Shown here: one piece after another, positions 1-64,000 of the stretch
Position numbering within the stretch: the stretch's first letter is position 1
How the letters are laid out: the number at the start of each line of letters is the position of its first letter
IMG/VR virus record: IMGVR_UViG_3300032315_001715
Coordinates: 310,001-374,000 of that record
Direction: 5' to 3' (one strand)
DNA length: 64,000 nucleotides
Position numbers and translations under genes: made by a program
The notes under the pieces: model-generated
What the model saw: the letters and a program-made list of their open reading frames with translations, nothing else
The model's database searches: none
Told to the model about the DNA's origin: nothing

Positions 1-174
1 GGCCTCAAACAGGATGGATCCAGGACGATCATCACCAAACCTCTCCCTGCACCATGCTCGCATGTCTCCGATCTGCGTCATGCGTTCCTTGGGGATCGAC
101 ACGCAATGTCCCAACACATATCGAATGAGATCTGGCCGGGAATACCCGGTGAAATCGTCCCGTTCGGTTTGCAT
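1..174 (-). CDS. hypothetical protein, partial (runs off left edge)
   Basis: ATG at 174 overlaps TGA of upstream gene (TGATG); open to base 1: MQTERDDFTGYSRPDLIRYVLGHCVSIPKERMTQIGDMRAWCRERFGDDRPG; not in ORF track. Confidence 0.55.
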   Translation of the reverse strand, partial: MQTERDDFTGYSRPDLIRYVLGHCVSIPKERMTQIGDMRAWCRERFGDDRPGSILFEA

Positions 175-1322
175 CACAGGAACCAGTGCGGTACCACGCG
201 GCTGCGATCACGAACGATCTCCCGATCATGATCACGAACGATCATGCCGGCGGATTTGTTACCTACCACCCAGCTACCAATCACCGCATGATTACCGTCC
301 TGCTTGAACAGGTTGGCACGCTGCTGATAGATCCTGCGGCCCTGGTAAATGCCATCGGTCTTGTCCACTACTTGCCCAGAGCTAACAATGTCAATGTTTG
401 CGCCCTCGCGGCTCAGCAGAGGCTTGGCAACGTAATCCGTGGTCATCTCCTCGGCGGTCCACTTGGCCGGCAGGATGTTGGGGTGGTCCGGGAACATCTC
501 ATGTAGGATTGGCAGGATGCCCTTGTTGCTAAGGATCATCTTCCAAACGGGCTCAACGATACCGCTGACGTCGTTGCGTGTATAGCTGCCGAAGTCATCG
601 TCCGTCATCCACTCCCAGGGATAGAGCTTGAACCAATACTTGATCTGACGATCCTCTAGGTCCACGAACTTGCCATCCAGCCAGCCGATCTTGGCAAGAT
701 CGATGAAATCCGTGTCCATGCCGGCCTGCGTGGCCAGGTCTTGTAGATACCGACAGGTTTGGCGCTCCTCCTCGTTTTCCTCGTAGCCAGCAAAGTAAAA
801 GCGCTCACCCGGGGTCATGATGGTGCGAAGCTCACCAAATCGTTCCTGTAGCTTTTCGTGCAGGCTGTTGAACTGATCGCAGCCCTTGTGGGTGTCCTGC
901 AACCAGAACCACTGCATCAGCGCGCTTTCAATCACCATAGTGGGCGTATCGGCGTTGTATTCCAGCATCTTGGGCAGCGACTTGCCATCGTAGGCAAAGT
1001 CAAAACGCCCATACAGGCTCGGATCCTGACGAGCCCAGCTCCACTGGATGTAATCGTGATAGAGCACGGGAATGCCCATCTTTTTCATGAGGTCGGTGTC
1101 CTTGAACACACGATCCACGGCTTCGATGCAGCGATCATGGCACTCTTCCGTGGCAGCTTCAAGCTCGTCCACTTCAGCAGCGGTGAACTCATAGGCCACG
1201 CTTTCGTCCCAATAGGTGCCATCGCCACCGTCGGCTGGCAATCCAGCCGTGTGGTAGGTAAACCCGATTTCTTCAGCCCGCTCGGTCCAATTAGCCCGAG
1301 GCTTAACCACATGTCGCTTCAT
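174..1322 (-). CDS. glutathionylspermidine synthase family ATP-grasp ligase (YjfC/YgiC-like)
   Basis: LYGRFDFAYDG, KMLEYNADTPT, FKLYPWEWM, KPLLSREGANI motifs; start moved to 1322 (AGGAG RBS, follows stop of upstream gene). Confidence 0.92.
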   Translation of the reverse strand: MKRHVVKPRANWTERAEEIGFTYHTAGLPADGGDGTYWDESVAYEFTAAEVDELEAATEECHDRCIEAVDRVFKDTDLMKKMGIPVLYHDYIQWSWARQDPSLYGRFDFAYDGKSLPKMLEYNADTPTMVIESALMQWFWLQDTHKGCDQFNSLHEKLQERFGELRTIMTPGERFYFAGYEENEEERQTCRYLQDLATQAGMDTDFIDLAKIGWLDGKFVDLEDRQIKYWFKLYPWEWMTDDDFGSYTRNDVSGIVEPVWKMILSNKGILPILHEMFPDHPNILPAKWTAEEMTTDYVAKPLLSREGANIDIVSSGQVVDKTDGIYQGRRIYQQRANLFKQDGNHAVIGSWVVGNKSAGMIVRDHDREIVRDRSRVVPHWFL

Positions 1323-1323
1323 G

Positions 1324-1941
1324 TTATGCTCCTGCTGCTCCCGAGCCTGCTCTGCCAAATCCACCACGTGCGGCTGCGCTCGGCGCTGCTACCGCTGCTC
1401 TACCTGCTGCAGGTGCGGGTGAACTGATGCCTGATCGCGCTGCACCTGAGCTCATACCGCTACCAAGGCTGCCAGAGGAGTAAGGAACGCCACCGCCGTG
1501 GAAGCTGCCGACAAACACCGCTGATCCGCCCGACCGTGTACCACCTGCTACCACCTGGCGACCGTCGCGTTCACGATCCGTGGCAGGATTTTGATATCCC
1601 TGCAGGTACACAGGCCTCGTGGTGTCTAATGCGCGGCCAACCATGAAACCGACCATGGCGGGAAGCCAAACGTCAGTTGAACCGGTGCTGACATTGTTGC
1701 AGCGCTCATGTCCGCGGTCCATGCAGGATTCCTGGCTGGAATATCGTGGACCAGTTGCGATGTGATTTCCAAGGGCTTGGGCATATCGTGTATCGCAATC
1801 AGTGCCGCCTGACGATCGACACTGTTCGATGGATTCATAAATGGCCTGTCCTTCTCGAGGGGTGTCGTCATTGCATGCCGCAAGGGCAACCGCACTGACA
1901 GTCCCAAGAAGTACCAAGGCAATCTGTCTTGAATGTTTCAT
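1324..1941 (-). CDS. DUF1190 family lipoprotein (YjfM/YgiB-like)
   Basis: Lipobox ALAAC, Cys pairs, WLPAMVGFMVG, Gly/Ser-rich tail ending RGGFG; adjacent to GSP synthase as in yjfMC. Confidence 0.85.
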   Translation of the reverse strand: MKHSRQIALVLLGTVSAVALAACNDDTPREGQAIYESIEQCRSSGGTDCDTRYAQALGNHIATGPRYSSQESCMDRGHERCNNVSTGSTDVWLPAMVGFMVGRALDTTRPVYLQGYQNPATDRERDGRQVVAGGTRSGGSAVFVGSFHGGGVPYSSGSLGSGMSSGAARSGISSPAPAAGRAAVAAPSAAARGGFGRAGSGAAGA

Positions 1942-1958
1942 GTTGTCTCCGTAGTGCT

Positions 1959-1986
1959 ATTATAGCAGGTTCCTGCTTTCGGTCAA
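1959..1986 (-). promoter_or_regulatory. sigma70-type promoter
   Basis: TTGACC-N16-TATAAT then GGAG RBS before 1941. Confidence 0.75.
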
Positions 1987-1990
1987 TGGT

Positions 1991-2386
1991 TTAATAGACC
2001 AAACAAGCAGCTTGCAGGATCCCAATGGCCATGCTGCCACCACCCAGCATCACGGCATTGGCCATGCACTCGTCCGATGCGATCTTCTTTTGCAGGTTAC
2101 CAAACACAAAGTTCAGCAGTTCCCACATGCCTAGCTGAACTACCAGGCTGATGGCGCACCAAACGAGCTTGTCCGTCCATCCGGTGCTGTGGATGATCAC
2201 GCTGCTCATGGCGATCACCATGCCCACGGCAGTGCCTAGATAGCTGATGGCCGCCGCGGTGTTGCCCTCGCGGATCAGCTTGATCTCGTCATACGGCGTG
2301 ACCAGCTTGTATGCGTAAAGTGCCAGTGCCAACATGGCAATGCTGGAAAGGAAATAAATGAGGAAATTTGGCAGTGTGCTGAGCAT
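1991..2386 (-). CDS. DUF350 family membrane protein (YjfL-like)
   Basis: Four hydrophobic segments; TPYDEIKLIREGNTAAA motif. Confidence 0.88.
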   Translation of the reverse strand: MLSTLPNFLIYFLSSIAMLALALYAYKLVTPYDEIKLIREGNTAAAISYLGTAVGMVIAMSSVIIHSTGWTDKLVWCAISLVVQLGMWELLNFVFGNLQKKIASDECMANAVMLGGGSMAIGILQAACLVY

Positions 2387-2408
2387 GATTGTCTCCTTTG
2401 TGCTCGTT

Positions 2409-2651
2409 TTATGCCCAGGTTAGCTGGGCTAGAAAAATGTACGGTCCAGTGGTCATCAACAGTTCGTCATAGGGTTTCATGCCTAGCTTTGATGAACTAA
2501 CACGCCTGATCCACCATGATCGAACGCCCGGGCCGTGGCTACGACCTATGTTAGCTCGACACCAGGTTTTCAATGCTTGCAATTCATCACGATCATCCGG
2601 ACGAAAGACCAGCACCGGCAACCCTTGATAAGTGTCCGAATAGCTTTTCAA
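2409..2651 (-). CDS. hypothetical protein (WCxxxxG small-protein type)
   Basis: 80 aa ORF in co-directional chain with overlapping stop/start. Confidence 0.6.
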   Translation of the reverse strand: MKSYSDTYQGLPVLVFRPDDRDELQALKTWCRANIGRSHGPGVRSWWIRRVSSSKLGMKPYDELLMTTGPYIFLAQLTWA

Positions 2652-2836
2652 AAGAACGGCTCTCGGCGCTGCGTCGGCAGTTTCCCGCGGAATTTACGGT
2701 CAACCCATCGGCGAAATCGTCCAAGGGTTTGACCAAAAGCACGGCTTCCCATCCACATCATACCGATCGCCATGCCAAGCAACGGCGGCATCGCTAAAAA
2801 CATCGCCATTAACAACCAATTAGTCATGGCTGTCAT
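2648..2836 (-). CDS. small hypothetical membrane protein
   Basis: N-terminal hydrophobic helix, basic tail, overlaps neighbours. Confidence 0.55.
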   Translation of the reverse strand: MTAMTNWLLMAMFLAMPPLLGMAIGMMWMGSRAFGQTLGRFRRWVDRKFRGKLPTQRREPFF

Positions 2837-3038
2837 TCCATCTGAGTATTGCTAGGGTGCGATCAAAATCACACATGGCAAAGTGCTCGGCTTGCTTTCT
2901 CAAATTTTGGTCATAAATCAGGCACAGCAACTCCGGTCGAGTCGTCTCGAGATTGCCGGCTACCTTGCTGTCGTAGACCGCATCAATTGCCCGACCTAGA
3001 TCATCATCTGACATGGCTAGCAGCCATCCATTAAGCAT
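2820..3038 (-). CDS. hypothetical protein
   Basis: TGATG coupling to ligase stop. Confidence 0.55.
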   Translation of the reverse strand: MLNGWLLAMSDDDLGRAIDAVYDSKVAGNLETTRPELLCLIYDQNLRKQAEHFAMCDFDRTLAILRWNDSHD

Positions 3039-4441
3039 CAGATCTTCTCCCCCGGTTCCCAGCCACGGAATTGCATGAACACCGGAAACCGCAGGCTCCA
3101 GCTATCGCCCTTTTGGCTCTTGGTTAGTGCATCTCCCTTGATTTCAACGATACGGCCCAAGACGGCGTTGCGATCAGCCCAGATCGCATCTCGCAGCTCT
3201 TCACTATAACCGCCGCCAACCGTTACCTCGACCAGCTTGCCTTGATCTGTGCCTCGGCAAATCAATCCGCCCAAAGTGTTGGCAAACTTGCTTTCAGGCT
3301 TGCCGGGTTCAAATCCAATCACTTCTAGATCAACGGTGATCCATGGCTTGATCTTTAGCCATGCATCGGTGCGCTTGGTTCGATATGTGGACGACGGGTC
3401 CTTGATCATCACGCCCTCATAGCCAGCCTCGATGGTCTCAGCGTTGAACTCCTTGAGGGCCTGTTGGCCTTCCTTGGTATTGAGATCAACCCTAAGCTTG
3501 GGTACCACGTAGATAGCACCGCTAGAAATCTCATCCAGTAATGGCTGGAATTCCACCAACGCTTCATGCCGTTGTGTTTGCGTAAGATTGCACTCTCCGG
3601 CAAGGAAATCCGCCATGGGTAAGCAATCAAACAGCGCGAGCTTGGCATCCTTGGTATCGGCCTTGCCCTTGCCTCGATTGAGCTGCTTCATCAGGGCCTG
3701 GAAGCTGCGGCTGGTCATCTCGCCGTCTAATACCATGCTACACTTGAGGCTAGGTAACAGCTTGGCTTGCATGGCTGCGATATGCTCAAAATTGGTGTTG
3801 ATGCGCCCTTCTCGAGTGTAGTGTGTGACCTCGTTGCGCTCCTTGTCGAGGAAGCTCAACACCCGCACACCGTCGAGCTTGATATCAATCAGCTTGGAGC
3901 CGATCATTTTCTTGGGATGGTCTTCGCCGTTCTTAGCCAACTGGCAGCTGAACTCCGGGATGATATAGGGTTCAGCTGCGGCGCCGTTTTTGCCCAAGAC
4001 CTTGTTGATGGTGCTGTCAGTGCAGCCGCATTTGAAATCCTTCAGCAAAACGCGGCGATAAAACCCGTTCCAATCCCGAACGTTGGCGGTATCAGATGCG
4101 GCACGCAATGCATCTCGAGCGGCATTGCCGCTGAGCTCACGGGTTTCTAGCTTGGCCGCGATCGCCTTGAAATCATTCCAGGTGAATGTGCTGGCTGGTT
4201 GTGGCGCATCGTCCTCATCGGTGATCAACGGGGCCTTTCGCACGCCATATGTGCGCAGCGCATCATACGCCATGAGAGCTCCTTCAAAGAACTCAATCAA
4301 TCCTGCATCCCAAGCTGCTTGGATGATGTGCTCCTTGTGACCACGAGCAGAGACCGATTCCAGCGCGTAGATTACATCGGCAGCGGTGAGCAGATTTAGC
4401 GAGGATGGATCAAAGTCGTCGTCGGAATGGGCATCGGCCAT
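3038..4441 (-). CDS. lig: ATP-dependent DNA ligase
   Basis: KLDGVR (motif I), LDGEM, EGVMIK, WLKIKP, C-terminal OB fold with SLRFPVF. Confidence 0.95.
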   Translation of the reverse strand: MADAHSDDDFDPSSLNLLTAADVIYALESVSARGHKEHIIQAAWDAGLIEFFEGALMAYDALRTYGVRKAPLITDEDDAPQPASTFTWNDFKAIAAKLETRELSGNAARDALRAASDTANVRDWNGFYRRVLLKDFKCGCTDSTINKVLGKNGAAAEPYIIPEFSCQLAKNGEDHPKKMIGSKLIDIKLDGVRVLSFLDKERNEVTHYTREGRINTNFEHIAAMQAKLLPSLKCSMVLDGEMTSRSFQALMKQLNRGKGKADTKDAKLALFDCLPMADFLAGECNLTQTQRHEALVEFQPLLDEISSGAIYVVPKLRVDLNTKEGQQALKEFNAETIEAGYEGVMIKDPSSTYRTKRTDAWLKIKPWITVDLEVIGFEPGKPESKFANTLGGLICRGTDQGKLVEVTVGGGYSEELRDAIWADRNAVLGRIVEIKGDALTKSQKGDSWSLRFPVFMQFRGWEPGEKI

Positions 4442-4466
4442 GTTATTCTCCTTGTTGCGTTGCTAG

Positions 4467-4494
4467 ATTATAGCACGGATTGCAGCATGGTCAA
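4467..4494 (-). promoter_or_regulatory. sigma70-type promoter
   Basis: TTGACC-N16-TATAAT then AAGGAG RBS of ligase. Confidence 0.8.
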
Positions 4495-4534
4495 GCGATT
4501 TAATCCTGGATGGTGCGGCACCGCATGGATCCGT

Positions 4535-4995
4535 TGGATGGATTACGCTGTGTTTGCGGTTGGCTGGGGTCATAGACCATATCTCCCCCGCGGTTAAATG
4601 GGGGAGATGTATCGTGGCTGCGTACAGGCAGTTTCCACAGACCGAATTTTCATGCTGCTTATTAAAGCGTCTGGCGGTTGTCCGGTACCAGAATCACATG
4701 CACATCTTGGATTTTTTTTAATCCAACAGCGGGGGAGCAAAGCAGGGTATTCGATCAACCTGCTTGCGCTTGATCGTTAACAACGTCAGTTAGAGCGATC
4801 CGTTTTGTCAGCCGGCTTCACCGGAGAAGATAATTTCGTGACCTCGATGCCGCCTTGATCAACTATACCGAGCTCGGGCTGGGGAGATTTATACGTTGGC
4901 ACAGCCGTGCTTCTCGGTCGCCCGCAGCGGGCATTTGTTCGCGTTCCTGACGGTAACCGTCCCTTCCGCGAGTGGATTCAGTACCACCATGTCAT
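4535..4995 (-). ncRNA. large structured ncRNA, unassigned family, copy A
   Basis: Intergenic; shares identical 11-16 nt blocks in the same order, plus covarying hairpins, with 54870-55330; ends approximate. Confidence 0.8.
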
Positions 4996-5056
4996 GTCTG
5001 CTATATGAAGTTTGTGATGTTACCGGCATTTGAGGTTTGGTTACAAATGATAAAAT

Positions 5057-5084
5057 AGAAAGCGGGCCAAAAGGCCCGCTTTCT
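5057..5084. terminator. intrinsic terminator, probably bidirectional
   Basis: AGAAAGCGGGCC-AAAA-GGCCCGCTTTCT with A/T-rich flanks. Confidence 0.8.
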
Positions 5085-5090
5085 TTTGGT

Positions 5091-5960
5091 TTATCCTTTC
5101 CAGTCGGATGGAGGTTTGCATCCGCTGGCATCATATGCAGGAAATGGATTAGCCTGGTATGACACATCACGCTTCTTTCGAAGCCTGATGCCCATTTTCT
5201 CCAGGTTCTTGGCCGTGTTGTAATACATGGCCAGCACAGCATCCGGTTGGTTTGGATTAGCCCTGCTGAACTGCGTGGTCTGCGTTTGCCACGTCGTGGC
5301 ATTGCCGAATCCGGTGCCAACATCCTGTGTTACCGGGCTGCTGGTTAGGCTTTGCTGCATTGCGGCGCCGATGATGCCGCCACTGGTCTTGACCTCGGCA
5401 GAATTCATGGGCATTGCCGCAGCAGCAGATTTTACCATGCTGGCATTGATGCGCCGATCGCTTGATTCGGTTAACGCTGCGCCCACCCATGTGTTATTGA
5501 TGGATGATATCTGTGACCCGTAACCTATAAGTCCTCGCGTCATGTAGTAGTCTTCGTGCCGTGTTGGTTCGACATATTCCGAAAATACCATCGCACCAAT
5601 GACCCCGGTATTGGAAGTGCTGCCGCCTATGGCATTAACATAGCTGTCCCTGCTGCGGCTGAAGAAGAACTCCGCAGCTTCTTGGTTGCTGATCTTCCAC
5701 CCAGGAATGCTGATGGTATCCTGTGCATTGACAACGTATCCTTGGCTGCTTGGACCGGCAGGCTTGCCTTCCAGTATGTCAAGTCCGTCAACACTCAGTA
5801 TGAACAATGCACGCGATTGCGTGTTGTTCCTGATATCGATGGTATAGTTGTTGCCTTCCCTGCCTTCGATCCAGACAGCACCATTGTGATAGTATTCATC
5901 GGCAGGGGTCCGACCCCTAGGACGCACGATCATCTCGTAGCGCCTTGCGTTGTCTAGCAT
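5091..5960 (-). CDS. conserved hypothetical protein (vWA-associated)
   Basis: 289 aa; LSVDGLDI, GYVV, IPGW, GVIGAMVF, GTGFG motifs; directly downstream of vWA gene. Confidence 0.75.
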   Translation of the reverse strand: MLDNARRYEMIVRPRGRTPADEYYHNGAVWIEGREGNNYTIDIRNNTQSRALFILSVDGLDILEGKPAGPSSQGYVVNAQDTISIPGWKISNQEAAEFFFSRSRDSYVNAIGGSTSNTGVIGAMVFSEYVEPTRHEDYYMTRGLIGYGSQISSINNTWVGAALTESSDRRINASMVKSAAAAMPMNSAEVKTSGGIIGAAMQQSLTSSPVTQDVGTGFGNATTWQTQTTQFSRANPNQPDAVLAMYYNTAKNLEKMGIRLRKKRDVSYQANPFPAYDASGCKPPSDWKG

Positions 5961-5971
5961 GTTGCTGCTCC

Positions 5972-6736
5972 TTACTTCATCGACTTCAGTTCGTCGGTGG
6001 TGTAGAGACCAGTGCTGTAAAGCTCTGCCGTTGAAACGCCTGCTGACTTTGCCATGCGCATGCGCGAGGTGCTAGCACTGACCGAGGCCATCGTTGCACC
6101 CATGTTGGCGGTAGAGTAGTTAACGCTGTTCGCCGCGCTCATGCCAAACCTGCTACCAACGCTGAATGCGTCGATGTTGGCACCGAGGAACGTAAAGGTC
6201 CAGTCAGCCTTTTCGGCCGCAGCAACCATGTCCTTGATCTGTTGGTTGTTGAACCTGCGAGAACTGTTTTCCTCACCATCGGTCATTATGGTGATGATCA
6301 CACCGGGGCGGTCCTTCTTTTTGCTAGCAGCAAGCACCGCATTGACGCTGTTGATGGTTTCGCCAATGGCATCCAACAGATTGGTGCCGCCCGCTGGGGT
6401 ATAACCGGCATGATCAAGCATTGGAACTTCTGAAAGAGGTCGTCCTTGATAAACGGTATTAACCTTATAGCCTTCGAATTTCACCAACGTAAGATAACCA
6501 GCTCCGGCAGTTGCTTCAGCGGCCTTTTGCCCTTGGACGAATTCGTTGAATCCGACGATGGTGGTGTCTCGGCAGATCCCCATGCTGCCGCTTTCGTCAA
6601 GAACGATGGCGATCAAGGTACCGTTCTTGCCGGCCTTCTTGAACTTGATCGGATTTGATTGTGCATCGGGGGTTGAGATCTGGACTGCGGCATTAACATT
6701 GACGGCAAGGCCAGGAAAAGGATTTGGTAAGTTCAT
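5972..6736 (-). CDS. von Willebrand factor A domain protein
   Basis: MIDAS DESGSM, GGTNLLDAIG, IMTDGEENSS. Confidence 0.9.
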   Translation of the reverse strand: MNLPNPFPGLAVNVNAAVQISTPDAQSNPIKFKKAGKNGTLIAIVLDESGSMGICRDTTIVGFNEFVQGQKAAEATAGAGYLTLVKFEGYKVNTVYQGRPLSEVPMLDHAGYTPAGGTNLLDAIGETINSVNAVLAASKKKDRPGVIITIMTDGEENSSRRFNNQQIKDMVAAAEKADWTFTFLGANIDAFSVGSRFGMSAANSVNYSTANMGATMASVSASTSRMRMAKSAGVSTAELYSTGLYTTDELKSMK

Positions 6737-6745
6737 GTTTTACCT

Positions 6746-6816
6746 TCGAGGGCTTTACTGCCGAGAATCACCTCTCGGTCTTTCTGCCTCAGATATGTGA
6801 GCACCATTGCTCACAT
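6746..6816 (-). promoter_or_regulatory. structured 5' leader of vWA gene (two hairpins)
   Basis: TATGTGAGCA-N4-TGCTCACATA, then stem CCGAGA/TCTCGG with AGAAA/AGTAA internal loop. Confidence 0.45.
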
Positions 6817-6916
6817 AATATTATGCACAAATGTAGGTTAACTTTCAATAAATATTGATGCGATTCACGGGATGGCAGTCCCTAATCGCTCTATAACTTG
6901 ATAGGAGTTACAGCAA

Positions 6917-7058
6917 ATGGATGCTAATCCATATTTATCAAACAAGTATTCTAAATGGTATTATCAAATAGTTGATCAAGCATGATGGATTAAGAAAACA
7001 ATTTGCAACGGATCCCGGGGATGGTTGGATTTTAGGTAAGGGCAAAACCAAGATCTAA
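6917..7058 (+). pseudogene. internally deleted homing-endonuclease-like gene remnant
   Basis: AGGAG RBS + MDANPYLSNKYSKWYYQIVDQA* (6917-6985), then in another frame DGLRKQFATDPGDGWILGKGKTKI* (to 7058); these resemble N- and C-termini of phage HNH/NUMOD proteins. Confidence 0.55.
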
Positions 7059-7060
7059 GA

Positions 7061-7678
7061 TCAACCTATTGTTGGAAAAAGTATCTCATTCATGAATTCG
7101 TCTGCACGTTCGGTCCCAAGGAGATTGACCAATGCCTTGCGGGTATGTTCATTTCGACGCTGTTGTAGACAATATCTATTCTGTCCAGCAACGATCGCCG
7201 TACGATCTCCCAAGCTGCCCAGGGTTGGTAGATAATGGACCAGCACTCGAACGGCTTCGTCGCCGATCAACCGCATCTCGTCGGGCGACGGTCGACATGC
7301 TAGCCAGTGCGGAGAAAAGATGTCTCCCCAGTCGGGCCGTTCGCGTGCGCGACCAACATCGATTTCTAAAAAAGGGTTGGTCGGTGCCGCCACCGGACTG
7401 AGATCCATAAACACGCCGGTGATCTTGTTTTCACCGGCGATCACATCAAAACCGTAGATCGGTGACGGGTCGTTTGCATGGGGAAACACGCAGCAATGCA
7501 CCACGCAGAAACGATCTTGGTTGAAGATTTCGACATGTGCTAGCCTAAATCGAGGGCTGCGGAATCTATGGTTTTCCCAGCCATAATCCGGTGTTGGTAT
7601 TGGAACAGCACCATGCTGATGCTCAATGACCTTGAGCAATCGTCGAGCTATTATCTCGACGAGATCAATGCAGCTCAT
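7061..7678 (-). CDS. pcyA: ferredoxin-dependent bilin reductase, PcyA-like
   Basis: RLAHVE, VVHCCVFP, PIYGFDVI, MDLSP, PDWGDIFS, QNRYCLQQRRNEHT; start moved to 7678. Confidence 0.88.
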   Translation of the reverse strand: MSCIDLVEIIARRLLKVIEHQHGAVPIPTPDYGWENHRFRSPRFRLAHVEIFNQDRFCVVHCCVFPHANDPSPIYGFDVIAGENKITGVFMDLSPVAAPTNPFLEIDVGRARERPDWGDIFSPHWLACRPSPDEMRLIGDEAVRVLVHYLPTLGSLGDRTAIVAGQNRYCLQQRRNEHTRKALVNLLGTERADEFMNEILFPTIG

Positions 7679-8231
7679 AGAGCTCGTTATAGATCTTGAT
7701 GGAATATTCGAATGCTTTTTTGGCTTCGACCGCATCTCGATCCCAAACCATGTTTAGCACGGTTTTTCGAACATAATCAACACATGCTCGGGGATCTCGG
7801 AATTCAAGATGCTTTTTTGGGAGGAATTGCAGCTTCTTTGCAATCATCTGTCCGCCATATAACCAACCAAGATAATGTGTATAGATATGCCCGTTGAGTT
7901 GTCCATGTAGATGTGGAAGATAATGGGTATTCAGATACCTGGCATATTCCAATGTGGACGGGCATGCAGTGACGCTGCATGCAGGACCGTTGGCAATATC
8001 TTGAACCAGAAGATGTCGGCGATTGAGATCGCTTGGGAACTGCATCTTGGTTTCAATGGCATCGGCAATCAAATATAGCTGATAACAATAGTTCTTGTAG
8101 ATTAGAGGATCTATTGACGCGTTGAGCAAGTCCTGTGCAAGCCGAGTGTGCTCAGCTTGATCGTGTAGATCGGCGCACGAGCTGCGCAGGTCTTGTTGTG
8201 AGATAGATTCCATCCAAAATAATGTTTTCAT
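7665..8231 (-). CDS. heme oxygenase
   Basis: LHDQAE proximal His, HIYTHYLGWLYGGQMI, EAKKAFEY. Confidence 0.88.
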   Translation of the reverse strand: MKTLFWMESISQQDLRSSCADLHDQAEHTRLAQDLLNASIDPLIYKNYCYQLYLIADAIETKMQFPSDLNRRHLLVQDIANGPACSVTACPSTLEYARYLNTHYLPHLHGQLNGHIYTHYLGWLYGGQMIAKKLQFLPKKHLEFRDPRACVDYVRKTVLNMVWDRDAVEAKKAFEYSIKIYNELYELH

Positions 8232-8791
8232 TTCTTGGATAATTTCAAGTTCATTCTGTCAAGAATTTCCATTAAAGTGACCATGCGCTGATACTCTACC
8301 TTTTTGTAGCTTTCTGGTAGAGAATCCCAGTCCTTGCATGTTGGGCTGGTCTTGTCTCGATGGCTGTGTTTTTGTCCATATCGCCAACCTTCGTCGGTTC
8401 GTTTCCGCAACCAATGGTTATGGTTCATCTTAGCAGCTTCGAGAGCAATGGCCTTGACCAAATCCTCGGCTATCTCATTAGACCGAGTATCAGCCACCGG
8501 CTCTTGGCTCCAGTGTATGGTAAAATCACCGTCTGGGTTGCGATCACTATAGCTTTTAGCGATATCGGTTGCTTCCTCAGCGGTGAGATCCCTGGCGAGC
8601 ACCGCAACATAATGATTGGTTTTACCGTCCTTTCTTCGATAAAAAGATATCTGTCCGTCGGTTGGCATGGTTTCCGTTGAGGCTGAAATTCCGGGAGGAC
8701 CAGCGTCGCTAATGCAGCGAATCCAGCATATTAGCGATTCATCGGGCAATTCGTAATTAGTATCGAGGCAGATGTACGGATGGTTGAACAT
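8228..8791 (-). CDS. RyR-domain protein
   Basis: C-terminal NHNHWLRKRTDEGWRYG...KTSPTCKDWDSLPESYK matches the RyR repeat pattern. Confidence 0.75.
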   Translation of the reverse strand: MFNHPYICLDTNYELPDESLICWIRCISDAGPPGISASTETMPTDGQISFYRRKDGKTNHYVAVLARDLTAEEATDIAKSYSDRNPDGDFTIHWSQEPVADTRSNEIAEDLVKAIALEAAKMNHNHWLRKRTDEGWRYGQKHSHRDKTSPTCKDWDSLPESYKKVEYQRMVTLMEILDRMNLKLSKK

Positions 8792-8798
8792 CCTTTAT

Positions 8799-9431
8799 TT
8801 ACCAAGTGGTGCCGTCCCAGCCGACCCTTTTCCAAATATTGGTAATTCCGTCATATGTGCCTGAACACCAATAAAAATACCCAACGCTGAAAGCGATCTT
8901 GTTTAGCACGTCGCCCGGTTGCCCGACGGATGATGATGGCACCGATGCAACGAACACCGACGCTGGCCCGGTTGGCCCGGTTGGGCCACCGGGATTACCC
9001 CGTGGTCCGGTCGGCCCAAGAGAACCTGGTGTACCAGCTGGACCAGTAATGGCTGATCCTGTTAAGAAATGCACTATATCTATGGTAGCGTTTTCTATCG
9101 GTGCCGTGCTAAAGTTTATTTGATTGCCAATGATTGAATAGTTGGTCACTGCGGTCTGGACAAGACCATCAACGTTTACGATCATGTTGTAAACGCTAAC
9201 CGGAGTTAGGCTCATGGTAAATGTGGACGTTATACCGTTGCCTAAGAAGGTGTCAACCGTGAGTGCTGTTAAGAGAACTCCAGCCGGACCTTGTGACCCA
9301 GTTGGACCAGACGGTCCGGTTGGCCCAGTACGGCTCATGATCCATGCTTCTTGTGCTTCGCTGTATGTCCAGCTTCGGCTACCAAGGGAATATATCTGAC
9401 CGTCAGATGGACTCGAAGGAAATGCTGTCAT
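8799..9431 (-). CDS. collagen-like repeat virion/fibre protein
   Basis: GPT repeats, FPSSPSDGQIY N-terminus, TAAATA upstream. Confidence 0.7.
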   Translation of the reverse strand: MTAFPSSPSDGQIYSLGSRSWTYSEAQEAWIMSRTGPTGPSGPTGSQGPAGVLLTALTVDTFLGNGITSTFTMSLTPVSVYNMIVNVDGLVQTAVTNYSIIGNQINFSTAPIENATIDIVHFLTGSAITGPAGTPGSLGPTGPRGNPGGPTGPTGPASVFVASVPSSSVGQPGDVLNKIAFSVGYFYWCSGTYDGITNIWKRVGWDGTTW

Positions 9432-9481
9432 TGTGATCTATTTATTGGTTTTGCTACCACTAAATATCGTGTTCTATTAGC

Positions 9482-10300
9482 ATGGAGAAACATCTAATGA
9501 TGATGAGATTTTTGTTAGCAGCAATGCTAACAATGGCGGTAATACCTGTGGTCGCCGCACAACAGTTGCCCCCAAGGCAGCCAGCATTGTGCGCTGAGCA
9601 AGCACCTTACGGATTTCCTCAGGTTATGCGCCCAAATTCGTCGCTGATATGCAGAACCGCATATATTCTTCTTCATGATAACGATGCGCGTGTTGCACCG
9701 TGGGTAGCATACACGCTTACGGCTGAGAATGTGCTTGGATGTGAACCTCGGGTTAATGCGTTTTCTCCGGATCAAAGCCTGCATCGTGGACAGCGGGCAG
9801 AGTTGGTTGACTATGCGAACAGCGGTTTTGATACCGGGCACATGGCTAATAACGCTGATATGAGCTGGAATCAGCAGGTTGCTCGCGAAAGCTTCATACT
9901 CAGCAACATGGCCCCGCAGATACCAGCCCTCAATCGCGGGGCATGGAGACAGCTTGAATCAGCCATCAGGGGATGGGCGTTTAACAGCAATCATAGCTTG
10001 ACCATTTACACCGGATCGATATATGATCTAAACGGTCGCAGGATTGGGCCAAATGGGGTTGTCGTTCCTCGGGCATTTTACAAGATAGTGATTAATAACG
10101 CAACGCGCCAAAGCCTTGCATTTGTTTTTCCGCACCAAGATATCAACGATTTTCGAACCGTGCAATCTACGGTAGCCGATGTTGAAACTTTGTCAGGCAT
10201 TCGATTTTTCGTGCCAGATGACAAAGCGATTCGCCACGGTGTATGGCCGGTCGAAATGGCACCTCTGATGGCAGCTAGGCGAGCACGCTGTAGGAGTTGA
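9482..10300 (+). CDS. DNA/RNA non-specific endonuclease (NucA/EndA family) with signal peptide
   Basis: DTGHMA (DRGH-type), ESFILSNMAPQ, LNRGAWRQLE, VPRAFYKIV; hydrophobic N-terminus. Confidence 0.9.
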   Translation: MEKHLMMMRFLLAAMLTMAVIPVVAAQQLPPRQPALCAEQAPYGFPQVMRPNSSLICRTAYILLHDNDARVAPWVAYTLTAENVLGCEPRVNAFSPDQSLHRGQRAELVDYANSGFDTGHMANNADMSWNQQVARESFILSNMAPQIPALNRGAWRQLESAIRGWAFNSNHSLTIYTGSIYDLNGRRIGPNGVVVPRAFYKIVINNATRQSLAFVFPHQDINDFRTVQSTVADVETLSGIRFFVPDDKAIRHGVWPVEMAPLMAARRARCRS

Positions 10301-10325
10301 CCTTTTCGACGCCTTGTGATACGCT

Positions 10326-10802
10326 TTGATCATGTTGTATAGATCTCCAGACGCCCTTCCCTGGGTTTTCCAAGCCTCATCGATCTTCATCGCTGGAGGT
10401 ATCAGTGATTGCCCGGACTGGCAAACCGAACTGGTATCCATGATGGATACCGACAAGCATGACGTGGTTAATCCACGAAGGATTGGCGGGTTTGATAAGA
10501 CCGGGGCCACGGCCGAGGAGCAGATTAAATGGGAACATTCGGCACTTGCCCACGTGGAAAACTGCATCTTTTGGTTTCCAAAAGAAACACTGTGTCCTAT
10601 AACCCTGTTTGAGCTTGGAAAGATGCTTGAAAAGGCACGAAAGGATCCCATCATCAAGCTGGCTATCGGATGGCATCCCGAGTATGCCCGTGCGTTTGAT
10701 TTGCAGGTCCAGATTTCACTCATGGGCATGAAAAAGCAGATCATCCATGCTGCTCCCGGTTGGGACGAACTATGCAGTGTGATCAAGACAACCTGGGGCT
10801 AA
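10326..10802 (+). CDS. nucleoside 2-deoxyribosyltransferase-like protein
   Basis: IFIAGGI, DWQ, NPRR, EQIKWE, FWFP, CPITLFELG. Confidence 0.8.
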   Translation: MIMLYRSPDALPWVFQASSIFIAGGISDCPDWQTELVSMMDTDKHDVVNPRRIGGFDKTGATAEEQIKWEHSALAHVENCIFWFPKETLCPITLFELGKMLEKARKDPIIKLAIGWHPEYARAFDLQVQISLMGMKKQIIHAAPGWDELCSVIKTTWG

Positions 10803-11017
10803 CCGCCCGATGGGTTAACTGTCAATTCTATGGTAAAAATCGCTATTGGATCCATCATGCGAAACAATGGTGCGTGGAAAAGTTTGGAGAATCCTCCAAA
10901 TCTGGACAGTGGATCATGTATGTAACACCGGCTAAAATGACATACGACTCGGCACGAGTGGTGACTTTCTTTAAAAGTCAACAAGACATGGCGTGGTTCA
11001 ATCTAACATGGGATTGA
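10760..11017 (+). CDS. hypothetical protein (WCxExFG small-protein type)
   Basis: KQWCVEKFG...W, FFKSQQDMAWFNLTW; start uncertain. Confidence 0.6.
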   Translation: MGRTMQCDQDNLGLTARWVNCQFYGKNRYWIHHAKQWCVEKFGESSKSGQWIMYVTPAKMTYDSARVVTFFKSQQDMAWFNLTWD

Positions 11018-11042
11018 CACTCCGCTGATGATGTGTTAAATT
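11014..11042 (+). promoter_or_regulatory. sigma70-type promoter for tRNA pair
   Basis: TTGACA-N17-TAAATT just upstream of tRNA 1. Confidence 0.55.
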
Positions 11043-11050
11043 CACTAAAT

Positions 11051-11125
11051 GCTTTGCTGTGCTGGTGGACAGCCGGAGGCCTCTAAAACCTCGCAGTGAT
11101 GGTTCAATTCCGTCGCAGAGCACCA
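11051..11125 (+). tRNA. tRNA with CUA anticodon (amber suppressor-type), discriminator A73
   Basis: Acceptor GCTTTGC/GCAGAGC + ACCA; anticodon loop CT-CTA-AA (11083-11085); T arm GATGG-TTCAATT-CCGTC. Confidence 0.82.
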
Positions 11126-11130
11126 AGTTT

Positions 11131-11206
11131 GCTTCCATAGTTCAGTGGTCAGAACGGAGACCTCTAAATTCTCTTGTCGCAGGTTCGAATCCTGCTGGAA
11201 GCGCCA
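11131..11206 (+). tRNA. tRNA with CUA anticodon (amber suppressor-type), discriminator G73
   Basis: Acceptor GCTTCCA/TGGAAGC + GCCA; D arm GTTC/GAAC; loop CT-CTA-AA (11164-11166); T arm GCAGG-TTCGAAT-CCTGC. Confidence 0.9.
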
Positions 11207-11272
11207 ACATAAATAGGAACGATGATGAGCGAGCTGTAGAACCACCTTAAGACACACATCGATTTAACCTTG

Positions 11273-11304
11273 AACCTGCATGGCTTCTGTCATGCAGGTT
11301 TTTT
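11273..11304 (+). terminator. intrinsic terminator after tRNAs
   Basis: AACCTGCATGG-N6-TCATGCAGGTT followed by T run. Confidence 0.7.
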
Positions 11305-11332
11305 CTTGACCTCAAATCCAAAGGAGAAACAA

Positions 11333-11719
11333 ATGGAGGAAATACTCGAGGAAATACGCGGTATAGCACCGGGCTGGGCCGGGCCAACTACCAAAGCACC
11401 GAACCCTTGGATAGTGGAGAATTTTGAAACCATTATTGCAAGGCATCTTCATTCGGTTCGAAATCCTGATGAGATTGAAATTGATCCAGATGACGGTGCA
11501 ATAACGATTTACTGGTCCAGTCGTGAGCTCAAGCAAACCTTCTCATTATCGTTCCAGTCTAGAACAACGATCATTGGGGTTCTAACGGATCTTCACAATT
11601 ACACGGGATATCCACCGTGGCGACTGCCAATTGAGGATTTGGGATCCATACAAGAAAAGCTAAATCACCCCGCGGTTAAAATACTAACAACCATTGCTAA
11701 CCACAACAGGAGCGAATGA
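11333..11719 (+). CDS. hypothetical protein
   Basis: AAGGAG RBS before ATG 11333. Confidence 0.65.
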   Translation: MEEILEEIRGIAPGWAGPTTKAPNPWIVENFETIIARHLHSVRNPDEIEIDPDDGAITIYWSSRELKQTFSLSFQSRTTIIGVLTDLHNYTGYPPWRLPIEDLGSIQEKLNHPAVKILTTIANHNRSE

Positions 11720-11720
11720 T

Positions 11721-12305
11721 ATGACCACAGAAATCGCATGCAAGGACGCTATTTTCCATTTTAACAAGCATCATTTAGTGGATCCAACCACTCCGCCGTG
11801 GACCATCAAGACCGGCGGCAAGACCTATTACGTGAATCACGTTGAGTGTAACTTACCTTGGAGCACCAAGGAAACACCTGATAATGCCAGCACCAAGGGC
11901 GCAATCAAGATCAAGAAAGCGCTGCTGATCATCAACGACAGCAACGACGCCGAGCTTCGACAGCTTACCAACGGAGATCTTTCAAGGATACGGGCCAACA
12001 AAAGAAACTATGCCAGGATCCTTGTCAGCAGCCGCAAGGACGAGATCAAGGAGTATCTCAAGAAAAACTCCATCTCTCACGGTAAGATCGTACCGGTCTC
12101 TGGTAGCTGCGGATCTTCGTTTGATTTGATTGATATCAAGAATAAATCGGACATGGTGCTGTTATCCCTGTCATTCCATGATTGTTATCGTATCCTTCAA
12201 CCAAATGAAGTTTACTACAAGGTCTATGACGATCCTGATCTTCTTGCTCGCCTCGATGCTGACGATTACTATGACGGCGACAATGATGACGACTCTGAAG
12301 AATAA
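11721..12305 (+). CDS. hypothetical protein
   Basis: AGGAG RBS; FHFNKHHL..PPWTIK..YYVNHV motif; acidic tail. Confidence 0.7.
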   Translation: MTTEIACKDAIFHFNKHHLVDPTTPPWTIKTGGKTYYVNHVECNLPWSTKETPDNASTKGAIKIKKALLIINDSNDAELRQLTNGDLSRIRANKRNYARILVSSRKDEIKEYLKKNSISHGKIVPVSGSCGSSFDLIDIKNKSDMVLLSLSFHDCYRILQPNEVYYKVYDDPDLLARLDADDYYDGDNDDDSEE

Positions 12306-12317
12306 CTAGACCGTGCC

Positions 12318-13184
12318 ATGTTTACATCGCAAAATACAGTCATGAAACCAAAGATATTAACAGTAGGGCATGCTTGCCTAGATATCGTGCATACCGTCCA
12401 GCTGATACCAAAATCAAACACCAAGGTTGCTAGCGACAGGGTGCAGATACAGGTAGGGGGTAATGCGGCTAATGCTGCGGTTGCACTGTGTGATCTAGGA
12501 GCTAGTGCTGATCTATGTACGGTGCTTGGTCGGGATTCACACCCTTTCACCCGGATACTGTTAGCATTGCTAAAGGAACGATGCGTTGGCGTCAATTACT
12601 GTCGATTTGACGAGGTCCAGGATTGCCCGAATTCAACCATCATGGTATTGCCAAATGGTGAACGGGCTATCGTAAACTGGCAAGCAGATGAAATACGATC
12701 TGCCGTGTCAGCACCGGCATCTCTAGACCCATATCAAATGGTCATTGCCGATGCATATCGATTACCAATGATTCGACAGATATTTGCCCTGGCTCGAAGC
12801 AAGGGTGTGCCGACCATGCTTGATGTTGACGGAGTGTTACCTGACATTGGACTGCTACCTTCGGCTGACCATATATGGTTTAGCCAAGAAGCGTGGCGAT
12901 GCCAGCGGATATCATTATCGGATTTACAGGCTAGATTTGGAGGCATCGTTGGTGTAACCGACGGCGATCGTCCGGTAACCTGGATTGATCGAGATGGCAA
13001 GATACGATATCATCAGCCGCCCCAAGTTATTGCTAAAAATACGCTTGGGGCAGGCGACGTGTTTCGAGCTAGATTAGCTCTTGGGCTTTGCTTGAACGAA
13101 TCCGTCAAAGATGCGATTAATGCCGCTTGCATAACCGCAGGTGAGCACATTATCGAACAACCGCTAACTAGGACCATCCAATGA
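12318..13184 (+). CDS. PfkB family carbohydrate kinase
   Basis: GGNAANAAVAL, NTLGAGDVF. Confidence 0.9.
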   Translation: MFTSQNTVMKPKILTVGHACLDIVHTVQLIPKSNTKVASDRVQIQVGGNAANAAVALCDLGASADLCTVLGRDSHPFTRILLALLKERCVGVNYCRFDEVQDCPNSTIMVLPNGERAIVNWQADEIRSAVSAPASLDPYQMVIADAYRLPMIRQIFALARSKGVPTMLDVDGVLPDIGLLPSADHIWFSQEAWRCQRISLSDLQARFGGIVGVTDGDRPVTWIDRDGKIRYHQPPQVIAKNTLGAGDVFRARLALGLCLNESVKDAINAACITAGEHIIEQPLTRTIQ

Positions 13185-14032
13185 AAACCCTAACCAGCAA
13201 CGTTGATTCCAGCGTAAATTTCATCGAAAAGGAATTAACTGGGTTCATCGAAAGCCGATATGTCAGGCGGCGTCGAGAATATTTCATTGCGTATCTCAGC
13301 AGCCAGACCGGTTGCAATCGAGGATGCAAGATGTGCCATCTCACCGCTACTAAGCAAACGCAATCCACAAATTGTGATCTGCAGGATTTTGTTGATCAGC
13401 TTGAAACAGTGTTTGCACACTACGACAAGGATTTACCTGCCGATTACATCCATGTAAACTGGATGGCTAGGGGAGAACCACTGGCTAATCCTACTGTTAC
13501 AGAGACTGGCACCGAATTGCTGATTAGATTGGGACAAATGGCTAGATCCAGGAATCTGCCTATCAAGTTCAATGTATCTACCATCATGCCGTTGACCATG
13601 AGAAAATCGTTGGTTGAGGTCTTCCCCGTGATAACACCGACCATTTATTATAGCATCTATTCGGCTAACCAGGACTTCCGTAACAAGTGGTTACCCGGAG
13701 CAATGCCGATTGATCGATCACTGAAAATGCTGGCCGAATATCAAAGATTCAGCAAAAAGATCATCAAATTTCACGGCGCGTTTATCAAGGACGAAAATGA
13801 TCGAGAAAAAGATGTATTAAATATGCTCACAGCCATACAACAGCACGGCATAGTTGGGGAATTCAACATCGTGAGATACAATCCATTTAGCGATGATCAG
13901 GGTGTTGAAAGTCCGTATCTAAAGCAGATCATGCAGTTGATCGCCGAGCGCATGCCATGCAAGATCATCCCTAGGGTTGGCGAGGATGTTTATGCCAGCT
14001 GCGGAACGTTTGTCGGAGAGGGTACCATTTGA
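13181..14032 (+). CDS. RlmN/Cfr-like radical SAM protein (divergent)
   Basis: SSQTGCNRGCKMC (CxxxCxxC), MARGEP (cf. MGMGEP), C-terminal ASCG. Confidence 0.8.
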   Translation: MKTLTSNVDSSVNFIEKELTGFIESRYVRRRREYFIAYLSSQTGCNRGCKMCHLTATKQTQSTNCDLQDFVDQLETVFAHYDKDLPADYIHVNWMARGEPLANPTVTETGTELLIRLGQMARSRNLPIKFNVSTIMPLTMRKSLVEVFPVITPTIYYSIYSANQDFRNKWLPGAMPIDRSLKMLAEYQRFSKKIIKFHGAFIKDENDREKDVLNMLTAIQQHGIVGEFNIVRYNPFSDDQGVESPYLKQIMQLIAERMPCKIIPRVGEDVYASCGTFVGEGTI

Positions 14033-14268
14033 TGATAACGATACTATCAACTACCCCTGATATGATCCATACTGGCATTAAGGATGGCAATGATGGAAAG
14101 CAGATATGCATAGCCATGGCACAGGATGTTGTTGACGCCATACGCTGGGTGCAAGAACATCGCAAGAAAATGGAAGCAGAAATTGAGCTTCGTAACAGCA
14201 CCCCAGCATTGGCCAGTGCGTGGGATCAGTATCAGGTCATGCTTCGCATAGTGATGGACGATGTCTAA
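14029..14268 (+). CDS. hypothetical protein
   Basis: TPALASAWDQYQVML motif; coupled to upstream gene. Confidence 0.65.
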   Translation: MMITILSTTPDMIHTGIKDGNDGKQICIAMAQDVVDAIRWVQEHRKKMEAEIELRNSTPALASAWDQYQVMLRIVMDDV

Positions 14269-14285
14269 CAGATATAAATACTAAT

Positions 14286-14864
14286 ATGTTTAGTGGACTA
14301 ACCAGCAAGCTGTTAATAGCGCAGATGGTAGTGATCATTTGCATGGCTACGGCAGGATATTTTTATTTTAATCATAGCCAATCGGTTATTACTGGTCTAA
14401 CGGCTGATAAAACACGACTAGAACTAGCTGTACAAACCCAAGAAGCAACAATCGCCGCTCAACAAGAGGCAGCAAGCCGGCAGAATACCGAAAGCGTTCA
14501 GTTACAACGACGCCTTGTTGATGCCGAGACCCAACGACGCACACTGGAAACAAGGCTTAGAAGCCAAAATTTAGAAGCCATGGCTAGGACTAACAGCGCG
14601 GATCTCGAACAGCGTATTAATAGAGCAACAACGCAAGCCTTCCGTGACATTGAAAATCTAACAAGACCAACTGACAGACCGGTGCCGGCAGCAACACCGC
14701 CGCAGCCCACAACCTTGCCGGCAACGTCTCAGCCGTCTGGTTCAACCAATCCTCGGATCGCGCCAGCGGCGATAACACAGCCGACGGTCCTTCCGGCAAC
14801 GTCTCAGCCGTCTGGTTCAACCAATCCTCAGCCTCCACCGAGGCCGCCGAGGCAATACCCATGA
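14286..14864 (+). CDS. putative inner-membrane spanin (Rz-like)
   Basis: N-terminal TM helix + coiled coil; TATAAATA at 14273; followed by lipoprotein gene. Confidence 0.65.
   Translation: MFSGLTSKLLIAQMVVIICMATAGYFYFNHSQSVITGLTADKTRLELAVQTQEATIAAQQEAASRQNTESVQLQRRLVDAETQRRTLETRLRSQNLEAMARTNSADLEQRINRATTQAFRDIENLTRPTDRPVPAATPPQPTTLPATSQPSGSTNPRIAPAAITQPTVLPATSQPSGSTNPQPPPRPPRQYP
14718..14829 (+). repeat. 37-bp exact direct repeat (14718-14754, 14793-14829)
   Basis: CCGGCAACGTCTCAGCCGTCTGGTTCAACCAATCCTC twice, period 75 nt, in frame. Confidence 0.9.
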
Positions 14865-15223
14865 TGAAATCCCTAATATCCATAGCATCTATTCTTTTTC
14901 TAACCGCATGTTCATCGTCGGGTAACATCAGAATAACTTCTAGACCACTTGAAATTGATATTACTAGGACCGCTGATCCGACCGGGATACAAATGCTTCC
15001 GGTGAATTTCAGGGTGGTTACCCGAGAAACTCTTGCATCGTTTATGGATGAATTGTCCAGAAGCCAGGGAAATTCATCCCCGGTTTTTATCGCCATTACC
15101 ACCAGGGATTATGAAAATCTAAGCTTGAATCTTTCAGATTTACGGCGATACATCGAGCAACAACAAGCGGTAATCATTTACTATCGACAGCTGACAACAC
15201 GTAATCCAACCGGTAATCAATGA
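14861..15223 (+). CDS. putative outer-membrane spanin lipoprotein (Rz1-like)
   Basis: Lipobox FLTAC; overlaps end of i-spanin. Confidence 0.65.
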   Translation: MMKSLISIASILFLTACSSSGNIRITSRPLEIDITRTADPTGIQMLPVNFRVVTRETLASFMDELSRSQGNSSPVFIAITTRDYENLSLNLSDLRRYIEQQQAVIIYYRQLTTRNPTGNQ

Positions 15224-15287
15224 GCATTTAATTATATCCATACCGACCTTTAAATATCATTATTAAGTTAAAAGGTCCAGATGTAAC

Positions 15288-15788
15288 ATGCCAATTTCCG
15301 GTACAAATAATATGCCACCGATCGATGAGGCTGATCCACAGCCTCGCCGTACTGCTCAGGACGAAATCGATCTGATGGATCCACATAATACCACATTATC
15401 GGGAAGTTCTAACTCGGTGCAATCTTCGTCTGAGGCCCAACAATCGGGAGCCACAATGTCTTATACCCAAAATCAACGATCAGATTCGCCAGGCCAGATC
15501 AACATTGACCATTCCATGAAAATACAAGAAGAACACTGGATCAAATCATATTGGAGACCTGCCATGGGCTGGCTGTATATGTTGATTTGTTTTGTGGATT
15601 TTGTGGTGTTTCCGGCGTTGGCCATGTTTTTACCGGCCTTTTTCTCCGGAGTTGGTATTACAATGCCATATACCGCATGGCAAAGCCTGTCGTTAAGCAA
15701 CGGTGGATTGGTCCATGTTGCCTTTGGTGCGATATTGGGTGTTACAGCATGGAGCCGAGGCCAGGAAAAGCTTAATGGTACTAGATGA
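15288..15788 (+). CDS. putative holin (3TM-type)
   Basis: WRPAMGWLY...FVVFP...GAILGVTAWSRGQEK; next to spanins. Confidence 0.65.
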   Translation: MPISGTNNMPPIDEADPQPRRTAQDEIDLMDPHNTTLSGSSNSVQSSSEAQQSGATMSYTQNQRSDSPGQINIDHSMKIQEEHWIKSYWRPAMGWLYMLICFVDFVVFPALAMFLPAFFSGVGITMPYTAWQSLSLSNGGLVHVAFGAILGVTAWSRGQEKLNGTR

Positions 15789-15802
15789 TGTGTTAGGATT
15801 GG

Positions 15803-15907
15803 TTACTTGTAGATATACGGATCCCTCTTTCTCATTTCCTTTAGTTTACGCTTAAAAGCAAAATGATCCTGGATCTTTTGATACAATCTAGCTATGAAAT
15901 TAAACAT
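15803..15907 (-). CDS. 34-aa conserved small phage protein
   Basis: MFNFIARLYQKIQDHFAFKRKLKEMRKRDPYIYK; KRDPxIYK ending recalled from T4-like phages; not in ORF track. Confidence 0.55.
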   Translation of the reverse strand: MFNFIARLYQKIQDHFAFKRKLKEMRKRDPYIYK

Positions 15908-16856
15908 GTTGCTTCCTTTCTAACGGTAGAAGATCTTTAAATCTTCTCTTTTTAATTGAATTTTTTTGATTTGAAAGATGTTGATGCAGATATTCTGCCC
16001 ATGCGCCGTGACTGATGGGGCTTGGATGCCAATTGATCATGCGATCATTTTTATCCACGTATTGATCGATGTATGATTTGAATGACCCTTGATCCTTGAG
16101 TATGAACCGTTCCTTGATCATATCCCATTGGAGCTTTAAGATGTCGATCTTGTTTTCCCAGTTATTCAACGGATCAGTCCAGCCTCCGAACTTGGATATA
16201 TCCCACGATTCAATGGTATCTTTGATGTTCACCGATTTCCACATCGATGGATTTGCGGATGGTGTTTCGTAAAACGCATTGAAGCAATGATAGTTGATCT
16301 TGTGGTGATCACAAAATAGCTTTAGATTATGATTTTGTTCAATAAATCTAGAGATGTATTCAGCTTCGGTCCAAAGATGTCGAACATGCATTTTAAAATA
16401 GCTCTTGGCTGCACTAGATACATAATAGGATGTTTCCCGCATGGCCGGCCATATGGTTTGCATGTATGTGTAACCATTTTCGTCGATGATCACATTTTTT
16501 CGTTCAGGGCTTGACCATCCGATCATTACCAGTAAATCGTTAGTAGGTCTTCCAGGTATGACATAGTTCTTTAGTAACCATGAAATGGTTGACTCGTATA
16601 TCCCATCGTTGCTTCTAGCTGGCCAGCCAAGATTTACGTTTTCGCATCCAATTTTTTCTGCTAGGATGGTCGGCCAAATTCTTGGTATCCGATAGTAATC
16701 ATTTTCTTGATCTGTATCAAACCGCCCTTTTTTGTAACGGTTGCCCATGCCGTAGCCTTTTTTTCCCGGACCAGCAAGAAATTCCGGAGCCATGATTTCG
16801 CTGCCGTATGTCCAACTGTCGCCATTGGTTACCAATGTTCGGATCGTATTAAGCAT
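15900..16856 (-). CDS. SGNH/GDSL-like hydrolase or acyltransferase
   Basis: LVTNGDSWTYG, ARSN, MIGWSSPER, WHPS..SHGAWA. Confidence 0.65.
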   Translation of the reverse strand: MLNTIRTLVTNGDSWTYGSEIMAPEFLAGPGKKGYGMGNRYKKGRFDTDQENDYYRIPRIWPTILAEKIGCENVNLGWPARSNDGIYESTISWLLKNYVIPGRPTNDLLVMIGWSSPERKNVIIDENGYTYMQTIWPAMRETSYYVSSAAKSYFKMHVRHLWTEAEYISRFIEQNHNLKLFCDHHKINYHCFNAFYETPSANPSMWKSVNIKDTIESWDISKFGGWTDPLNNWENKIDILKLQWDMIKERFILKDQGSFKSYIDQYVDKNDRMINWHPSPISHGAWAEYLHQHLSNQKNSIKKRRFKDLLPLERKQHV

Positions 16857-17529
16857 GTAAACCTCCCATGATCGATATGTTTCGTATTGCGGCCCATTTC
16901 CATAACAACGCTCCTAGACTGGCGGTTTGATAAGCCGGATCTAGATTAGAGGTTTGTACCATTTTCCACAATGACTCGTCGTCATATGCCAGTGAAACAC
17001 GCGACATGGTATCAATGTCAGCTGACCGGCCAACAAACATCGAGTCGTTAATTGACCATAGCCCGTTGCCAAATACGTCCTTTTTGACAGCTGATCGTAT
17101 CACACCGCCCCATTCGACTGAATTTCTCTTACCGAGCATTATCCTCGACGTCATTTCGGTTGACCGCAGACCTTGCAACGATCTAACCATAACTAAATCA
17201 AAACGTTGATTGTTTTCAATCTCATGGTTTTTCTTGTTGAGAATTGAAAGATACATTGCTCGAAGATGATCGGTATGTTGATATAGATGTGCGTCGGTGA
17301 TGCCTGGCCCGTGATTAACGATGTCACCTAGGTGATGTCGCCGAGGATTTCTCGTTGGTGATGATCTAGTAACATTGAAATTCATCGGGAAAACCCCAGT
17401 ATCGTTACCAACAACATGGGTAAAAATGGTGATAGTCGCATTGTCAACGGGTGGTAACGGCTCGATCTCCGATCGAGAGTCGTCGGATACACCATATATA
17501 CATACAGCAATGTTGTTATATGATTTCAT
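16849..17529 (-). CDS. putative glycosyltransferase-like protein
   Basis: IAVCIYG, FDLVMVRS, INDSMFVG; resembles neighbour. Confidence 0.5.
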   Translation of the reverse strand: MKSYNNIAVCIYGVSDDSRSEIEPLPPVDNATITIFTHVVGNDTGVFPMNFNVTRSSPTRNPRRHHLGDIVNHGPGITDAHLYQHTDHLRAMYLSILNKKNHEIENNQRFDLVMVRSLQGLRSTEMTSRIMLGKRNSVEWGGVIRSAVKKDVFGNGLWSINDSMFVGRSADIDTMSRVSLAYDDESLWKMVQTSNLDPAYQTASLGALLWKWAAIRNISIMGGLHA

Positions 17530-18286
17530 AGTTGTCGATTCGCCCCTTGAGATCGACATAGTCTTTTGATCTCATGACTTTGATATTTGGCCAGGATGAC
17601 CGAATGAGTAATCCGCAGCTTTTAAAGTAATAATATAAGGCTAATTCTGGAGGATAGTCTAGTTTGTTCGGATCGTTGTTTATGTAATCAGCTTCAATGA
17701 ATGGTAGATGATCATGAAATGCCGCTGCTTGATCATAAGTTGCACTGTCTGCCCAGAAAAATATGTCGCTGATCCTAAATGCATTCCATTCCTTCTCCCA
17801 AAATGGATGCGTGATATAAACCGTATTTGGTTGCGGTGGTTTGATATCAATGGGGATGGTGAAAAATAGATCGGATCGCATCCTTATCACCACGTCGTAC
17901 CGTGTATTGGTACTTATTTCGTGTTGCCTTTTTAGATGGGCACATTTCATTAGGCTGTTGAATTGATCCAATGACCAACAGCATATGGGATTTTTGACCT
18001 CATAAAATTCGCTAGGCACGGATAGCTTTGATTCAAACACGAATGATTTTGGTTTTAGTGTTTGTATTATTTCGGCTTTTTCTTCGTTTGTTAGTAACAC
18101 AGGATCAAATGATAATGCATGTCCATTTTGATTGCTGGTCCAAATCTGCCTTGGCATGGAGTTGTAGTCCCAAAAATGAAAGAAAACATCAATATTTGCA
18201 TTGAGATGGGACAGGTTATCAAACCAATTTTGATAACAGGTTTTCCACTGCCTAGCTTGACCACTTAAACATAGAGCTATTTTCAT
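17516..18286 (-). CDS. putative glycosyltransferase
   Basis: MKIALCLSGQAR, DVFFHFW, YDVVIRMRSDL, ISDIFFW; start moved to 18286. Confidence 0.65.
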   Translation of the reverse strand: MKIALCLSGQARQWKTCYQNWFDNLSHLNANIDVFFHFWDYNSMPRQIWTSNQNGHALSFDPVLLTNEEKAEIIQTLKPKSFVFESKLSVPSEFYEVKNPICCWSLDQFNSLMKCAHLKRQHEISTNTRYDVVIRMRSDLFFTIPIDIKPPQPNTVYITHPFWEKEWNAFRISDIFFWADSATYDQAAAFHDHLPFIEADYINNDPNKLDYPPELALYYYFKSCGLLIRSSWPNIKVMRSKDYVDLKGRIDNYEII

Positions 18287-19269
18287 CGGAAATTCTCCGT
18301 GTAATCGTCTAGTAATCCAGTTACGGTTGTTTGTAACATCGATTGATAGCCGGTTTGATCGATCTTTAACATTTCGTTGACGAGATTTGAGTTCTGATGG
18401 TAGTGGCCGGCAATGATGGTCTTCCATGCATTGTCAGCATCGGTGCTTGACAGCCATCGTTGCCATTTATCTCCGTTAATAACCTCGTTGGAAAATTGAT
18501 TCCATAGTTTCGACAGTTGATTACGACAACAATGTGTGTGTAGAACCCGGGTTTGCATGGCACCTAGTTGTGGAGCAATATTCATGGCATCAACTCCGGC
18601 CTTGGCCCTTGATCTTATTTGATCATTGGTTAGATAATCAGCGTTGTGTTCCTTGAATAGAAACCCACGCTCATGGACCATGTCTGTTAGTTTCTTAACA
18701 CGATCAACATCAAATGTCCCGACCTGCTTATCCTTAACAAGGCTACCGGTCTGTGCGACCACAAATCGGATATTGTTCCGGTATGGTTCTAGTAGATCAA
18801 GGTCCTTGGATAGGGTCTCGTCGATGCATGCTTCTCCGATGTTTTCTTCTGAACCGTATTCAAGCATCATGTGTGGTGCTTGCTTGAGAATGTGTTCTAT
18901 CAAGGATATTGCGGTTCGTTCTCTCTGATACAGAACCTTGCTTGGATCCACATGTATGAGATCTATTCCGTTATCAATGTCAGTATCAATGGTTCTCATG
19001 ACTTGGGCAATGGCTGCGGCCTGATCCAACCCTTGATCAGCATTCTTGAAATATGGTCCGCAGTGATCTCTGCATACCAGCACATTTGCTCCTGAGCTGC
19101 GAACCCTATTGATTAGTTCAGCTGTAGTACAAACATACCCGCCCTGATAATCTACCTGATTCCTGGACGCAACCATCATAAATGGTTGATCTTTCAATTT
19201 GGAATAATCACAGATGATGTCGATGAGATCTAGGCTCATCGGACCAAGTCCCAGCTTAGGTAGTTCCAT
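18283..19269 (-). CDS. GatZ/KbaZ-like (tagatose-bisphosphate aldolase-associated) TIM-barrel protein
   Basis: ASRNQVD, CRDHCGPY, IHVDPS, EYGSEE, KEHNADYL, NIAPQLG. Confidence 0.7.
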   Translation of the reverse strand: MELPKLGLGPMSLDLIDIICDYSKLKDQPFMMVASRNQVDYQGGYVCTTAELINRVRSSGANVLVCRDHCGPYFKNADQGLDQAAAIAQVMRTIDTDIDNGIDLIHVDPSKVLYQRERTAISLIEHILKQAPHMMLEYGSEENIGEACIDETLSKDLDLLEPYRNNIRFVVAQTGSLVKDKQVGTFDVDRVKKLTDMVHERGFLFKEHNADYLTNDQIRSRAKAGVDAMNIAPQLGAMQTRVLHTHCCRNQLSKLWNQFSNEVINGDKWQRWLSSTDADNAWKTIIAGHYHQNSNLVNEMLKIDQTGYQSMLQTTVTGLLDDYTENFR

Positions 19270-19996
19270 GGGTAAGTTCCTTCTCTAGCCTATCAAATTC
19301 GTTTGGATCGATTGATATACCGGTATAGATATTAAATTGTCGTATGAACTGATATTTATAAAAGATTAATCCTCCAACATAATCAGTACCGGTTGTTAAA
19401 CACTGATTGGCTAGGGATCCGGGCTTGGTGGCAAGATCTATGACCAATCTGGATCCTGGTATCATTTCTAATGGCGACTCTGGGATAGATGTACCGGCAG
19501 CGGTTGCATTTATGATCACATCGGCCGGTTGGTGTCTTTCTTCCCAGTTACCCAAGGATCTAGAAAACATGGTTGCTCGGCCATTAATCATCCGATGTAT
19601 CATTGATCCTATGGATCCGTTACCTAGTATGGTTACTCGATCATTGTCATTAATCATCGAAAGAACATGCTCAGCTCCGGCGAGATCAGCGTTGTATCCA
19701 ATTAATTTCCCGTTATCAACTAACACGGTATTGCAAGTATTGTGCTGCTTGACAGAATCGTCGACCTTGTTAAGCAAGGGTATTATCGTTTTCTTGAACG
19801 GCATGCTGATGCTGATACCGCACAGATGTCCCTGTGCAATCTCGGTGTTAATGGTGGACTGTAGATCTACACACGCAAGGGCGGTGTAATGATGTCCTGT
19901 CAGTTGGAAGTCATTGAAAAACCTGTTGTAAAAATAAGTTCCGGTTTTTCCTGGATGGGATGCTAGACTAATGAATCTATGCATTTGACAGTTCAC
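19256..19996 (-). CDS. shikimate dehydrogenase-like oxidoreductase
   Basis: ISISMPFK, CNTV, GYNAD, ILGNGSIG, IINATAAG. Confidence 0.75.
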   Translation of the reverse strand: MNCQMHRFISLASHPGKTGTYFYNRFFNDFQLTGHHYTALACVDLQSTINTEIAQGHLCGISISMPFKKTIIPLLNKVDDSVKQHNTCNTVLVDNGKLIGYNADLAGAEHVLSMINDNDRVTILGNGSIGSMIHRMINGRATMFSRSLGNWEERHQPADVIINATAAGTSIPESPLEMIPGSRLVIDLATKPGSLANQCLTTGTDYVGGLIFYKYQFIRQFNIYTGISIDPNEFDRLEKELTHGTT

Positions 19997-21509
19997 TGAA
20001 TAACTTTAGACCTAGGCACCATAGCAGATCGTTAAATGGCGGGGCATGCAACGGTGCCATGTTCCAGAAAATCAACGGCACCAACTGTTCAACTTTTTTG
20101 GTATCCATGCCCATATCTGATGTAAAAGCTAGAATGGTATCCCTGGCATTCTCAATATCAACACTTGGGACGGTGAGTTCGTAGTTGCCTTTTCCGTCAT
20201 TGGTAACTGAAAATTCGTTCTTTTTGATTTTCGAATAATCAATGATGCAGCCGCCTAACAGCTTGGATAGGTCATAATAGATATCACCGGCAAAGCTTTC
20301 CTGTCCGAAGCGTGGACGCCAGTCGATCGCACGCAATCCGCCGTCTGGTTTGACTATTATGTTATCAAACTGTAGATCGCCGTGTATCCATGCGGGTCGA
20401 TTTTCCGTAGCGAGATATTCCCAATTTATCGAGCTGAGATAGTCGCTCCAATTACCAACTACCACACCATTGACGCTTTTCGCGTGTAGCACCGGCCTGT
20501 GTTCGTTAACAAATACCAGTATTCGATCCCTGGATTTAGTTCGATAGAATTCCATGCAAGAATCTCGAAAGTTACCGGTCGGTACGGATTTCCACACGTC
20601 GGTCTTGAGCCACGTGAGCACGCGAGGTAACAGGTCCGGCGACATTGAGTGATACGCGGTGTCGCCGTCGATCTTATCATACACCAACATCTGATCAACG
20701 AATTCGACGTTTTGTGGTACCACAGTATCTCCGATCTTTTCGGCACGGATTTTCCGCTGCTTCATGTGTTCCCAGATTGCAGCCCATTTCAATACCTTAC
20801 CGTTGACCATCCATATCATTTCATCCTTCTTGGTGAAATCATAGGGTTCTGATTTTCTCACGGCTGTAAGATAGTCATCTCTGTTCCCCATGTCAATCCA
20901 GCTTTTCAGCGGATGCAGCTCGCCGCCAGTGTTCAACGAATCTATGAATTCCGTGGATTCAGTTTTGATCAATCGATCGAAAAACCCTCGATGATCGGCA
21001 ATGTACATCAATCCGGTAAATGCGGTCCAGTCCTCATTTTGCGTCTGCTTAAAGGATATTTCCAGTTTGTGGTTTGATTTCCTAAACATGGTGTATAGGT
21101 CTGATCGATCTGTTGGGACCAATTTGGTAAAATAGGTATCCTTGGATAATTGACCGATCGGTAAGCTGTCATTGAAATACGTGTCACATGCAACATACCA
21201 GAACGGACTGGCAATGCTGGCTTGGCACTCGCGCAAGGTGTGTGCGGTACCTGCACTTGCTCCCTTGTAATTTTCGATCTCAACAAATTCAATGGAACGA
21301 TCCTGATACATGGCTTGGATCAGAGATTTCACTTGCCAGTTATAGTGACCAATGGGTATTATGAACCTGGTATCGTGCGGAAACGCATCAATGATATGTG
21401 CAATGATTGGCTTACCGAGATATGGTAGCATGCATTTGTGCATGCGATCAACGAGATTGCCCATCCTAGATCCCGTACCAGCAGTTGGTATGACAACGGT
21501 TTCAGGCAT
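19977..21509 (-). CDS. nucleotidyltransferase fused to aminoglycoside/choline-kinase-like domain
   Basis: VIPTAGTGSRMG...KCMLP N-domain; IHGDLQFDNI and IDWR kinase motifs. Confidence 0.85.
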   Translation of the reverse strand: MPETVVIPTAGTGSRMGNLVDRMHKCMLPYLGKPIIAHIIDAFPHDTRFIIPIGHYNWQVKSLIQAMYQDRSIEFVEIENYKGASAGTAHTLRECQASIASPFWYVACDTYFNDSLPIGQLSKDTYFTKLVPTDRSDLYTMFRKSNHKLEISFKQTQNEDWTAFTGLMYIADHRGFFDRLIKTESTEFIDSLNTGGELHPLKSWIDMGNRDDYLTAVRKSEPYDFTKKDEMIWMVNGKVLKWAAIWEHMKQRKIRAEKIGDTVVPQNVEFVDQMLVYDKIDGDTAYHSMSPDLLPRVLTWLKTDVWKSVPTGNFRDSCMEFYRTKSRDRILVFVNEHRPVLHAKSVNGVVVGNWSDYLSSINWEYLATENRPAWIHGDLQFDNIIVKPDGGLRAIDWRPRFGQESFAGDIYYDLSKLLGGCIIDYSKIKKNEFSVTNDGKGNYELTVPSVDIENARDTILAFTSDMGMDTKKVEQLVPLIFWNMAPLHAPPFNDLLWCLGLKLFSELSNA

Positions 21510-21942
21510 GTTCAGATGCGATCCGCCCATTACCTCGCCGAGAATCATCTTGCAGCCTGATCACATCGTCTAGCTCTGGTGTGCTGGCCTCGATAAATAC
21601 CAAGTCGCTAATAGCAATAACCCGATGTATGGTGCCCGGATTGATGTCGAAGCTCATGCCTGGTTTGAGATCATGTGCGGTAACATCTTCTAGATACCAT
21701 TCGAGGGTTTCAGCAGTTAGCCGGCCTCCGAGGTAATCGTTGATCGGAAATGGACGATTTCCTAAAATTAGAATACCTTCTCCACTTAGCACATAGTTGG
21801 TTTCTTTCTTCTGTTGATGCACTTGCAAGCTCGATCGATGACCAGCGGTGAACAGTATTTTCTTAAGGGCGTATGGCATTCTAATACCGTCGGAGATCCA
21901 TTCCTCTTGTCCCCATGGTTTTGAAACTATCTTCGGTGTCAT
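21502..21942 (-). CDS. cupin-domain protein
   Basis: KPWGQE, SLQVHQQKKET, HRVIA, EASTPELDDVIRLQD. Confidence 0.85.
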   Translation of the reverse strand: MTPKIVSKPWGQEEWISDGIRMPYALKKILFTAGHRSSLQVHQQKKETNYVLSGEGILILGNRPFPINDYLGGRLTAETLEWYLEDVTAHDLKPGMSFDINPGTIHRVIAISDLVFIEASTPELDDVIRLQDDSRRGNGRIASEHA

Positions 21943-22742
21943 GACTGGATTACCTCATTTTTTGTTGTGAGCACAGGTTCGTATATCCTTAGGTATGCTT
22001 GATGCAAATATGTAGCCCAAGTTTGGTGACCTTTTATCATGGGATGATGGCATTGGCTCAGCGGTATGTTGTTATCGACACAAAATTTTAACATGCTGGA
22101 ATTTTCGTGCATATCAACAAATCTAGCATCATTTAGATATGCAAATTCCGTGGGAAATTCTTTCAAATGGTCTATACTGCTATTCGGAAAACACATGCCA
22201 CCGATGCTATTGAAAAATAAGAATTTAATTTGAAGATTTTCCAGAATATTAGCCATTACATAGACGTTTTGCAAATGTTTTCTGATGCATTCTCGTTCAT
22301 CAGTTAGATACTGATTTTTGATGTTCTGATACAGATCCAACTGGTTTTTAAGAAAGGATGGAAAGGAATTAGCAGCCCACTGATTTGAAAATTTTTGCCA
22401 AGTATTCATGTTACACCAGTTTCTGGTGTTTCGATATGACACAAATACCTCATCTCGTTCAATCGATGTCCATCCCAATACCACCAATAGTTCGTGTCGT
22501 TGATCGGTTGGCCAGTTGCGAATAAATTCGATGGTTCGCCGCATCATCCGTGTGTTGCTGCCGCCTCCATATCCGTCATTAACATGATCGGCATTCATCA
22601 GGGCGGCCAGTCGTTGTGGCCACGACAACAGCCGCTGCACATTTTCTACCTTATCAGGTGATGATGCGGCGATCATCGGGTCCGATTCGATGCCATTACC
22701 CGCCGTCCAGCTGCAACCATTTGCATAGATAAACTTGATCAT
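21939..22742 (-). CDS. SGNH-like protein
   Basis: YANGCSWTAG, GGSN, LGWTSIER, HHPMIKGH..WA. Confidence 0.6.
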   Translation of the reverse strand: MIKFIYANGCSWTAGNGIESDPMIAASSPDKVENVQRLLSWPQRLAALMNADHVNDGYGGGSNTRMMRRTIEFIRNWPTDQRHELLVVLGWTSIERDEVFVSYRNTRNWCNMNTWQKFSNQWAANSFPSFLKNQLDLYQNIKNQYLTDERECIRKHLQNVYVMANILENLQIKFLFFNSIGGMCFPNSSIDHLKEFPTEFAYLNDARFVDMHENSSMLKFCVDNNIPLSQCHHPMIKGHQTWATYLHQAYLRIYEPVLTTKNEVIQS

Positions 22743-22756
22743 CGGAGCAACTTGTA

Positions 22757-24151
22757 TTATTTCACAACAATGGTTTTGCAAAGTTGATAAAATTGCGCAA
22801 GCTCGGGGAATGTACTGATGAAGTTGGTACCTCTCCTCTTGTCGTGCTCATCAACAAATACTGCAAAGTCTCTTCTAGCGGCATTGATGCTGATGTTTTC
22901 ATTTCGATGGGGCGGAGCCTTGGTAAAGTTTATTAGCCGCTCGAGGTGTAGGATTTCATAGTGCATGAAATGTCCGGCCTTGGAAGTATCAGTGTTGGCC
23001 TTCATGAACTCCATTGCAGGATCAAGATCATTTTTATGCTCGTTGGTTAATATCGAAAGGCACTGATGATGTGGGTATCGCAGGATGGATATGTCGAGGC
23101 TTAGTCTGGTAGTACCATGCTTGGCCTTCAACCCCAGCAGATCAGATAACAGCGTGGTATATGTGGTGATGCTAAACACGTTGGCGGTGCTCATTATGGT
23201 CACGCGACAATCTGGTATTTCGGTTAAAAATTGATCTATCGTTGCGTACCATCTCTTATAATCAAGACCAAACCTTCCATATTCTGCTGCCGCTCCGGCA
23301 GCATCGACGCTGGTAAACAGATTAAAGCTCTTGATCTTTTTTTCGACTATTAGATGCTTCACCTTCTCCATGAATGGGTTAAGCTTTGAATCCGGTACAC
23401 ATGCATTGGTGTTTACAGCAAGCTCGAGCTGTGGTTGTGGACGTTCACTTAGGAAATCCAACACCTTGAAAGTATCATTGGCCAGCAGCGGCTCACCACC
23501 TGTTATGCGGAAGATTCGCAAATCCTTGACCAATGAGGGCCACCAATCCCAGAACGCTTCAACATAGGGATTATGCTCCTTGTGATGTATCGGCATTTCC
23601 TTGTTAGCTCGATACCACTCGAGATTATTAAATTTGCCGGAAGTTGGATACGGTCCGTGGTGTTCTATTTCTTCGGTCCAACGGCTTGAATAGACCGGAG
23701 AACAATACGAACACTTGAAATTGCAAATGTTGCTGAAGCTTACTTCTACATATGATGGGTTGATGTTACGCTCGGGAACATTATTGACGATTTCTCCCAT
23801 GCGATCGGCGCTCCATGGAGCAGCTGACTTGGCTACGCGATCGGAAAAGAATTCGTCCTTGTCGTAGTTTGGTAGATCCTCGACATTCCAGCAATACTGG
23901 CATTCGGTCGGTCTTTTGCCGTCGATCATGTCTTTTCTTTGCTGTTTTTTGAACTGTGTGTTGTGCAGGGCAGATGGGTCCTTTGCAAGCTCGTCAAGTG
24001 GTACCAGATGTGTTCTCGGGTGGTGGCAGCTATGGGTCCGTCCATTGTGGAGATGAAGGGTTACTTGGGTCCATTTTGCCGCACAAAAGCTAGGGCTCAC
24101 GTTGTTTAAGTCCTTCTTAACCTCTGCATATGCATCTTTTGGGTCTCTCAT
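22757..24151 (-). CDS. radical SAM protein with N-terminal Cys-rich (twitch-like) domain
   Basis: FCAAKW...SCHHP...CQYCW; CNFKCSYC; ITGGEP. Confidence 0.85.
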   Translation of the reverse strand: MRDPKDAYAEVKKDLNNVSPSFCAAKWTQVTLHLHNGRTHSCHHPRTHLVPLDELAKDPSALHNTQFKKQQRKDMIDGKRPTECQYCWNVEDLPNYDKDEFFSDRVAKSAAPWSADRMGEIVNNVPERNINPSYVEVSFSNICNFKCSYCSPVYSSRWTEEIEHHGPYPTSGKFNNLEWYRANKEMPIHHKEHNPYVEAFWDWWPSLVKDLRIFRITGGEPLLANDTFKVLDFLSERPQPQLELAVNTNACVPDSKLNPFMEKVKHLIVEKKIKSFNLFTSVDAAGAAAEYGRFGLDYKRWYATIDQFLTEIPDCRVTIMSTANVFSITTYTTLLSDLLGLKAKHGTTRLSLDISILRYPHHQCLSILTNEHKNDLDPAMEFMKANTDTSKAGHFMHYEILHLERLINFTKAPPHRNENISINAARRDFAVFVDEHDKRRGTNFISTFPELAQFYQLCKTIVVK

Positions 24152-24282
24152 GGATTTCTTACCTGTTCAATAAATTTAGTATATGATACTGGCCTAGACG
24201 GACGATCGTCAATGTTCCTCTGATTGACCATCCGTAATGATCAACGTTAACATGCTTTTAACGTCTAGGAGCGCAGAATGAT

Positions 24283-25776
24283 ATGATCGTTTGGGGAACA
24301 AGCTTTGGTAGCCATGATGCTGCACTATCGGTGATAGACCTGGCGACGGATCGTATCGTTTTTGCCAGCCACTCCGAAAGATTTTCCGGCCGAAAGGACG
24401 ATCCTAATCTTTGCCAGGAGTTAATTGATCACGCGGTGACTTCCTACGGACTGCCGCACAAGATATTTTATTATGAGAATCCGTGGAAAAAGAAGCTGCG
24501 ATATCTAGCAAGCGGCCAAATTAGGCATATTTTTGAAGATAGTCCAAAAACCAGCATGGTTAAGCTCGGTATTGATGCACCGATACATTATGTTGATCAT
24601 CATCATAGCCATGCTGCTGCTGGTTATTACACATCTGGATATAGCAACGCAACGATCGTTGTGGTTGATGCTATCGGTGAGCTAGCAACACTAACCATTT
24701 GGGACGGTGTTGGCACGACACTAACCTGCCGATATCAACAGGATTATCCCCATAGCTTGGGCCTGTTTTACAGTGCCATGACCGAGGCAGCGGGATTCAA
24801 ACCGGTCGGTGAGGAATACATTTTCATGGGTAAAGCTGCCTATGGAGATCCGTCAGTGATGTCTGATTTTTTGCAGGAAAATTTCCTTGATTTTGATAAT
24901 AATCGGCGTATCGTTGGACTTCGACACAACTTACATGCAGGTGCGAGACATCTGCTACCAACCGATATTTCTCCTGAGGATCTGGCTGCAGGTGCCCAGC
25001 ATGTTTACGAGCTAGCGTTGCATCGAGCATTAACATGGGCATGGCAGAATCTATCCAGCTCTAACTTGGTCCTCATGGGAGGGTGTGCCTTAAACTGCGT
25101 AGCCAATACAAATATTTCCAAGTGGCACGGTTGGCGCAATGTTTGGATCATGCCGAATCCCGGCGATGCCGGCAGTGCGATTGGTGCGGTGTTAGCCCGT
25201 ACCAGACGTTCGATCATCTGGGATGGCCCGTATCTAGGGTACGAAATCACCGGGGATTATCCGATAAAATCCGCATTGTCAGCATTGAATACCGGTGGTA
25301 TTGCCGCCGTGGCCAATGGCCGCGCTGAATTTGGTCCCCGAGCACTGGGAAATCGCAGCATTCTCGCTGATCCACGGATACCTGACATTAAATTGCAAAT
25401 GAATTGGTTGAAAAAGAGAGACCAGTTTAGGCCATTTGCGGCAGCCATACCAGAACATCTAGCCCACGAATACTTTGTAATCCCCCAGAACACATCAAGT
25501 CCATACATGCAATATGTGTTCGAGGCCAAGGATCGATCCAGGTTTCCTGGAATGGTGCATGTTGATGGCACTTCGAGGATACAAACCGTTAATCATCAAC
25601 AACATCCGAAATTTTATCAGCTATTGATGGAATGGTATAATGAAACCGGTTGTCCGATGTTGATCAATACCAGCTTAAACATCAAGAATCAGCCGTTGGT
25701 CAACACGGAGCAACATGCCCAAGATTTCGGCCTAAAATACGGTATCCCTGTATTAACCAGGGATATATCGGTATAA
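24283..25776 (+). CDS. carbamoyltransferase (NodU/CmcH family)
   Basis: HDAA, HHHSHAA, VVDAIGE, GGCALNC, EFGPRALGNRS, FRPFA, NTSLN. Confidence 0.93.
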   Translation: MIVWGTSFGSHDAALSVIDLATDRIVFASHSERFSGRKDDPNLCQELIDHAVTSYGLPHKIFYYENPWKKKLRYLASGQIRHIFEDSPKTSMVKLGIDAPIHYVDHHHSHAAAGYYTSGYSNATIVVVDAIGELATLTIWDGVGTTLTCRYQQDYPHSLGLFYSAMTEAAGFKPVGEEYIFMGKAAYGDPSVMSDFLQENFLDFDNNRRIVGLRHNLHAGARHLLPTDISPEDLAAGAQHVYELALHRALTWAWQNLSSSNLVLMGGCALNCVANTNISKWHGWRNVWIMPNPGDAGSAIGAVLARTRRSIIWDGPYLGYEITGDYPIKSALSALNTGGIAAVANGRAEFGPRALGNRSILADPRIPDIKLQMNWLKKRDQFRPFAAAIPEHLAHEYFVIPQNTSSPYMQYVFEAKDRSRFPGMVHVDGTSRIQTVNHQQHPKFYQLLMEWYNETGCPMLINTSLNIKNQPLVNTEQHAQDFGLKYGIPVLTRDISV

Positions 25777-25808
25777 ATACCACGTTAATCCAAAAGGAGG
25801 ATATAATA

Positions 25809-25997
25809 ATGAGCGTTCATGATCAAATTGTTGCGCATTTCAATGCGTATCTATCAGAGCATACCAAGTTTGAAGACAAGGGTGTAAAGGCATCTGCTGC
25901 GCGGGCTCGCAAGGCCCTCGGTGAGATTGGCAAGCTTTCCAAGGCACGCCGTGCTGAAATCCAGGAATCCAAGAATTCTGCTGCTCCAAAGGAGTAA
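25809..25997 (+). CDS. small basic histone H1-like (Hc1-type) protein
   Basis: KGVKASAARARKALGEIGKLSKARRAEIQE; TATAAATA and AGGAGG upstream. Confidence 0.7.
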   Translation: MSVHDQIVAHFNAYLSEHTKFEDKGVKASAARARKALGEIGKLSKARRAEIQESKNSAAPKE

Positions 25998-26000
25998 TCG

Positions 26001-26645
26001 ATGCTGGATACAATCTGTGACGTCTTAAAGGCCTCATATTCCCGTGGATGGATAACCACCAGAGACGGCAATGCTAGCCTGCGACGTCGCAGCCAGCCGT
26101 GGATGTATGTAACTCCGACTGGTGCGCGAAAGCAATCGCTCACCAGCGAGCAGATGCTCAAGTTACAATTCCCTGATTCTGACGACGGGCTAGAACAGCC
26201 GTGGGAACACATGTCCCGGGTCGACGACGAATATCAGCGTAAGATCGTCGGTCTTAATCCGACCGGGGAATTACCATTCCATTATTTGTTGCAAAGCAAG
26301 CTGTCGACCAGCAACCGAGTGGTGGTTCATTTGCATTGTACCTACACCGTAGCTGCTATAAGACGCGGGATTGATCTACAAAACCTGCGCAATGACTTTC
26401 CCGAGCTCAACGGCTTGACCCGTGTTGGTCCAAATGTTCCGTTTTTGGATGCTAGGACCGAAAATCTCGGTAGATCCGTTTACCGTGCGTTTTCGCCGGA
26501 TGAGAACGGCAAGCTAAAATACGACATCGTGGGCGTTGTCGGGCATGGTGTTGTTGCGGTTGATATTGATCCGTGGCGGGCCTTTGAGCACGCAGAACGC
26601 CTGGAGCATATATCTCAGATAGTGTTAGCGTCCGGCGTTTGGTAA
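26001..26645 (+). CDS. class II aldolase/adducin family protein
   Basis: DGNAS, TPTG, PTGELPFH, HLH, GHGVVA. Confidence 0.85.
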   Translation: MLDTICDVLKASYSRGWITTRDGNASLRRRSQPWMYVTPTGARKQSLTSEQMLKLQFPDSDDGLEQPWEHMSRVDDEYQRKIVGLNPTGELPFHYLLQSKLSTSNRVVVHLHCTYTVAAIRRGIDLQNLRNDFPELNGLTRVGPNVPFLDARTENLGRSVYRAFSPDENGKLKYDIVGVVGHGVVAVDIDPWRAFEHAERLEHISQIVLASGVW

Positions 26646-26654
26646 ACTCCGGTC

Positions 26655-26682
26655 TTGACAACGACAATCAATCTGCTATATT
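26655..26682 (+). promoter_or_regulatory. sigma70-type promoter
   Basis: TTGACA-N16-TATATT upstream of phosphoesterase-rpoD. Confidence 0.7.
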
Positions 26683-26734
26683 TCCCTAGCTCTCAGACCA
26701 ACTCTCTGGATTTCACGGGGACCGATCAAACAAC

Positions 26735-27313
26735 ATGGTAAACATTTTTCTCGTCAGCGACACTCACTTCGGTCATAAGAACATCTGTCTGTTCAACGGA
26801 CCGGACGGAAGTCCACTGCGTCCATGGGATGATCCCGATGAGATGGACGAGGCCATGGTCGAAAGATGGAACGGTGTGGTTAAACCAAATGACGTGGTTT
26901 ATCACCTCGGTGACGTGGTGATGAACCGCCGATGTCTTGCTACCGTTGCCCGGCTCAACGGAGACAAACGGCTAATACTCGGTAATCACGATATTTTTGA
27001 TCACAGCGACTATCTCGTGCATTTCAAACGGTTGCACGGTAGTTACAAGCTGGACAACTTCCTGCTAACCCATATACCGGTGCATATTGACTCAGTTGCC
27101 CATTGGACTGAATGTAACATCCACGGGCATGTACATGCCCACGATATTCCCAGTGGCAAGTATTTCAACGTCAGCGTGGAAATGATCGGCTACACGCCGA
27201 TTAGCCTTGAGGATGCTAGGGTTCGAATCAGGGAAAAGCAGGAAAAATATAAGGTTGACATGCAGCAGAATGATGCTAATTTGCCAATTGAAAATAGGAG
27301 AACTGCCGAGTGA
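26735..27313 (+). CDS. calcineurin-like metallophosphoesterase
   Basis: SDTHFGH, LGD, GNHD, THIP, HGHVH. Confidence 0.9.
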   Translation: MVNIFLVSDTHFGHKNICLFNGPDGSPLRPWDDPDEMDEAMVERWNGVVKPNDVVYHLGDVVMNRRCLATVARLNGDKRLILGNHDIFDHSDYLVHFKRLHGSYKLDNFLLTHIPVHIDSVAHWTECNIHGHVHAHDIPSGKYFNVSVEMIGYTPISLEDARVRIREKQEKYKVDMQQNDANLPIENRRTAE

Positions 27314-28767
27314 CAACACCTACCGCTACTAAAGTTCGTTCAATTCGTCGCGACGAGGGCTATCAGGATCCAATCAAGCTTTATCTCAAGGATGTGGGCA
27401 AGGCTCCATTGCTGACCCATAAGCAAGAGATCGAAATTAGCCAAACCATCGAAGCTTCGAAGCAGGCCATCACTGATCGGCTTCTTGGGATCCCCTTGAC
27501 CATTGCTACCGTTACATCCTGGATTGATGCTGCACGCATCAATGGACAGGATGCCCTCGAGGTGTTTGATATTGAACTGGATGATACCGACTCGGTTAGT
27601 CCAGACTTTCTAATACAGCTCGATCAGGTCAAGGAACTTTGTGAACGCTATCATACCGACGTGTCGAATATCGAACTGAGATCCCAGTTGGTCGAAATGT
27701 TCAACGAGCTTCCGTTGAATCCTGCTAGCATTGGCCATCTCATGGAGCAGATGATCGGCTTTAACAAGCAGGTCGTAACCATTGACGGTGAAATGCTGCG
27801 CCTGGCCGAAAGCTGCGGGATCAAGCGAGAGGAATGGCTCAAGGACTATCTGTTGAATGACGATCTTTCATGGATCGAGGCTTGTGCCGGGCGATCGTAC
27901 GAACTAATGCGAACGACATATCATGAAAAAATGTCCACCATTGCAGATCGAATCAATGAGATCAACGGTCTTACCGGGATGAGCCTTCGAGAGCTCCGAG
28001 AAACCGTCAAGGATTTGCGGGTACAAGCCAAGATCAAGGAAGCCGCTATCCAACGAATGGTTACTTCCAATCTGCGTCTCGTGGTTAGCGTGGCCAAGCG
28101 ATACAATCAAAACAACCCAACAACCCTGCTCGATCTAGTGCAGGAAGGCAACATCGGCCTGATCAAGGCCGTTGAAAAGTTCAAATGGCGCCTAGGCTAT
28201 CGGTTTAGCACATATGCTACTTGGTGGATTCGCCAGGCTATCATCAAGGCTACTACCGAACACAGCAAGACCATTCGGGTGCCTAGCCACGTTCTTGATG
28301 CGATCAAGAAGATCAATCGGGCTGCCAAGGAATATGTGAGCTCACACGGTTACGAGCCAAGTGATGCTGAGCTTGGCAAGCTGGTTGGCATGGATCCCGA
28401 AAAGGTCAATCGCATGCTACAGGTTGCCAAGGATCCGATCAGCCTCGAAACTCCGGTCGGTGATGATGAGGACTCAAACATCGGCAACTATATCGAGGAT
28501 CATTCCGCAATTGATGCCATTGAAAAGATCAACGATGACGATGTTGCTCGTGTGGTGGCCGAAGCACTCGGCACGCTAAACAGTCGAGAAGAGCGCGTAA
28601 TCCGCATGCGGTTTGGTATCGGTACCATGGACGAGCACACCCTGGAGGAGATTGGTAAGCGGTTTAACGTAACCCGTGAGCGGGTTCGACAGATCGAAGC
28701 CAAGGCCTTGCAGCGCCTGCAGACCCCGCAGCGCCTCAAGGAGCTCGAGTCGGCACTCGAGGACTAA
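27310..28767 (+). CDS. rpoD: RpoD-like primary sigma factor lacking region 1.1
   Basis: DPIKLYL (1.2), long non-conserved region, SNLRLVVSVAKRY, DLVQEGNIGL, STYATWWIRQAI, TLEEIG...TRERVRQIE. Confidence 0.95.
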   Translation: MTTPTATKVRSIRRDEGYQDPIKLYLKDVGKAPLLTHKQEIEISQTIEASKQAITDRLLGIPLTIATVTSWIDAARINGQDALEVFDIELDDTDSVSPDFLIQLDQVKELCERYHTDVSNIELRSQLVEMFNELPLNPASIGHLMEQMIGFNKQVVTIDGEMLRLAESCGIKREEWLKDYLLNDDLSWIEACAGRSYELMRTTYHEKMSTIADRINEINGLTGMSLRELRETVKDLRVQAKIKEAAIQRMVTSNLRLVVSVAKRYNQNNPTTLLDLVQEGNIGLIKAVEKFKWRLGYRFSTYATWWIRQAIIKATTEHSKTIRVPSHVLDAIKKINRAAKEYVSSHGYEPSDAELGKLVGMDPEKVNRMLQVAKDPISLETPVGDDEDSNIGNYIEDHSAIDAIEKINDDDVARVVAEALGTLNSREERVIRMRFGIGTMDEHTLEEIGKRFNVTRERVRQIEAKALQRLQTPQRLKELESALED

Positions 28768-28782
28768 ATGTCCGACCATGAT

Positions 28783-28814
28783 TCTCTGCGGTTGATAGCG
28801 ATCAACCGCAGAGA
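28783..28814. terminator. 14-bp perfect hairpin between convergent rpoD and sod
   Basis: TCTCTGCGGTTGAT-AGCG-ATCAACCGCAGAGA; no U-tract, so role uncertain. Confidence 0.5.
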
Positions 28815-28876
28815 TGCGGCAAATCACATGTCTTATGGTGGAGCAATATCTGGCAGGATCGCGATCGACGTAATAT

Positions 28877-29425
28877 TTATATTGAAATATTCAATCGATC
28901 ATTGATGACATTCCAATTGATGCAACGTAAAATACCTCTAATATATTTTCGTTTAGCATCACCACCCTGATAATCGAGCAGATACGCATGCTCCCAGATG
29001 TCCAAGGGCATGATCACGTCGTTCTTCCAGCTTTGATTCTTTAGGGTTTTGATCGCCCCATCTCGGGCCATGTAAACCCATCCACTGCCCTGGAACTTAG
29101 CAGCTTCTTCTACCAATGCATCCCTGAAATCTTCAAAGCTGCCGTGTATTTTTTCAATCAGCTCGAGGCTAGCTCCCTTGGCTTGATTGTTAACCTTTGG
29201 TGGTTGTAGCTGTGGCCAAAATAGGTTATGCAGCATCGCACCTGCACGATTGAACTCGGGATCGCCCTCGCCCTTGTTAAACCTATCAACGTATCCACGA
29301 CTCAACACGTCGTAGTGCAGCTTAACGGTTTCTCGACCCATCACCGGTTCAAGCGCATCGTGCTTGTACGGGAGATCAACCAGGGAGAGAGTTTCCTTGG
29401 CTTCTAATATGTGTTGGAATCTCAT
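28877..29425 (-). CDS. Fe/Mn superoxide dismutase
   Basis: LPYKHDALEP, LHY, HNLFW, QGSGW, DIWEHAY. Confidence 0.9.
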   Translation of the reverse strand: MRFQHILEAKETLSLVDLPYKHDALEPVMGRETVKLHYDVLSRGYVDRFNKGEGDPEFNRAGAMLHNLFWPQLQPPKVNNQAKGASLELIEKIHGSFEDFRDALVEEAAKFQGSGWVYMARDGAIKTLKNQSWKNDVIMPLDIWEHAYLLDYQGGDAKRKYIRGILRCINWNVINDRLNISI

Positions 29426-29500
29426 GTCATTATTTACCGATTATTGACCCGAGTTAATAACTACCAATATAATTCGATATCCATTATAGGGGGTAACAGC

Positions 29501-29722
29501 ATGGGCAGGCGCAGCACCATTGAAAAAAATAGAGTTTATGTTGAATGTACCGATGCTTACCGTCGAGTTAAAGGGCAGATAATATCCAGGGACGAAAATG
29601 TGCTGACCGTTGAACTCCCGACCGGGGCTGTCATGGAATTAACTCGTCGGAATCACAAGGGAATATATGCATTCCAAGCTGGGTTGTTGGAATTTATCTC
29701 GGACGGCAAGTTAGTGGTTTAG
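29501..29722 (+). CDS. hypothetical protein
   Basis: GGGG RBS, upstream TTGACC-N18-TATAAT (29444-29473); resembles 38196-38417. Confidence 0.6.
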   Translation: MGRRSTIEKNRVYVECTDAYRRVKGQIISRDENVLTVELPTGAVMELTRRNHKGIYAFQAGLLEFISDGKLVV

Positions 29723-29727
29723 AGCCA

Positions 29728-30078
29728 CTAGATCGGTGTGATTTGACCGGTAAAAATAAAATTGCTGGTACCGTTGTTGCTTGTTACTACAACAGAATCG
29801 TTGGAATTAATACAGATCTGTTGTAGATACAAGCTATGCCCATAGTGCAACGTTGATTGGTAAGCTATGTAACTTTCAGAAGACAGAACGTTACCGCTGG
29901 TTACAAGTGCAACGCTAACGGTATCATTCTCGGTTCCTTGGTTCATGCAAAAGATCGTGCCGATCGCAGTTTCATTCTTTGGTGGGCCAATCATGGATGG
30001 TATCGTGGTTGGCTGATAGAGAACACTAGGAATTCCTGCGATTGGCTTGATTTCCTTGAGCACCGGTTGCTTTGGCAT
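29728..30078 (-). CDS. hypothetical, probably virion-associated protein
   Basis: Beta-rich 116 aa; TAAATA upstream; ends in TAG. Confidence 0.6.
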   Translation of the reverse strand: MPKQPVLKEIKPIAGIPSVLYQPTTIPSMIGPPKNETAIGTIFCMNQGTENDTVSVALVTSGNVLSSESYIAYQSTLHYGHSLYLQQICINSNDSVVVTSNNGTSNFIFTGQITPI

Positions 30079-30095
30079 AGCGTATTTATGCCATG

Positions 30096-30746
30096 TTATT
30101 TCATGGTTCGAGCTAGGTCGAACTTAGTCGTCCCAAGATGGCGTATCTCTCGGCTTAGATCGGTGTCGATCTGTATGGTATAGCCAGCAGCCCTGGCCTT
30201 GGTGCAAAAATAAAAGTCCTCACCTATGTGATCATTAAACTCGTCGTGCCACGACACTTCAAACCATGGCTTGTCAAGGCTCTTATGTACTTCGGTTTTA
30301 ACCAGCATGCATCCCATCCCGACTCCTTCAACCTCAACCAGTTGATCACCTTGGACATTGTATCCGAGCCAGCTGTCCCAATCGCCGATAGAACGATATG
30401 CTACACCCTTGAATGGATAGGTTCGGGTGGAATAGTTGCAAGCAACAATATCCGTGTTGTGTGATAACAGAGTCTCGATGCAGTTAACCGGAAACATCAT
30501 ATCACTATCAAGCCACATGATGTGCGTTGCATCACTTGATATGGCCGTTTCAGCAAGACGCTGTCTTTGTTTAGAAATCAAGCTGCCCGTTTCCATTAGG
30601 ACATTGACCTTGATGCCAACACTGTTGCAAAATTGGACCAATTGTATCAGATTATAGGCAAATAAGCTGTGAATGCTGTCGCGGCATGGCACGCATATCG
30701 AGATCTTGCTGCTCTTGCTGTTCTTGCTGTTTAATTTAAGTTTCAT
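30096..30746 (-). CDS. GT-A fold glycosyltransferase-like protein
   Basis: ISICVP, MWLDSDM (DxD), GVGMGCML, GEDFYFC. Confidence 0.75.
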   Translation of the reverse strand: MKLKLNSKNSKSSKISICVPCRDSIHSLFAYNLIQLVQFCNSVGIKVNVLMETGSLISKQRQRLAETAISSDATHIMWLDSDMMFPVNCIETLLSHNTDIVACNYSTRTYPFKGVAYRSIGDWDSWLGYNVQGDQLVEVEGVGMGCMLVKTEVHKSLDKPWFEVSWHDEFNDHIGEDFYFCTKARAAGYTIQIDTDLSREIRHLGTTKFDLARTMK

Positions 30747-30748
30747 CG

Positions 30749-31276
30749 TTAACCGTTCGGAACACCGTTGGTGTTTACGCCAAGCGTTTCTTCAACCTCA
30801 GCGGTTGTATTCTTGATCAATGCTGCATATCGAATGCAGATTCGAGCAGCATCCTCAAATGCATCAACTGGCAAGCATGTCATCTTGTCCATGGTATCTT
30901 TGGTGGTCCGCCCGATGGTCATCAGTTCTAACGCTGCCTGTCGTCCGAGATAATTGGACCAATATTCAGACTCCTGATCAGAATATTCTGAAATGATAGC
31001 GTTTCTCATATCAGGGTCGATGTCGCTGTACCATGCAACCGCTTGTTGATACTTTTGATTGAGCTCTGTAATGGTCCGCCGGGTATCTATGTGACTATCA
31101 TCGTAAGAGCCTTCCAATTTATCAATCTGCGCACGTAGCTGTTCTATTTCTTTCATCACCGCGACAATTTGTCGCGCCGGGGTCGGATAAGCCTCTAGAA
31201 AGAAATGTTCAAATTCGTAGTCAGATCGTCCGGTTGGAATAGAATTTAGGATTTTGATAATTTCGGTGATGTCCAT
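30749..31276 (-). CDS. hypothetical helical protein
   Basis: 175 aa, co-directional chain. Confidence 0.65.
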   Translation of the reverse strand: MDITEIIKILNSIPTGRSDYEFEHFFLEAYPTPARQIVAVMKEIEQLRAQIDKLEGSYDDSHIDTRRTITELNQKYQQAVAWYSDIDPDMRNAIISEYSDQESEYWSNYLGRQAALELMTIGRTTKDTMDKMTCLPVDAFEDAARICIRYAALIKNTTAEVEETLGVNTNGVPNG

Positions 31277-31326
31277 GATAAGGTCCTTTCCAATAAATTG
31301 TATGGAAACCCTGTTGAACGATCAAG

Positions 31327-31524
31327 TTAAATGTAGTCGTACGGGCCGGTGCGTCCGCCAAACGTGGATGACAGCGTGATTGTTCCGGATGATACACCTA
31401 TATACGACCCTAGAGTTGCTCGTAGGCTGACATTAGATCCAGCTGACGCTGTGATATTGGTATAGGCTTTATACACTCCGCCCATTCTAATGGCTGACCC
31501 GGTGTTTGGAATCGCAATTGGCAT
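31327..31524 (-). CDS. small virion-type protein
   Basis: PNTGSAIRMG...LSSTFGGRT; TAAATA upstream. Confidence 0.6.
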   Translation of the reverse strand: MPIAIPNTGSAIRMGGVYKAYTNITASAGSNVSLRATLGSYIGVSSGTITLSSTFGGRTGPYDYI

Positions 31525-31553
31525 GATCTATTTATCAACCTTTTATGATTTTA

Positions 31554-32531
31554 TCAAGAACTTCTGCTGGCAATGTATTGCCGAACGCTGCCAACTGTTA
31601 CCAGCCCATCGGGTCCTCGTAAAATTGGATTAGCTCGCGCTACCGCCTGGGGGCTGAGATTTGGATGATTTCCAATGACATAATCATCTGGCTTACCAAC
31701 TGCGGCTGGATAAAAAGTTGAAAGATATAGATCACCGGTGGTTGGATTGGCCGGTAGTCGAACGCTGCGGTAATACTGGGTGACCGGTCCGCACATCTGT
31801 TCCCCAGGTGACATCTGCAGGATTTGTTCGGTGCTGTACCCCAGGCCTCGTGCGGTACTCGGCATTATCTGTATTAATCCGGCAGCCTGTGTACCAGGAT
31901 TCAATGCAGTCACTCCGTTTCTACCGCCAGGTGCATAATTGGTCCCCAAGCCGCTTTCTATCTGCATGATCGCAAGTATGCTGTCGGCTGGAACATTCTT
32001 TTCCTTGGCAAGATTATCAAGGCATTCCATGAATCTAGCATCGTTGCGATAGTTTTCTGGCAATCGGGCGCGCGCCGCATCGCTGATTGGTTGGTACCCA
32101 ACACCGTCTCCTCCCGGAGTAATGCGATTGGCCGGTGTGGTCGACACAGGCTCTCCTGGGCTACCAGCGGTGGCATTTTGTATTCCACCACCACCCGACC
32201 AGCTTCCGGTCCCGGTATCGCGAGGATTGGTCTGCGGGCCACCTGGTAGCTCTATCGACACAGCAGCACGGCTTGGTGCAAGTTCTAGGGCAGCGGTTTC
32301 TGGCACCGGCGTTTCTCGGTAATCAATTAGCTCGACCTTGGTTTCAAATCCACCAGGAGTTTTGACATATATCCCGTTGTCCCCTGCCCTGATTTCCCAA
32401 TTACCGCCTAATACTATCTTGTCAGCATACAAAACTGCACCCTGGCCGCCTACACCGCCAAACGAATTGGCCTGTACCTGATTAGCGGTTATTTGATTGG
32501 CGGTTATGCTGTCAGCATTTACATCGGTCAT
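31554..32531 (-). CDS. lytic transglycosylase (SLT-like) domain protein
   Basis: AIMQIESG, AAGLIQIMPSTARGLG in C-half; Pro/Gly linker. Confidence 0.75.
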   Translation of the reverse strand: MTDVNADSITANQITANQVQANSFGGVGGQGAVLYADKIVLGGNWEIRAGDNGIYVKTPGGFETKVELIDYRETPVPETAALELAPSRAAVSIELPGGPQTNPRDTGTGSWSGGGGIQNATAGSPGEPVSTTPANRITPGGDGVGYQPISDAARARLPENYRNDARFMECLDNLAKEKNVPADSILAIMQIESGLGTNYAPGGRNGVTALNPGTQAAGLIQIMPSTARGLGYSTEQILQMSPGEQMCGPVTQYYRSVRLPANPTTGDLYLSTFYPAAVGKPDDYVIGNHPNLSPQAVARANPILRGPDGLVTVGSVRQYIASRSS

Positions 32532-32579
32532 GATTTTTCCTCGGTCTTATGGTATTTAACGACCCGTTAACCGGTATCT

Positions 32580-32957
32580 TTAGAATAGCTCTGGATGTTT
32601 CTTGCTGTATAGACGCATTATTTGACCAGCAACAGAATTGGCCTCGTCTTCTTGGGGGCTGCCTGTCTTACCAGAATCCTGTGATAGCTCTCCGTTTAGA
32701 TCCTGCCGATAATGTACCAATTCATGTGCGAGGCTTCTAAGAACGTCCAATATGTGCCGATGTTTTGGATACAGATGTATTCGTTTATTGCCAGGGCTAT
32801 AAGCTGCAAAGCTGTTTGATTCTTTATTGGTTATATGACGATCTATGAGGCGCACGTCTGGTACGGTTTTGAGTTCCAGATGCTCGCACGCAAATCGAAT
32901 GAAATCGATCAGGGTCGACGCAGGATTTTCACCATGTATTAGATCCATCATTTTCAT
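32580..32957 (-). CDS. HEXXH metallopeptidase-like protein
   Basis: LAHELVHYRQ...EDEANSVAG. Confidence 0.65.
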   Translation of the reverse strand: MKMMDLIHGENPASTLIDFIRFACEHLELKTVPDVRLIDRHITNKESNSFAAYSPGNKRIHLYPKHRHILDVLRSLAHELVHYRQDLNGELSQDSGKTGSPQEDEANSVAGQIMRLYSKKHPELF

Positions 32958-33048
32958 CGTATGGTATTTATGGTTGACGTGCCGATTCTATAATGCAAAC
33001 TACTGAGACGGATCAATGTTGTATTTTTATCATCGAGGAATCAAGACA

Positions 33049-33198
33049 ATGCTAGGGCTAATTTATTATGTGCTGTTACTTGTGGTGGTACATCAATTGG
33101 TAGTATCAGCAGCAACTGGCCACTACCTTGTGGTGTTTTTGTGTGCGATAATTGGCGCTCTGCTTACGACGATCAAGCAGCAGAGCGTCAAATCTTGA
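33049..33198 (+). CDS. small membrane protein
   Basis: Two hydrophobic helices; GAGG RBS. Confidence 0.5.
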   Translation: MLGLIYYVLLLVVVHQLVVSAATGHYLVVFLCAIIGALLTTIKQQSVKS

Positions 33199-33208
33199 AC
33201 TAAAATAA

Positions 33209-33508
33209 TTAGACCGATGTGCTAGTCAGACTTGATGCCTTGCTCTTACGAGGAGATCTCGCCTTCTTTTCTGCTGGCACCGCTGTTGGATCCTTGGGTT
33301 TCTTGGTCCTGGGAGATTTCTTTTTTGATTCAGCGACCGGTGCAGGAGCAGGATCAGCACTAAGAACTACATATCGCGAATCAGCAATGATCGTAGCTGG
33401 TTGTGATGCTGCAACAACTGGTGCTGGGCTGCTTTCGACTGGCTTGGCAGCCGGCGGCGGAGCTGGGGTTTCGGATAACCAGTTTAGCAGTCGTTTGAAT
33501 ATATTCAT
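33209..33508 (-). CDS. Pro/Lys-rich hypothetical protein
   Basis: AGGAG RBS; low complexity. Confidence 0.55.
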   Translation of the reverse strand: MNIFKRLLNWLSETPAPPPAAKPVESSPAPVVAASQPATIIADSRYVVLSADPAPAPVAESKKKSPRTKKPKDPTAVPAEKKARSPRKSKASSLTSTSV

Positions 33509-33583
33509 GGGTATTCTCCTCCTTGTATTCCATTATATATCCAGGTTTTTTGATTGTATAATCAAAATATTTGAATTGACCCA

Positions 33584-33612
33584 TTGACCCACCGATTTCC
33601 GATATCTACAAT
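33584..33612 (+). promoter_or_regulatory. sigma70-type promoter
   Basis: TTGACC-N17-TACAAT. Confidence 0.7.
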
Positions 33613-33659
33613 GGAGATCTTAGCAACGGGACCACGATCCCAATCACAAGGAGAATAAC

Positions 33660-33896
33660 ATGACCAAAATCACTGCAAATGCCAAGACTCGTCTGCTGTC
33701 CTATCTGAAAAACGGCAAGACGTTGACCGTAGCCCAGGCCCGCAGCCGATTCAAGATTGCCAATCCGACCGCTCGAATTTCTGATCTACGTGCTGATGGT
33801 GCAAACATCGTCACCGAGATGCGCGAAGGTCGCGATGGTATTGAGCGTGCAGTGTACAGCCTGGCGCCGACGCGCCGGGTCCGCGCTCGCGCCTAA
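33660..33896 (+). CDS. helix-turn-helix DNA-binding protein
   Basis: LLSYLKNGKTLTVAQARSRFKIANPTARISDLRADG. Confidence 0.8.
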   Translation: MTKITANAKTRLLSYLKNGKTLTVAQARSRFKIANPTARISDLRADGANIVTEMREGRDGIERAVYSLAPTRRVRARA

Positions 33897-33913
33897 TCGG
33901 TAACACATTATCG

Positions 33914-33948
33914 AACAGAATGCCCGGAGAAATTCCGGGCATTCTGTT
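33914..33948. terminator. hairpin terminator
   Basis: AACAGAATGCCCGGA-GAAAT-TCCGGGCATTCTGTT. Confidence 0.7.
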
Positions 33949-33963
33949 GATCAGAGGAGATTA

Positions 33964-34239
33964 ATGGAAAGCTACCAGACCTGGATCACCAACTGTCCGG
34001 CAGATGATGCGTTTGAACGATTGGTTAGGTATTGCCACGAGGATCCAGATGGATCTTATACGATCGGTCCGCCACATGAAACGGTTTCTTTTTGCCAAAA
34101 TGGATCATACATATATTATTCTGGAATTGAAATTATATCTGATCGTTCACGGGGCTGCACGGTTTCTGAGCTCGAAAGCATGGATTATCGTGGAATATAC
34201 AAATGTTTACCAACTAACCCTACTAAAGTTGATATATAA
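33964..34239 (+). CDS. hypothetical protein
   Basis: AGGAG RBS. Confidence 0.5.
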   Translation: MESYQTWITNCPADDAFERLVRYCHEDPDGSYTIGPPHETVSFCQNGSYIYYSGIEIISDRSRGCTVSELESMDYRGIYKCLPTNPTKVDI

Positions 34240-34270
34240 TCAGGTTTAGGCACAGGGAGAACTGACCAAC

Positions 34271-34495
34271 ATGGCATTTGAACGAAAAGGATTAAAAACA
34301 TTGGTCGAAGGATCTCCCAGGATCCTAAGCTACATAACCGATGATACCGCAACAACGGTATCAAAACGCTATTATTTTCAGGATATCAGAGATAATTTAG
34401 CGTTTGGAGATTGGATCTTTGTTACCACTAGCACCGGTGGTGTTATTTTGCATGTGGATGAGATCGACCCTCTTGAACTGGGATCGCCTCGATGA
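34271..34495 (+). CDS. hypothetical protein
   Basis: GGAG RBS; YITDD...YF...GDWIFV. Confidence 0.6.
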   Translation: MAFERKGLKTLVEGSPRILSYITDDTATTVSKRYYFQDIRDNLAFGDWIFVTTSTGGVILHVDEIDPLELGSPR

Positions 34496-34785
34496 GCGCC
34501 AACAGTTTTGTTAAATCCATGTTGTTTAACGAGCTCCGCTGGAGGACTAGATTAACTGATGGGGATATTACCATCATTGTTGATTCATTCATGGAACAGA
34601 TCGAACGGCGCCGGCACACCATTGTACCGACATACCTCACTGATAACATGTACGAAACACAAAAATACATCGATCCGGATATTGAATTCAACAAGGCGAA
34701 CAGCCTTTATAAATCGGCACTGGCAGAATACAACAAACAGTCGGCTAGGCCTGCTGATTTGGATGAAACAAGCGGATTTTGGTGA
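34492..34785 (+). CDS. hypothetical protein
   Basis: ATGA overlap with upstream gene. Confidence 0.55.
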   Translation: MSANSFVKSMLFNELRWRTRLTDGDITIIVDSFMEQIERRRHTIVPTYLTDNMYETQKYIDPDIEFNKANSLYKSALAEYNKQSARPADLDETSGFW

Positions 34786-34872
34786 TTCGTGCTCGAGGAT
34801 TGATGTTTATTGCTACACCGATCATCTTGTGATATTATAAATTTCACCATCCATATCATAATAGGAGACAAC

Positions 34873-35463
34873 ATGAAGGGTATTGGAGAAAAGATTGCAC
34901 CGTTCCAATTCGTTGGCGTAAAGCCAAAGTTTAACAATCATGAGGAAAACGGCGAATCTGCATTTGAAACCATAACGGAATCTAGCTTCCCGGGAAAGTG
35001 GAAGATCATTTACTATTACCCAAAGGATTTTACCTTTGTCTGCCCAACTGAGATCGTCGCGTTTGATCAGCTAGCTGCTGACTTTGCCGATCGAAATACC
35101 GTACTTCTAGGTGGCAGCACCGATAATGAGTTTTGCAAGCTAGCATGGCGACAGGCACATCCAGATCTAAATCGTCTAGGGCATTGGAGCTTTGCTGACA
35201 CGCTGCCCCCGTATGGATCGGCTCCGACGGATGAAGGATTTTATCGAGGGAACCTAATCGATCAGCTTGGTATCAGGGATCCTACTGCCGGTGTGGCCCT
35301 GCGTGTTACCTATATCGTTGATCCGGATAACGTCATCCAGCATGTCAGTGCTAACAATCTCAACGTTGGTCGAAATCCGGCGGAAACCTTGAGAATCCTC
35401 GACGCCCTTCAAACCGGTGAGCTATGTGGCTGTAATCGAGACGTCGGCGGCTGTACCCTTTGA
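34873..35463 (+). CDS. ahpC: 2-Cys peroxiredoxin
   Basis: YPKDFTFVCPTE, RILDALQTGELC; start moved to 34873 (AGGAG). Confidence 0.93.
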   Translation: MKGIGEKIAPFQFVGVKPKFNNHEENGESAFETITESSFPGKWKIIYYYPKDFTFVCPTEIVAFDQLAADFADRNTVLLGGSTDNEFCKLAWRQAHPDLNRLGHWSFADTLPPYGSAPTDEGFYRGNLIDQLGIRDPTAGVALRVTYIVDPDNVIQHVSANNLNVGRNPAETLRILDALQTGELCGCNRDVGGCTL

Positions 35464-35480
35464 TCAATTAGTTGATTTTT

Positions 35481-35516
35481 AAATAAAAGCAGGCAGTGGT
35501 TGCCTGCTTTTATTTT
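35481..35516. terminator. bidirectional intrinsic terminator
   Basis: AAATAAAAGCAGGCA-N-TGCCTGCTTTTATTTT. Confidence 0.8.
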
Positions 35517-35522
35517 GATTAG

Positions 35523-35551
35523 TTGATGCAATCATCTTCAGGTCTTATAAT
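35523..35551 (+). promoter_or_regulatory. sigma70-type promoter
   Basis: TTGATG-N17-TATAAT. Confidence 0.65.
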
Positions 35552-35579
35552 TAAATCAACAGCATCATTGGAGAAATAA

Positions 35580-36134
35580 ATGGCCAAGGAAGACGCGTCG
35601 TCTATGGATCTAGAAGATCACAACATACATCTTTTCATGGATGACTTTGACAGCAAAACCGTAAAACCTGTCATTGAATTCATCATGCAGAAGAATCTCC
35701 TACCAACTGCTAAACGACCCAAGCATCTAACCCTGATGATCAACAGCCCTGGTGGCGATCTCAATGCTGCATTTGCATTAATAGATATCATGCGAGGCAG
35801 TTCAATTCCGGTACATACCGTTGGTATTGGGCAAATTGCCAGTTGTGGATTGCTGACATTCATGAGCGGCAAAAAGGGCAAAAGAATGCTCACCCCGAAT
35901 ACCAGCATACTCAGCCATCAATATAGCTGGGGCGGTTATGGCAAGGAGCACGAGTTATTTGCTAGGGTTCGAGAGTTTGAACTAACGAGCGAACGGCTCA
36001 TGGCACACTATCGCAAATGTACCGGTCTTGATGACAAGGTCATCAAGAAATTGTTGCTGCCTCCTGAAGATGTTTGGCTCGATGCCGAACAAGCTGTTAA
36101 GTATGGCATAGCTGACGAAATCAAGGAAATCTAA
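35580..36134 (+). CDS. clpP: ClpP-like protease
   Basis: INSPGG, IASCG (catalytic Ser), SHQ (His), WLDAEQAVKYGIAD. Confidence 0.88.
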   Translation: MAKEDASSMDLEDHNIHLFMDDFDSKTVKPVIEFIMQKNLLPTAKRPKHLTLMINSPGGDLNAAFALIDIMRGSSIPVHTVGIGQIASCGLLTFMSGKKGKRMLTPNTSILSHQYSWGGYGKEHELFARVREFELTSERLMAHYRKCTGLDDKVIKKLLLPPEDVWLDAEQAVKYGIADEIKEI

Positions 36135-36135
36135 C

Positions 36136-36783
36136 ATGGCATCATTTTTTGATCAAACGGTGTCGGCCGTCACCGAAAGGCCTACGATGGTCTACGGGCT
36201 GAAATTTTTTCCAAATCTCGAGCCCATCGTGGATAATAATCAGGATACTCCGGCATTTGGATGGCCGTCCGGACCAGAGGTCTCAGATTGTAATCTGTCC
36301 GTGGTCTCCGATGTGATCAAACGCCTTGGGAATCGCTGCCGAGTGATACTGGAAATTGGTGTGCATCGAAATGAAGGCCGAAGCATGACCAACATATTAA
36401 TGGACAATCGACCAGTTGGATCAACGTATATCGGGGTGGATATTAACGATAAAAGTTATCTAAACGACCAGTCCACGGGCATTTATACCATTCGATCCAA
36501 TAGCCACGATCAACAAAAGATCCGTGCAGCATTGATGGAAATCGGTGTTCAGCAGATAGATCTGCTGATGATCGACGGCTGGCACAGCGTTAATACCTGC
36601 GTGAATGATTGGGCTTATACCAATCTCCTAAGTGATCACGGTGTGGTCATCCTGCATGATACCAATGCACATCCCGGGTGTGTTGCATTGTTCCATGCGG
36701 TTGACGAGGATTTGTTTGTCAAGTCTAGATTTTGCGACGACGATAACGACATGGGCATTGCTACGTTTTGGAAGAAAAGCTAA
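36136..36783 (+). CDS. class I SAM-dependent methyltransferase
   Basis: ILEIGV, GVD, LMIDGWHS, ILHDT. Confidence 0.75.
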   Translation: MASFFDQTVSAVTERPTMVYGLKFFPNLEPIVDNNQDTPAFGWPSGPEVSDCNLSVVSDVIKRLGNRCRVILEIGVHRNEGRSMTNILMDNRPVGSTYIGVDINDKSYLNDQSTGIYTIRSNSHDQQKIRAALMEIGVQQIDLLMIDGWHSVNTCVNDWAYTNLLSDHGVVILHDTNAHPGCVALFHAVDEDLFVKSRFCDDDNDMGIATFWKKS

Positions 36784-36842
36784 GAACACTTGATTTCTAC
36801 TTGCGATAGTGTTAAAAAGCATTCTCAGCAAGGAGATATAGC

Positions 36843-37052
36843 ATGTTTTTCCAGCGTGATACGAAGTTTTACATCGGTCCTCTTTCTGACGTGCAGATTG
36901 ATAGCTTGCAAGCACGTCCAGAGCTGCGATCAAGTGGAATCGCATGCATGGCTTGGGACGGTAAGGTTGAGACGTATCTAACCATCCCTGCTATTGAGCC
37001 GAATCTAGAGATCCTGCGCGATCTCAAACGGATGGACATAATCAACACATGA
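36843..37052 (+). CDS. hypothetical protein
   Basis: AAGGAG RBS. Confidence 0.6.
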   Translation: MFFQRDTKFYIGPLSDVQIDSLQARPELRSSGIACMAWDGKVETYLTIPAIEPNLEILRDLKRMDIINT

Positions 37053-37477
37053 CGATGCATATGGTCCACCCGGGATTAACCACCCTCAATACCAGAAAGA
37101 CCAAGAAAAAGCCTTCTGTTAAACAGCAACAGGTTACAGCCAAGCACGATGCTTGGCTGCGTGCCCAGGGAGTGCATCCGGAGCAGCTTGCAATGCGCAA
37201 GGACTCAAAACCAAATAAACTACAATTAAATCTTTCAGTTGATCGATCTGGCCCACAGTGCAATAACGGGTTTGCGCCAGCAGGCGCCAAGAACAGTGTG
37301 TTTGACAGCCAATGGAAAAAGACGTATGACGACGATCCATCTATGGCAGCTAGGGAAGAAACCGCCCTTAAAAAGGCTGAGGCCAAGACTAAACGGATAG
37401 CACCAGCCTATTCAAAAGGCGCATACCAATACATTACATCAACTGACAGTTTGCAAGATATTGGTAAGAAAAAATAA
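37049..37477 (+). CDS. conserved phage hypothetical protein
   Basis: MHMVHPGL...IAPAYSKGAYQYIT. Confidence 0.7.
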   Translation: MTMHMVHPGLTTLNTRKTKKKPSVKQQQVTAKHDAWLRAQGVHPEQLAMRKDSKPNKLQLNLSVDRSGPQCNNGFAPAGAKNSVFDSQWKKTYDDDPSMAAREETALKKAEAKTKRIAPAYSKGAYQYITSTDSLQDIGKKK

Positions 37478-37650
37478 CATGTTGCTCCTTTGAAGCGATA
37501 GAGTAGTCAGGGACTGCAATCCCGTGGACTACATTTATTTATAACAATATACAACTTATCACTTGACGGTAGTGCCCGCTACTGCTATATTCTTTGAGAG
37601 TCAATATGACCAATCTCAAGGAAGGTAACGGTCGCGGCCGTACCTAGATC

Positions 37651-38127
37651 CTACAAGGTGGTCAACCATTCTTCAAACGCCAGTCGGTCGTCGACTGGCT
37701 TTTTTGCGCCAGCGATCATTCGGTCCGGCATGAATTCCTGGAATTCATTGATAACACAGCACTTCTTGGGCCAGGTATTGGTAACAAACGTTTCTTTGAT
37801 TTTTTTTGAGATCTCAACTGAATGCTGATCTAGAAAACTGCGGGAATCAATGCCGTTGGATTGATTCCAGTTGGCATGTGCGGCTTGATATCTGCAAATG
37901 CCTGGACTGGCTTTCCACGAACCTATGTGTTCACTCAACTGAAACTCCCACAAGGAGTATCTAGTCAACAGATTTTCAGAATATCGATCCTCATATTTTT
38001 TTACAAACGGTATGAATAACTTATAATAACCGTGGGTATTTTTTTTATATTCGTCGACATTGAACTGCTCATAAAAGCCAACGTTGGTGCTTTTTCTAAA
38101 ATCGACTCTCATCATTAGGTACATCAA
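37651..38127 (-). CDS. hypothetical protein
   Basis: 158 aa ORF, AAGGA RBS; ends in TAG. Confidence 0.5.
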   Translation of the reverse strand: MMYLMMRVDFRKSTNVGFYEQFNVDEYKKNTHGYYKLFIPFVKKYEDRYSENLLTRYSLWEFQLSEHIGSWKASPGICRYQAAHANWNQSNGIDSRSFLDQHSVEISKKIKETFVTNTWPKKCCVINEFQEFMPDRMIAGAKKPVDDRLAFEEWLTTL

Positions 38128-38195
38128 TCAATCCTTGACATTTGGTCTATCATGTGTTATTTAATAATAATACACGTAAGCTGAAGGTGTAAGCA

Positions 38196-38417
38196 ATGCG
38201 ATATTCGAATCCAGTTCAACGAGATCAACCAGTTAAGGTGACCTGCATTGACAACGGGAAAACCATTGATGCGATCCTAGTGGATCGATTCCAGGAGAAG
38301 ATTGTCGTTGAACTACCTGGTGGTATTCGAATGACCATGCATAGACATCAAACGCAAACGAATATATACATTACAAACAACAGTGGGATGGAATTCCAAT
38401 GCAAACTAACAACGTAA
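38196..38417 (+). CDS. hypothetical protein
   Basis: TTGACA at 38136 upstream; similar to 29501-29722. Confidence 0.6.
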   Translation: MRYSNPVQRDQPVKVTCIDNGKTIDAILVDRFQEKIVVELPGGIRMTMHRHQTQTNIYITNNSGMEFQCKLTT

Positions 38418-38710
38418 ACGCAGCAGCCAATACCACACCGGCTACTTTTCCGAAACCGTTGTTTTCTTATATCGGTCGAATGTACCATGCCGTGGTTGCC
38501 GCAGGGATACCGGTTGGTTCTCTTAATCGAGATCGTGCTGACACGGTGGTAAGGGATCTATCAAGGACCAATTGGAAGAAAGATAATCTTGACATACACG
38601 CCATGTGGAACAGCGGTGGTGATACGTGGGGACAACTGATCAAGGATGTTAAGAGCTATGCAAAGGATGTAAGCAAGCACCAACGATCGGAAAAATCGAC
38701 CAAAACCTGA
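38399..38710 (+). CDS. hypothetical protein
   Basis: 103 aa, overlaps upstream gene. Confidence 0.55.
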   Translation: MQTNNVNAAANTTPATFPKPLFSYIGRMYHAVVAAGIPVGSLNRDRADTVVRDLSRTNWKKDNLDIHAMWNSGGDTWGQLIKDVKSYAKDVSKHQRSEKSTKT

Positions 38711-38789
38711 CTGCACCGGCAGTTGCATCCTCCATGAACATAGATTGATGTTATCGACGATCTATAAACATAATTTTGGAGGATGTGAA

Positions 38790-38876
38790 ATGTTACGATA
38801 TATTGAAATACGTGCCGCTGAAGGCGGTGATGATAGCAAGCTGTTTGTTCGAGATTTGGCTAATATGGTCCGTTGA
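38790..38876 (+). pseudogene. truncated class I peptide chain release factor-like gene
   Basis: GGAGG RBS + MLRYIEIRAAEGGDDSKLFVRDLANMVR*, matching the LEVRAGTGGDEAALFAGDL motif of RF1/RF2/PrfH; not in ORF track. Confidence 0.7.
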
Positions 38877-38887
38877 TAAATAACTAC

Positions 38888-39850
38888 ATGCTGCTCAATG
38901 AAATATGGCCAGATGATGATTTAATAGATCTTACCGAGGCTGGCATCAAGGATCGCCTCGGTAAGTTTGCCATGGCTGGTGCCCTGGGCGCAGGATTGCT
39001 AGGCGGCGGGTACGGCGTTGGAAAATTGATAGGCGGAGCAGGCAATGCTCCGCAGCCTGCGGCAATTAGTTCTAACCCGTCGGTATCATCTCCCGAAACC
39101 CCCGATCCAACCGCGAATCGCCCATCTACTCAGACCGCTGCTTTCGGGGGTAATCAGGTTCGTGCAGGCGGTGATCCGCACGCCGGCTATCCGAGCGCGC
39201 TGCATTCACAGTCGTCGGCACAACGTCTCGATAGAATTAGAAATTTTACCAATTCGTTGAGACCGTTGATGCAACATGCTAATTCAGTCATACTGGCTGA
39301 CAGGAATAAGCTGATTAGGATTTCGGCTCTTGGTAATCGCGCTACCAACAATGATCGAGCTTGGCTGACCCATCAGATGCAGAGATATGATGTGGAACAG
39401 ATCGGTGCAAATGGTCAACGACGGCCCATGTCTGAGCTAATACGAGACCTGCTGATGAGGATTGACATCATTCCGGATGATCTAGCCATGGCACAAGCTG
39501 CATTGGAAACTGGATGGGGAACGAGTGATCTTGCTAGACAAGGCAATAATTTGTTCGGGCAAAAAGCCACCGGACGGCACCAGGATGCGCAGAAAATACG
39601 CAACGTTGACGGGCTTGATTATAGATCGTACACCAATCCTAGTCTCAGCATCCAAAGCTACACCCATAACCTCAATACACATCCGAGATATGCGGATTTT
39701 AGGCAAGCCAGAGCGCAGCTACGTCGTCAACAGGGAATGAACCCGCAGCTCATGGCAAGGGAATTATCAAAACATCTGCAGGCCTATAGCACCAGCCCAA
39801 CCTATATGGCTGATTTAAATCGAGTGATGAACACCTTGCGTGGTATATGA
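38888..39850 (+). CDS. glucosaminidase (GH73/Bax-like) domain protein
   Basis: AMAQAALETGWG, NNLFGQK, NLNTHPRY, YSTSPTY; start moved to 38888 after ATAAATA. Confidence 0.82.
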   Translation: MLLNEIWPDDDLIDLTEAGIKDRLGKFAMAGALGAGLLGGGYGVGKLIGGAGNAPQPAAISSNPSVSSPETPDPTANRPSTQTAAFGGNQVRAGGDPHAGYPSALHSQSSAQRLDRIRNFTNSLRPLMQHANSVILADRNKLIRISALGNRATNNDRAWLTHQMQRYDVEQIGANGQRRPMSELIRDLLMRIDIIPDDLAMAQAALETGWGTSDLARQGNNLFGQKATGRHQDAQKIRNVDGLDYRSYTNPSLSIQSYTHNLNTHPRYADFRQARAQLRRQQGMNPQLMARELSKHLQAYSTSPTYMADLNRVMNTLRGI

Positions 39851-39888
39851 TTATTGATCATTTTGTAGAAATTTGATTAAAATCAATA

Positions 39889-40275
39889 ATGATCGATATC
39901 AGCATTATCACCGGAAAAATATTCACATCAACTCCGAGCCCTAGCAACGCTAATCCCAAAAGGATGTATGTTAAAATATTTCCTGGCTCGTTTAGCTTGC
40001 AAGCACCTCGGCCCAAGAAGGCAAAGGTGTTGTCTGGGGAACTATTAGTACGATACAGTGGTAGGGAGTGGCCTATCAAGAAAAATGGTGAATTGGTTGG
40101 TGATCAAGGTTTCCTTCAGGGAATATCAACATTGCTTAGGACCGCTAATCTGATAAACGTTGAAGATATCGTGTGGAGCGATAGTCAACGGACAATCAAG
40201 GATACCGTAACCATTAAGGTTGGTAGCAAGCTAGCCCAGGAGATCATTGATCGAGGATGGGCTCAACTGGAATAA
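39889..40275 (+). CDS. hypothetical protein
   Basis: 128 aa ORF. Confidence 0.6.
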   Translation: MIDISIITGKIFTSTPSPSNANPKRMYVKIFPGSFSLQAPRPKKAKVLSGELLVRYSGREWPIKKNGELVGDQGFLQGISTLLRTANLINVEDIVWSDSQRTIKDTVTIKVGSKLAQEIIDRGWAQLE

Positions 40276-40303
40276 ATATCACTTGATATAACGGGGATGT
40301 TCC

Positions 40304-40747
40304 ATGGATAATCTAGTAAACGGCCTTAAGGTGCTCCTAGCATCAGATTTTGTTTTGTATCTCAAGACACATTCGGCACACTGGAATGTAAAGGGCATGT
40401 TTTTCAAAGAGCTGCACGAGCTGTTTGGAGATCAATACCAAGATCTCTGGAACAACGTTGATACCATTGCCGAAAAAATACGCATGCTAGATGCCGAAGT
40501 TACGCTAACACCCCAGGAACAACAAAGCCTATCAATAATTGAGCCAGATCAGCTGATACAAGACGGTGTTGGTTATTGTAAGACCCTGCTAAATGATCAC
40601 AACCGCATGATCATGCTGCTAAACAAGGTCTTTGTCCTTGCCGAAGCTGATCGGAATCAAGCGGTGATGAATTATATCGCAGATAGGCTGGATGCCCATG
40701 CAAAGCATCGTTGGTTCTTAAAAGCGACAATTGATCGCGCAGTTTGA
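40304..40747 (+). CDS. dps: Dps/ferritin-like protein
   Basis: HSAHWNVKG..FKELHELFGDQY, DTIAEKIR, HAKHRWFL. Confidence 0.9.
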   Translation: MDNLVNGLKVLLASDFVLYLKTHSAHWNVKGMFFKELHELFGDQYQDLWNNVDTIAEKIRMLDAEVTLTPQEQQSLSIIEPDQLIQDGVGYCKTLLNDHNRMIMLLNKVFVLAEADRNQAVMNYIADRLDAHAKHRWFLKATIDRAV

Positions 40748-40775
40748 CAATTAATCTAAACATATATTATAAATA

Positions 40776-40868
40776 CCTTCTGACAGGGTTAGAAGGGGTC
40801 CCAAAGCTAAAACTCCTTCCATAGGGTTGAAAGGCCCGCTGTGGGTTAATAGCCTCCAAATTGGAAGG
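40776..40868 (+). promoter_or_regulatory. structured leader upstream of speD
   Basis: TATAAATA 40768-40775; hairpin 40776-40796; three-way junction 40815-40868 closing over the RBS region. Confidence 0.5.
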
Positions 40869-40876
40869 GTAGATAG

Positions 40877-41296
40877 ATGGACTGTTTTGAACACTTTATC
40901 CGTGATGCCGGTAGCATCTATGTCGGCAATCATCTCATCGTGGATCTATGGGGAATTGAAAACCATTTCAATCCGGATGAAATTACCGAGACTTTTATAC
41001 ATTCATGCCAAGATGCTGGTGCAACCGTCTTATTCAGCCATTGTCATCCTTTTGGACCAGATTGCGGAACTACCGGGGTCATAGTATTGGCTGAAAGCCA
41101 TCTAAGCTGGCATCATTATCCAGAGGTCAACATGATCAGCATAGACATTTTCATGTGCGGCGTTGCTGATCCAACGAAAGCCATGCCTCGGATCAGGGAT
41201 TTTTGGCGTCCAACCCATATGGACAAATCCAATCTTAGGCGAGGATGCGTTGAGGAGCACAAGCTGGTTAAGCGATTGACAGGTGCTGATTCGTAG
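40877..41296 (+). CDS. speD: S-adenosylmethionine decarboxylase proenzyme
   Basis: GNHLIVDL, GTTGVIVLAESH (E|S cleavage), HHYPE, DIFMCG; ends in TAG. Confidence 0.92.
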   Translation: MDCFEHFIRDAGSIYVGNHLIVDLWGIENHFNPDEITETFIHSCQDAGATVLFSHCHPFGPDCGTTGVIVLAESHLSWHHYPEVNMISIDIFMCGVADPTKAMPRIRDFWRPTHMDKSNLRRGCVEEHKLVKRLTGADS

Positions 41297-41304
41297 TGTA
41301 TGAT
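41276..41304 (+). promoter_or_regulatory. sigma70-type promoter
   Basis: TTGACA-N17-TATGAT. Confidence 0.65.
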
Positions 41305-41332
41305 GCATTGAGAACCATCGGAGCAATGTCAC

Positions 41333-41671
41333 ATGTTAACCTCACGGTATTCGATACAATGGGTTGGTCGCTGTCGCTATCAAACTGAGAGAGAAAAATC
41401 AGACAAGGTCTGGGGATGGTTTTATTATGTCGATCCTACCGCACCAGACTCGCGACAAACCTATGCCTATGTATTTTGGGGACCCACAGGTAAGACCCTG
41501 AATTTCAAGCGTCACGATGCTAGCCTATTTTCAATGACCAAGTTGGTTAGATCCAAAATTGATCGTAAATACCAAGAGATCACCGTCGACGAGTTTCAAT
41601 CTCTATGGCCGGATCTTTACGAAACCGTAAATAACAAGTTCATTTTCCATCTACTAGCCAACGACATATAA
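41333..41671 (+). CDS. hypothetical protein (WGR-like)
   Basis: KSDKVWG...VFWGPTGK...K..RKYQ. Confidence 0.6.
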   Translation: MLTSRYSIQWVGRCRYQTEREKSDKVWGWFYYVDPTAPDSRQTYAYVFWGPTGKTLNFKRHDASLFSMTKLVRSKIDRKYQEITVDEFQSLWPDLYETVNNKFIFHLLANDI

Positions 41672-41675
41672 ATCC

Positions 41676-42011
41676 ATGCGCGATATTGTTAAAATCACCA
41701 ATGCTGCAAAAAGATACATCAATCAACGATGTGATGGCATTAATTCCGTCGTTGGCATACGGATCAACGGGAAAGGGTGTTCGGGCCATGCTTACGAATA
41801 TTCCCTTGTAGACCCGGCATCGGTTGGTCCAATGGACGAACTTATCACATGGAATGGTGGCGGATTGACGATTTCTGCCCTTAGCGTGATGTACATGATC
41901 GGATCTACCCTTGATGTGAAATCGTCCGCAATGGAAGAACATCTATATTGGACAAATCCCAATGCAGCTGATCATTGCGGCTGTGGTGAAAGTTTTTCAT
42001 TGAAATCGTGA
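41676..42011 (+). CDS. iscA: IscA/HesB Fe-S assembly protein
   Basis: GKGCSG, NPNA..HCGCGESF. Confidence 0.9.
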   Translation: MRDIVKITNAAKRYINQRCDGINSVVGIRINGKGCSGHAYEYSLVDPASVGPMDELITWNGGGLTISALSVMYMIGSTLDVKSSAMEEHLYWTNPNAADHCGCGESFSLKS

Positions 42012-42046
42012 TTGCATGAGCTCACTCCGATTGATATAATTAACGG

Positions 42047-42685
42047 ATGAGAACCACCTATACAAGCCGATTGTTTTACAACAAGTATCCGTACAAGATA
42101 GTGTTTGTGCGCAATGCAACCATCGGTGACCCGGACTATCATCTAGGCTGGACGATACATAACTGCAAATGTTGGCTAGACATCAACAACATCGATCATC
42201 GGATGTATAATCGGATACAATATCTTGGTCGACATGATCACCCAAAGACCAAGGTGGTTGTAACTGGTATCGTGTTTTTGTCATCAAAAAAATCATTTGA
42301 TAAAGTTATTAGGAAGTGGAAATCCGTTGTTGACAGCGTGGTCATTCCGTATGATCAATCCCACATTGATGTTTTAAAAAACAACACTAAAATATTGATT
42401 AGATCAACATATCTTTACAATAGATTCAAATACGTTGTTACATTTACTCGGGCATGGGAAGAATCGATAGACGATCTATCTGAGTGGATTGAGAACAGCT
42501 TTCTTGACAGGGATCAGGCTGACGGAGAGATAAAATATGCTAAAAACGGATGGAATCCGCGCATATATCTAACTTCCGAAGCCGATTTGGTCTTAACAAA
42601 GCTTACCTGGGGGGAGCGCATCAAGGAAATCACCGTTGTATGCACGATAGATGAGCTGGAGTCTAGCAAAAATCCCAAGCCATAA
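42047..42685 (+). CDS. hypothetical protein
   Basis: LFYNKYPYK motif; TTGCAT-N17-TATAAT upstream (42012-42040). Confidence 0.7.
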   Translation: MRTTYTSRLFYNKYPYKIVFVRNATIGDPDYHLGWTIHNCKCWLDINNIDHRMYNRIQYLGRHDHPKTKVVVTGIVFLSSKKSFDKVIRKWKSVVDSVVIPYDQSHIDVLKNNTKILIRSTYLYNRFKYVVTFTRAWEESIDDLSEWIENSFLDRDQADGEIKYAKNGWNPRIYLTSEADLVLTKLTWGERIKEITVVCTIDELESSKNPKP

Positions 42686-42712
42686 ATATGCGATATTGTT
42701 TGGACGATATCG

Positions 42713-45307
42713 ATGGATCTTCCTAGTTGGGTAACACTACCAAATCTTGGCACATATTCGCAGGACTATAGCTTTGACCTAAATCCATTGGTCATAAGTT
42801 TTTCCGCCGGATCAAATACCAATGTTGTTCTATTAAATGGGTCGTTGCCAATTGGGCTTAAATGGGTACAGGATGATGTTTCAAATTTCGTAACGATAAG
42901 CGGTGTTGCCCATCCGATCACGTCAACCATCAACGGGCAGTTCACATTTCGAATCATACAAACCGACGGTCAGTTGGCTGACCGAACATTTTATCTACAG
43001 CTTAACCCGTTGCCGGTATTGCCGAGCTGGGAAAATCAAGAAGGGTTTCTCGGATATCAGGGCAATGTTAATCCGAGCTCGTATCAATTGCTAGCAACAC
43101 CGCCGGCCGGTCAACACGTAACATATGGGTTGCTGACAACACCAACCGGTATGTCAATCAATTCGATCACCGGGTTGTTGACCTATAATGCCAGCGTTAT
43201 CAGCACCAATGCTTCGGTGATATTCAATGTTAGGGCATATGCTAGCTCTACGAGCAGCGACAAGGATTTCAGCATCGACGTCGTGGTAAATCCGTTAGCA
43301 CCAAAATGGACCACATCATCTGGGTCGATTGGCACCTACTACGGAAACGATTTCATCGAATTTAATTTTGAAGCCACTGATGTAACCGGTGCCGGTATAA
43401 CATATTCTTTGGTGTCAACCCCACCCGAATTCTCCCTAAGCCTATCATCGACCGGCGTTCTATATGGTCGATTTGAGAATCCAGTTGCTGAGACCACGTG
43501 GGCGTTCACGGTTAGGGCCGCCAGCACCAACGGTAACTCCGATCGAACCTTTTCGGTAACATTGGTACCGTCTGATCTGTACAGCTTGTTGGTCTGGGAG
43601 ACCAACGCAGATCTAGGCGAGATATACGAGGGGCAATACATTGAGCTGCTGATCAAAGCCCGAACCGAACGAAGAACCACGATAGTTTACAGTGTCGTCG
43701 GAGGATTGTTACCACCACATCTGATGCTGAATTCGACCGGCGCATTGATGATGGGATATGTTGACTATCATGCCATTGGCAAGACCTACATGTTTGATAT
43801 CCGAGCAACGGACGGATATCAAACCATCACCAGGCAGTTCGTGCTTAGGATCGAAAAACGATACAATGATCAGTTTTTTGGCGCATACATACCGATAACC
43901 GGTGAGCTGAGAGAAGCCTGGGCGTCGGATGTTTCCAACATCCGGGCCAGGGAACCCGGTACCGTGACGGTTAACAACATCATTGATATCATTGATCCGC
44001 CATTCATGAACATCGTCAACGGTGTTGTTACCGGATATAAAACACCGGATCAGTTGGTTGATCAAGCGTCTCCGTGGTTGCATACCATGGACCTTCGTTT
44101 AGGTGCGGTTAATAACTCCCATACCATCACGTCATCAATAGTACAAACATCGGACAATGTTGCCGTTCTAAGCACATTGTATCGAGAAATCGTTGACCAA
44201 CAAAATGGAGCAAATGTATCGGTCTATAGCCAGTCGGTTTACAATACCAACGTGCAAACCAATGGGATGGTCTATCCCATTAGTATTGAAAATCTAAGAA
44301 AAGCCTTCGTCGACGATCGCGGATATATCACCGGTGGTAGCGGCTCAGGATTGGTGTTGCAACCGGTATTGGACTGGAACACGGGTGCGTTAATCGACGC
44401 ATTGATCATAAAAAACGGCACGGGATACAAGAGCCCGCCGCAGCTAACCATTACCGGATCGGGTACTGGAGCAGCCGCTGCTGCCATTCTTGGATTGATT
44501 GATGTTAGCATAGTAAATGGTGGCCAAAATTGGCAGATCGGTGATATCATTAGCATACCAGGTAATCCATACGGCGGATTGGCCAAGATTTTGGTAACCC
44601 AGATCGGAACCAACGGGTCAATCGGCGCGGTATCGATCATCGATGCAGGTGATTATCGTCAGGTGCTTGCGGTCAATACCATCTCAATATACCAAGACGG
44701 CATCGCAGTATGTGTCATACAACCGACCTGGGGTATCGTTGCCGTAAACATTGCGTCAGGCGGAGCTGGGTATGGCTGTGGAATCAACATCGTAACCATC
44801 GGCGGAGAGATATTGCCTCCATGGCAGTCAACATATTTCCCGGCCATGGAGATCGGTAAGACACCGGTGGTCACCGCCAATCACGCCGCTGGCATCCTAA
44901 ACTACGAAACAGGATCTCTATGGGGGTCACCATGGACACCAAACTATCTGGTATTCAAATGGGAAGGCCTTAGATGGGTTGGTAGCACCATATTTGAAAG
45001 CGATGAAACCGGTTTTGATGGGGACACCACACAGTTTGAGGAAACCGAGGACGCCCGACTTACGGTCTTTGACAATCAACTGACGATCTTTAACACCGGA
45101 TCGGTGACGTTTGATTATTATGATCCGTTATATTACGACCTTTGGCAAACATGGGGAGGTACTCTCATCGATGAAGGAACCACCGTGTTTGATCTGTATT
45201 CAACGATATTTGATGCACTGAGACCTCGCCGATCGAGCAATACCTTGGTACAAAAATGGATCACCATGCAACATCGAGTCTACTCGGGCAACAACGCGGT
45301 TTGGTGA
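42713..45307 (+). CDS. large virion structural protein with Ig-like repeats (baseplate-type)
   Basis: Repeated P.W....G.LG...F.A...Y.L..G.L..TG units; ATAAATA upstream. Confidence 0.7.
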   Translation: MDLPSWVTLPNLGTYSQDYSFDLNPLVISFSAGSNTNVVLLNGSLPIGLKWVQDDVSNFVTISGVAHPITSTINGQFTFRIIQTDGQLADRTFYLQLNPLPVLPSWENQEGFLGYQGNVNPSSYQLLATPPAGQHVTYGLLTTPTGMSINSITGLLTYNASVISTNASVIFNVRAYASSTSSDKDFSIDVVVNPLAPKWTTSSGSIGTYYGNDFIEFNFEATDVTGAGITYSLVSTPPEFSLSLSSTGVLYGRFENPVAETTWAFTVRAASTNGNSDRTFSVTLVPSDLYSLLVWETNADLGEIYEGQYIELLIKARTERRTTIVYSVVGGLLPPHLMLNSTGALMMGYVDYHAIGKTYMFDIRATDGYQTITRQFVLRIEKRYNDQFFGAYIPITGELREAWASDVSNIRAREPGTVTVNNIIDIIDPPFMNIVNGVVTGYKTPDQLVDQASPWLHTMDLRLGAVNNSHTITSSIVQTSDNVAVLSTLYREIVDQQNGANVSVYSQSVYNTNVQTNGMVYPISIENLRKAFVDDRGYITGGSGSGLVLQPVLDWNTGALIDALIIKNGTGYKSPPQLTITGSGTGAAAAAILGLIDVSIVNGGQNWQIGDIISIPGNPYGGLAKILVTQIGTNGSIGAVSIIDAGDYRQVLAVNTISIYQDGIAVCVIQPTWGIVAVNIASGGAGYGCGINIVTIGGEILPPWQSTYFPAMEIGKTPVVTANHAAGILNYETGSLWGSPWTPNYLVFKWEGLRWVGSTIFESDETGFDGDTTQFEETEDARLTVFDNQLTIFNTGSVTFDYYDPLYYDLWQTWGGTLIDEGTTVFDLYSTIFDALRPRRSSNTLVQKWITMQHRVYSGNNAVW

Positions 45308-45350
45308 TATCGCTTGCCGATAAATAACACAAACACGCGGCGGAACGAGC

Positions 45351-47108
45351 ATGACATCAAATATCAACACATTCGGAATCAATGTTAATTTTCCGGTAAG
45401 CGGACTAAGCAACAACAGCCAGGGTTTTCGCGATAATTTCTCGGTTATCAAGGCTGGACTTAACATTGCCGGTGCTGAAATAACGGCATTGCAAGCCATT
45501 GCCACCAGCGGTATTACCGGTCCACAGGGACCGACTGGCCCCAATGGAGGTCCAACTGGTACTACCGGTCCGACCGGAACCATCGGATCGACCGGCCCTA
45601 GGGGGTTGCAGGGAATCGTTGGACCCCGAGGGGAAACTGGTTGGACCGGTCCGAGTGTTACCGGTCCGACAGGATCGACGTCGACGGTAACCGGTCCGAC
45701 CGGTTATACTGGCATTACTGGTCCAACCGGAAGTCTTGGTGCAACTGGCAACCAAGGTCCGACCGGGGCAGCATCAATCACGACAGGGCCAACTGGCAGC
45801 CGAGGTTTAACCGGATATACCGGCCCAACAGGTCGAGGATTCACTGGCCCGATCGGATCAGCAGGCGCTAGAGGCCCCACTGGTCCATCTGGACCTCGGG
45901 GTATCGTTGGTGCAACTGGTCCCAGAGGCATTGCTGGTCCAACGGGCAGGGTAGGTCCAAGCGTCACCGGTCCGATCGGACCGCCGGGCATTACCGGCCC
46001 GACCGGATCAAGAGGGTTGCTAGGAAGTACCGGCCCGGGTGCCAGCTTGCAAACTTCTTATAACTCCAGTGTCACCGGCGTAATAACCTTAAATGCCAGC
46101 GTGGGTCCTCTGACCGTAAAGGATGGATCTCCAACGGTCAGTGACCTTTTCAAGGTCACTGACTCAACCGGATCAATCGTTTATCTAGGTGCAAGCACGT
46201 CGGCGGTGTCGATAAACACAAACGTTGCAGCATCATTGACCACCGCTTGGAAAGTTCCGGGATACAACAGCAACCACCTGTTTAGCAACGAGATTGACGG
46301 TGCATCAAATACTAACACATTATATCTACAAAGCGCTGGCAACTTCAATGACGGCGGGCAAATTGTTTTTGGTACTGGATATCCAAACAGTGACGGCCGC
46401 CGAGAGGAATCAGCTAGGATCAGCCCGCAGGGATATGTTGGCATCGGGACAACAGACCCTGCACACAAGATTGACATCTACGCTCCAACAACCGCAAGCA
46501 TGAGGATTGGTACCGCCAATTCGTTGGCGGTATTTTCGGTATCAAGCGGACAGCTATCAATTAGTACCAATCCGTTGCACAACGTTAGGATTGGCGGAAC
46601 AACACTGGTTGTTAACACCGCCAGTGGCAATGTGGGAATTGGCACATCGTCTCCGATCGCAACATTGCAGATTAACAAAAGCAATCCAGGTGGTGTTGGA
46701 CCGATTTTAAGCCTTAGGAACGCCACCGGAAACGTCGGAGATACGGCACAAATACGATTTGATGTTGGTGGACTGTTACCGAACGGTACGATAGATTGGG
46801 TAACAGCAACCGGCGGTGATAGCCGCATGTCAATCAGCACCACCAGCAGCGGAGTTCTCGGTGAGAGATTGAGAATTGACGATGCGGGCAATGTTGGCAT
46901 AGGCACGACCGTGGCCACCTCGTCGTTGACGGTTGGCGGATTGATCGAAACACTCATCGGAGGCGTGAAGTTCCCCGATGGATCAGTACAGGACACATCA
47001 GCACTGGAATACACCATGGGCAATGTGATGAATTGGACCAGCAACGTTTACACGGTTGCCGATGCACTGGATCAGATTGCTGCTAGGATAACCGCGCTGG
47101 GCGGTTAA
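45351..47108 (+). CDS. collagen-like tail fibre protein
   Basis: [11 protein letters not shown]-terminus, long G-X-Y (GPT/GPR) tract, G.VGIGT repeats. Confidence 0.8.
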
Positions 47109-47155
47109 TGTAATGTTTTCAATAAATATCGTCACGCAGAAATTGGAGGATCATA

Positions 47156-50100
47156 ATGGCCATACGTAAGTTTATTAGCAAGGAAATATCCATTAGGGGC
47201 AGCGAATACGTTGGTCACCCGGCAGAGGTATGGATCGACGACGACGGTACCAGGCTACGTGTTGGCGACGGCGTCACGCCCGGTGGTATCAACGTTGTTG
47301 ACGGTCTCGCCAACAACGGCAATTCTGTGGTGCTTGGCACCAATGGCGTGCTATCCGTTCCCGGCAGCATTTCCCTGCCGAACACCACCACCATATCTGG
47401 AAATTCCATCATCGTCGGTGAGGACGCTGCAAGCCCCTATTGGTATTCAACCCTAAACGGCACGACCCTTCCTGCGGCAACCGTTGCATCGGCCACAGCC
47501 CCGGTAGGCGGTCCACCGGTTGTCACGCTAACTGGTCAGCAGCCAGCTGCTGACAGATCAAGGGTTCGCATCGTTGGTGCCATCGGAATGACCGGCCTCA
47601 ACGACTACTGGTACACCAAGGCCACCAACAATGCAAACGAATATGAGCTGTGGGATAACTATGATCTTGACGCCTACACGGATCTCAGCGGGGAAGATCC
47701 GTATGTTGCCAATTCAGCAAGCCTAAGCTACTACGGTTACCAAGCAGTAACCCAGGGAGTGGCACATGACGCCAACGGCAACGTGTTCACGTCTGGCTAT
47801 ACCGAAAGCCAAGGAGACGATCGTGCATTTGTTGCCAAGTATAGCAGCACCGGAACCCTGCTATGGCAGCGAGTCTTCGAGGATAGCCAAAACCTCAGCG
47901 GCTGGGGCATGGCGGTAGATCCAAGCGGCAACGCATTTGCCGTGGTCAATGATGAGGAGCGGATACACATCGTCAAGCTCAACGGAGCTACAGGCGCGTT
48001 GATGTTCCAAAACGCCATAACCAGTCCTACCGGTGAATATGGTTACTATTGCGAGATCGCAAGCGATGGCCATGTTGTGCTTGGCGGTCGCATATATGAT
48101 GCTGTCACCGGTACCGATGATTTCTTGCTTGCCAAGGTCAGCAGCACCGACGGGACGCTGATATGGAGCAAGCAGCTTGGAACCACGGTTAACGAGGAAG
48201 CATTTGGTGTAGCGTGCGACCCGCGTGGACCGATCACGGTGGTCGGTGCCATGTACGATGACACGGATACGATACTTGTTGCTCGTTATGAATCCGATGG
48301 AACCCTGATATGGCAGAAAACCATTGCAAACGTTGATCCGGACTATTCAGTGGTCGGTGTTGATGTTGCCATTGACAGCCGCGGAAATGCATATCTTGCT
48401 GCTAGCACCAGTTTCGCGGAAGGCCCTGGCGAGTCGGCCGCACTAGTGATCAAGCTCAATACCGCCGGCACGGTGCAGTGGACCAGAAAGATTGGTCCGG
48501 GCGCTTGCTACACGGTTGGATTGAGCATTGCTGTTGATTCCAACGACAAGATCTACATGCTGGCAGCAAATGGGCAGCAAACGACCGACGTTCCACAGTT
48601 TGATTTCGTGCTAGCATGCTATGATGCCAACGGCGCGGTCCAATGGCAGCGCTACTGGGGCAGCAAGAACGCCTGGGAAAATGGAGCCTTTAACAATCCT
48701 GCTTCTGGTCAGTTGATCTCGCTGCATGGCAACTACATGGCGGTTGGCGGTTGGCAGTGGTTTGTTGACGACGACGGTTTCCCCTTATCAGAAATCAGTG
48801 CCGCGTTCGTGGCACAGCTTCCCAAGGATGGATCGCTGATCAGCATCGGTCAATGGACCATGCGAGCGAGCCGCTTTGCCGGTGAATTCGTCACCACGAC
48901 CTCGGTCAATTCGGAACTTACCAGCATTGACAATCCGTTGGAGCAGAGCAGCGCGACCTTTGCGATCAACGCGGGCCTGATGACATCAACCCTAACGACG
49001 GATTGGCCAACGGTTCCGCAGGAGTGGACCTTCAATGCCGACGGTAGCACCAACGTTGCCGGCGGCGTTAACCTGAACAATACCGCATGGGCCGAGGACA
49101 TTTGGAATGGTCCAGAGGTTTATTTCGTCAAGCACAATGGTGGCGATGAGATAGATGTGATCGATACTGATTTAGAGATCGCACGGGAATGGGACAGCGG
49201 AATCTATAATTTTGCGCTCGAAAATGATTATGACAGCTTTTTCAGTCCAGAGGGTACGGAATGGAACAGCGACGGTTGGAGTGATCTCAGCAACGTTACG
49301 GACCGTAGCTACGAGACCTGGGAGGATGTTGTGTACTCCTTCAGCGGCATCATAGGTCGAGAGCTGGTGATGCATGACACGATAAATGACAAGTATTACA
49401 CCATCAAGTTTCTCAGTTGGCAGTCAGGCTCCGTGGGCGGAGGATTCAGCTATGTTCGCAGGCAGATCAACACTGCTGCATACTTCACCAAGACATCCGA
49501 GGGAAGCGAGATTGATCAGATAGACATTGGTCTGAGCATCACTCGCGGAGACTATGGTATCATCTACAATCCGGCAGCAGGTGAGACCGACTACGACAAT
49601 GACTACAGCCCCTTAAACACCCTGTGGAACGGTGACGGCTGGAGCGATCTAGGCAACCTAGAATCACGCCAGTGGTTGAGCTTCTACGGCATCATGGGGG
49701 GCAACAACGTTGGCAAGCGAATTCTTGGTCGCGAATGGATCATGTGGGATACCAACAACAACGAGTACTACGCCATCGAGTTCACCAACTGGCAACCCGG
49801 TAGCAACGGCGGTGCATTCAGCTACATCCGTCGCAAGGTCAGCAAGACCAACTACACCACGGGTGTCACGTTTGCCGACGGTACCACCCAAACAACGGCA
49901 TTCGATGAGGCAGCAGCAGGCATACTTCCGCAGAAGAAGTATGACGTTGATGACGATCGCTGGTTGAACATCGACGATGTTGGCAAGCACATCCTGATCA
50001 CGCAAAGTGGTACTGATCTAGAACTACCCGATGCGCAGGACCAGCCGTGGAGGATTGGTCACACCATAACCATCGTGAACCGCAGCGGTGGTAGCATATA

Positions 50101-50290
50101 TCTCAACAAGGATAACGACAATGAAAACGGAACCATTTATGGCGCAGGTACTGCTGACAGTTCCACAAGTTGGGAAATCCCGGATACGGGCGGCGGCAAC
50201 ATCTGCACGCTGATATGCATTGAAATGTACGGCTACGATAGCCAGACCGTGAACTGGATGCTGAGTGGCCCTGGAATAGTGACGAACTAA
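47156..50290 (+). CDS. tail/adhesin protein with beta-propeller and duplicated domain
   Basis: LRVGDGVTPGG head motif; repeated K.ss.GtliW blades; two ~110 aa repeats. Confidence 0.72.
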   Translation: MAIRKFISKEISIRGSEYVGHPAEVWIDDDGTRLRVGDGVTPGGINVVDGLANNGNSVVLGTNGVLSVPGSISLPNTTTISGNSIIVGEDAASPYWYSTLNGTTLPAATVASATAPVGGPPVVTLTGQQPAADRSRVRIVGAIGMTGLNDYWYTKATNNANEYELWDNYDLDAYTDLSGEDPYVANSASLSYYGYQAVTQGVAHDANGNVFTSGYTESQGDDRAFVAKYSSTGTLLWQRVFEDSQNLSGWGMAVDPSGNAFAVVNDEERIHIVKLNGATGALMFQNAITSPTGEYGYYCEIASDGHVVLGGRIYDAVTGTDDFLLAKVSSTDGTLIWSKQLGTTVNEEAFGVACDPRGPITVVGAMYDDTDTILVARYESDGTLIWQKTIANVDPDYSVVGVDVAIDSRGNAYLAASTSFAEGPGESAALVIKLNTAGTVQWTRKIGPGACYTVGLSIAVDSNDKIYMLAANGQQTTDVPQFDFVLACYDANGAVQWQRYWGSKNAWENGAFNNPASGQLISLHGNYMAVGGWQWFVDDDGFPLSEISAAFVAQLPKDGSLISIGQWTMRASRFAGEFVTTTSVNSELTSIDNPLEQSSATFAINAGLMTSTLTTDWPTVPQEWTFNADGSTNVAGGVNLNNTAWAEDIWNGPEVYFVKHNGGDEIDVIDTDLEIAREWDSGIYNFALENDYDSFFSPEGTEWNSDGWSDLSNVTDRSYETWEDVVYSFSGIIGRELVMHDTINDKYYTIKFLSWQSGSVGGGFSYVRRQINTAAYFTKTSEGSEIDQIDIGLSITRGDYGIIYNPAAGETDYDNDYSPLNTLWNGDGWSDLGNLESRQWLSFYGIMGGNNVGKRILGREWIMWDTNNNEYYAIEFTNWQPGSNGGAFSYIRRKVSKTNYTTGVTFADGTTQTTAFDEAAAGILPQKKYDVDDDRWLNIDDVGKHILITQSGTDLELPDAQDQPWRIGHTITIVNRSGGSIYLNKDNDNENGTIYGAGTADSSTSWEIPDTGGGNICTLICIEMYGYDSQTVNWMLSGPGIVTN

Positions 50291-50294
50291 CGCC

Positions 50295-51014
50295 ATGAGA
50301 GCCATACAAACAATCATCGCAGGAACATCATACATACGTGGAGGTGCTGCACCGGATCTTAACTATCCGGTGCCAGGGTCAGGAGCATATCGCACCGCTG
50401 CTACAGCGTTGTCGGGTATTTCATATGCAGACATAGGCGTGCCAGCGGCGGCAACCGGTGGTGTAAATGACGTAGCCGACGGCGTAAACGGATTATGGAG
50501 ACGCAAGTACGACGGGAACTTCTGTGCAGGTTCTGCCGATACCGTGGGCAGCTACGATCTAAATTGGTTCACAGGCAAGACACCCTTGCAGTCAGAGTAT
50601 GACGGCCACCTGAGTTGGGGATTCCAGCTTGACGGCCCCGGTGTGGGCCAGCATAACTTCAGCATGGAATGGCTGGGTTACATACAGCTCTCCACCCAAA
50701 AGTGGAACTTTTATGTGGAGAGCGACGATACCTGTGCCGTGTGGATAGGTGCGGATGCTGTTAGTGGATTTAGTGCCGTAAACTGCCTGGTATCCAGCTC
50801 TAACAAGACACTGCCTGGATCTGCTACCGATAGCCAAAGCAGCAACAGCCTTAGCTTTGATGGTACCAAATATTATCCCATAAGGATTTGGTTTAGTGAG
50901 TTCACCGGCGGCTGCAAATTCCAATTATATGCACTGGGCGAGGATGGCACAAAAATGGCTGGTAATGACATGGGCAGATTTGTCAATAACACCACCAAGG
51001 GTTTCAACCCATAA
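50295..51014 (+). CDS. PA14-domain protein
   Basis: FSMEWLGYI, ESDD..AVWIG, YYPIRIWFSEFTGG. Confidence 0.7.
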   Translation: MRAIQTIIAGTSYIRGGAAPDLNYPVPGSGAYRTAATALSGISYADIGVPAAATGGVNDVADGVNGLWRRKYDGNFCAGSADTVGSYDLNWFTGKTPLQSEYDGHLSWGFQLDGPGVGQHNFSMEWLGYIQLSTQKWNFYVESDDTCAVWIGADAVSGFSAVNCLVSSSNKTLPGSATDSQSSNSLSFDGTKYYPIRIWFSEFTGGCKFQLYALGEDGTKMAGNDMGRFVNNTTKGFNP

Positions 51015-51043
51015 CATACCCCACATGCAATTGACCTAAGATG

Positions 51044-51076
51044 AAAACGGTAAGATAGCGCATATCTTACCGTTTT
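51044..51076. terminator. intrinsic terminator
   Basis: AAAACGGTAAGATA-GCGCA-TATCTTACCGTTTT. Confidence 0.75.
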
Positions 51077-51159
51077 CCATGGATATATGTTCTGACGGAA
51101 CTTGATGTTGGGCCCATGGTTGATTGACGTTGCACGGTGGTAGTTAGCATGCTTGCGCC

Positions 51160-51366
51160 ATGCTGACATTGATCAAGATAGAAATCACGCTGTTCGTGAT
51201 CACCGCCGCCGTTATATTGATTTGCTACATGGCATCCAATGGGTGTGATCCGTCCCGTGAGAAAGGACGCCAGCAGATGTTACAGCACCTTGGACGATAT
51301 GCGATATTTTTTACAATGGTCTTATTTGTTGTGATTCTCGTCACGGCAATTTGGACGTTTGTTTAA
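51160..51366 (+). CDS. small two-TM membrane protein
   Basis: Two hydrophobic helices. Confidence 0.5.
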   Translation: MLTLIKIEITLFVITAAVILICYMASNGCDPSREKGRQQMLQHLGRYAIFFTMVLFVVILVTAIWTFV

Positions 51367-51370
51367 TAGG

Positions 51371-51399
51371 TTGACGCCGCAACACAGATATCTTATAAG
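51371..51399 (+). promoter_or_regulatory. sigma70-type promoter for NAD salvage operon
   Basis: TTGACG-N17-TATAAG. Confidence 0.7.
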
Positions 51400-51465
51400 T
51401 ATAAGCAAGGAAGATGGGATAGACCCTAACACCGGACTACACAACAGCCAGATAGGAGCTATCAA

Positions 51466-52563
51466 ATGGCACACAAGTACGATATGGCCGTATTCATCGG
51501 CCGATTCCAACCATTCCATCTAGGTCACCGAGCGGTGATCGAACAGGGGCTTGAACAAGCAGACCACGTCGTGGTGCTTGTTGGCTCCGCCCGCAGCCCG
51601 CGTTGCCATCGCAATCCGTTCAGCTTTGCCGAGCGCAAGGAAATGATCCTCGGTGCATTTTCCGGTGAGGTTCGCGATCGGGTCATCGTCCTGCCACTCG
51701 AGGATGCTGCATACAATGATGCGCAGTGGGTCCTCAATGTGCAAAAGCAGGTAGAGCAGGGTGCATGGTACGCCGGTCTGGCTGGTGCTACACTAGGTAC
51801 AATTTCCGAGAAGGTCCGCGTTGCGCTCATCGGTCACAGCAAGGACGCAACCAGCTACTATCTCAAGCTGTTCCCGCAGTGGGATAACATTGAGGTGTCC
51901 AATTTCCGAGATCTCAACGGCACGCTGATCCGCAGCACGTTTTTCAGCAACATCGGACACATGTGGGTCAAGGACGCTGACGGTCACCGCGCCGGCGATC
52001 TCCCGCGTGATGCAACCATCACTGGCAACGTGCGAGAGTTCCTCGAAGGATTCATTGACACGCCAGAATACAAGCTGATCCGGGATGAAAACGAGTTCAT
52101 CCGCAAGTACCGTGCGAGCTGGGCATCAGCGCCTTACGCACCGACATTCGTTACCGTGGATGCCATCGTGGTGCAGAGTGGACATGTGCTGCTGGTGCGC
52201 CGAGGTGCCAACCCGGGCAAGGGACTGTGGGCCATGCCTGGCGGGTTCATCAACGCTGATGAACGCATCCGCAATGCCGTGATCCGCGAGCTTCGTGAGG
52301 AAACCGGCATCAAGGTGCCTGATGCGGTGCTGCGTGGTAGCATTGTTGAACAGGACGTGTTTGACGATCCCAATCGATCGGCACGTGGACGCACGATCAC
52401 GCATGCGTTCCTCATCAAGCTGCGTGACGAGACCGCGCTGCCCAAGGTCAAGGGCATGGACGATGCTGACAAGGCACGATGGGTTCCCATCAGCCAGCTC
52501 AAGCCCGAGGATTTTTTTGAAGATCACTACCATATAGTGATGTCAATGTTGGCTCGGATCTGA
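51466..52563 (+). CDS. nadM: bifunctional NMN adenylyltransferase / ADP-ribose pyrophosphatase (NadM-Nudix)
   Basis: GRFQPFHLGH, RNPFSFAER; Nudix box GGF...AVIRELREETG. Confidence 0.95.
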   Translation: MAHKYDMAVFIGRFQPFHLGHRAVIEQGLEQADHVVVLVGSARSPRCHRNPFSFAERKEMILGAFSGEVRDRVIVLPLEDAAYNDAQWVLNVQKQVEQGAWYAGLAGATLGTISEKVRVALIGHSKDATSYYLKLFPQWDNIEVSNFRDLNGTLIRSTFFSNIGHMWVKDADGHRAGDLPRDATITGNVREFLEGFIDTPEYKLIRDENEFIRKYRASWASAPYAPTFVTVDAIVVQSGHVLLVRRGANPGKGLWAMPGGFINADERIRNAVIRELREETGIKVPDAVLRGSIVEQDVFDDPNRSARGRTITHAFLIKLRDETALPKVKGMDDADKARWVPISQLKPEDFFEDHYHIVMSMLARI

Positions 52564-52566
52564 ATC

Positions 52567-52938
52567 ATGTACACCGTGCAAGAAATGCGCGACATCGTCG
52601 CCCTGTGCCGGTTCGAGGAGTGGAACATCGTGGTTCGCATGGATGGAACTCGGCCGTATCTCCAGGTACATGCACCCAATGGACGGGATGCTGAAACCGG
52701 CTTGCCCATGCCATGGACCGGTCGCAAGTGGATGCTGAGTCCCCATATGTGCAAGAACGAGATCGTCACCACGGCTTTCAAGGCGGTGATGACTGCCATG
52801 GAGCATGAGGTCCGTGAGAGCTTTCGTTATCGCGGTGTAGCGATCTTCAATCCGCACCAGGACCCGGATAAGCTCGTTGACTTTGTCAGCGATGATGCTA
52901 ATATGCAAGAGAGAACTAACGTGGCGTTTGCCGCGTAA
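52567..52938 (+). CDS. conserved phage hypothetical protein
   Basis: WTGRKWMLSPHM...AMEHEVRESF; lies between NAD genes. Confidence 0.75.
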   Translation: MYTVQEMRDIVALCRFEEWNIVVRMDGTRPYLQVHAPNGRDAETGLPMPWTGRKWMLSPHMCKNEIVTTAFKAVMTAMEHEVRESFRYRGVAIFNPHQDPDKLVDFVSDDANMQERTNVAFAA

Positions 52939-52995
52939 TCCAATACTACCCCGTGGGGATAGACCCCGCGGACAACAAAGCAAAGGAGATTTGCA

Positions 52996-54387
52996 ATGCG
53001 TTATAATCTACTGTTGGATACCGACAGCTACAAGGCAAGCCATGCCTTCCAGTATCCGCCGAACACCACCCGGGTATTCAGCTACATCGAAAGCCGAGGT
53101 GGCGAATTTGATCGCACGGTGTTCTTCGGCCTGCAGATGTACCTCAAGCAATACCTGTCCACGCCCATTACCCAGGACATGGTCGATGAGGCCGCAGAAT
53201 TCTGGGCCGCACACGGCGAGCCCTTCAATCGCGAAGGCTGGGAATACATCGTCAATGCACACGGCGGTCGCCTGCCGGTGGTGATCAAGGCCGTTCGCGA
53301 GGGTGCGGTGATCCCGACCCGCAACGTCTTGCTCACCATAGAAAACACCGATCCGCGGTGCTTCTGGCTCACCTCCTTCCTGGAAACCGCGTTGCTGCGT
53401 GCCGTTTGGTACCCGACGACGGTGGCCACGCTGAGCTGGCACGGCAAGCAGATCATTCGGTCCGCCCTGGCAACGTCCGCCGAGGACGTTGAGGGCCAGC
53501 TGCCGTTTAAGCTGCACGACTTTGGTGCCCGCGGTGTAAGCTCCCGGGAGAGCGCCGGTCTCGGTGCCGCTGCCCACCTGGTGAACTTCATGGGATCGGA
53601 CACCGTCACCGGTGTTCTCTACGCCCGGGAATTCTATGGCGCTCCCATGGCAGGGTTTTCCATCCCCGCTGCTGAACACTCGACCATCACCAGCTGGGGT
53701 CGCAGCCGTGAAGCTGACGCATATGCCAACATGCTGGCACAGTTTGGCAAGCCCGGTGCGCTGTTTGCCGTGGTCAGCGACAGCTATGACATCATGAACG
53801 CTGCGCGGGAGATCTGGGGCGGCGACCTCAAGCGGTCGGTGATGTCCAGTGGTTCCACCCTGGTGGTGCGTCCGGACAGCGGCGACCCACTGACGGTGCC
53901 GGTGGATGTCGTGGAAGCACTGGGCGAGCGGTTCGGCTACACCCTGAACTCCAAGGGGTTCCGCGTGTTGCCGAGCTGCGTGCGGGTGATCCAGGGAGAT
54001 GGCATCACCATCAACAGCCTGCCCAAGATCCTGGGCAATCTGCTCGGTTGTGGTTGGAGCGCGGACAACATGGCGTTTGGCATGGGCGGCGGGCTGTTGC
54101 AGCTGGTCAACCGCGATACGTTGAAGTTTGCCATGAAATGCTCGGCTGCCATGATCGACGGCGAATGGGTTGACGTGTTCAAGGATCCCATCACCGACGC
54201 TGGCAAGCAGAGCAAGCGGGGCCAGCTGATGCTGACCCGGGAGACCGGCAAGTGGGAGACCATGCGACTGGGCAGCGGTTTTGACTGGGCCAACAGCCTG
54301 CACACCGTGTGGCAAAATGGCGAGCTTGTGCGGGATTGGACCTTTGATGAGGTGCGTGCGGCCAGCAACGAGCCCGTGCTTGATTAA
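52996..54387 (+). CDS. nadV: nicotinamide phosphoribosyltransferase
   Basis: DTDSYKASH, LHDFGARG, IPAAEHS, VSDSYD, RPDSGDP, IQGDGI, FGMGG. Confidence 0.96.
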   Translation: MRYNLLLDTDSYKASHAFQYPPNTTRVFSYIESRGGEFDRTVFFGLQMYLKQYLSTPITQDMVDEAAEFWAAHGEPFNREGWEYIVNAHGGRLPVVIKAVREGAVIPTRNVLLTIENTDPRCFWLTSFLETALLRAVWYPTTVATLSWHGKQIIRSALATSAEDVEGQLPFKLHDFGARGVSSRESAGLGAAAHLVNFMGSDTVTGVLYAREFYGAPMAGFSIPAAEHSTITSWGRSREADAYANMLAQFGKPGALFAVVSDSYDIMNAAREIWGGDLKRSVMSSGSTLVVRPDSGDPLTVPVDVVEALGERFGYTLNSKGFRVLPSCVRVIQGDGITINSLPKILGNLLGCGWSADNMAFGMGGGLLQLVNRDTLKFAMKCSAAMIDGEWVDVFKDPITDAGKQSKRGQLMLTRETGKWETMRLGSGFDWANSLHTVWQNGELVRDWTFDEVRAASNEPVLD

Positions 54388-54413
54388 CGGCCCTGCATAA
54401 TTGAATTGAAAAA

Positions 54414-54437
54414 CCCGGTTGGTGTATGCCAACCGGG
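54414..54437. terminator. hairpin terminator between convergent genes
   Basis: CCCGGTTGG-N6-CCAACCGGG with A/T flanks. Confidence 0.65.
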
Positions 54438-54453
54438 GATTTTCATGATCGAG

Positions 54454-54750
54454 TTAGATATTTTCTCGAGTCGATGTTGTCACTATGTTGTGTTCTAGAT
54501 TATGTATATTTTGATCTATCCGACCCTCACGGGCCACGGGGTCATTGACCCATTCGTCAAATGCACCATCCTGCCATACGGTAAATCCAGACATGGTTAG
54601 CTGATCCTCTGATATCGTCGAGCCGCGATCAATGATTTTTCCGGTTTCTCGATATAAACTGTTGGTATGGTCTGCGATCGGCTTTGGCCATGTGTACCAC
54701 GGTGTATCAATGGTTGGCCGAGTTGCGGTGTAGATGATCTTCTCTGGCAT
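54454..54750 (-). CDS. hypothetical protein
   Basis: GGAG RBS, TAAATA at 54783-54788. Confidence 0.65.
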   Translation of the reverse strand: MPEKIIYTATRPTIDTPWYTWPKPIADHTNSLYRETGKIIDRGSTISEDQLTMSGFTVWQDGAFDEWVNDPVAREGRIDQNIHNLEHNIVTTSTRENI

Positions 54751-54869
54751 TATAAATGCTCTCCATAATATTGGCTATCAAATATTTATCCACATGGATG
54801 GATATCATTTGGTTATTTGATCGACGCACCGATGGATACCGCAACACACTCAACAACAAGATGGTGCTG

Positions 54870-55330
54870 ATATCGTGGTAATGTATCCACGTGCGGAAGG
54901 GTTGGTTTCCAACAGGAACGCGAACAAACGGATGAACCATCCATTCGACCGGGAAGCACGGCTGTGCCTATTGACATGAATCTCATCGGCCCGAGCCCGG
55001 ATATATTGACAGCAAATGGCAATCGCTGTCGCAAATCATCTTCTCCGGTGAGGCCGGACGACAAAATGGATCGCTCTATCTGGTCATGGATAACGATCAG
55101 GACCAACAAGGATTAGCGTGTTTTCCTGGTTGATTTGCCGCTGCTGGACCGTGTTGGTCCGAGATGTGCATCGTGATGCTGGTACCGGGCAACCGCCAGC
55201 GACCTAGAATGGTCTAGCATGTAACACCCTGTGGACGCTGCCTATATGCAGTTTTCGTTTACATCTCTCCCAGAATATCGGGGGAGAGTATGGTCAGTAG
55301 CCAACTACCGGCTGCAAACTGCCGTGTGAT
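54870..55330 (+). ncRNA. large structured ncRNA, unassigned family, copy B
   Basis: Intergenic between divergent genes; collinear homolog of 4535-4995 with compensatory changes; GCAA tetraloop supports + strand; ends approximate. Confidence 0.8.
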
Positions 55331-55387
55331 CGAATGACGCAGGTAAATACCACACAAACAAATATCCCATCTGCGGAGCTCCGTGCA

Positions 55388-57256
55388 ATGACTGATTTTT
55401 TCAAACCAACCAATCGACCTTCCAATCTGCATGAGACCCTGCAATACAGCAACGTTGGTCTTGCTGAAATGCGTGTTGCAGCAATGGCTGGTCCAGATGC
55501 TCCGCTGCATGTGTTCGTGGACAATACTGAACCCATGCCGGTGACGCTGGGATCAGAAACCATAACCATCATAGGTAACATCGCCGTACCCACCACGGTG
55601 AATGTTACATCCACGCCCACCGATCCCGTGCATGTGCATCTAACCGAGGTTGGATCCAGTGGGTTGCTCGACGTGGCTTATCTACCGGTTGGGCAATCTA
55701 CCTCACCATGGATCGTAGTTGGCAATGTGAACATAGCCACCACCAATGGTGGTATTGAGGTCAACAACGACACGGGTAATCCGTTGCGCATCATCGGCAA
55801 TGTCAACACCACGGTCATTAGCACGGTTTCTGTCACACAGGGAACCTCTCCTTGGGTGGTGATCGGCAACACCAACATCACCAATACACCTACCGTTGCG
55901 CTATCAAGCAACGCGGTCACGGCTACGCAGGGAACATCTCCTTGGGTGATGTCAGGCAACGTGAATGCCAGCATCACGGGCACGGTGACAACGACCGTCG
56001 TGGCAGGTGCCACGGATGCGTTTGGTAGGTTGAGGACCTCTGATGGGTTCACCCTGGGAGACTACAAGCATACATATGGAATTGATCCGAATTTCAGGGA
56101 CACCCTTATTAACGGCGGTACCGTCACCCACATACCCAACCAAGCAGCCGCAAGGCTTGCCACGAGCAACAACGTGGCCAGCCGTGCCATACACCAGACC
56201 AAGATGTACCACAACTACATGCCCGGTAAGAGCCAATTGATCGAAAGCACCATCAACTTTTACGAGGCCACGGCCAACGTGACCAAGCGCACGGGCTATT
56301 TCGACGATCTCAACGGCATCTACTTTGAGCAGACCGGTATCGGCGAGCTGGCATTTGTGATAAGGACCAACACCAGTGGCACTCCCAGCGATGTCCGACG
56401 GGTTACGCAATCCCAGTGGAACCAAAATACCTGCAACACCGCGATCGCGGGCACGTCAACCGACGGGTCTAACTACGGGGTATTTGGTACATGGAACCTG
56501 GATATCACCAAGACGCAGATATTCTGGACCGACTTCCAGTGGTTGGGCGTTGGGCGCGTGCGTTGTGGGTTCATCCACAACGGTGAGACCGTCGTAGCAC
56601 ATGAGTTCTACAACAGCAACAACCTACCAGTGGTGTACATGGCCAATCCAAATCTGCCCATTCGCTGTGAGATATTGAACACCGGTGTCACCGCAGGAGC
56701 GTTCTTTGACCAGATATGCTCCACGGTGATATCCGAGGGCGGATATTCGGAAAGTGGGATAGACTTTAGTATCAACTCTGGTACAACAGGTCAAGCAGTG
56801 ACCCTCGCCAACGGGGTGTATCCCATACTGGCCTGGAGGTTGAAGAACACGTTCAGGGGCTATCCTAACCGCGTGGTGGTTCGTCCCGGAAACATGAACA
56901 TCTATGCCGAAAACCGTCCTGCTTACTGGACGCTGATCAAGCTGGATAGCCTGAGCAACATAACCCTTGGTAGCAGCACCTGGACCAGCGCCGACGACGA
57001 CTCTGCCGTGGAATACAACCTCACCGCCACGGCATTCACCGGCGGCGACAGAATGGATGGAGGCTTACTGGGAACCACCAGCCCAGGCGGCAGGGGCACT
57101 GGTGTTGCTCCTATCAATAATCCTAGCTTGGCCAAGAAGAACTTCATCGCACAGAACCAGGATTCAACCAATAGCGAGATATATGTCCTGTGTGCCCAAG
57201 CAATTGGCGGCACGACCACGGTTTGGTGTGACGTTCAGTGGCGCGAGATCTACTAG
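55388..57256 (+). CDS. virion structural protein with VTQGTSPW-type repeats
   Basis: Repeats then conserved DAFGRLR...YMPGKSQ...DFQWLGVGRVRCGF domain; start moved to 55388 (TAAATA 55344, GGAG); ends in TAG. Confidence 0.7.
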   Translation: MTDFFKPTNRPSNLHETLQYSNVGLAEMRVAAMAGPDAPLHVFVDNTEPMPVTLGSETITIIGNIAVPTTVNVTSTPTDPVHVHLTEVGSSGLLDVAYLPVGQSTSPWIVVGNVNIATTNGGIEVNNDTGNPLRIIGNVNTTVISTVSVTQGTSPWVVIGNTNITNTPTVALSSNAVTATQGTSPWVMSGNVNASITGTVTTTVVAGATDAFGRLRTSDGFTLGDYKHTYGIDPNFRDTLINGGTVTHIPNQAAARLATSNNVASRAIHQTKMYHNYMPGKSQLIESTINFYEATANVTKRTGYFDDLNGIYFEQTGIGELAFVIRTNTSGTPSDVRRVTQSQWNQNTCNTAIAGTSTDGSNYGVFGTWNLDITKTQIFWTDFQWLGVGRVRCGFIHNGETVVAHEFYNSNNLPVVYMANPNLPIRCEILNTGVTAGAFFDQICSTVISEGGYSESGIDFSINSGTTGQAVTLANGVYPILAWRLKNTFRGYPNRVVVRPGNMNIYAENRPAYWTLIKLDSLSNITLGSSTWTSADDDSAVEYNLTATAFTGGDRMDGGLLGTTSPGGRGTGVAPINNPSLAKKNFIAQNQDSTNSEIYVLCAQAIGGTTTVWCDVQWREIY

Positions 57257-57313
57257 TGGCAACGGCAAGCCCGTAACAAGTTGTACATGCGTTGATCAGG
57301 TTGATAAAAGTTC

Positions 57314-57341
57314 TTGACCGATTGATCATTTGTGCTATAGT
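57314..57341 (+). promoter_or_regulatory. sigma70-type promoter
   Basis: TTGACC-N16-TATAGT. Confidence 0.7.
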
Positions 57342-57374
57342 GATCCATGTAACGATGGGAAAGACCGCAAGCTG

Positions 57375-57647
57375 ATGCACGACAATTCACATGACGCCAC
57401 GGAAAGCCGCGTGGCACAATGGATCAACGCCAGGACAGGTCTGGGTAGCGGGAACGATCCAGTTGGTTTTGTGCTGGCCAGCTACGATCTCAAGATCCAG
57501 GAAATGGCTGAGATGCGGACAAAGCTTGCAGCCCTTGAAGAAATACTAGCCATGACGGCAAAGGTCTGCGGTCGCAACAACTGCAACTGCCCTCGATCCG
57601 ACCAGGTTAAAAAGCTGGTAAACGCATACATGGAGAAATTCGCATGA
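57375..57647 (+). CDS. hypothetical protein
   Basis: Start after promoter; coupled to rpiB. Confidence 0.55.
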   Translation: MHDNSHDATESRVAQWINARTGLGSGNDPVGFVLASYDLKIQEMAEMRTKLAALEEILAMTAKVCGRNNCNCPRSDQVKKLVNAYMEKFA

Positions 57648-58126
57648 ATCTTGAGGAATATCGCAATGACACCAATCGTGGGTTCATCGTGGCCGTGGCC
57701 AGTGACCATGCTGGCGTTGACATGCGGGTGGCGATCAGGGATCTTTTGAGAAGTACCGGAGCTCGCGGTCATTACGTGATTGATTTTGGTCCGATGCCCG
57801 TCGACGGTCGTGTTGACTATCCGGATTATGCGGCCAAGGTGGCGGAGAGCGTGCTCTCCGGTGAAGCTGATCGAGGCATCCTCATCTGCGGATCCGGCAT
57901 CGGCATGAGCATGGCAGCCAATCGGCACAAGGGTATCCGTTGTGCCATGGTCAGCGATGTCACCTCTGCACGTCTCAGCAGGCAACACAACAATGCCAAC
58001 ATCCTTGCGCTTGGTGCTCGGCTAATCGGCCCTGATCTTGCCTGGGCAATCGTAGAGGAATGGCTCAAGACACCATATGAGGGCGGCAGGCATGACCAGC
58101 GCATCGCCAAGATGGATGTTATGTGA
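57644..58126 (+). CDS. rpiB: ribose-5-phosphate isomerase B
   Basis: SDHAG, DYPD, ICGSGIGMSMAANR, HNNANILALG, GGRH..RI. Confidence 0.95.
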   Translation: MNLEEYRNDTNRGFIVAVASDHAGVDMRVAIRDLLRSTGARGHYVIDFGPMPVDGRVDYPDYAAKVAESVLSGEADRGILICGSGIGMSMAANRHKGIRCAMVSDVTSARLSRQHNNANILALGARLIGPDLAWAIVEEWLKTPYEGGRHDQRIAKMDVM

Positions 58127-58437
58127 TGACCTCGGTAACGGAATGGCCAAAGCCCGTGTCGGACGAACTGGTGGCACGACAGCGTGAGCATTTGGAAAAT
58201 ATTGGTGGCAAGGTCACTGAAGGCCTGCGCAAAGCATTGGGGGCAGCACCCATCCCAACATCAACCAAAGCTTCACGGATGAAAGAGCTGCGTGATACGC
58301 TTGGTATCAGCGTGCAAGAAGCCAAGCGACAGGTGATCAGGGAAGACACACTTGCTGCCATTGATGGTGCTGAAACCATGGAAGATGTCAAGGCCATGCT
58401 CAAGACCATCGTGGAACACTGGCACATGAAATCCTAG
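58123..58437 (+). CDS. hypothetical protein
   Basis: Overlap-coupled; ends in TAG. Confidence 0.6.
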   Translation: MMTSVTEWPKPVSDELVARQREHLENIGGKVTEGLRKALGAAPIPTSTKASRMKELRDTLGISVQEAKRQVIREDTLAAIDGAETMEDVKAMLKTIVEHWHMKS

Positions 58438-58444
58438 GTGGTTT

Positions 58445-58864
58445 CTAGCGAAACCATCCAACTGGCAGTCCATTGGCAATTCTGTGCTGCCATTCTTCCA
58501 CGGTGCCGGGATATCTCCAAGCCCACACTGCTACCATCAGCATGAACGCACCTAGGCCTGCGACCAACAAGATGTTACCCGTGGTCAAATAAAGCGTGAT
58601 CAAGCTGATGTCCATTGTTATCACCATCATCCACTTGGCACGGGTGGGAAACACACGCTTTTCGCTCCAGTTCCTGAGGAATGGACCAAACAGCCGATGA
58701 TTCATGATCCAATCGTGCCATCGTTTTGAACCCTTGGCAAAGCAAAATGCTGCCGCAACGGTGGGAGTGCTCCAGGGTATCCCCGGCGTTATAATACCGA
58801 TGTATGCAATGCCTAGGAAGATGAATCCAAGGCACATCCAGAAAATCTTTTTGATTCGTTCCAT
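58445..58864 (-). CDS. DUF454/YbaN family membrane protein
   Basis: IGIITPGIPWSTP..AAAFCFAKGSKRWHDW..NH..FGP; start 58864 after TAAATA. Confidence 0.85.
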   Translation of the reverse strand: MERIKKIFWMCLGFIFLGIAYIGIITPGIPWSTPTVAAAFCFAKGSKRWHDWIMNHRLFGPFLRNWSEKRVFPTRAKWMMVITMDISLITLYLTTGNILLVAGLGAFMLMVAVWAWRYPGTVEEWQHRIANGLPVGWFR

Positions 58865-58941
58865 GTGTGTATTTACGATGTTGTTGACAACCATCGAGAT
58901 GCGTGCTTTAATCTACATGGATATCAATCGTAGGATTACAA

Positions 58942-59691
58942 ATGAAACCTCTCTATAACATCAACGGCCTTGTCCATTGGACGCAACGTGAAATCTCAAT
59001 GCGGGAAGCCATGCAAGAGAGATTTGCCGCGGAGGTGTTTGAGTGGCTTCGTGGAACCAATCCTGCTTGGCGGTTCGATCGCGTGGAAGCGCCCATCATG
59101 ATTCCCCGCACAATGATCAACCCTAACTACACCAACGACGATCTCTGGGTGTTTGAACGGCACGACGAGCACGAGCCTGAGCTGGTGGCACGACCAGAAA
59201 CCACACCCAGCACCTATGCCTGGATGGTTGACCAGCTGCAAGGCCACAACGGCATCCGCCTTCCCTGGTGCGTGTGGCAAAGCGGCAAGAGCTTCCGTGC
59301 TGAGCAGGACCAGGTGCTGAAGAACATGCGCCTCAAGGAATTCTACCAGATGGAATTCCAGTGCGCTTACTCCTCGGACACCGCCAACGACTATCATGCC
59401 GACTGCCTTGAACCCATGCGCAAGATGCTAGGGTCGGCGCTGGGCCTGCCCACCCGCGTGATTGCCAGCGACCGGCTGCCCAGCTACAGTGAAATCACCA
59501 TGGACGTGGAGGTGGATACCGGTGAGCGTTGGATGGAGGTTTGCTCTATCAGCCGTCGCACGGACTTTCCCATCAGGAACCGTTACCAGGGCAAGAAGGG
59601 CATCGTGGAGACCGACATCATGGTGCTTGAGATCGCCATTGGACTTGATCGCTGCGTGAACGCACGTACCATCGCTAACAGTCTGATCTAA
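58942..59691 (+). CDS. alpha2-type glycyl-tRNA synthetase-like catalytic core, no anticodon-binding domain
   Basis: ARPETT, motif 2 QSGKSFRAE...RLKEFYQMEFQ, WMEVCSISRRTDF, motif 3 EIAIGLDR, then ends. Confidence 0.8.
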   Translation: MKPLYNINGLVHWTQREISMREAMQERFAAEVFEWLRGTNPAWRFDRVEAPIMIPRTMINPNYTNDDLWVFERHDEHEPELVARPETTPSTYAWMVDQLQGHNGIRLPWCVWQSGKSFRAEQDQVLKNMRLKEFYQMEFQCAYSSDTANDYHADCLEPMRKMLGSALGLPTRVIASDRLPSYSEITMDVEVDTGERWMEVCSISRRTDFPIRNRYQGKKGIVETDIMVLEIAIGLDRCVNARTIANSLI

Positions 59692-59700
59692 GGAAAACAA

Positions 59701-60093
59701 GTGATGAGCAAATGGATTATCTCTCCTGCCGTGAAGAAGAACATTGAAGAAAACTCCATGTGGACTAAAAACGGCCAAACGATCTGCAGGATCGAATGGT
59801 ATCGCTGGGGATCATGGAGCATGGAATCAGATCAACGCCCTGATGTTGATCTGGACAATCCCGATGGCTACGATGTCTATGGTTCCGATTACGATTGGGA
59901 GCTGGTTGATATGACCGACGGGGTCTCCGCGGAATGGGAATTCCCCGATGATATGGACGCTGCTGAACAAACTCGGATAGAAGAGCTCTACGACGAAGAG
60001 GGGTATTCGGGGCTTGAGGAGGATGGCTGGGATAATTCAGAAACCGAGGTTTTCATCCACGGGCTGCTTGAACTCACGGTCGAAACCGATTGA
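59701..60093 (+). CDS. acidic hypothetical protein
   Basis: AAGGA RBS; Trp/Asp/Glu rich. Confidence 0.65.
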   Translation: MMSKWIISPAVKKNIEENSMWTKNGQTICRIEWYRWGSWSMESDQRPDVDLDNPDGYDVYGSDYDWELVDMTDGVSAEWEFPDDMDAAEQTRIEELYDEEGYSGLEEDGWDNSETEVFIHGLLELTVETD

Positions 60094-60118
60094 CAATTCT
60101 GCGCATGCGTGTTATTGT
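60090..60118 (+). promoter_or_regulatory. sigma70-type promoter
   Basis: TTGACA-N17-TATTGT. Confidence 0.65.
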
Positions 60119-60145
60119 CATGCTTGAGAACATAGGAAGAACAAC

Positions 60146-61402
60146 ATGAGCACATTTTCCTGCCCGCTGGTTCGGGTATCCGAGGTCATTGACCATCCCA
60201 ATGCCGACCGGCTCAGTATCGTCAAGCTGGAAGGTCTGGGTTATACCTGCATCAGCGGCAAGCTGGAGGACGGTAGCCCGCGCTACAAGGCGGGAGACTG
60301 GGTGGTTTACATTCCCAGCGCCGCCATTTTGCCTGAATACCTGCTCAAGGAAATGGATTTCTGGAATGCAGAAACCCGCAAGGGTATGCTAGCAGGCAGC
60401 AACGGCGATCGGGTAAAGCCTCTCCGTTTGCGAGGCATCTTCAGCGAGGGTGTGCTGTATCCAGCATCAGTCACTGTGAATGACAACACTGAGATGATGC
60501 CTGAAGGTTATCTGCGCCGATACTGGCAAGTGGCCCTAGGAGAAAGCGATGGCGAGCTTTTGATGCGCATCGTGCGGCTCATGCCCGTGAATAAGCTGGA
60601 GGCTGTTGAGAGTATTGCCGGGCGCGATATGAGCGAACGTCTGGGCATCACCAAGTACGAGCCGCCCATCCCAGTCCACATGGCGGGTGAGGTAGCCAAC
60701 CTGTTTGACCACACCGTGCGCTACGATTTTGAGCGACTGGAGAGCGTGCCTGACATGTTTGCTTCAGACATGACGGTAACGGCCACTGAAAAGCTGCACG
60801 GAACCTTTTGCGCCATTGTCTATGAGCCTGGGCTAAACCACGCCGAGATGTTTGGCACCAACGGTGACATCATCGTCCACAGCAAGGGTCTCGGTGGTCA
60901 GGGCCTGGCGTTCAAGAACAACGCAGCCAATGACGGTAACCTCTATGTCAAGACCCTGCGCAAGCTGCTTGGTGACGGTCTGGAAGATCGCTTTCGCACC
61001 CTGGCCACCAGCTATGCTGGCAAGCGTTATGCCATCCTGGGCGAGATCTATGGAAAGGGTGTGCAGGACCTAGCCTATGGCACCAAGGAGCCTGAGTTCC
61101 GCATGTTTGATGTGATGGTGGATGATATCTTCCTACCACAGGACGAGCTGGGATTTGATCATTCATTGCATGGCATCCCGTTTGCACCCGTCCTCTACAA
61201 TGGACCGTTTAACATTGAGGCGCTTACCGCGGTGCGAGACGGCAAGACAACTGTAGGCGGAGATAACATCCGCGAAGGCATCGTGGTGCGTGCGGGTTGG
61301 TGGCAGCGCCATCCCATTCATGGTCGTCGGATCGCCAAGATGATCAGCCCTGACTACCTCTTGCGCAAGGTCAAGGGTGGCGAAGCAACGGAATATACCT
61401 AA
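60146..61402 (+). CDS. RNA ligase (DRB0094/Rnl5 family)
   Basis: HPNADRL OB-like N-domain, LRGIFSEG, TEKLHGT, GEIYG, FDV, REGIV, KMISPDYL. Confidence 0.9.
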   Translation: MSTFSCPLVRVSEVIDHPNADRLSIVKLEGLGYTCISGKLEDGSPRYKAGDWVVYIPSAAILPEYLLKEMDFWNAETRKGMLAGSNGDRVKPLRLRGIFSEGVLYPASVTVNDNTEMMPEGYLRRYWQVALGESDGELLMRIVRLMPVNKLEAVESIAGRDMSERLGITKYEPPIPVHMAGEVANLFDHTVRYDFERLESVPDMFASDMTVTATEKLHGTFCAIVYEPGLNHAEMFGTNGDIIVHSKGLGGQGLAFKNNAANDGNLYVKTLRKLLGDGLEDRFRTLATSYAGKRYAILGEIYGKGVQDLAYGTKEPEFRMFDVMVDDIFLPQDELGFDHSLHGIPFAPVLYNGPFNIEALTAVRDGKTTVGGDNIREGIVVRAGWWQRHPIHGRRIAKMISPDYLLRKVKGGEATEYT

Positions 61403-61635
61403 TGGCAGGGAAAGGCACGGTCCTTGTGTGCGACGGAGACGGATACGGCGATTGCGGTGAGCCTGCGCTTTATGTCAGGCACACGCAGTTCGCCGGTAGC
61501 CACCCTTTCTGCATGTTACACGCCTTGGCCGAACGGGATTTCATGCAGTCTGATTCATACCAGTTCTGGGAAAAGCTTGGTCCTGGAACGGAAACCAACC
61601 AACAGACAGATGATGGGAAAAAAGACAGATGCTGA
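61402..61635 (+). CDS. small Cys/His-containing hypothetical protein
   Basis: C..C...TQFAGSHPFC..H. Confidence 0.6.
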   Translation: MAGKGTVLVCDGDGYGDCGEPALYVRHTQFAGSHPFCMLHALAERDFMQSDSYQFWEKLGPGTETNQQTDDGKKDRC

Positions 61636-61877
61636 CCGTCAAGGAACTCATTGCCGAACTATCACTGCTTGATCCAGACGCCGTGGTGATCATGCAGCGC
61701 GACGGCGAGGGCAACGGCTACTCACCATGCTCTGGTGCCGAGGGCAATGGTGCATGGGATCGCAAGGAGCGTGAGTATGGTTACGCAACCCTTACTCCCG
61801 CGCTTGAAGAATCCGGATACTCTGAAGAAGATGTCATCGCCGGGGTCCCTGCGGTGGTGATCTATCCGGCATATTAA
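61629..61877 (+). CDS. hypothetical protein
   Basis: MLTVKELIAELSLLDPDA...DGEGNGYSP, common phage family. Confidence 0.7.
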   Translation: MLTVKELIAELSLLDPDAVVIMQRDGEGNGYSPCSGAEGNGAWDRKEREYGYATLTPALEESGYSEEDVIAGVPAVVIYPAY

Positions 61878-61923
61878 GATGGCTGCTGGTGTTTGATAAG
61901 ATTTTTATATTGTTGGGAGCAAC

Positions 61924-62376
61924 GTGATGAAGAAGAAAGCTGTGATTAAAACTCTCAGTGCTGGGGTGATTGTCACCGATGGTGCCCAACTGCTGCTAGG
62001 ACATGTTACCGGATCTCGCCATTGGGACATTCCCAAGGGCAAGGTGGATCCTGGCGAATCCGAAATTGATGGTGCGGTGCGCGAGCTATACGAGGAAACC
62101 AGCATGGTGGTTGACCCCGCCGTGCTGGTAGGGCTCGGTACCTTTCCTTACAAGCGAACCAAGGATCTCAGCCTTTGGCTGTATCGCACTGACATCATGC
62201 CTGATCCCAAAACATTGGACTGTCTCAGCACCTTTGACTCTGGCAAGGGCGCAATGAAAAAGGAAATGGATGCGTTTGCGGTGGTGTCATGGGATAATGC
62301 CCGAAATTACGTGATCCCGGACATGTGGGCGGTGCTGGAAAAGGTCAAGGCACTGATCGATGGCAAGAAAGCCTAA
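61924..62376 (+). CDS. NUDIX hydrolase
   Basis: WDIPKGKVDPGESEIDGAVRELYEET. Confidence 0.9.
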   Translation: MMKKKAVIKTLSAGVIVTDGAQLLLGHVTGSRHWDIPKGKVDPGESEIDGAVRELYEETSMVVDPAVLVGLGTFPYKRTKDLSLWLYRTDIMPDPKTLDCLSTFDSGKGAMKKEMDAFAVVSWDNARNYVIPDMWAVLEKVKALIDGKKA

Positions 62377-62887
62377 AACTTCCCCGTCGACGCACGCATT
62401 TATTGTGTTAATGGGATGCGTGATACTGCATTTTCAGGTGGCTATGTTTGCACCAGATACTGTGTTTTGGTCGATTGTTTACGTAAGCCTAGCAGTTATT
62501 ACCATGATCCTAGCGATAGCTCCTTTTGTTGTCTCACGACGATGGGCAGTTTTGATCCTATCATGCTTTTATAGAAACTCCGTTCCGGTAGAGCTCATTG
62601 ACCATGAAGGTGATCGGTATTATAGCCTTGCTGGTACCGATTCTGATGGACGGCTCGCGGCCCCGGTTCATTGGTCAACAAACATTGGGCATTGCATGCT
62701 CAATGACGATGGCCGTGTTGATCCACGAAGCGACTCCTCATATGTGTATCTTTGGGCTCCGTTGCGGCGGAAAGAGCGTGTCTTCCATATGCTGCGGAAT
62801 GATTTTCCCGACCTTGCCCAGCTGGACGAGCTTGACGTGCAGGAATGCCGTGTTATTATGAGGAACGCTTACAAAAACGGAGATTAA
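62360..62887 (+). CDS. membrane hypothetical protein
   Basis: Two N-terminal TM helices. Confidence 0.6.
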   Translation: MARKPKTSPSTHAFIVLMGCVILHFQVAMFAPDTVFWSIVYVSLAVITMILAIAPFVVSRRWAVLILSCFYRNSVPVELIDHEGDRYYSLAGTDSDGRLAAPVHWSTNIGHCMLNDDGRVDPRSDSSYVYLWAPLRRKERVFHMLRNDFPDLAQLDELDVQECRVIMRNAYKNGD

Positions 62888-62889
62888 CG

Positions 62890-63702
62890 ATGATCGGTGA
62901 TGCACTTGGCGACCGCATGAAAACCTACGAAGCACAGGAAACCGCCCGTCGGTTCCTTCCTGGTTTGCCCATTTATGCCCGCATTGACGGGCGTGGATTC
63001 AGCAAGTTCACCAAGGGCATGCAACGTCCGTATGATCCTCGCATGAGCGCTGCCATGGTCGACGCTACCAAGACGCTGGTTGAGCAAACCCATGCAACCA
63101 TTGGATATGTGCAAAGCGACGAGATCAGCCTCGTCTGGATCCCCACGGAGAACGGACACGGGTGGTTTGATGGCAAGACCATGAAGATGGCCAGCGTTCT
63201 AGCCGGCCTCACCACGGCGTCGTTCATCGGGGCAATGGCGGATCATTTTGATGACTGGGAAATGCTGTTGTTCAAGCTGCCGCACTTTGACGCCCGCGTG
63301 ATCAGCATGCCTAGTGAAACGGAAGCGGCTAACATGCTGCTGTGGCGAAACCTCGATGCTACCAAGAATGCCGTTAGCATGGCCGCAAGCCACTACTACA
63401 GCCACAAGGAGCTACACGGCAAGAACGGCAGCGAAAAGCAGGAGATGCTATTCCAAAAGGAGGTGAATTTCAACGATTATCCCTTTTTCTTCAAACGTGG
63501 AACGTTTGTTCGTCGGATGGCCACGGAGCGCACGCTCACTACCGACGAACTTGCTCGCATCCCGGAGAATCATCGGCCGTCAGCCGATCAACTCCTGGTG
63601 AGGACCGAGGTTGTTGATTTTGATCTTCCTCCTCTCAATCGGATCTCAAACCGTACCGATGTTTTGTTCCGTGCTGCCGATGTGGTGGTAAATATCGGGT
63701 AA
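62890..63702 (+). CDS. thg1: tRNA-His guanylyltransferase-like protein (Thg1/TLP)
   Basis: GDRMKTYE, RIDGRGFSKFT, YVQSDEISL, FDAR, KNAVSM. Confidence 0.92.
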   Translation: MIGDALGDRMKTYEAQETARRFLPGLPIYARIDGRGFSKFTKGMQRPYDPRMSAAMVDATKTLVEQTHATIGYVQSDEISLVWIPTENGHGWFDGKTMKMASVLAGLTTASFIGAMADHFDDWEMLLFKLPHFDARVISMPSETEAANMLLWRNLDATKNAVSMAASHYYSHKELHGKNGSEKQEMLFQKEVNFNDYPFFFKRGTFVRRMATERTLTTDELARIPENHRPSADQLLVRTEVVDFDLPPLNRISNRTDVLFRAADVVVNIG

Positions 63703-63854
63703 CACAACCAGAGGACAACGCCGTGCATGCAACATCACCTAGCGTAAACCCGTTGACATGGTCATAACGCTAGGTCGATCTCTATGGAAAATCGCGTTTA
63801 TCCAACATATATTTTCAATGAGATCAACAAGTTAATCTCAGCACCATCTAGCTC

Positions 63855-64000
63855 ATGCAGCATGGTAGCAATGTGACTAATCATACATCCTCAACCTGGT
63901 GCGGTCGCTTGTTTGGTGACTACCTGATGAATTGGTCACAGGGACAGTGGAGGTCCTGCTGCAAGATGCCCTGGGATGTTGTTCAATCTCACGGCACTTC
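63855..64000 (+). CDS. partial ORF, possible twitch-type radical SAM N-terminus
   Basis: TWCGRLFGDYLMNWSQGQWRSCCKMPW resembles the N-terminus of 22757-24151; runs off right edge. Confidence 0.4.
   Translation, partial: MQHGSNVTNHTSSTWCGRLFGDYLMNWSQGQWRSCCKMPWDVVQSHGT

Follow-up and report, generated by a model that had tools for sequence, protein, structure and literature searches.

A new large structured RNA of jumbo phages present in several diverged copies

Two intergenic loci in a large phage genome

The 64-kb stretch of viral DNA analysed here (the window) is part of IMG/VR contig 3300032315_001715, which is 452,799 bp in length. One of its intergenic regions lies between a gene for a 289-aa protein and a gene for an ATP-dependent DNA ligase (3038..4441, minus strand; PF01068, 3e-20). 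The 289-aa gene is closed by a bidirectional intrinsic terminator at 5057..5084, a 12-bp stem with eight G-C pairs followed by a T run. The ligase gene has a strong promoter of its own at 4467..4494 on the minus strand (TTGACC, 16-nt spacer, TATAAT, with extended TG), which scores 11 of 12 matches. Between them lies an element of roughly 450 nt on the minus strand, copy A, whose approximate transcript body runs from 4553 to 5000, from a conserved 5′ leader AGCAGA to a C-rich tail. It is preceded by a weak sigma-70-like promoter at 5017..5046 (minus strand; TTGTAA, 18-nt spacer, TAACAT; 8 of 12 matches). A second copy, B, is found on the plus strand at 54857..55318. Upstream of it, a bidirectional terminator (54414..54437) follows the NAMPT gene, and 16 nt after its tail begins a gene for a 640-aa virion structural protein (55334..57256, plus strand; phrog_1645, 6e-98).

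The original prediction held that these two regions are collinear, diverged copies of a structured RNA of about 450 nt; the collinear homology is confirmed and the structured RNA supported. The seven conserved blocks that it listed are all present at the positions given in both copies, and the 16-mer CAGGAACGCGAACAAA occurs exactly twice in the window, where 0.04 matches are expected by chance. BLASTN of A against B gives 70.6-70.8% identity over 429-438 nt (E = 6e-37 to 4e-39), and MAFFT aligns the copies collinearly. Six stems that were proposed to differ in sequence but retain pairing are all real, and correspond to helices P3a, P4, P6, P10, P13 and P15 of the family consensus. However, some corrections are required. 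The functional span is slightly longer at the 5′ end, about 4553-5000 rather than 4535-4995, two of three proposed long-range pairings are not supported, a pseudoknot was missed, and the genome holds three copies rather than two.

The element matches no described RNA family. A cmscan search of the window against Rfam 15 (4,227 families) at gathering thresholds finds only a tRNA, and permissive scans at E <= 10 find nothing inside either copy, the weak hits all falling on the terminator hairpin upstream of copy A (5001-5131). A further scan of 11 loci holding divergent members gave nothing at E <= 1. ROOL, GOLLD, OLE, raiA, HEARO, RNase P, tmRNA, SRP RNA, 6S RNA, pRNA, group I and II introns and the small ribozymes are therefore excluded as far as covariance models can see. 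The P4 and CR-I to CR-V signatures of bacterial RNase P RNA, which is similar in length, in having long-range pairing and pseudoknots, and in being encoded by a stand-alone gene, are also absent. Copy A does not lie inside a gene, where an intron would be expected, and ARAGORN did not detect a tmRNA.

Distribution and relationships of the family

BLASTN of both copies against 50,697 GenBank phage records found no match. Likewise, tblastn with the ligase and the virion protein shows no cultured close relative, with at most 35% identity for the ligase and about 50% to a cyanophage structural protein. By contrast, exact-pattern scans of IMG/VR and JGI metagenomes, together with a search anchored on the downstream ligase, recovered full-length homologues that were verified by nhmmer. 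There are 23 distinct sequences on about 36 IMG/VR contigs, plus JGI metagenome contigs, although the metagenome scan used a very specific pattern and added only six loci. Many of the viral contigs are 130-330 kb long and carry two copies; for example, other large contigs of 141-329 kb carry two diverged copies each. The contig that contains the window carries A, B and a third copy, C. A scan of 185,579 bacterial and archaeal species genomes with an 18-nt core block gave 21 hits, none of which is the element by nhmmer, but because this block is specific to the close clade, absence from bacteria is shown only at that sensitivity. One contig has a relative that shares only the 3′ half, which suggests a modular build.

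In a tree of the RNA, A, B and C form one clade (support 0.976) that is sister to the single-copy orthologues found upstream of the ligase in related phages, whereas the two copies in other genomes cluster separately. Duplication therefore happened independently in different lineages, and the paralogues have drifted to 61-69% identity while keeping the fold. A decaying duplication without function, or a chance similarity, is effectively excluded: beyond the presence of two copies nothing favours it, and against it stand the E-value of 6e-37 between the copies, the occurrence of homologues in dozens of contigs, and the 53-65 base pairs kept by compensatory changes.

A conserved, pseudoknotted fold

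Covariation across the family is very strong. RNAalifold on 19 diverse sequences predicts 75 pairs, 53 of them with compensatory double changes, and with ribosum scoring there are 99 pairs that are 90.1% canonical, against 35-43% when the 3′ partners are slid by 1-3 columns. Two covariance models were built for sub-domains and used to re-align all members. The 5′ domain is 99.0% paired, with 18 of 28 pairs changed on both sides, and the central domain is 96.3% paired, with 26 of 31; in both cases none of 500 shuffles reaches the observed values and slid controls give 29-44%. The case rests on covariation, as single-sequence folding energies are only modestly better than shuffles, with z-scores of -1.5 and -2.7.

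The resulting architecture has about 17 helices, described here for copy A (all minus strand). The 5′ domain (P2 to P5) begins with the P2 hairpin (4971..4988; GGUGG/CCACU), in which 4 of 5 pairs have changed on both sides with 100% pairing. This is followed by P3 and the P3a hairpin (4941..4969), both covarying, with an invariant symmetric 5x5 purine internal loop (GAAGG opposite AGGAA), and by the P4 hairpin (4919..4933), with 5 of 6 pairs changed on both sides. The P5/P5a domain (4868..4917; CCGAG/CUCGG and GGCUG/CAGCC) has conserved GAAGCA and CGA.C.CGG.AUA junctions. The central domain (P6 to P10) comprises the P6 hairpin (4839..4861; alignment columns 153-157 with 171-175), which is absent in one member, the P7 hairpin (4812..4824), with a small loop closed by a U-G pair, and P8/P8a (4772..4800; GAUCG/CGAUC and UAAC/GUUA), which is 99% paired and flanked by conserved GGAUCGCUCU and AACGAUCA. 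The long hairpin H9 (4736..4770) has 10 of 11 pairs changed on both sides, and the P10 hairpin (4707..4726; UUGGAUU/AAUCCAA) 5 of 5. In the 3′ domain, P12 (4670..4692) has an outer stem whose pairs covary (columns 364-370 with 382-388), a UAC bulge and an inner CGG/CCG stem with a 4-6-nt loop, and carries the near-invariant GUACCG...AACCGCC. There follow the P13 hairpin (4657..4668; columns 357-362 with 369-372) and P14a (GUGG/CCAC) enclosing the P14 hairpin (CUGC/GCAG) at 4614..4638, with covariation such as UAUGAAA/UUUCAUG in one member. The terminal hairpin P15 (4582..4607; UCUCCCCC/GGGGGAGA) shows mostly G-U and one-sided changes, with both-sided changes in divergent members. A possible closing helix P1 (AUAU/AUAU) has no covariation, is mismatched in some members, and is left unresolved.

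Two further pairings also covary. The loop of H9 (4749-4756) forms a 7-9 bp pseudoknot with a single strand about 100 nt downstream (4640..4647), GAUCGAAU pairing with AUUCGGUC, and the two strands change together across the family, for example GACUGAAU/AUUCAGUC, ACAAGGC/GCCUUGU and AUGGUUUU/AAAACCAU. The best duplex falls at the same relative place in 15 of 19 members, and cognate pairs beat permuted ones in all but 1 of 10,000 trials. In copy B both strands differ from those of A, with GUGUU in the H9 loop (55118..55122) and AACAC at 55223..55227. The second is a long-range helix that closes the 3′ domain, between AGAUGU (4702..4707) and ACAUCU (4605..4610) in copy A and at 55162..55167 and 55261-55266 in copy B. 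This pairing was among those originally predicted, and is supported by covariation in other members (GAGAUA/UAUCUC, GAGGUA/UACCUC and GGACA/UGUUU). Its 3′ strand overlaps the foot of P15 by 3 nt, so the two may be alternative pairings. The other two predicted long-range pairs, UCCAC/GUGGA and GACCG/UGGUC, are not supported: UCCAC belongs to P2, GUGG pairs with the downstream CCAC of P14a, and GACCG is invariant while its supposed partner varies.

Several unpaired stretches are invariant in all 19 sequences despite about 55% overall identity, namely GGAAGGG opposite CAGGAAC, CCGRGAAG and the CGA.C.CGG junction. Such stretches could form the active site of a new large ribozyme, held in place by the pseudoknot and the long-range helix and either self-processing or acting on another RNA or a small molecule, and the lack of a terminator defining the 3′ end would fit processing. 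However, there is no Rfam match to any known ribozyme class, no conserved flanking sequence suggests splice or cleavage junctions, the element does not interrupt a gene, and invariant loops are equally typical of protein-binding RNAs. A ribozyme is not excluded, but appears unlikely.

It is as RNA that the element is conserved. At paired positions G-U outnumbers A-C by 170 to 44 on the proposed sense strand, which is the strand originally predicted, while on the reverse complement the ratio is 74 to 83. No frame stays open through the element in any of 19 members, under code 11 or with TAG read as sense, and the longest open stretch in A is 63 of 157 codons. A small ORF starting at a conserved UAUGG was considered and rejected, since the AUG that follows P15 is missing in three members and tail indels between members are not multiples of three; a 441-aa ORF in one member is an accident, because the oxidoreductase gene there has its own ribosome-binding site and start further down. 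The alternative of a DNA-level element, such as a replication origin with a primer transcript, a recombination site or a mobile element, would accord with the several intergenic copies per very large genome, with the ligase gene next to one copy, and with a truncated extra copy of the first ~58 nt in three members, which suggests past recombination. It is nonetheless effectively excluded by the strand-specific G-U asymmetry and the promoter-like site conserved on that strand. Moreover, the C-rich tail is unfavourable for R-loop priming, there are no terminal repeats or target duplications, and paralogues at 61-69% identity are not recent transposition products. There is no gene-orientation switch at A or B and no GC-skew inflection at B, although the skew changes sign in the 2-kb bins around A, which was not resolved further.

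Transcription and possible modes of action

The element is probably its own transcription unit, although in the absence of expression data this is inferred from sequence. A TTG-type -35 hexamer with a -10-like hexamer 16-18 nt further on occurs at the same offset upstream in 13 of 19 members, despite the flanks being otherwise unalignable. Individually these matches are weak, many scoring no better than shuffled sequence, and only their fixed position argues for them. The phage also encodes its own sigma-70-family factor. A sigma-70-like promoter lies between the RNA and the next gene in 9 of 13 lineages, and in three lineages a conserved small gene on the opposite strand ends 16-43 nt downstream, while in L122, another locus with the element, the genes on both sides are on the opposite strand. 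No intrinsic terminator follows the RNA. The tail (4553..4576 in copy A; CCAGCCAACCGCAAA) is non-coding, and the 30 nt after the fold are 33% C and 14% G, against 24% and 26% in the body, which by inference only may represent a Rho-utilisation site or a processing region. Part of the tail, CCAACCGCA, appears complementary to the 3′ strand of helix 45 of E. coli 16S rRNA, but this was rejected as meaningful because a 9-mer match between RNAs of these sizes is expected about 2.6 times by chance and the tail sequence is not conserved outside the close clade.

These features bear on the possibility that the element is a giant cis-acting 5′ leader, in which the fold senses a ligand, a protein or the polymerase and controls read-through or translation of the operon it heads, for example by processive antitermination or by an alternative pairing at P15. 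A, B, C and most relatives are co-oriented with the next gene, often just after a terminator. Copy B ends only 16 nt before an ORF with no promoter in between, so at least that copy could be a leader. Furthermore, the long-range helix and the foot of P15 compete for the same three nucleotides, and P15 holds a GGGAGA purine run, so a switch is conceivable. However, besides the intervening promoters and convergent genes, downstream neighbours are unrelated across lineages, being ligase in the close clade (sometimes with an inserted oxidoreductase gene), virion structural proteins, and unknowns. There is no terminator or other expression platform and the AUG after P15 is not conserved. A leader is thus possible but doubtful, copy B fitting it best.

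The closest analogues in kind are ROOL and GOLLD, large, many-helix, pseudoknotted RNAs of phages or prophages that are transcribed as units of their own, were found through metagenomes (GOLLD in lake water), have no known function, and were shown by cryo-EM to form RNA-only cages (PMC12286853). A self-assembling particle in the manner of ROOL, GOLLD and OLE, perhaps even with mixed assemblies of the paralogues, would be in keeping with the ornate fold, the phage setting, the several diverged copies per genome, and conserved loops that include GNRA-like loops and the palindromic GGUACC. However, there is no homology to these RNAs, which are probably longer than this RNA of ~450 nt. No tRNA gene lies within any of 38 loci carrying the element, and in the window the nearest tRNAs are about 6 kb from copy A, whereas ROOL and GOLLD often seem to sit next to tRNA genes. 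In addition, the pseudoknot strands covary within each copy, which an intramolecular fold explains fully. The resemblance to ROOL and GOLLD is therefore an analogy of size and setting only, and assembly of this kind, while not excluded, is rather unlikely.

OLE, raiA and HEARO/omega RNAs have a similar size range, highly conserved internal loops and covariation supporting a complex fold, but none matches in Rfam, and where OLE and HEARO have partner proteins encoded alongside (OapA; IscB), no protein gene is consistently linked here. Indeed, a small HExxH metallopeptidase-like gene is adjacent in four lineages, yet in the window it lies 23-28 kb from both copies. The phi29 packaging RNA (pRNA) is also a phage-encoded, independently transcribed structural RNA that works in trans as part of a protein machine, and copy B and several relatives sit next to virion structural genes. 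However, pRNA belongs to a small podovirus group, there is no Rfam match, and the link to virion genes is not consistent across the family. Literature searches found no description of this RNA. A catalogue of candidate structured RNAs mined from IMG/VR by covariation holds motifs of 29-151 nt only (PMC10690425), so that a 450-nt multi-domain RNA is outside its range, although fragments might be among its unnamed motifs.

Collectively, the single most likely mechanism, advanced only tentatively, is that of a stand-alone RNA transcribed from its own sigma-70-type promoter about 15 nt upstream of the fold, perhaps ending at its C-rich tail or by processing, and acting in trans as a compact scaffold or partner for one or more phage or host proteins rather than controlling the adjacent gene. 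The invariant purine-rich internal loops are typical protein or tertiary-contact sites, the genomic context is not constant, and independent duplications kept with the fold intact suggest that dosage, or expression from several transcription blocks at different times of infection, is selected. As no protein gene is consistently linked to the RNA, the proposed partner is hypothetical. A more speculative and less likely possibility is that this is a class of large catalytic or self-assembling RNA specific to jumbo phages, whose two or three diverged paralogues per genome would co-operate, for example as a hetero-oligomeric RNA machine or as cages made at different stages of infection, which would make it an RNA-based organelle-like component of giant-phage infection.

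Only a handful of large (>400 nt) bacterial or phage non-coding RNA classes with complex conserved folds are known, namely rRNAs, RNase P, group I and II introns, tmRNA, OLE, GOLLD, ROOL, HEARO and raiA, and each has proved to be a ribozyme, a ribonucleoprotein core or an unexpected RNA-only assembly. The RNA described here adds a well-supported new class, with about 100 covariation-backed base pairs, a pseudoknot and invariant junctions. It is seen so far only in uncultivated viral contigs, many of them very large, often in several diverged copies, and has been duplicated independently in different lineages. Although its function is unknown, it may reveal something that jumbo phages do with RNA rather than protein.

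Partial and remnant copies of the RNA

In some relatives, the full RNA is accompanied by a remnant copy. At the locus L004, one of those that carry the RNA in related viral contigs, a truncated extra copy of the first ~58 nt of the RNA is present at 1478-1535, together with its upstream promoter-like region, and lies about 55 nt before the full copy. The same feature is found at three further loci, L002 (2749-2806), L003 (4607-4664) and L016 (2944-3001). Interestingly, the remnant has the stem sequence of a different subtype, as if one allele had been replaced by recombination at the invariant CAGGAAC block. A different kind of partial similarity is seen at about 4560-5000 (-) of L007, which is located on IMG/VR contig 3300047325_000130. 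Here, a divergent relative shares only the 3' half of the RNA (an H9-like hairpin, CCGCUG, P10, GGUACCGGACAACCGCCAG and the terminal hairpin) whereas its 5' half is unrelated and AT-rich. This sequence scores 32 bits against the central-domain model.

Genes adjacent to the RNA in related phages

The ligase gene that follows the RNA is split in L004 (2120-2959, 3010-3909 and 3920-4864), with an intein-splicing remnant and a DUF7487/DUF559 endonuclease-like ORF lying between the two halves, and the same arrangement is present in L003. In two other relatives, L006 (3132-4457, +) and L050 (834-2048, +), a gene for a FAD-dependent oxidoreductase of the DAO family has been inserted between the RNA and the ligase. 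In L006 the longest ORF call runs back to the conserved AUG at the 3' end of the RNA, which would mislead automatic annotation. A small (115-137 aa) HExxH metallopeptidase-like protein is encoded directly next to the RNA in four lineages, represented by L143 (8074-8469, -), L122 (1990-2337, -), L128 (11450-11797, +) and L120 (1336-1749, -), and is convergent with it in three of these. However, in the phage from which the window derives, the homologue of this protein (32580-32957, -) lies 23-28 kb from both copies of the RNA.

Translation, transcription and auxiliary functions encoded in the window

The window itself encodes a number of other features that are of note. Two tandem tRNA genes at 11051-11125 and 11131-11206 (+) both have the anticodon CUA, that is, they are amber suppressors (labelled tRNA-Pyl by ARAGORN). 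This hints at TAG read-through or recoding by the phage. In this window TAG ends 9 of 69 long open frames and no recognised gene is visibly interrupted by an in-frame TAG. The phage also encodes a sigma factor of the sigma-70 family (27310-28767, +; phrog_351, 7e-91), which may explain why promoter matches to the host consensus are imperfect. Both an RNA ligase (60146-61402, +) and an ATP-dependent DNA ligase (3038-4441, -) are present, and in the block downstream of the latter lie a glutathionylspermidine synthase homologue (174-1367, -) and a DUF350 membrane protein (1991-2386, -), each an unusual auxiliary gene for a phage. Intriguingly, an NAD salvage module lies next to copy B of the RNA, comprising a fusion of a cytidylyltransferase-family (NMN adenylyltransferase-like) protein with Nudix (51466-52563, +), nicotinamide phosphoribosyltransferase (NAMPT; 52996-54387, +) and ribose-5-phosphate isomerase B (57644-58126, +). 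This module resembles phage NAD-regeneration pathways that can offset NAD-depleting defences.

What the first reader, a model, noticed from the sequence alone, without database searches (positions are those of the whole stretch)
7061..8801. RyR-domain / heme oxygenase / PcyA-like bilin operon under a late-type promoter
Seen: three overlap-coupled genes with TAAATA at 8796-8801 and no photosynthesis or phytochrome gene in the window. The reductase keeps residues matching PcyA Glu76 (HVE), His88 (VVHC) and Asp105 (GFDV). Established: HO + PcyA makes phycocyanobilin; HO + bilin reductase pairs (PcyX) are known from phages presumed to infect alphaproteobacteria. Inference: the bilin may feed host photoreceptors, act as antioxidant or signal, or bind the RyR protein. 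The RyR linkage looks unusual.
Basis: partly seen in the sequence, partly recalled or inferred. Interest (0 to 1): 0.62.

Follow-up and report, generated by a model that had tools for sequence, protein, structure and literature searches.

The report
Giant-phage bilin cassette behind RyR gene
A 453-kb T4-type phage carries a heme oxygenase plus PcyA-like bilin reductase cassette that was inserted once behind an older RyR-domain gene and shares its promoter, so the RyR link looks historical, not a new bilin partner.

Summary
The three minus-strand genes are real. They encode a RyR-domain protein (8228-8791), a heme oxygenase (7665-8231) and a compact 205-aa ferredoxin-dependent bilin reductase (7061-7678). 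The reductase keeps the equivalents of PcyA Glu76, His88 and Asp105, so phycocyanobilin is the likeliest product.

TAAATA at 8801-8796 is not chance. It is a genome-wide upstream signal: 95 genes carry it against 6.6 expected. All 13 distinct RyR-bearing relatives keep it 4-5 nt before the RyR start codon.

The RyR linkage is conserved, but only in one subclade of the reductase family.
- HO-FDBR is the universal mobile pair (81 of 81 loci).
- It occurs without any RyR gene in complete 250-270 kb phage genomes and in bacteria.
- The RyR gene has full-length orthologues next to DNA ligase in the isolated giant phages Phosso and Atu_ph07, which lack the cassette.
- On the reductase tree the RyR state needs only three changes.

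A 2026 preprint shows that phage RyR-domain proteins bind or cleave Thoeris cADPR signals. That is the likeliest role here.

Verdict: a known bilin cassette, a new compact clade in giant T4-type phages, co-transcribed by descent with a probable counter-defence gene. Interest is moderate.

The parts
8796..8801 (-). TAAATA promoter-like element. It overlaps the TAA stop of the upstream gene and lies 4 nt before the RyR ATG, a leaderless-type arrangement.
   Evidence: Sequence read. Genome-wide enrichment: 95 genes with the motif within 60 nt upstream against 6.6 expected. Spacing to the start codon peaks at 4-5 nt. TAAATA-N4-5-ATG is kept in 13 of 13 distinct RyR-bearing relatives although the upstream genes differ.
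8228..8791 (-). Two-domain protein (187 aa): an N-terminal ferredoxin-like beta-alpha-beta-beta-alpha-beta domain (about residues 1-98) and a C-terminal single RyR repeat (about 103-186). It is a probable nucleotide-signal binder of the RyDEP kind.
   Evidence: Pfam RyR E 1.1e-10. AlphaFold model pLDDT 86.9. Z 10.4 to the Bacteroides RyR-repeat protein 3NRT. H124 is invariant, W127 and E166 nearly so, across 34 homologues. Full-length orthologues occur in Atu_ph07 and Phosso.
7665..8231 (-). Short canonical heme oxygenase (188 aa).
   Evidence: Pfam PF01126 E 5.9e-12. Alignment to human HO-2 places H23 on the proximal heme-ligand histidine and keeps the glycine-rich distal-helix motif. It lies immediately upstream of the reductase in 81 of 81 loci with upstream sequence.
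7061..7678 (-). Compact ferredoxin-dependent bilin reductase (205 aa) with the PcyA-type Glu/His/Asp triad (E50, H61, D78).
   Evidence: Pfam PF05996 E 5.3e-21. Alignment to PcyA 2D1E/2G18 and PcyX 5OWG. H61 and D78 are invariant and E50 nearly invariant. Model pLDDT 93.6, pTM 0.90. TM 0.84 to Nostoc PcyA against 0.71 to PcyX.
6737..7060 (-). 324-nt non-coding gap after the reductase. It is the probable end of the transcription unit. A further TAAATA lies at 6937-6932.
   Evidence: ORF list, motif map. No terminator-like hairpin lies in the gap, and the scan of 5800-10400 found no more terminator-like sites than its shuffles did. No Rfam match.

Best explanation
The window lies in a 452,799-bp T4-type giant phage. 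Its major capsid protein is 82% identical to that of Sinorhizobium phage Phosso.

On the minus strand a conserved TAAATA element sits 4 nt before an ATG. It most likely starts a leaderless-type, late-style transcript covering three genes.

Genes 2 and 3 are the mobile two-gene bilin cassette found in many aquatic phages. The heme oxygenase opens host heme to biliverdin IX-alpha, releasing iron and CO. The 205-aa reductase then reduces biliverdin with host ferredoxin, since the phage encodes none. Because it keeps the PcyA-specific glutamate together with the His/Asp pair, the product is most likely phycocyanobilin and not the phycoerythrobilin made by PcyX.

Gene 1 is a backbone gene of this phage lineage. 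It encodes a ferredoxin-like domain plus one RyR repeat. It most likely binds, or possibly cleaves, an adenine-nucleotide signal such as Thoeris 2'/3'cADPR, as shown for phage RyR-domain proteins (RyDEP).

The cassette landed once between this gene and the downstream VWA-like and ligase genes, and it now rides on the RyR gene's promoter. The linkage is therefore co-transcription by descent, not evidence that the RyR protein handles bilin.

Shown here: gene identities, residues, folds, motif enrichment, and the distribution of the linkage.

Inferred: the product, the electron donor, the transcript start and timing, and the ligand of the RyR protein.
For: Identities and residues.

Folds:
- Reductase model TM 0.84 to PcyA.
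- RyR repeat Z 10.4 to 3NRT, with a generic ferredoxin-like N-domain.

Glu76 logic:
- Glu76 is PcyA-specific and needed for 18-vinyl reduction. It is absent from PcyX and pre-PcyA (PMC10151467).
- The reductase of freshwater phage CB_2 lacks the PcyX Asp55 and makes PCB (PMC11480375).
- In my alignment and tree the PcyX-type loci, including pelagiphage Mosig, carry Asp. The window's clade carries Glu.

Cassette mobility:
- HO lies directly upstream of the reductase in 81 of 81 loci.
- RyR is present in only 13 of 79 scorable tree rows, all in one subclade, with 3 state changes.
- Complete 253-kb and 271-kb phage genomes with the cassette have no RyR domain at all.
- L046-L048 and L025 carry the cassette in other genome neighbourhoods. 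L045 lacks RyR at the same site. L029 has an opposite-strand gene between RyR and HO.

RyR as a backbone gene:
- Profile matches of E 4e-32 and 5e-26 to full-length proteins of Atu_ph07 and Phosso, next to DNA ligase.
- Neither phage matches HO or the reductase.
- Capsid kinship with Phosso.

RyDEP function: PMC13232231.

Promoter. In RyR-less relatives L047 and L048 the same TAAATA-N5-ATG sits directly before HO.
Against: - No enzyme assay exists. Product regiospecificity in this family has surprised before (PcyX, pre-PcyA).
- Three close relatives carry Gln at the Glu76 position.
- The triad RyR-HO-FDBR persists while RyR diverges to 31-36% identity and the upstream neighbours change. Some would read that as selection for the linkage.
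- The RyDEP phosphate-contact histidine is Ser149 here, and the acid is Glu, not Asp.
- I could not obtain the RyDEP sequence. The residue mapping rests on the spacing of the HxxW...HP...D motif in the Bacteroides/human RyR alignment.
- A late-type promoter is an unusual place for a counter-defence gene.
- No RNA data were found.
- The host is unknown.
Confidence: 0.6

Rival explanations
1. The RyR-domain protein is a functional part of the bilin module. It would be a bilin or heme carrier, a sensor that couples a nucleotide signal to bilin synthesis, or a regulator or scaffold of the two enzymes.
For: - Tight packing and probable co-transcription from one conserved start signal.
- The triad is kept in 13 distinct relatives while RyR identity falls to 31-36% and the upstream genes vary.
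- The N-terminal ferredoxin-like (ACT-like) fold is a common small-ligand-binding fold.
Against: - One evolutionary origin only.
- The full two-domain orthologue exists in Phosso and Atu_ph07 without HO or the reductase.
- The cassette exists without any RyR domain in complete phage genomes and in bacteria.
- RyR was lost or separated in L045, L025 and L029.
- Characterised phage RyR-domain proteins act on cADPR signals (PMC13232231).
Confidence: 0.15
2. The reductase is not a phycocyanobilin synthase. It makes phycoerythrobilin (as PcyX does) or stops at phytochromobilin or a dihydrobiliverdin.
For: - The protein sits in the large phage clade that also holds PcyX, not inside cyanobacterial PcyA.
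- It is 40 residues shorter than PcyA, with shortened loops.
- Pre-PcyA enzymes make 3E-phytochromobilin or PEB (PMC13446030).
- Three near relatives carry Gln at the Glu76 site.
Against: - Glu, His and Asp are all present, and the His and Asp are invariant.
- The PcyX hallmark Asp and its three-residue insertion are absent.
- The only assayed freshwater phage enzyme that lacks Asp55 makes PCB (PMC11480375).
- The model is closer to PcyA than to PcyX.
Confidence: 0.3
3. The three genes are not one transcription unit. On this view TAAATA at 8801-8796 is only the stop-codon context of the upstream gene, and the genes are read through from the tail-fibre-like gene or from other promoters.
For: - The TAA of the motif is the stop codon of gene 8799-9431, which has its own TAAATA 7 nt before its ATG.
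- Only 4 nt are left for a leader.
- The sigma-70 promoter and terminator scans are at chance level.
- No RNA runs were found.
Against: - Only 11 of 102 motif sites within 60 nt of a gene start are stop codons.
- Spacing of 4-5 nt is the main peak genome-wide, with 30 genes at 8 nt or less.
- All 13 distinct relatives keep the motif at the same distance although their upstream genes differ, and often no upstream stop codon is involved.
Confidence: 0.12

Closest known systems
vHemO-vPcyA of freshwater phage CB_2 (Wegner et al. 2024, PMC11480375)
   Same: A phage-borne, overlapping HO + PcyA/X-type reductase pair in a large freshwater phage thought to infect a non-cyanobacterial host. The reductase lacks the PcyX Asp55. 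The CB_2 enzyme is shown to make PCB.
   Different: CB_2 carries a third gene, ALA synthase. This genome has none. No RyR gene is reported there.
PhiHemO-PcyX cassette of marine phages (PDB 5OWG; pelagiphage Mosig MT647606)
   Same: The same two-gene architecture with overlapping genes. It is the best isolate match of the reductase (30.7% identity). Both belong to the same large phage clade.
   Different: PcyX has Asp in place of Glu76 plus a three-residue insertion, and it makes PEB. It forms a separate clade (SH-aLRT 99). There is no RyR neighbour.
PcyA of cyanobacteria, cyanophages and alphaproteobacteria (EC 1.3.7.5; 2D1E, 2G18)
   Same: The Glu76/His88/Asp105 equivalents and the fold (TM 0.84). 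The nearest bacterial relatives are Falsiroseomonas, Roseomonas and other Acetobacteraceae, at 32-39% identity and with HO upstream.
   Different: Only about 25% identity to cyanobacterial PcyA. The protein is 205 aa against about 248, lacking the N-terminal extension and with shortened loops. No phycobiliprotein, phytochrome or ferredoxin gene is in the genome.
RyDEP, phage RyR-domain defence-evasion proteins (Lopez Rivera et al. 2026 preprint, PMC13232231)
   Same: A phage protein with a single RyR (R12-type) repeat. The His and Trp of the HxxW ligand motif and a downstream acidic residue are conserved. The genome also carries NAD+ reconstitution genes (NAMPT and NMNAT-NUDIX).
   Different: It has an extra N-terminal ferredoxin-like domain. 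Ser replaces the phosphate-contact histidine and Glu replaces the catalytic Asp. It is not embedded in an NAD+ pathway operon, which lies 43 kb away. It was not assayed, and the RyDEP sequence itself was not available for alignment.
T4 and cyanomyovirus late promoters (TATAAATA / NATAAATA)
   Same: The same TAAATA core. The genome is T4-type (gp23-type capsid). The motif precedes tail-fibre-like and holin-like genes.
   Different: A large class of sites lies only 4-5 nt from the start codon, which implies leaderless or nearly leaderless messages. The recognising factor and the timing were not tested.

Membership tests
Ferredoxin-dependent bilin reductase (Pfam PF05996) | Profile match above the curated cut-off, and the FDBR alpha/beta/alpha sandwich fold | tested here: met
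   75.8 bits against a cut-off of 31. Model pLDDT 93.6. TM 0.84 to PcyA and 0.64-0.77 to PcyX, PebA, PebB, PebS and HY2.
PcyA (phycocyanobilin:ferredoxin oxidoreductase) | Glu76, His88 and Asp105 equivalents | tested here: met
   E50, H61 and D78 align to them. H61 and D78 are invariant and E50 is 90% or more conserved in 21 family members.
PcyA (phycocyanobilin:ferredoxin oxidoreductase) | Placement inside a PcyA clade | tested here: inconclusive
   The protein falls in a phage clade (SH-aLRT 85) that also contains PcyX. The order of this clade relative to alphaproteobacterial and cyanophage PcyA is unresolved, and the PebS outgroup branch is long.
PcyA (phycocyanobilin:ferredoxin oxidoreductase) | Four-electron reduction of biliverdin to phycocyanobilin | not testable with these tools
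   This needs co-expression with HPLC or a phytochrome assembly assay.
PcyX (phage PEB synthase) | Asp55 at the Glu76 position, and membership of the PcyX clade | tested here: not met
   The window has Glu and lacks the three-residue insertion. The DHD-type sequences, including Mosig, form a separate clade.
Canonical heme oxygenase (Pfam PF01126) | Profile match, proximal histidine and glycine-rich distal helix | tested here: met
   46.3 bits against a cut-off of 23, covering profile positions 5-141 of 204. H23 aligns to the HO-2 proximal His and the G-x-x-x-GG motif is kept. A second short C-terminal stretch also aligns.
RyR repeat domain (Pfam PF02026) | Profile match and the two-helix plus hairpin repeat fold | tested here: met
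   42 bits against a cut-off of 27.4. Z 10.4, rmsd 2.9 over 79 residues to 3NRT.
RyDEP (cADPR-degrading or -sequestering phage RyR proteins) | Ligand and catalytic residues H75, W78, H100 and D117 | tested here: inconclusive
   By motif spacing they map to H124, W127, S149 and E166. Two are kept, one is conservatively changed and one is replaced. Relatives L039 and L044 do have His at the third site. The RyDEP sequence itself was not obtained.
RyDEP (cADPR-degrading or -sequestering phage RyR proteins) | Binding or cleavage of 2'cADPR/3'cADPR, and rescue from Thoeris | not testable with these tools
   Needs EMSA, TLC and phage challenge assays as in PMC13232231.
T4-type late promoter | TATAAATA-like -10 element enriched upstream of genes | tested here: met
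   TAAATA is present before 95 genes against 6.6 expected. The consensus is (G/A)(A/G)TAAATA-N-C. The site here reads GGTAAATA, which is 6 of 8 to the T4 consensus.
T4-type late promoter | Late timing and a gp55-type factor | not tested
   No RNA data. A gp55 homologue was not searched for.

The most novel reading that the evidence does not exclude
The RyR-domain protein and the bilin cassette form one functional late-expressed module in a lineage of giant phages. One version: the RyR/ferredoxin-like protein senses or sequesters a host nucleotide alarm signal, while heme breakdown to phycocyanobilin removes heme or supplies a bilin effector. Another version: the protein itself binds the bilin. 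Either would be the first non-photosynthetic, defence-linked use of a phage bilin pathway.
Probability: 0.12. Interest if true: 0.8.

Novelty: new variant of a known kind. Interest (0 to 1): 0.42.

Why it matters
Why phages of non-phototrophs carry heme oxygenase and bilin reductase genes is an open question; the authors of the 2024 study say they can only speculate. This locus adds three things.

- It defines a large, compact (about 205 aa) PcyA-like clade. At least 301 protein clusters were found, on contigs up to 519 kb, in giant T4-type phages whose nearest cultured kin infect rhizobia. That gives cultivable relatives in which to look for function.
- It shows that the eye-catching RyR neighbour is most simply an inherited promoter-sharing arrangement. 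This saves effort on a bilin-RyR hypothesis while pointing to a testable anti-Thoeris role.
- It reveals a conserved TAAATA-N4-5-ATG arrangement that suggests widespread leaderless late messages in these phages.

Tried and rejected
- DNA-level search of the phage collection found nothing.
A narrower one (A3) worked.
- The 440-kb record behind L025 is not held. I could not check whether that phage keeps RyR beside its ligase.
- ALA synthase was absent from G000 and from five other cassette-bearing records. The CB_2 group could therefore not be identified on my tree.
- AmoC/PmoC gave no match, but the control search found nothing anywhere, so that negative is uninformative.
- Mycobacteriophage DyoEdafos (RyDEP) did not appear among the 60 listed of 137 tblastn hits.
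- The sigma-70 promoter and intrinsic-terminator scans were at chance level.
- Rfam found only a tRNA in 6500-11500.
- Sequencing-run search found only DNA holders and no RNA.
- The ESM Atlas feature search of the RyR N-domain gave no usable hit.
- I considered the N-terminal half to be a degenerate second RyR repeat and rejected that. The model gives a beta-alpha-beta-beta-alpha-beta fold with only generic ACT-like or ribosomal-protein matches, Z 7.2 or less.
- I considered TAG recoding because of the two tRNA(CUA) genes. The split-ORF test shows no clear signal, and all three genes here end in TGA.
- Complex prediction and the large representative search were not run. My conclusion claims neither binding nor absence of relatives.
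Full report
WHAT IS THERE

Three co-directional ORFs lie on the minus strand. All three score above the Pfam gathering cut-offs.
- 8228-8791 (187 aa): RyR PF02026, E 1.1e-10, residues 101-184.
- 7665-8231 (188 aa): Heme_oxygenase PF01126, E 5.9e-12.
- 7061-7735 as the longest ORF: Fe_bilin_red PF05996, E 5.3e-21.

Every homologue of the reductase begins at the methionine encoded by ATG 7678. The real product is therefore 205 aa, and its start overlaps the HO stop by 14 nt.

The RyR stop overlaps the first HO ATG as ATGA. A second ATG lies 18 nt further on, and relatives leave 4-10 nt between the two genes. All three genes end in TGA.

The gene upstream (8799-9431) is a collagen-like, tail-fibre-like protein.

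THE GENOME

The window is bases 310,001-374,000 of a 452,799-bp IMG/VR virus record that CheckV estimates as complete.
- It has a gp23-type major capsid protein, 82% identical to that of Sinorhizobium phage Phosso (469 kb). The next-nearest are PA5oct- and GAP32-type giant phages.
- It carries 43 tRNA genes.
- The whole record has no match to psbA/psbD, phycobiliproteins, the phytochrome PHY domain, plant-type ferredoxin or ALA synthase.

It is therefore a giant T4-type phage, not a typical cyanophage. The host is unknown. Kinship with rhizobial phages and the alphaproteobacterial affinity of the reductase hint at Alphaproteobacteria, no more than that.

THE REDUCTASE

HMMER alignment to solved structures gives PcyA of Nostoc (E 7e-22), PcyX (4e-20) and PcyA of Synechocystis (6e-19). 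It places E50, H61 and D78 on Glu76, His88 and Asp105.

In 21 diverse family members H61 and D78 are invariant and E50 is nearly so. Two of the 21 carry Gln.

The AlphaFold model is confident (pLDDT 93.6, pTM 0.90). It superposes best on PcyA (TM 0.84), then PcyX (0.71), then PebA, PebB, PebS and HY2.

The literature gives the basis for reading the glutamate.
- Glu76 is specific to PcyA, is required for 18-vinyl reduction, and is absent from PcyX and pre-PcyA (PMC10151467).
- The reductase of freshwater phage CB_2, which lacks the PcyX Asp55, was shown to make phycocyanobilin (PMC11480375).
- In my alignment the PcyX-type phage sequences, including pelagiphage Mosig, carry Asp and a three-residue insertion. 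The window's clade, two other phage groups, cyanophage PcyA and alphaproteobacterial PcyA carry Glu.

I therefore predict phycocyanobilin with moderate confidence. Pre-PcyA enzymes and PcyX show how plastic this family is (PMC13446030).

The family is large. At least 301 clusters at 90% identity were found, on contigs up to 519 kb.

THE HEME OXYGENASE

The protein is short but keeps the proximal histidine (H23, aligned to the HO-2 ligand) and the glycine-rich distal-helix motif.

An HO gene lies directly upstream of the reductase, usually overlapping it, in all 81 loci that have upstream sequence. These span phage loci at 33-100% reductase identity and 15 bacterial or MAG loci. HO-FDBR is the unit that moves.

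THE RyR PROTEIN

The model (pLDDT 86.9) has two domains.
- Residues 103-186 form a single RyR repeat (Z 10.4 to the Bacteroides protein 3NRT, 8.6 to human RyR3).
- Residues 1-98 form a beta-alpha-beta-beta-alpha-beta ferredoxin-like domain. It has only generic matches (Z 7.2 or less) and also occurs as stand-alone proteins of about 100 aa in phages.

[quoted passage not shown] It names the ligand residues H75, W78, H100 and D117, which are conserved in RyR R12 domains (PMC13232231).

By motif spacing in the alignment to the Bacteroides/human repeat, these map to H124, W127, S149 and E166. H124 is invariant, and W127 and E166 are nearly invariant, in 34 homologues. Position 149 is Ser, Thr or Asn in most, and His in two distant relatives. 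I could not obtain the RyDEP sequence itself, so this mapping is an inference.

The genome also carries a NAMPT plus NMNAT-NUDIX pair for NAD+ reconstitution, 43 kb away.

IS THE RyR LINKAGE MEANINGFUL?

For the linkage:
- RyR-HO-FDBR is kept in 13 distinct related contigs.
- Over these contigs RyR identity falls to 31-49%, HO to 30-57% and the reductase to 57-69%, while the upstream neighbours differ.

Against the linkage:
- (i) On the reductase tree the RyR-positive rows form one subclade of the window's family. The state needs only three changes among 13 positive and 66 negative rows.
- (ii) The basal members L046-L048 and L025 carry HO-FDBR in other genome regions without RyR. L045 has the same site without RyR. 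L029 has an opposite-strand gene between RyR and HO.
- (iii) None of the 50-odd distant phage loci and none of the 16 bacterial or MAG loci matches the window's RyR-family profile. A Pfam RyR search of three of those phage records also found no RyR domain anywhere. Two of these are complete cassette-bearing genomes of 253 and 271 kb.
- (iv) A profile of the window's RyR family matches full-length proteins of Atu_ph07 (E 4e-32) and Phosso (E 5e-26). In both phages the gene lies just upstream of DNA ligase. The window's block ends in the same ligase (3038-4441), and neither phage has HO or the reductase.

The simplest history is that the cassette was inserted once between a backbone RyR gene and the ligase region.

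THE PROMOTER

TAAATA is far from random in this genome.
- There are 198 sites on both strands.
- 95 genes have one within 60 nt upstream, against 6.6 expected.
- Spacing to the start codon has two peaks, at 4-5 nt (30 genes at 8 nt or less) and at 21-32 nt.
- Only 11 of the 102 sites within 60 nt of a gene start are stop codons.
- The motif precedes tail-fibre-like and holin-like genes in the window.

Every one of the 13 distinct RyR-bearing relatives has TAAATA 4-5 nt before the RyR ATG. The intervening bases vary and show no conserved Shine-Dalgarno sequence. None of them has the motif before HO. In the RyR-less relatives L047 and L048 the same arrangement sits directly before HO.

RyR-HO-FDBR therefore looks like one unit, started by a T4- or cyanomyovirus-like late-type element and probably giving a leaderless message. 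Timing and the transcript start are not shown, because no RNA run holds this sequence.

VERDICT

The RyR link is real but best explained by descent and promoter sharing. The RyR protein is most likely a nucleotide-signal binder of the RyDEP kind.

This is a new compact clade and a new operon arrangement of known parts, and its interest is moderate.

A functional RyR-bilin coupling is not excluded. I give the rival explanation about 0.15 and the broader novel reading 0.12. It would be notable if true.

Noticed in passing
window 11051-11125 and 11131-11206 (+): Two adjacent tRNA genes with a CUA anticodon (amber-suppressor type). ARAGORN labels them 'Pyl'. Rfam confirms the second as a tRNA. A split-ORF test across the 453-kb genome gives no clear sign of TAG recoding: same-frame continuation after TAG in 14 of 98 cases, TAA in 24 of 206, TGA in 17 of 225.
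   Followed up: partly
whole genome; examples in window at 29431-29436, 30083-30088, 32965-32970, 9439-9444 (all -): TAAATA followed by 4-5 nt (up to 8) and then the start codon occurs at 30 genes. This suggests a class of leaderless or nearly leaderless messages. A second class has 21-32 nt spacing.
   Followed up: partly
window 51466-52563 and 52996-54387 (+): A bifunctional NMNAT (cytidylyltransferase-like) plus NUDIX protein lies next to a nicotinamide phosphoribosyltransferase. This looks like an NAD+ reconstitution pair of the kind phages use against NAD-depleting defences.
   Followed up: partly
window 27310-28767 (+): A full-length sigma-70-type factor with regions 1.2, the non-essential region, 2, 3 and 4, encoded by the phage.
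   Followed up: no
window 5972-6736 and 5091-5960 (-): A VWA-like protein (phrog_7371, E 2e-49; Pfam VWA only E 0.006) and an unknown 289-aa protein travel with HO-FDBR in relatives, also where RyR is missing (L045). Cyanophage P-SSM4 has pcyA next to cobS. A chelatase-like link to tetrapyrroles was not examined.
   Followed up: no
loci L028, L029, L032 (relatives): Three close relatives carry Gln at the Glu76-equivalent position of the reductase. This could change the product, given that PcyA Glu76 is needed for 18-vinyl reduction.
   Followed up: no
window 9482-10300 and 10326-10802 (+): Divergent from the operon lie a DNA/RNA non-specific endonuclease with a hydrophobic N-terminus that looks like a signal peptide, and then a nucleoside 2-deoxyribosyltransferase-like protein.
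   Followed up: no
window 174-1367 and 1324-1941 (-): A glutathionylspermidine synthase-like protein (E 1e-136) and a DUF1190 protein, an unusual pair for a phage.
   Followed up: no
window 12318-14032, 22757-25776: A PfkB-family kinase, two radical-SAM-like proteins and a Nol-type carbamoyltransferase. These may form a nucleoside- or sugar-modification set.
   Followed up: no
G000 bases 1-100 and 452700-452799 (outside the window): Both ends of the record lie in collagen-like GXY-coding repeats. The 'linear' record probably broke inside a repetitive fibre gene, not at a true genome end.
   Followed up: no
P0001 residues 1-98 (window 8498-8791, -): The N-terminal ferredoxin-like domain of the RyR protein also exists as stand-alone proteins of about 95-101 aa in phage-only ESM Atlas clusters (TM 0.75 by the match). 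Its function is unknown.
   Followed up: partly

What the first reader, a model, noticed from the sequence alone, without database searches (positions are those of the whole stretch)
11051..59691. Synthesis: dispersed toolkit for stop-codon control without genome recoding
The separately seen parts (two CUA tRNAs, amber mini-ORF, RF remnant, anticodon-blind GlyRS core, RlmN-like enzyme 2 kb from the tRNAs, Thg1-like protein and RNA ligase) could form a readthrough/translation-control system, or a snapshot of gain or loss of code 15. They are not clustered, so the link is purely inferential.
Basis: inference. Interest (0 to 1): 0.65.

Follow-up and report, generated by a model that had tools for sequence, protein, structure and literature searches.

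The report
Amber-suppressor tRNA pair in jumbo phage

Summary
The window is bases 310001-374000 of a 452,799-bp phage genome. That genome is best read with code 11.

**Confirmed.** There are two tRNAs with anticodon CUA at 11051-11125 and 11131-11206. They form a unit with a sigma-70-type promoter and an intrinsic terminator.

**Other parts, all present.**
- The amber mini-ORF is near chance level.
- The "RF remnant" is a 28-codon ORF with a 22-residue RF1-like stretch. It has no GGQ or PxT part.
- The "GlyRS core" belongs to a family of more than 1,100 proteins of about 250 aa, found in phages and Alphaproteobacteria.
- The "RlmN-like" gene is a widespread jumbo-phage radical-SAM protein. It lacks RlmN's resolving cysteine.
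- The Thg1-like and RNA ligase genes lie outside the stated range. They are clustered with the GlyRS core, at 58.9-63.7 kb.

**Linkage.** I compared six whole relatives and seven further cultured or uncultured phages. Suppressor tRNAs, the GlyRS core and the RlmN-like gene are distributed independently. No genome shows in-frame TAG.

**Prior knowledge.** A CUA tRNA pair in a standard-code phage, with no read-through targets found, was reported for Xanthomonas phage XacN1 in 2018.

**New here.** In all four phages with two CUA tRNAs, one has discriminator base A73 and the other G73.

**Verdict.** This is a new member of a known kind. The toolkit link is not supported.

The parts
11014..11042 (+). 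Sigma-70-type promoter of the suppressor unit (TTGACA, 17-nt spacer, TAAATT, TG before the -10)
   Evidence: It matches 10 of 12 consensus positions and is the only promoter-like site in 10700-11500. TTGACA boxes also precede the CUA tRNAs of G004 and Phosso.
11051..11125 (+). tRNA with anticodon CUA, type A73 (acceptor GCUUUGC, encoded CCA). It is atypical: a weak D stem and a C31-A39 mismatch.
   Evidence: ARAGORN. Rfam gives only 21 bits. It fits the shared cloverleaf of ten phage CUA tRNAs.
11131..11206 (+). tRNA with anticodon CUA, type G73 (acceptor GCUUCCA, encoded CCA); canonical
   Evidence: ARAGORN; Rfam tRNA 65.3 bits; alignment and covariation.
11222..11239 (+). Five-codon ORF ending in TAG, lying between the second tRNA and the terminator. 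It is in frame with the next gene (ATG 11333) and open through to it.
   Evidence: Sequence. The class is common: 147 in the window. The in-frame-and-open property arises in 3.5% of dinucleotide shuffles. It is absent downstream of the CUA tRNAs of G002, G003, G004 and XacN1.
11272..11307 (+). Intrinsic terminator (13-bp stem, T run) closing the tRNA unit
13181..14032 (+). Radical-SAM protein of the RlmN/Cfr superfamily (phrog_27142). It is not shown to be linked to the tRNAs.
   Evidence: The adjacency is not conserved.
14220..15788 (+). Lysis cassette (two Rz-like spanins and a 3-TM holin), 3 kb downstream of the tRNAs on the same strand. All three genes end in TGA and none has an in-frame TAG.
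38790..38876 (+). 28-codon ORF with a 22-residue RF1-like stretch. It has a GGAGG ribosome-binding site and overlaps the start of an endolysin-like gene (38873-39850).
58942..59691 (+). 249-aa class IIa aminoacyl-tRNA-synthetase catalytic core, closest to alpha2-type GlyRS, with no anticodon-binding domain
60146..61402 (+). ATP-dependent RNA ligase of the DRB0094 (Deinococcus) type with an N-terminal OB fold
   Evidence: TIGR02306 at 175.9 bits against a cut-off of 151; also PF09414 and PF21189.
61924..62376 (+). Nudix hydrolase in the same block
62845..63702 (+). Thg1-like protein (3'-5' nucleotidyl transferase) of the bacterial TLP type
   Evidence: PF04446 E 5e-29; best PDB match 4KGK, E 4.6e-34; phrog_4717.

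Best explanation
**The genome.** It is a standard-code jumbo phage. Its host is probably an alphaproteobacterium (inferred).

**The suppressor unit.** Bases 11014-11307 are a stand-alone transcription unit: a sigma-70-type promoter, two non-identical tRNAs with anticodon CUA, and an intrinsic terminator. This is the local copy of a module that recurs in standard-code jumbo phages with near-complete tRNA sets. In such phages, where there are two CUA tRNAs, one carries discriminator A73 and the other G73.

**How it most likely works (inferred).**
- Host RNA polymerase makes the tRNAs.
- Host synthetases charge them through their acceptor ends. Two acceptor identities may mean two amino acids, or robustness across hosts.
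- The charged tRNAs compete with RF1, giving partial read-through of UAG across the infected cell.
- Shown here: no phage gene needs them to decode an in-frame TAG.

**The other listed genes are not a stop-codon toolkit.**
- GlyRS-like core, RNA ligase, Nudix and Thg1-like: one block of tRNA repair and maintenance genes, next to the 41-tRNA region that starts 5 kb past the window.
- RlmN/Cfr-like gene: a common jumbo-phage radical-SAM gene.
- RF1-like ORF: too short to act as a release factor.
- Amber mini-ORF: close to chance level.
For: **No recoding.**
- Code 11 gives the best gene calls in G000, in five relatives and in Phosso.
- No TAG-specific in-frame continuation was found.
- The best fusion candidates are separate genes with their own starts and complete domains.
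- Conserved cross-genome alignments hold no TAG-specific internal stops.

**The tRNAs look functional.**
- The unit has its own promoter and terminator.
- Ten CUA tRNAs from six phages share a cloverleaf, with compensatory changes at 18 of 20 pairs. CUA-A37-A38 is invariant.

**The module recurs.**
- G002 has a tandem pair; G003 and G004 have one CUA tRNA each.
- Phosso has two.
- XacN1 has a tandem pair, and its authors found no targets.
- All four pairs are one A73 plus one G73.

**Charging must fall to the host or to the GlyRS-like core.** G000 has no GluRS/GlnRS, LysRS/AspRS or TrpRS/TyrRS family gene.

**The genes are distributed independently**.

**The GlyRS-like core is a broad family.**
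- It has more than 1,100 members, including Rhizobium and Agrobacterium chromosomes where the neighbours have nothing to do with tRNA.
- Its tRNA neighbours differ by phage: Gly in G004, Ser in XbC2, CUA in Phosso.

**RNA repair by Thg1 and ligases is a described theme in jumbo phages**.
Against: - There are no expression, charging or proteome data.
- The amino-acid identity of both tRNAs is unresolved.
- The first tRNA scores poorly on the tRNA model.
- G000 does not avoid TAG: 66 of 539 stops. It shows no excess of back-up stops after TAG. Efficient suppression should therefore carry a cost.
- In Phosso one CUA tRNA lies 330 nt upstream of the GlyRS-core gene. A link between those two cannot be excluded.
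- TAG stops are conserved between orthologs more often than expected: 5 of 16 against 18 of 262, p 0.006. This hints at some gene-specific use.
Confidence: 0.55

Rival explanations
1. The anticodon-blind GlyRS core charges the CUA tRNAs, the RlmN-like enzyme modifies them, the Thg1-like protein and ligase mature or repair them, and the RF fragment modulates termination.
For: - In Phosso a CUA tRNA lies 330 nt upstream of the GlyRS-core gene, close to the RNA ligase, CysRS and a peptidyl-tRNA hydrolase.
- G000, G004 and Phosso carry both the core and CUA tRNAs.
- The core keeps motifs 2 and 3, so it is probably active.
- G000 encodes no other candidate synthetase among the families searched.
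- In G002 a Thg1 paralog lies 3.3 kb from the pair.
Against: - The distributions are independent.
- The acceptor stems of the CUA tRNAs share no common identity set. They run G1-C72 or C1-G72, with A73 or G73, and none has the U73 and G3-C70 of the phages' own tRNA-Gly.
- The core also sits next to tRNA-Gly or tRNA-Ser in other phages, and stands alone in bacterial chromosomes.
- The adjacency of the RlmN-like gene is unique to G000.
- The loops read A36-A37-A38, which from established knowledge is the MiaA substrate type rather than the RlmN m2A37 type.
- The RF fragment has no catalytic part.
Confidence: 0.1
2. Targeted use. Read-through is needed at particular sites. Either specific TAG-terminated genes gain extended isoforms, or the UAG mini-ORF plus terminator acts as a suppression-sensing attenuator. 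That attenuator would gate the downstream operon (11333-15788), which ends in the lysis cassette.
For: - The mini-ORF is in frame with the next gene across the terminator; this arises in 3.5% of shuffles.
- No other promoter-like site precedes the downstream genes.
- The spanin and holin genes follow on the same strand. This echoes the code-change modules upstream of lysis genes in recoded phages.
- TAG stops are conserved in orthologs at p 0.006, including a virion protein in G000 and G005.
Against: - The read-through extensions are 0-52 residues long and are not conserved.
- No mini-ORF follows the CUA tRNAs of relatives.
- Proximity to lysis genes is not conserved in Phosso.
- The XacN1 authors found no read-through targets.
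- The statistics rest on 16 gene pairs and one 65-nt spacer.
Confidence: 0.15
3. An evolutionary leftover or intermediate. The tRNAs and the RF1 fragment are relics of a recoded ancestor, or first steps toward code 15, with little present function.
For: - Standard-code phages with suppressor tRNAs have been proposed as intermediates.
- G002 combines two CUA tRNAs, a full RF2 and only 3% TAG stops.
- G000 holds an RF1 fragment.
- The first tRNA looks degenerate.
Against: - The pair is kept across phages that share only 30-45% protein identity and span 31-55% GC. Its stems carry compensatory changes and its anticodon loop is invariant.
- TAG is not depleted in G000 or G004.
- No recoded relative was found.
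Confidence: 0.1
4. A role outside translation, or an inert one. For example, decoys for host anticodon nucleases or other tRNA-binding defence proteins.
For: The genome invests in tRNA repair: Thg1-like protein, RNA ligase and Nudix. No decoding target was found.
Against: The full acceptor ends with encoded CCA, the canonical T loops and the invariant CUA-A-A loop all fit a decoding tRNA. No known nuclease is known to me to target CUA anticodons.
Confidence: 0.1

Closest known systems
Tandem tRNA-Sup (CUA) pair of Xanthomonas jumbo phage XacN1 (Yoshikawa et al. 2018, PMC5852040)
   Same: - Two adjacent CUA tRNAs of 75-76 nt, separated by a 5-7 nt spacer.
- The A73 tRNA comes first and the G73 tRNA second.
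- Standard code and a large tRNA set.
- Thg1-like and other tRNA-processing genes are also present.
- No read-through targets were found.
   Different: - The XacN1 pair sits inside the tRNA array in the terminal repeats. It has identical bodies and no promoter or terminator of its own.
- The G000 pair lies 57 kb from the main array. Its two bodies are only ~70% alike, and it has its own promoter and terminator.
- XacN1 gave no tblastn hit for the GlyRS core or the RlmN-like gene.
Code-change modules of recoded phages (suppressor tRNA + synthetase + release factor; Borges et al., bioRxiv 10.1101/2021.08.26.457843)
   Same: A suppressor tRNA sits upstream of lysis genes. A release-factor sequence and a synthetase-like gene are in the same genome.
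   Different: - There are no in-frame TAG codons anywhere in the genome.
- The parts are dispersed rather than adjacent.
- The RF is a 28-codon fragment, and it is of the RF1 type. RF1 would oppose UAG suppression, not help it.
Sinorhizobium phage Phosso (PV764938.1), the closest cultured relative found
   Same: - 469 kb and 49.5% GC.
- 121 of 539 G000 proteins have a match.
- Standard code.
- Two CUA tRNAs, one G73 and one A73.
- A GlyRS-core homolog at 54% identity, and an annotated RNA ligase nearby (no tblastn match to the G000 ligase).
   Different: - Its CUA tRNAs are 275 kb apart, and one abuts the GlyRS-core gene.
- No match was found to Thg1, the RlmN-like gene or an RF.
RNA repair gene sets of jumbo phages (Iyer et al. 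2021, PMC7824862) and the T4 Pnk/Rnl paradigm
   Same: An RNA ligase, a Thg1-type 5'-end repair enzyme and a Nudix hydrolase lie in one block beside the tRNA region.
   Different: No polynucleotide kinase or CCA-adding enzyme was seen in the block. The ligase is of the DRB0094 type, not Rnl1 or Rnl2.

Membership tests
Amber-suppressor tRNA | Cloverleaf with a 7-nt anticodon loop, U33, anticodon CUA and a purine at position 37 | tested here: met
   ARAGORN. Rfam gives 65 bits for the second tRNA. The shared structure shows compensatory changes at 18 of 20 pairs. The first tRNA is weak on Rfam.
Amber-suppressor tRNA | Aminoacylated, and decodes UAG on the ribosome | not testable with these tools
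Code 15 (TAG = sense) phage | In-frame TAG inside conserved genes, and better gene calls when TAG is read as sense | tested here: not met
Class-I release factor RF1 | Full PCRF domain with the PxT motif, plus an RF-1 domain with GGQ | tested here: not met
   Only PCRF positions 103-126 match. There is no RF-1 domain in the genome, and tblastn with the G002 RF2 finds nothing.
Glycyl-tRNA synthetase (alpha2 type) | Class II motifs 2 and 3 and a GlyRS-like active-site fold | tested here: met
   S117, R119, E121, G234, D236 and R237 are invariant across 16 sequences. The top fold matches are GlyRS, E 4e-13.
Glycyl-tRNA synthetase (alpha2 type) | C-terminal anticodon-binding domain, and a family score above the curated cut-off | tested here: not met
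   The protein is only 249 aa and matches only the core (residues 163-303 of 454). It scores 52 bits against a cut-off of 312.
RlmN/Cfr radical-SAM RNA methyltransferase | CxxxCxxC cluster motif and the C-terminal methyl-carrier cysteine (C355 in RlmN) | tested here: met
   C45, C49, C52 and C274 are invariant in 13 sequences.
RlmN/Cfr radical-SAM RNA methyltransferase | The resolving cysteine (C118 in RlmN), the N-terminal domain, and a score above the curated cut-off | tested here: not met
   An invariant Tyr38 aligns with the Cfr cysteine. The match starts at profile position ~100. Scores are 42-53 bits against cut-offs of 290-550.
Thg1-like protein (bacterial TLP) | Thg1 catalytic domain above the Pfam cut-off, with closest similarity to a bacterial TLP | tested here: met
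   101 bits against a cut-off of 29. 4KGK at E 4.6e-34, against 1e-15 for eukaryotic Thg1.
RNA ligase, DRB0094 type | Nucleotidyl-transferase domain plus an N-terminal OB fold, above the equivalog cut-off | tested here: met
   TIGR02306 at 175.9 bits against 151; PF09414 and PF21189.
XacN1-type CUA tRNA pair in standard-code jumbo phages | Two CUA tRNAs, one A73 and one G73, in a code-11 genome with a large tRNA set and no read-through targets | tested here: met

The most novel reading that the evidence does not exclude
The A73/G73 CUA pair is a conserved two-identity suppressor device of standard-code jumbo phages that inserts two different amino acids at UAG. In G000 it would be wired into regulation. 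The UAG mini-ORF is in frame across the terminator, so it would sense suppressor activity and open transcription of the downstream operon, which ends in the spanin and holin genes. In phages such as Phosso, the minimal GlyRS-like enzyme would charge one member of the pair without reading the anticodon.
Probability: 0.1. Interest if true: 0.75.

Novelty: new member of a known kind. Interest (0 to 1): 0.35.

Why it matters
Suppressor tRNAs in phages are usually explained as the means of reading a recoded genome. Here, as in XacN1 and Phosso, they are kept in genomes with no recoding at all, so their role remains open.

The regular pairing of an A73 and a G73 tRNA suggests selection for two charging identities. 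Two cultured phages carry the module: Phosso on Sinorhizobium meliloti and XacN1 on Xanthomonas citri. The question can therefore be tested directly.

For annotation, the result warns against reading tRNA-repair and RNA-modification genes as a code-change system merely because they share a genome with a CUA tRNA.

Tried and rejected
- **Recoding.** ORF statistics and greedy gene calls were run under stop sets without TAG, TGA or TAA. Code 11 was best in all seven genomes. These tests used stop sets in scripts only; no translation under another code was sent to any tool.
- **TAG fusion candidates.** The halves have separate complete domains and their own start codons.
- **Amino-acid identity of the tRNAs.** All of the following were inconclusive:
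  - similarity to the phage's own tRNAs and to those of five other phages;
  - BLAST against phage and E. coli collections;
  - comparison with a Rhizobium genome, where the best match was the 3' half of tRNA-Arg(UCU);
  - acceptor-stem tables.
- **Closer relatives carrying the same tRNA operon.** An exact 20-mer scan of viral contigs found only an identical contig.
- **RF mini-ORF homologs in relatives.** None found.
- **More RF remnants in G000.** None found.
- **Back-up stops after TAG.** No enrichment.
- **Conservation of read-through extensions.** None.
- **Megablast of 20 kb against the phage collection.** No match.
- **Not used.** Complex prediction and the exhaustive protein-representative search were not run; the word search and the family scans settled the proteins.

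Full report
**Setting.** The window is bases 310001-374000 of a single 452,799-bp virus contig with 49% GC, rated complete by CheckV. The genome has 43 tRNA genes and a tmRNA. Forty of the tRNAs lie between 378.8 and 414.5 kb on the minus strand, starting 5 kb past the window end. Two tRNAs with anticodon CUA stand apart, at window 11051-11125 and 11131-11206 on the plus strand.

**Is the genome recoded?** No.
- A simple codon-usage gene caller gives the highest coverage and total score with all three stops: 539 genes and 86% coverage, ending in TAA 247, TGA 226 and TAG 66 times. Dropping TAG, TGA or TAA as a stop lowers both measures.
- Open frame after a TAG stop is no longer or more coding-like than after TAA or TGA.
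- The eleven cases where TAG separates two coding-like stretches behave as neighbouring genes. The downstream parts have their own start codons, often with a ribosome-binding site.
- In the two best cases the downstream parts carry complete domains from their first residues: a mannosyltransferase and GTP cyclohydrolase I.
- tblastn of every protein of six related genomes against each other found only a few internal stops, of all three kinds, at poorly aligned gene edges.

**The suppressor unit.**
- A TTGACA-17-TAAATT promoter (10 of 12 matches) ends 8 nt before the first tRNA. A 13-bp hairpin with a T run follows 65 nt after the second.
- The second tRNA is canonical, at 65 bits on Rfam. The first is called by ARAGORN but reaches only 21 bits, owing to a weak D stem and a C-A mismatch closing the anticodon stem.
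- Both encode CCA. The first has discriminator A73 and the second G73.

**Relatives.** Homology searches with the RlmN-like and GlyRS-like proteins led to five large viral contigs, which I fetched whole. They also led to cultured phages.
- CUA tRNAs are present in G002 (448 kb, 31% GC; a tandem pair), G003 (one), G004 (one, with its own TTGACA promoter) and Sinorhizobium phage Phosso (469 kb; two, far apart).
- They are absent from two 77%-complete contigs that have few or no tRNAs.
- All these genomes are best read with code 11. Their TAG share of stops (3-17%) follows GC content, not suppressor presence.
- The literature search showed that Xanthomonas phage XacN1 was reported in 2018 to have two CUA tRNAs, standard code and no detectable read-through targets. 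In its record the two tRNAs are tandem and differ only in acceptor stem and discriminator, A73 then G73.
- All four phages with two CUA tRNAs therefore have one of each discriminator type. By coin-flip this has a chance of about 0.06, so it is suggestive only.
- Ten CUA tRNAs align to one cloverleaf with compensatory changes at 18 of 20 pairs. The CUA-A-A segment is invariant. That argues for selection on a decoding tRNA.
- I could not assign an amino acid.
- G000 encodes no GluRS/GlnRS, LysRS/AspRS/AsnRS or TrpRS/TyrRS family member.

**The amber mini-ORF (11222-11239).**
- ORFs of this class occur 147 times in the window, and no counterpart follows the CUA tRNAs of relatives.
- One property is mildly unusual. 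Its TAG is in frame with the next gene (ATG 11333), and the frame stays open through the terminator. This arises in 3.5% of dinucleotide shuffles of the spacer.
- I keep this only as an untested idea: a suppression-sensing attenuator.

**The RF remnant (38790-38876).**
- It is a 28-codon ORF with a strong ribosome-binding site.
- Residues 5-26 resemble the start of domain 2 of RF1. Pfam PCRF gives 17.7 bits, E 5.5e-4 for the genome. The top 17 PDB hits are all RF1, at the same position, with 14 of 22 residues identical to the Thermus protein.
- There is no RF-1 (GGQ) domain and no other RF-like stretch in the genome. No homolog exists in relatives.
- It cannot act as a release factor. RF1 ancestry would also work against UAG suppression.
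- G002 encodes a full RF2 with the SPF motif, and G004 an ArfB-like protein. Termination factors do therefore occur in this group.

**The GlyRS-like core (58942-59691).**
- It matches only the catalytic core of alpha2-type GlyRS.
- A confident model (pLDDT 86) is closest to GlyRS structures, then to ProRS.
- Motif 2 and motif 3 residues are invariant, so it probably forms an aminoacyl adenylate.
- It belongs to a family of more than 1,100 proteins of about 250 aa, found in jumbo phages and in Rhizobium, Agrobacterium and Caulobacter-type chromosomes at 56-60% identity. There the neighbours are unrelated to tRNA.
- In phages it sits beside tRNA genes of various kinds: two tRNA-Gly in G004, tRNA-Ser in XbC2, and a CUA tRNA in Phosso.
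- It occurs in XbC2, CcrBL9 and LR745206. A pattern that recovers all six CUA tRNAs of Phosso and XacN1 finds none in those three.

**The RlmN-like protein (13181-14032).**
- It is a distant Cfr/RlmN relative belonging to phrog_27142.
- It lacks the N-terminal domain. An invariant tyrosine stands where RlmN and Cfr have the cysteine that, from established mechanism, resolves the enzyme-RNA crosslink.
- It sits inside ordinary tRNA arrays in two relatives and near Thg1 in G002. None of 29 metagenomic loci has a CUA tRNA nearby.
- It also occurs in 201phi2-1, CcrPW and Kabachok, which lack the CUA pattern.

**The repair block.** The GlyRS core, a 130-aa ORF, the DRB0094-type RNA ligase, small ORFs, a Nudix hydrolase, a 175-aa ORF, the bacterial-type Thg1-like protein and a further radical-SAM protein lie head to tail on the plus strand from 58942 to beyond the window end. 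RNA repair sets with Thg1 and ligases are a described feature of jumbo phages, XacN1 included.

**Judgement.** The proposed functional link among the dispersed genes fails the distribution test. The best reading is a conserved suppressor tRNA module, already known from XacN1, beside an unrelated tRNA-maintenance gene set. Points that keep some doubt alive:
- the Phosso adjacency of a CUA tRNA and the GlyRS core;
- the excess conservation of TAG stops among orthologs: 5 of 16 against 18 of 262, p 0.006, but with short unconserved extensions;
- the lysis cassette 3 kb downstream of the tRNAs.

**Limits.**
- There are no expression or charging data.
- Gene calls come from my own simple caller.
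- Several relatives are incomplete contigs.
- The CUA pattern scan can miss non-canonical tRNAs.
- The host assignment to Alphaproteobacteria is an inference from Phosso, from the bacterial homologs of the core, and from a GTA-type holin match.

Noticed in passing
window 13181-14032 and alignment A2: The phage RlmN/Cfr-like family (phrog_27142) keeps the radical-SAM cysteines and the methyl-carrier cysteine. It has an invariant tyrosine in place of the resolving cysteine, and no N-terminal domain. In RlmN, loss of that cysteine traps a covalent enzyme-RNA adduct, so this family must work differently.
   Followed up: partly
window 51466-54387: An NMNAT-Nudix fusion and a nicotinamide phosphoribosyltransferase form an NAD+ salvage pair. 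NAD salvage genes lie 2-5 kb from the GlyRS-like core in G000, CcrBL9 and XbC2.
   Followed up: partly
window 38399-38710; G001 131824-132175: The 103-aa ORF just upstream of the RF1-like mini-ORF has a homolog in G001. There it sits right after the RNA ligase gene and is followed by a duplicated 27-residue copy of the ligase C-terminus. This ORF may be a mobile cassette that leaves gene fragments downstream, which could explain the orphan RF1 piece.
   Followed up: partly
window 14220-15788 and 38873-39850: A lysis cassette (two Rz-like spanins and a GTA-type 3-TM holin) lies 3 kb downstream of the CUA tRNAs. A separate endolysin-like glucosaminidase starts inside the stop of the RF1-like mini-ORF.
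   Followed up: partly
window 55334-57256; G005 149682-150707: A virion structural protein (phrog_1645) ends in TAG in both G000 and G005 at 30% identity. Overall, TAG stops are conserved in 5 of 16 ortholog pairs against 18 of 262 for other stops (p 0.006).
   Followed up: partly
window 27310-28767: A full-length RpoD-type sigma-70 factor (regions 1.2, 2, 3 and 4, plus the non-essential region) is encoded by the phage.
   Followed up: no
genome 383049-407395 (outside the window): Several tRNAs with leucine anticodons (UAA, GAG, UAG) are 77 nt long with short variable arms, unlike bacterial tRNA-Leu. Nearly all the phage tRNAs encode their CCA end.
   Followed up: no
G002 425360-426439 (locus L110 1420-2499): A distant standard-code relative with a tandem CUA pair encodes a full RF2 (SPF motif). 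Only 22 of its 658 called genes end in TAG.
   Followed up: partly
Phosso 446731-446806 (locus L169 6731-6806): The A73 CUA tRNA of Phosso shares its 5' acceptor strand with the G73 tRNA of G000. It has U-U mismatches at pairs 3-70 and 4-69.
   Followed up: no
window 22757-24151, genome 373855-375033, 394499-398061: The genome carries at least five further radical-SAM proteins, including a twitch-domain type. It also carries peroxiredoxin, ClpP, ferritin and superoxide dismutase genes within the window.
   Followed up: no
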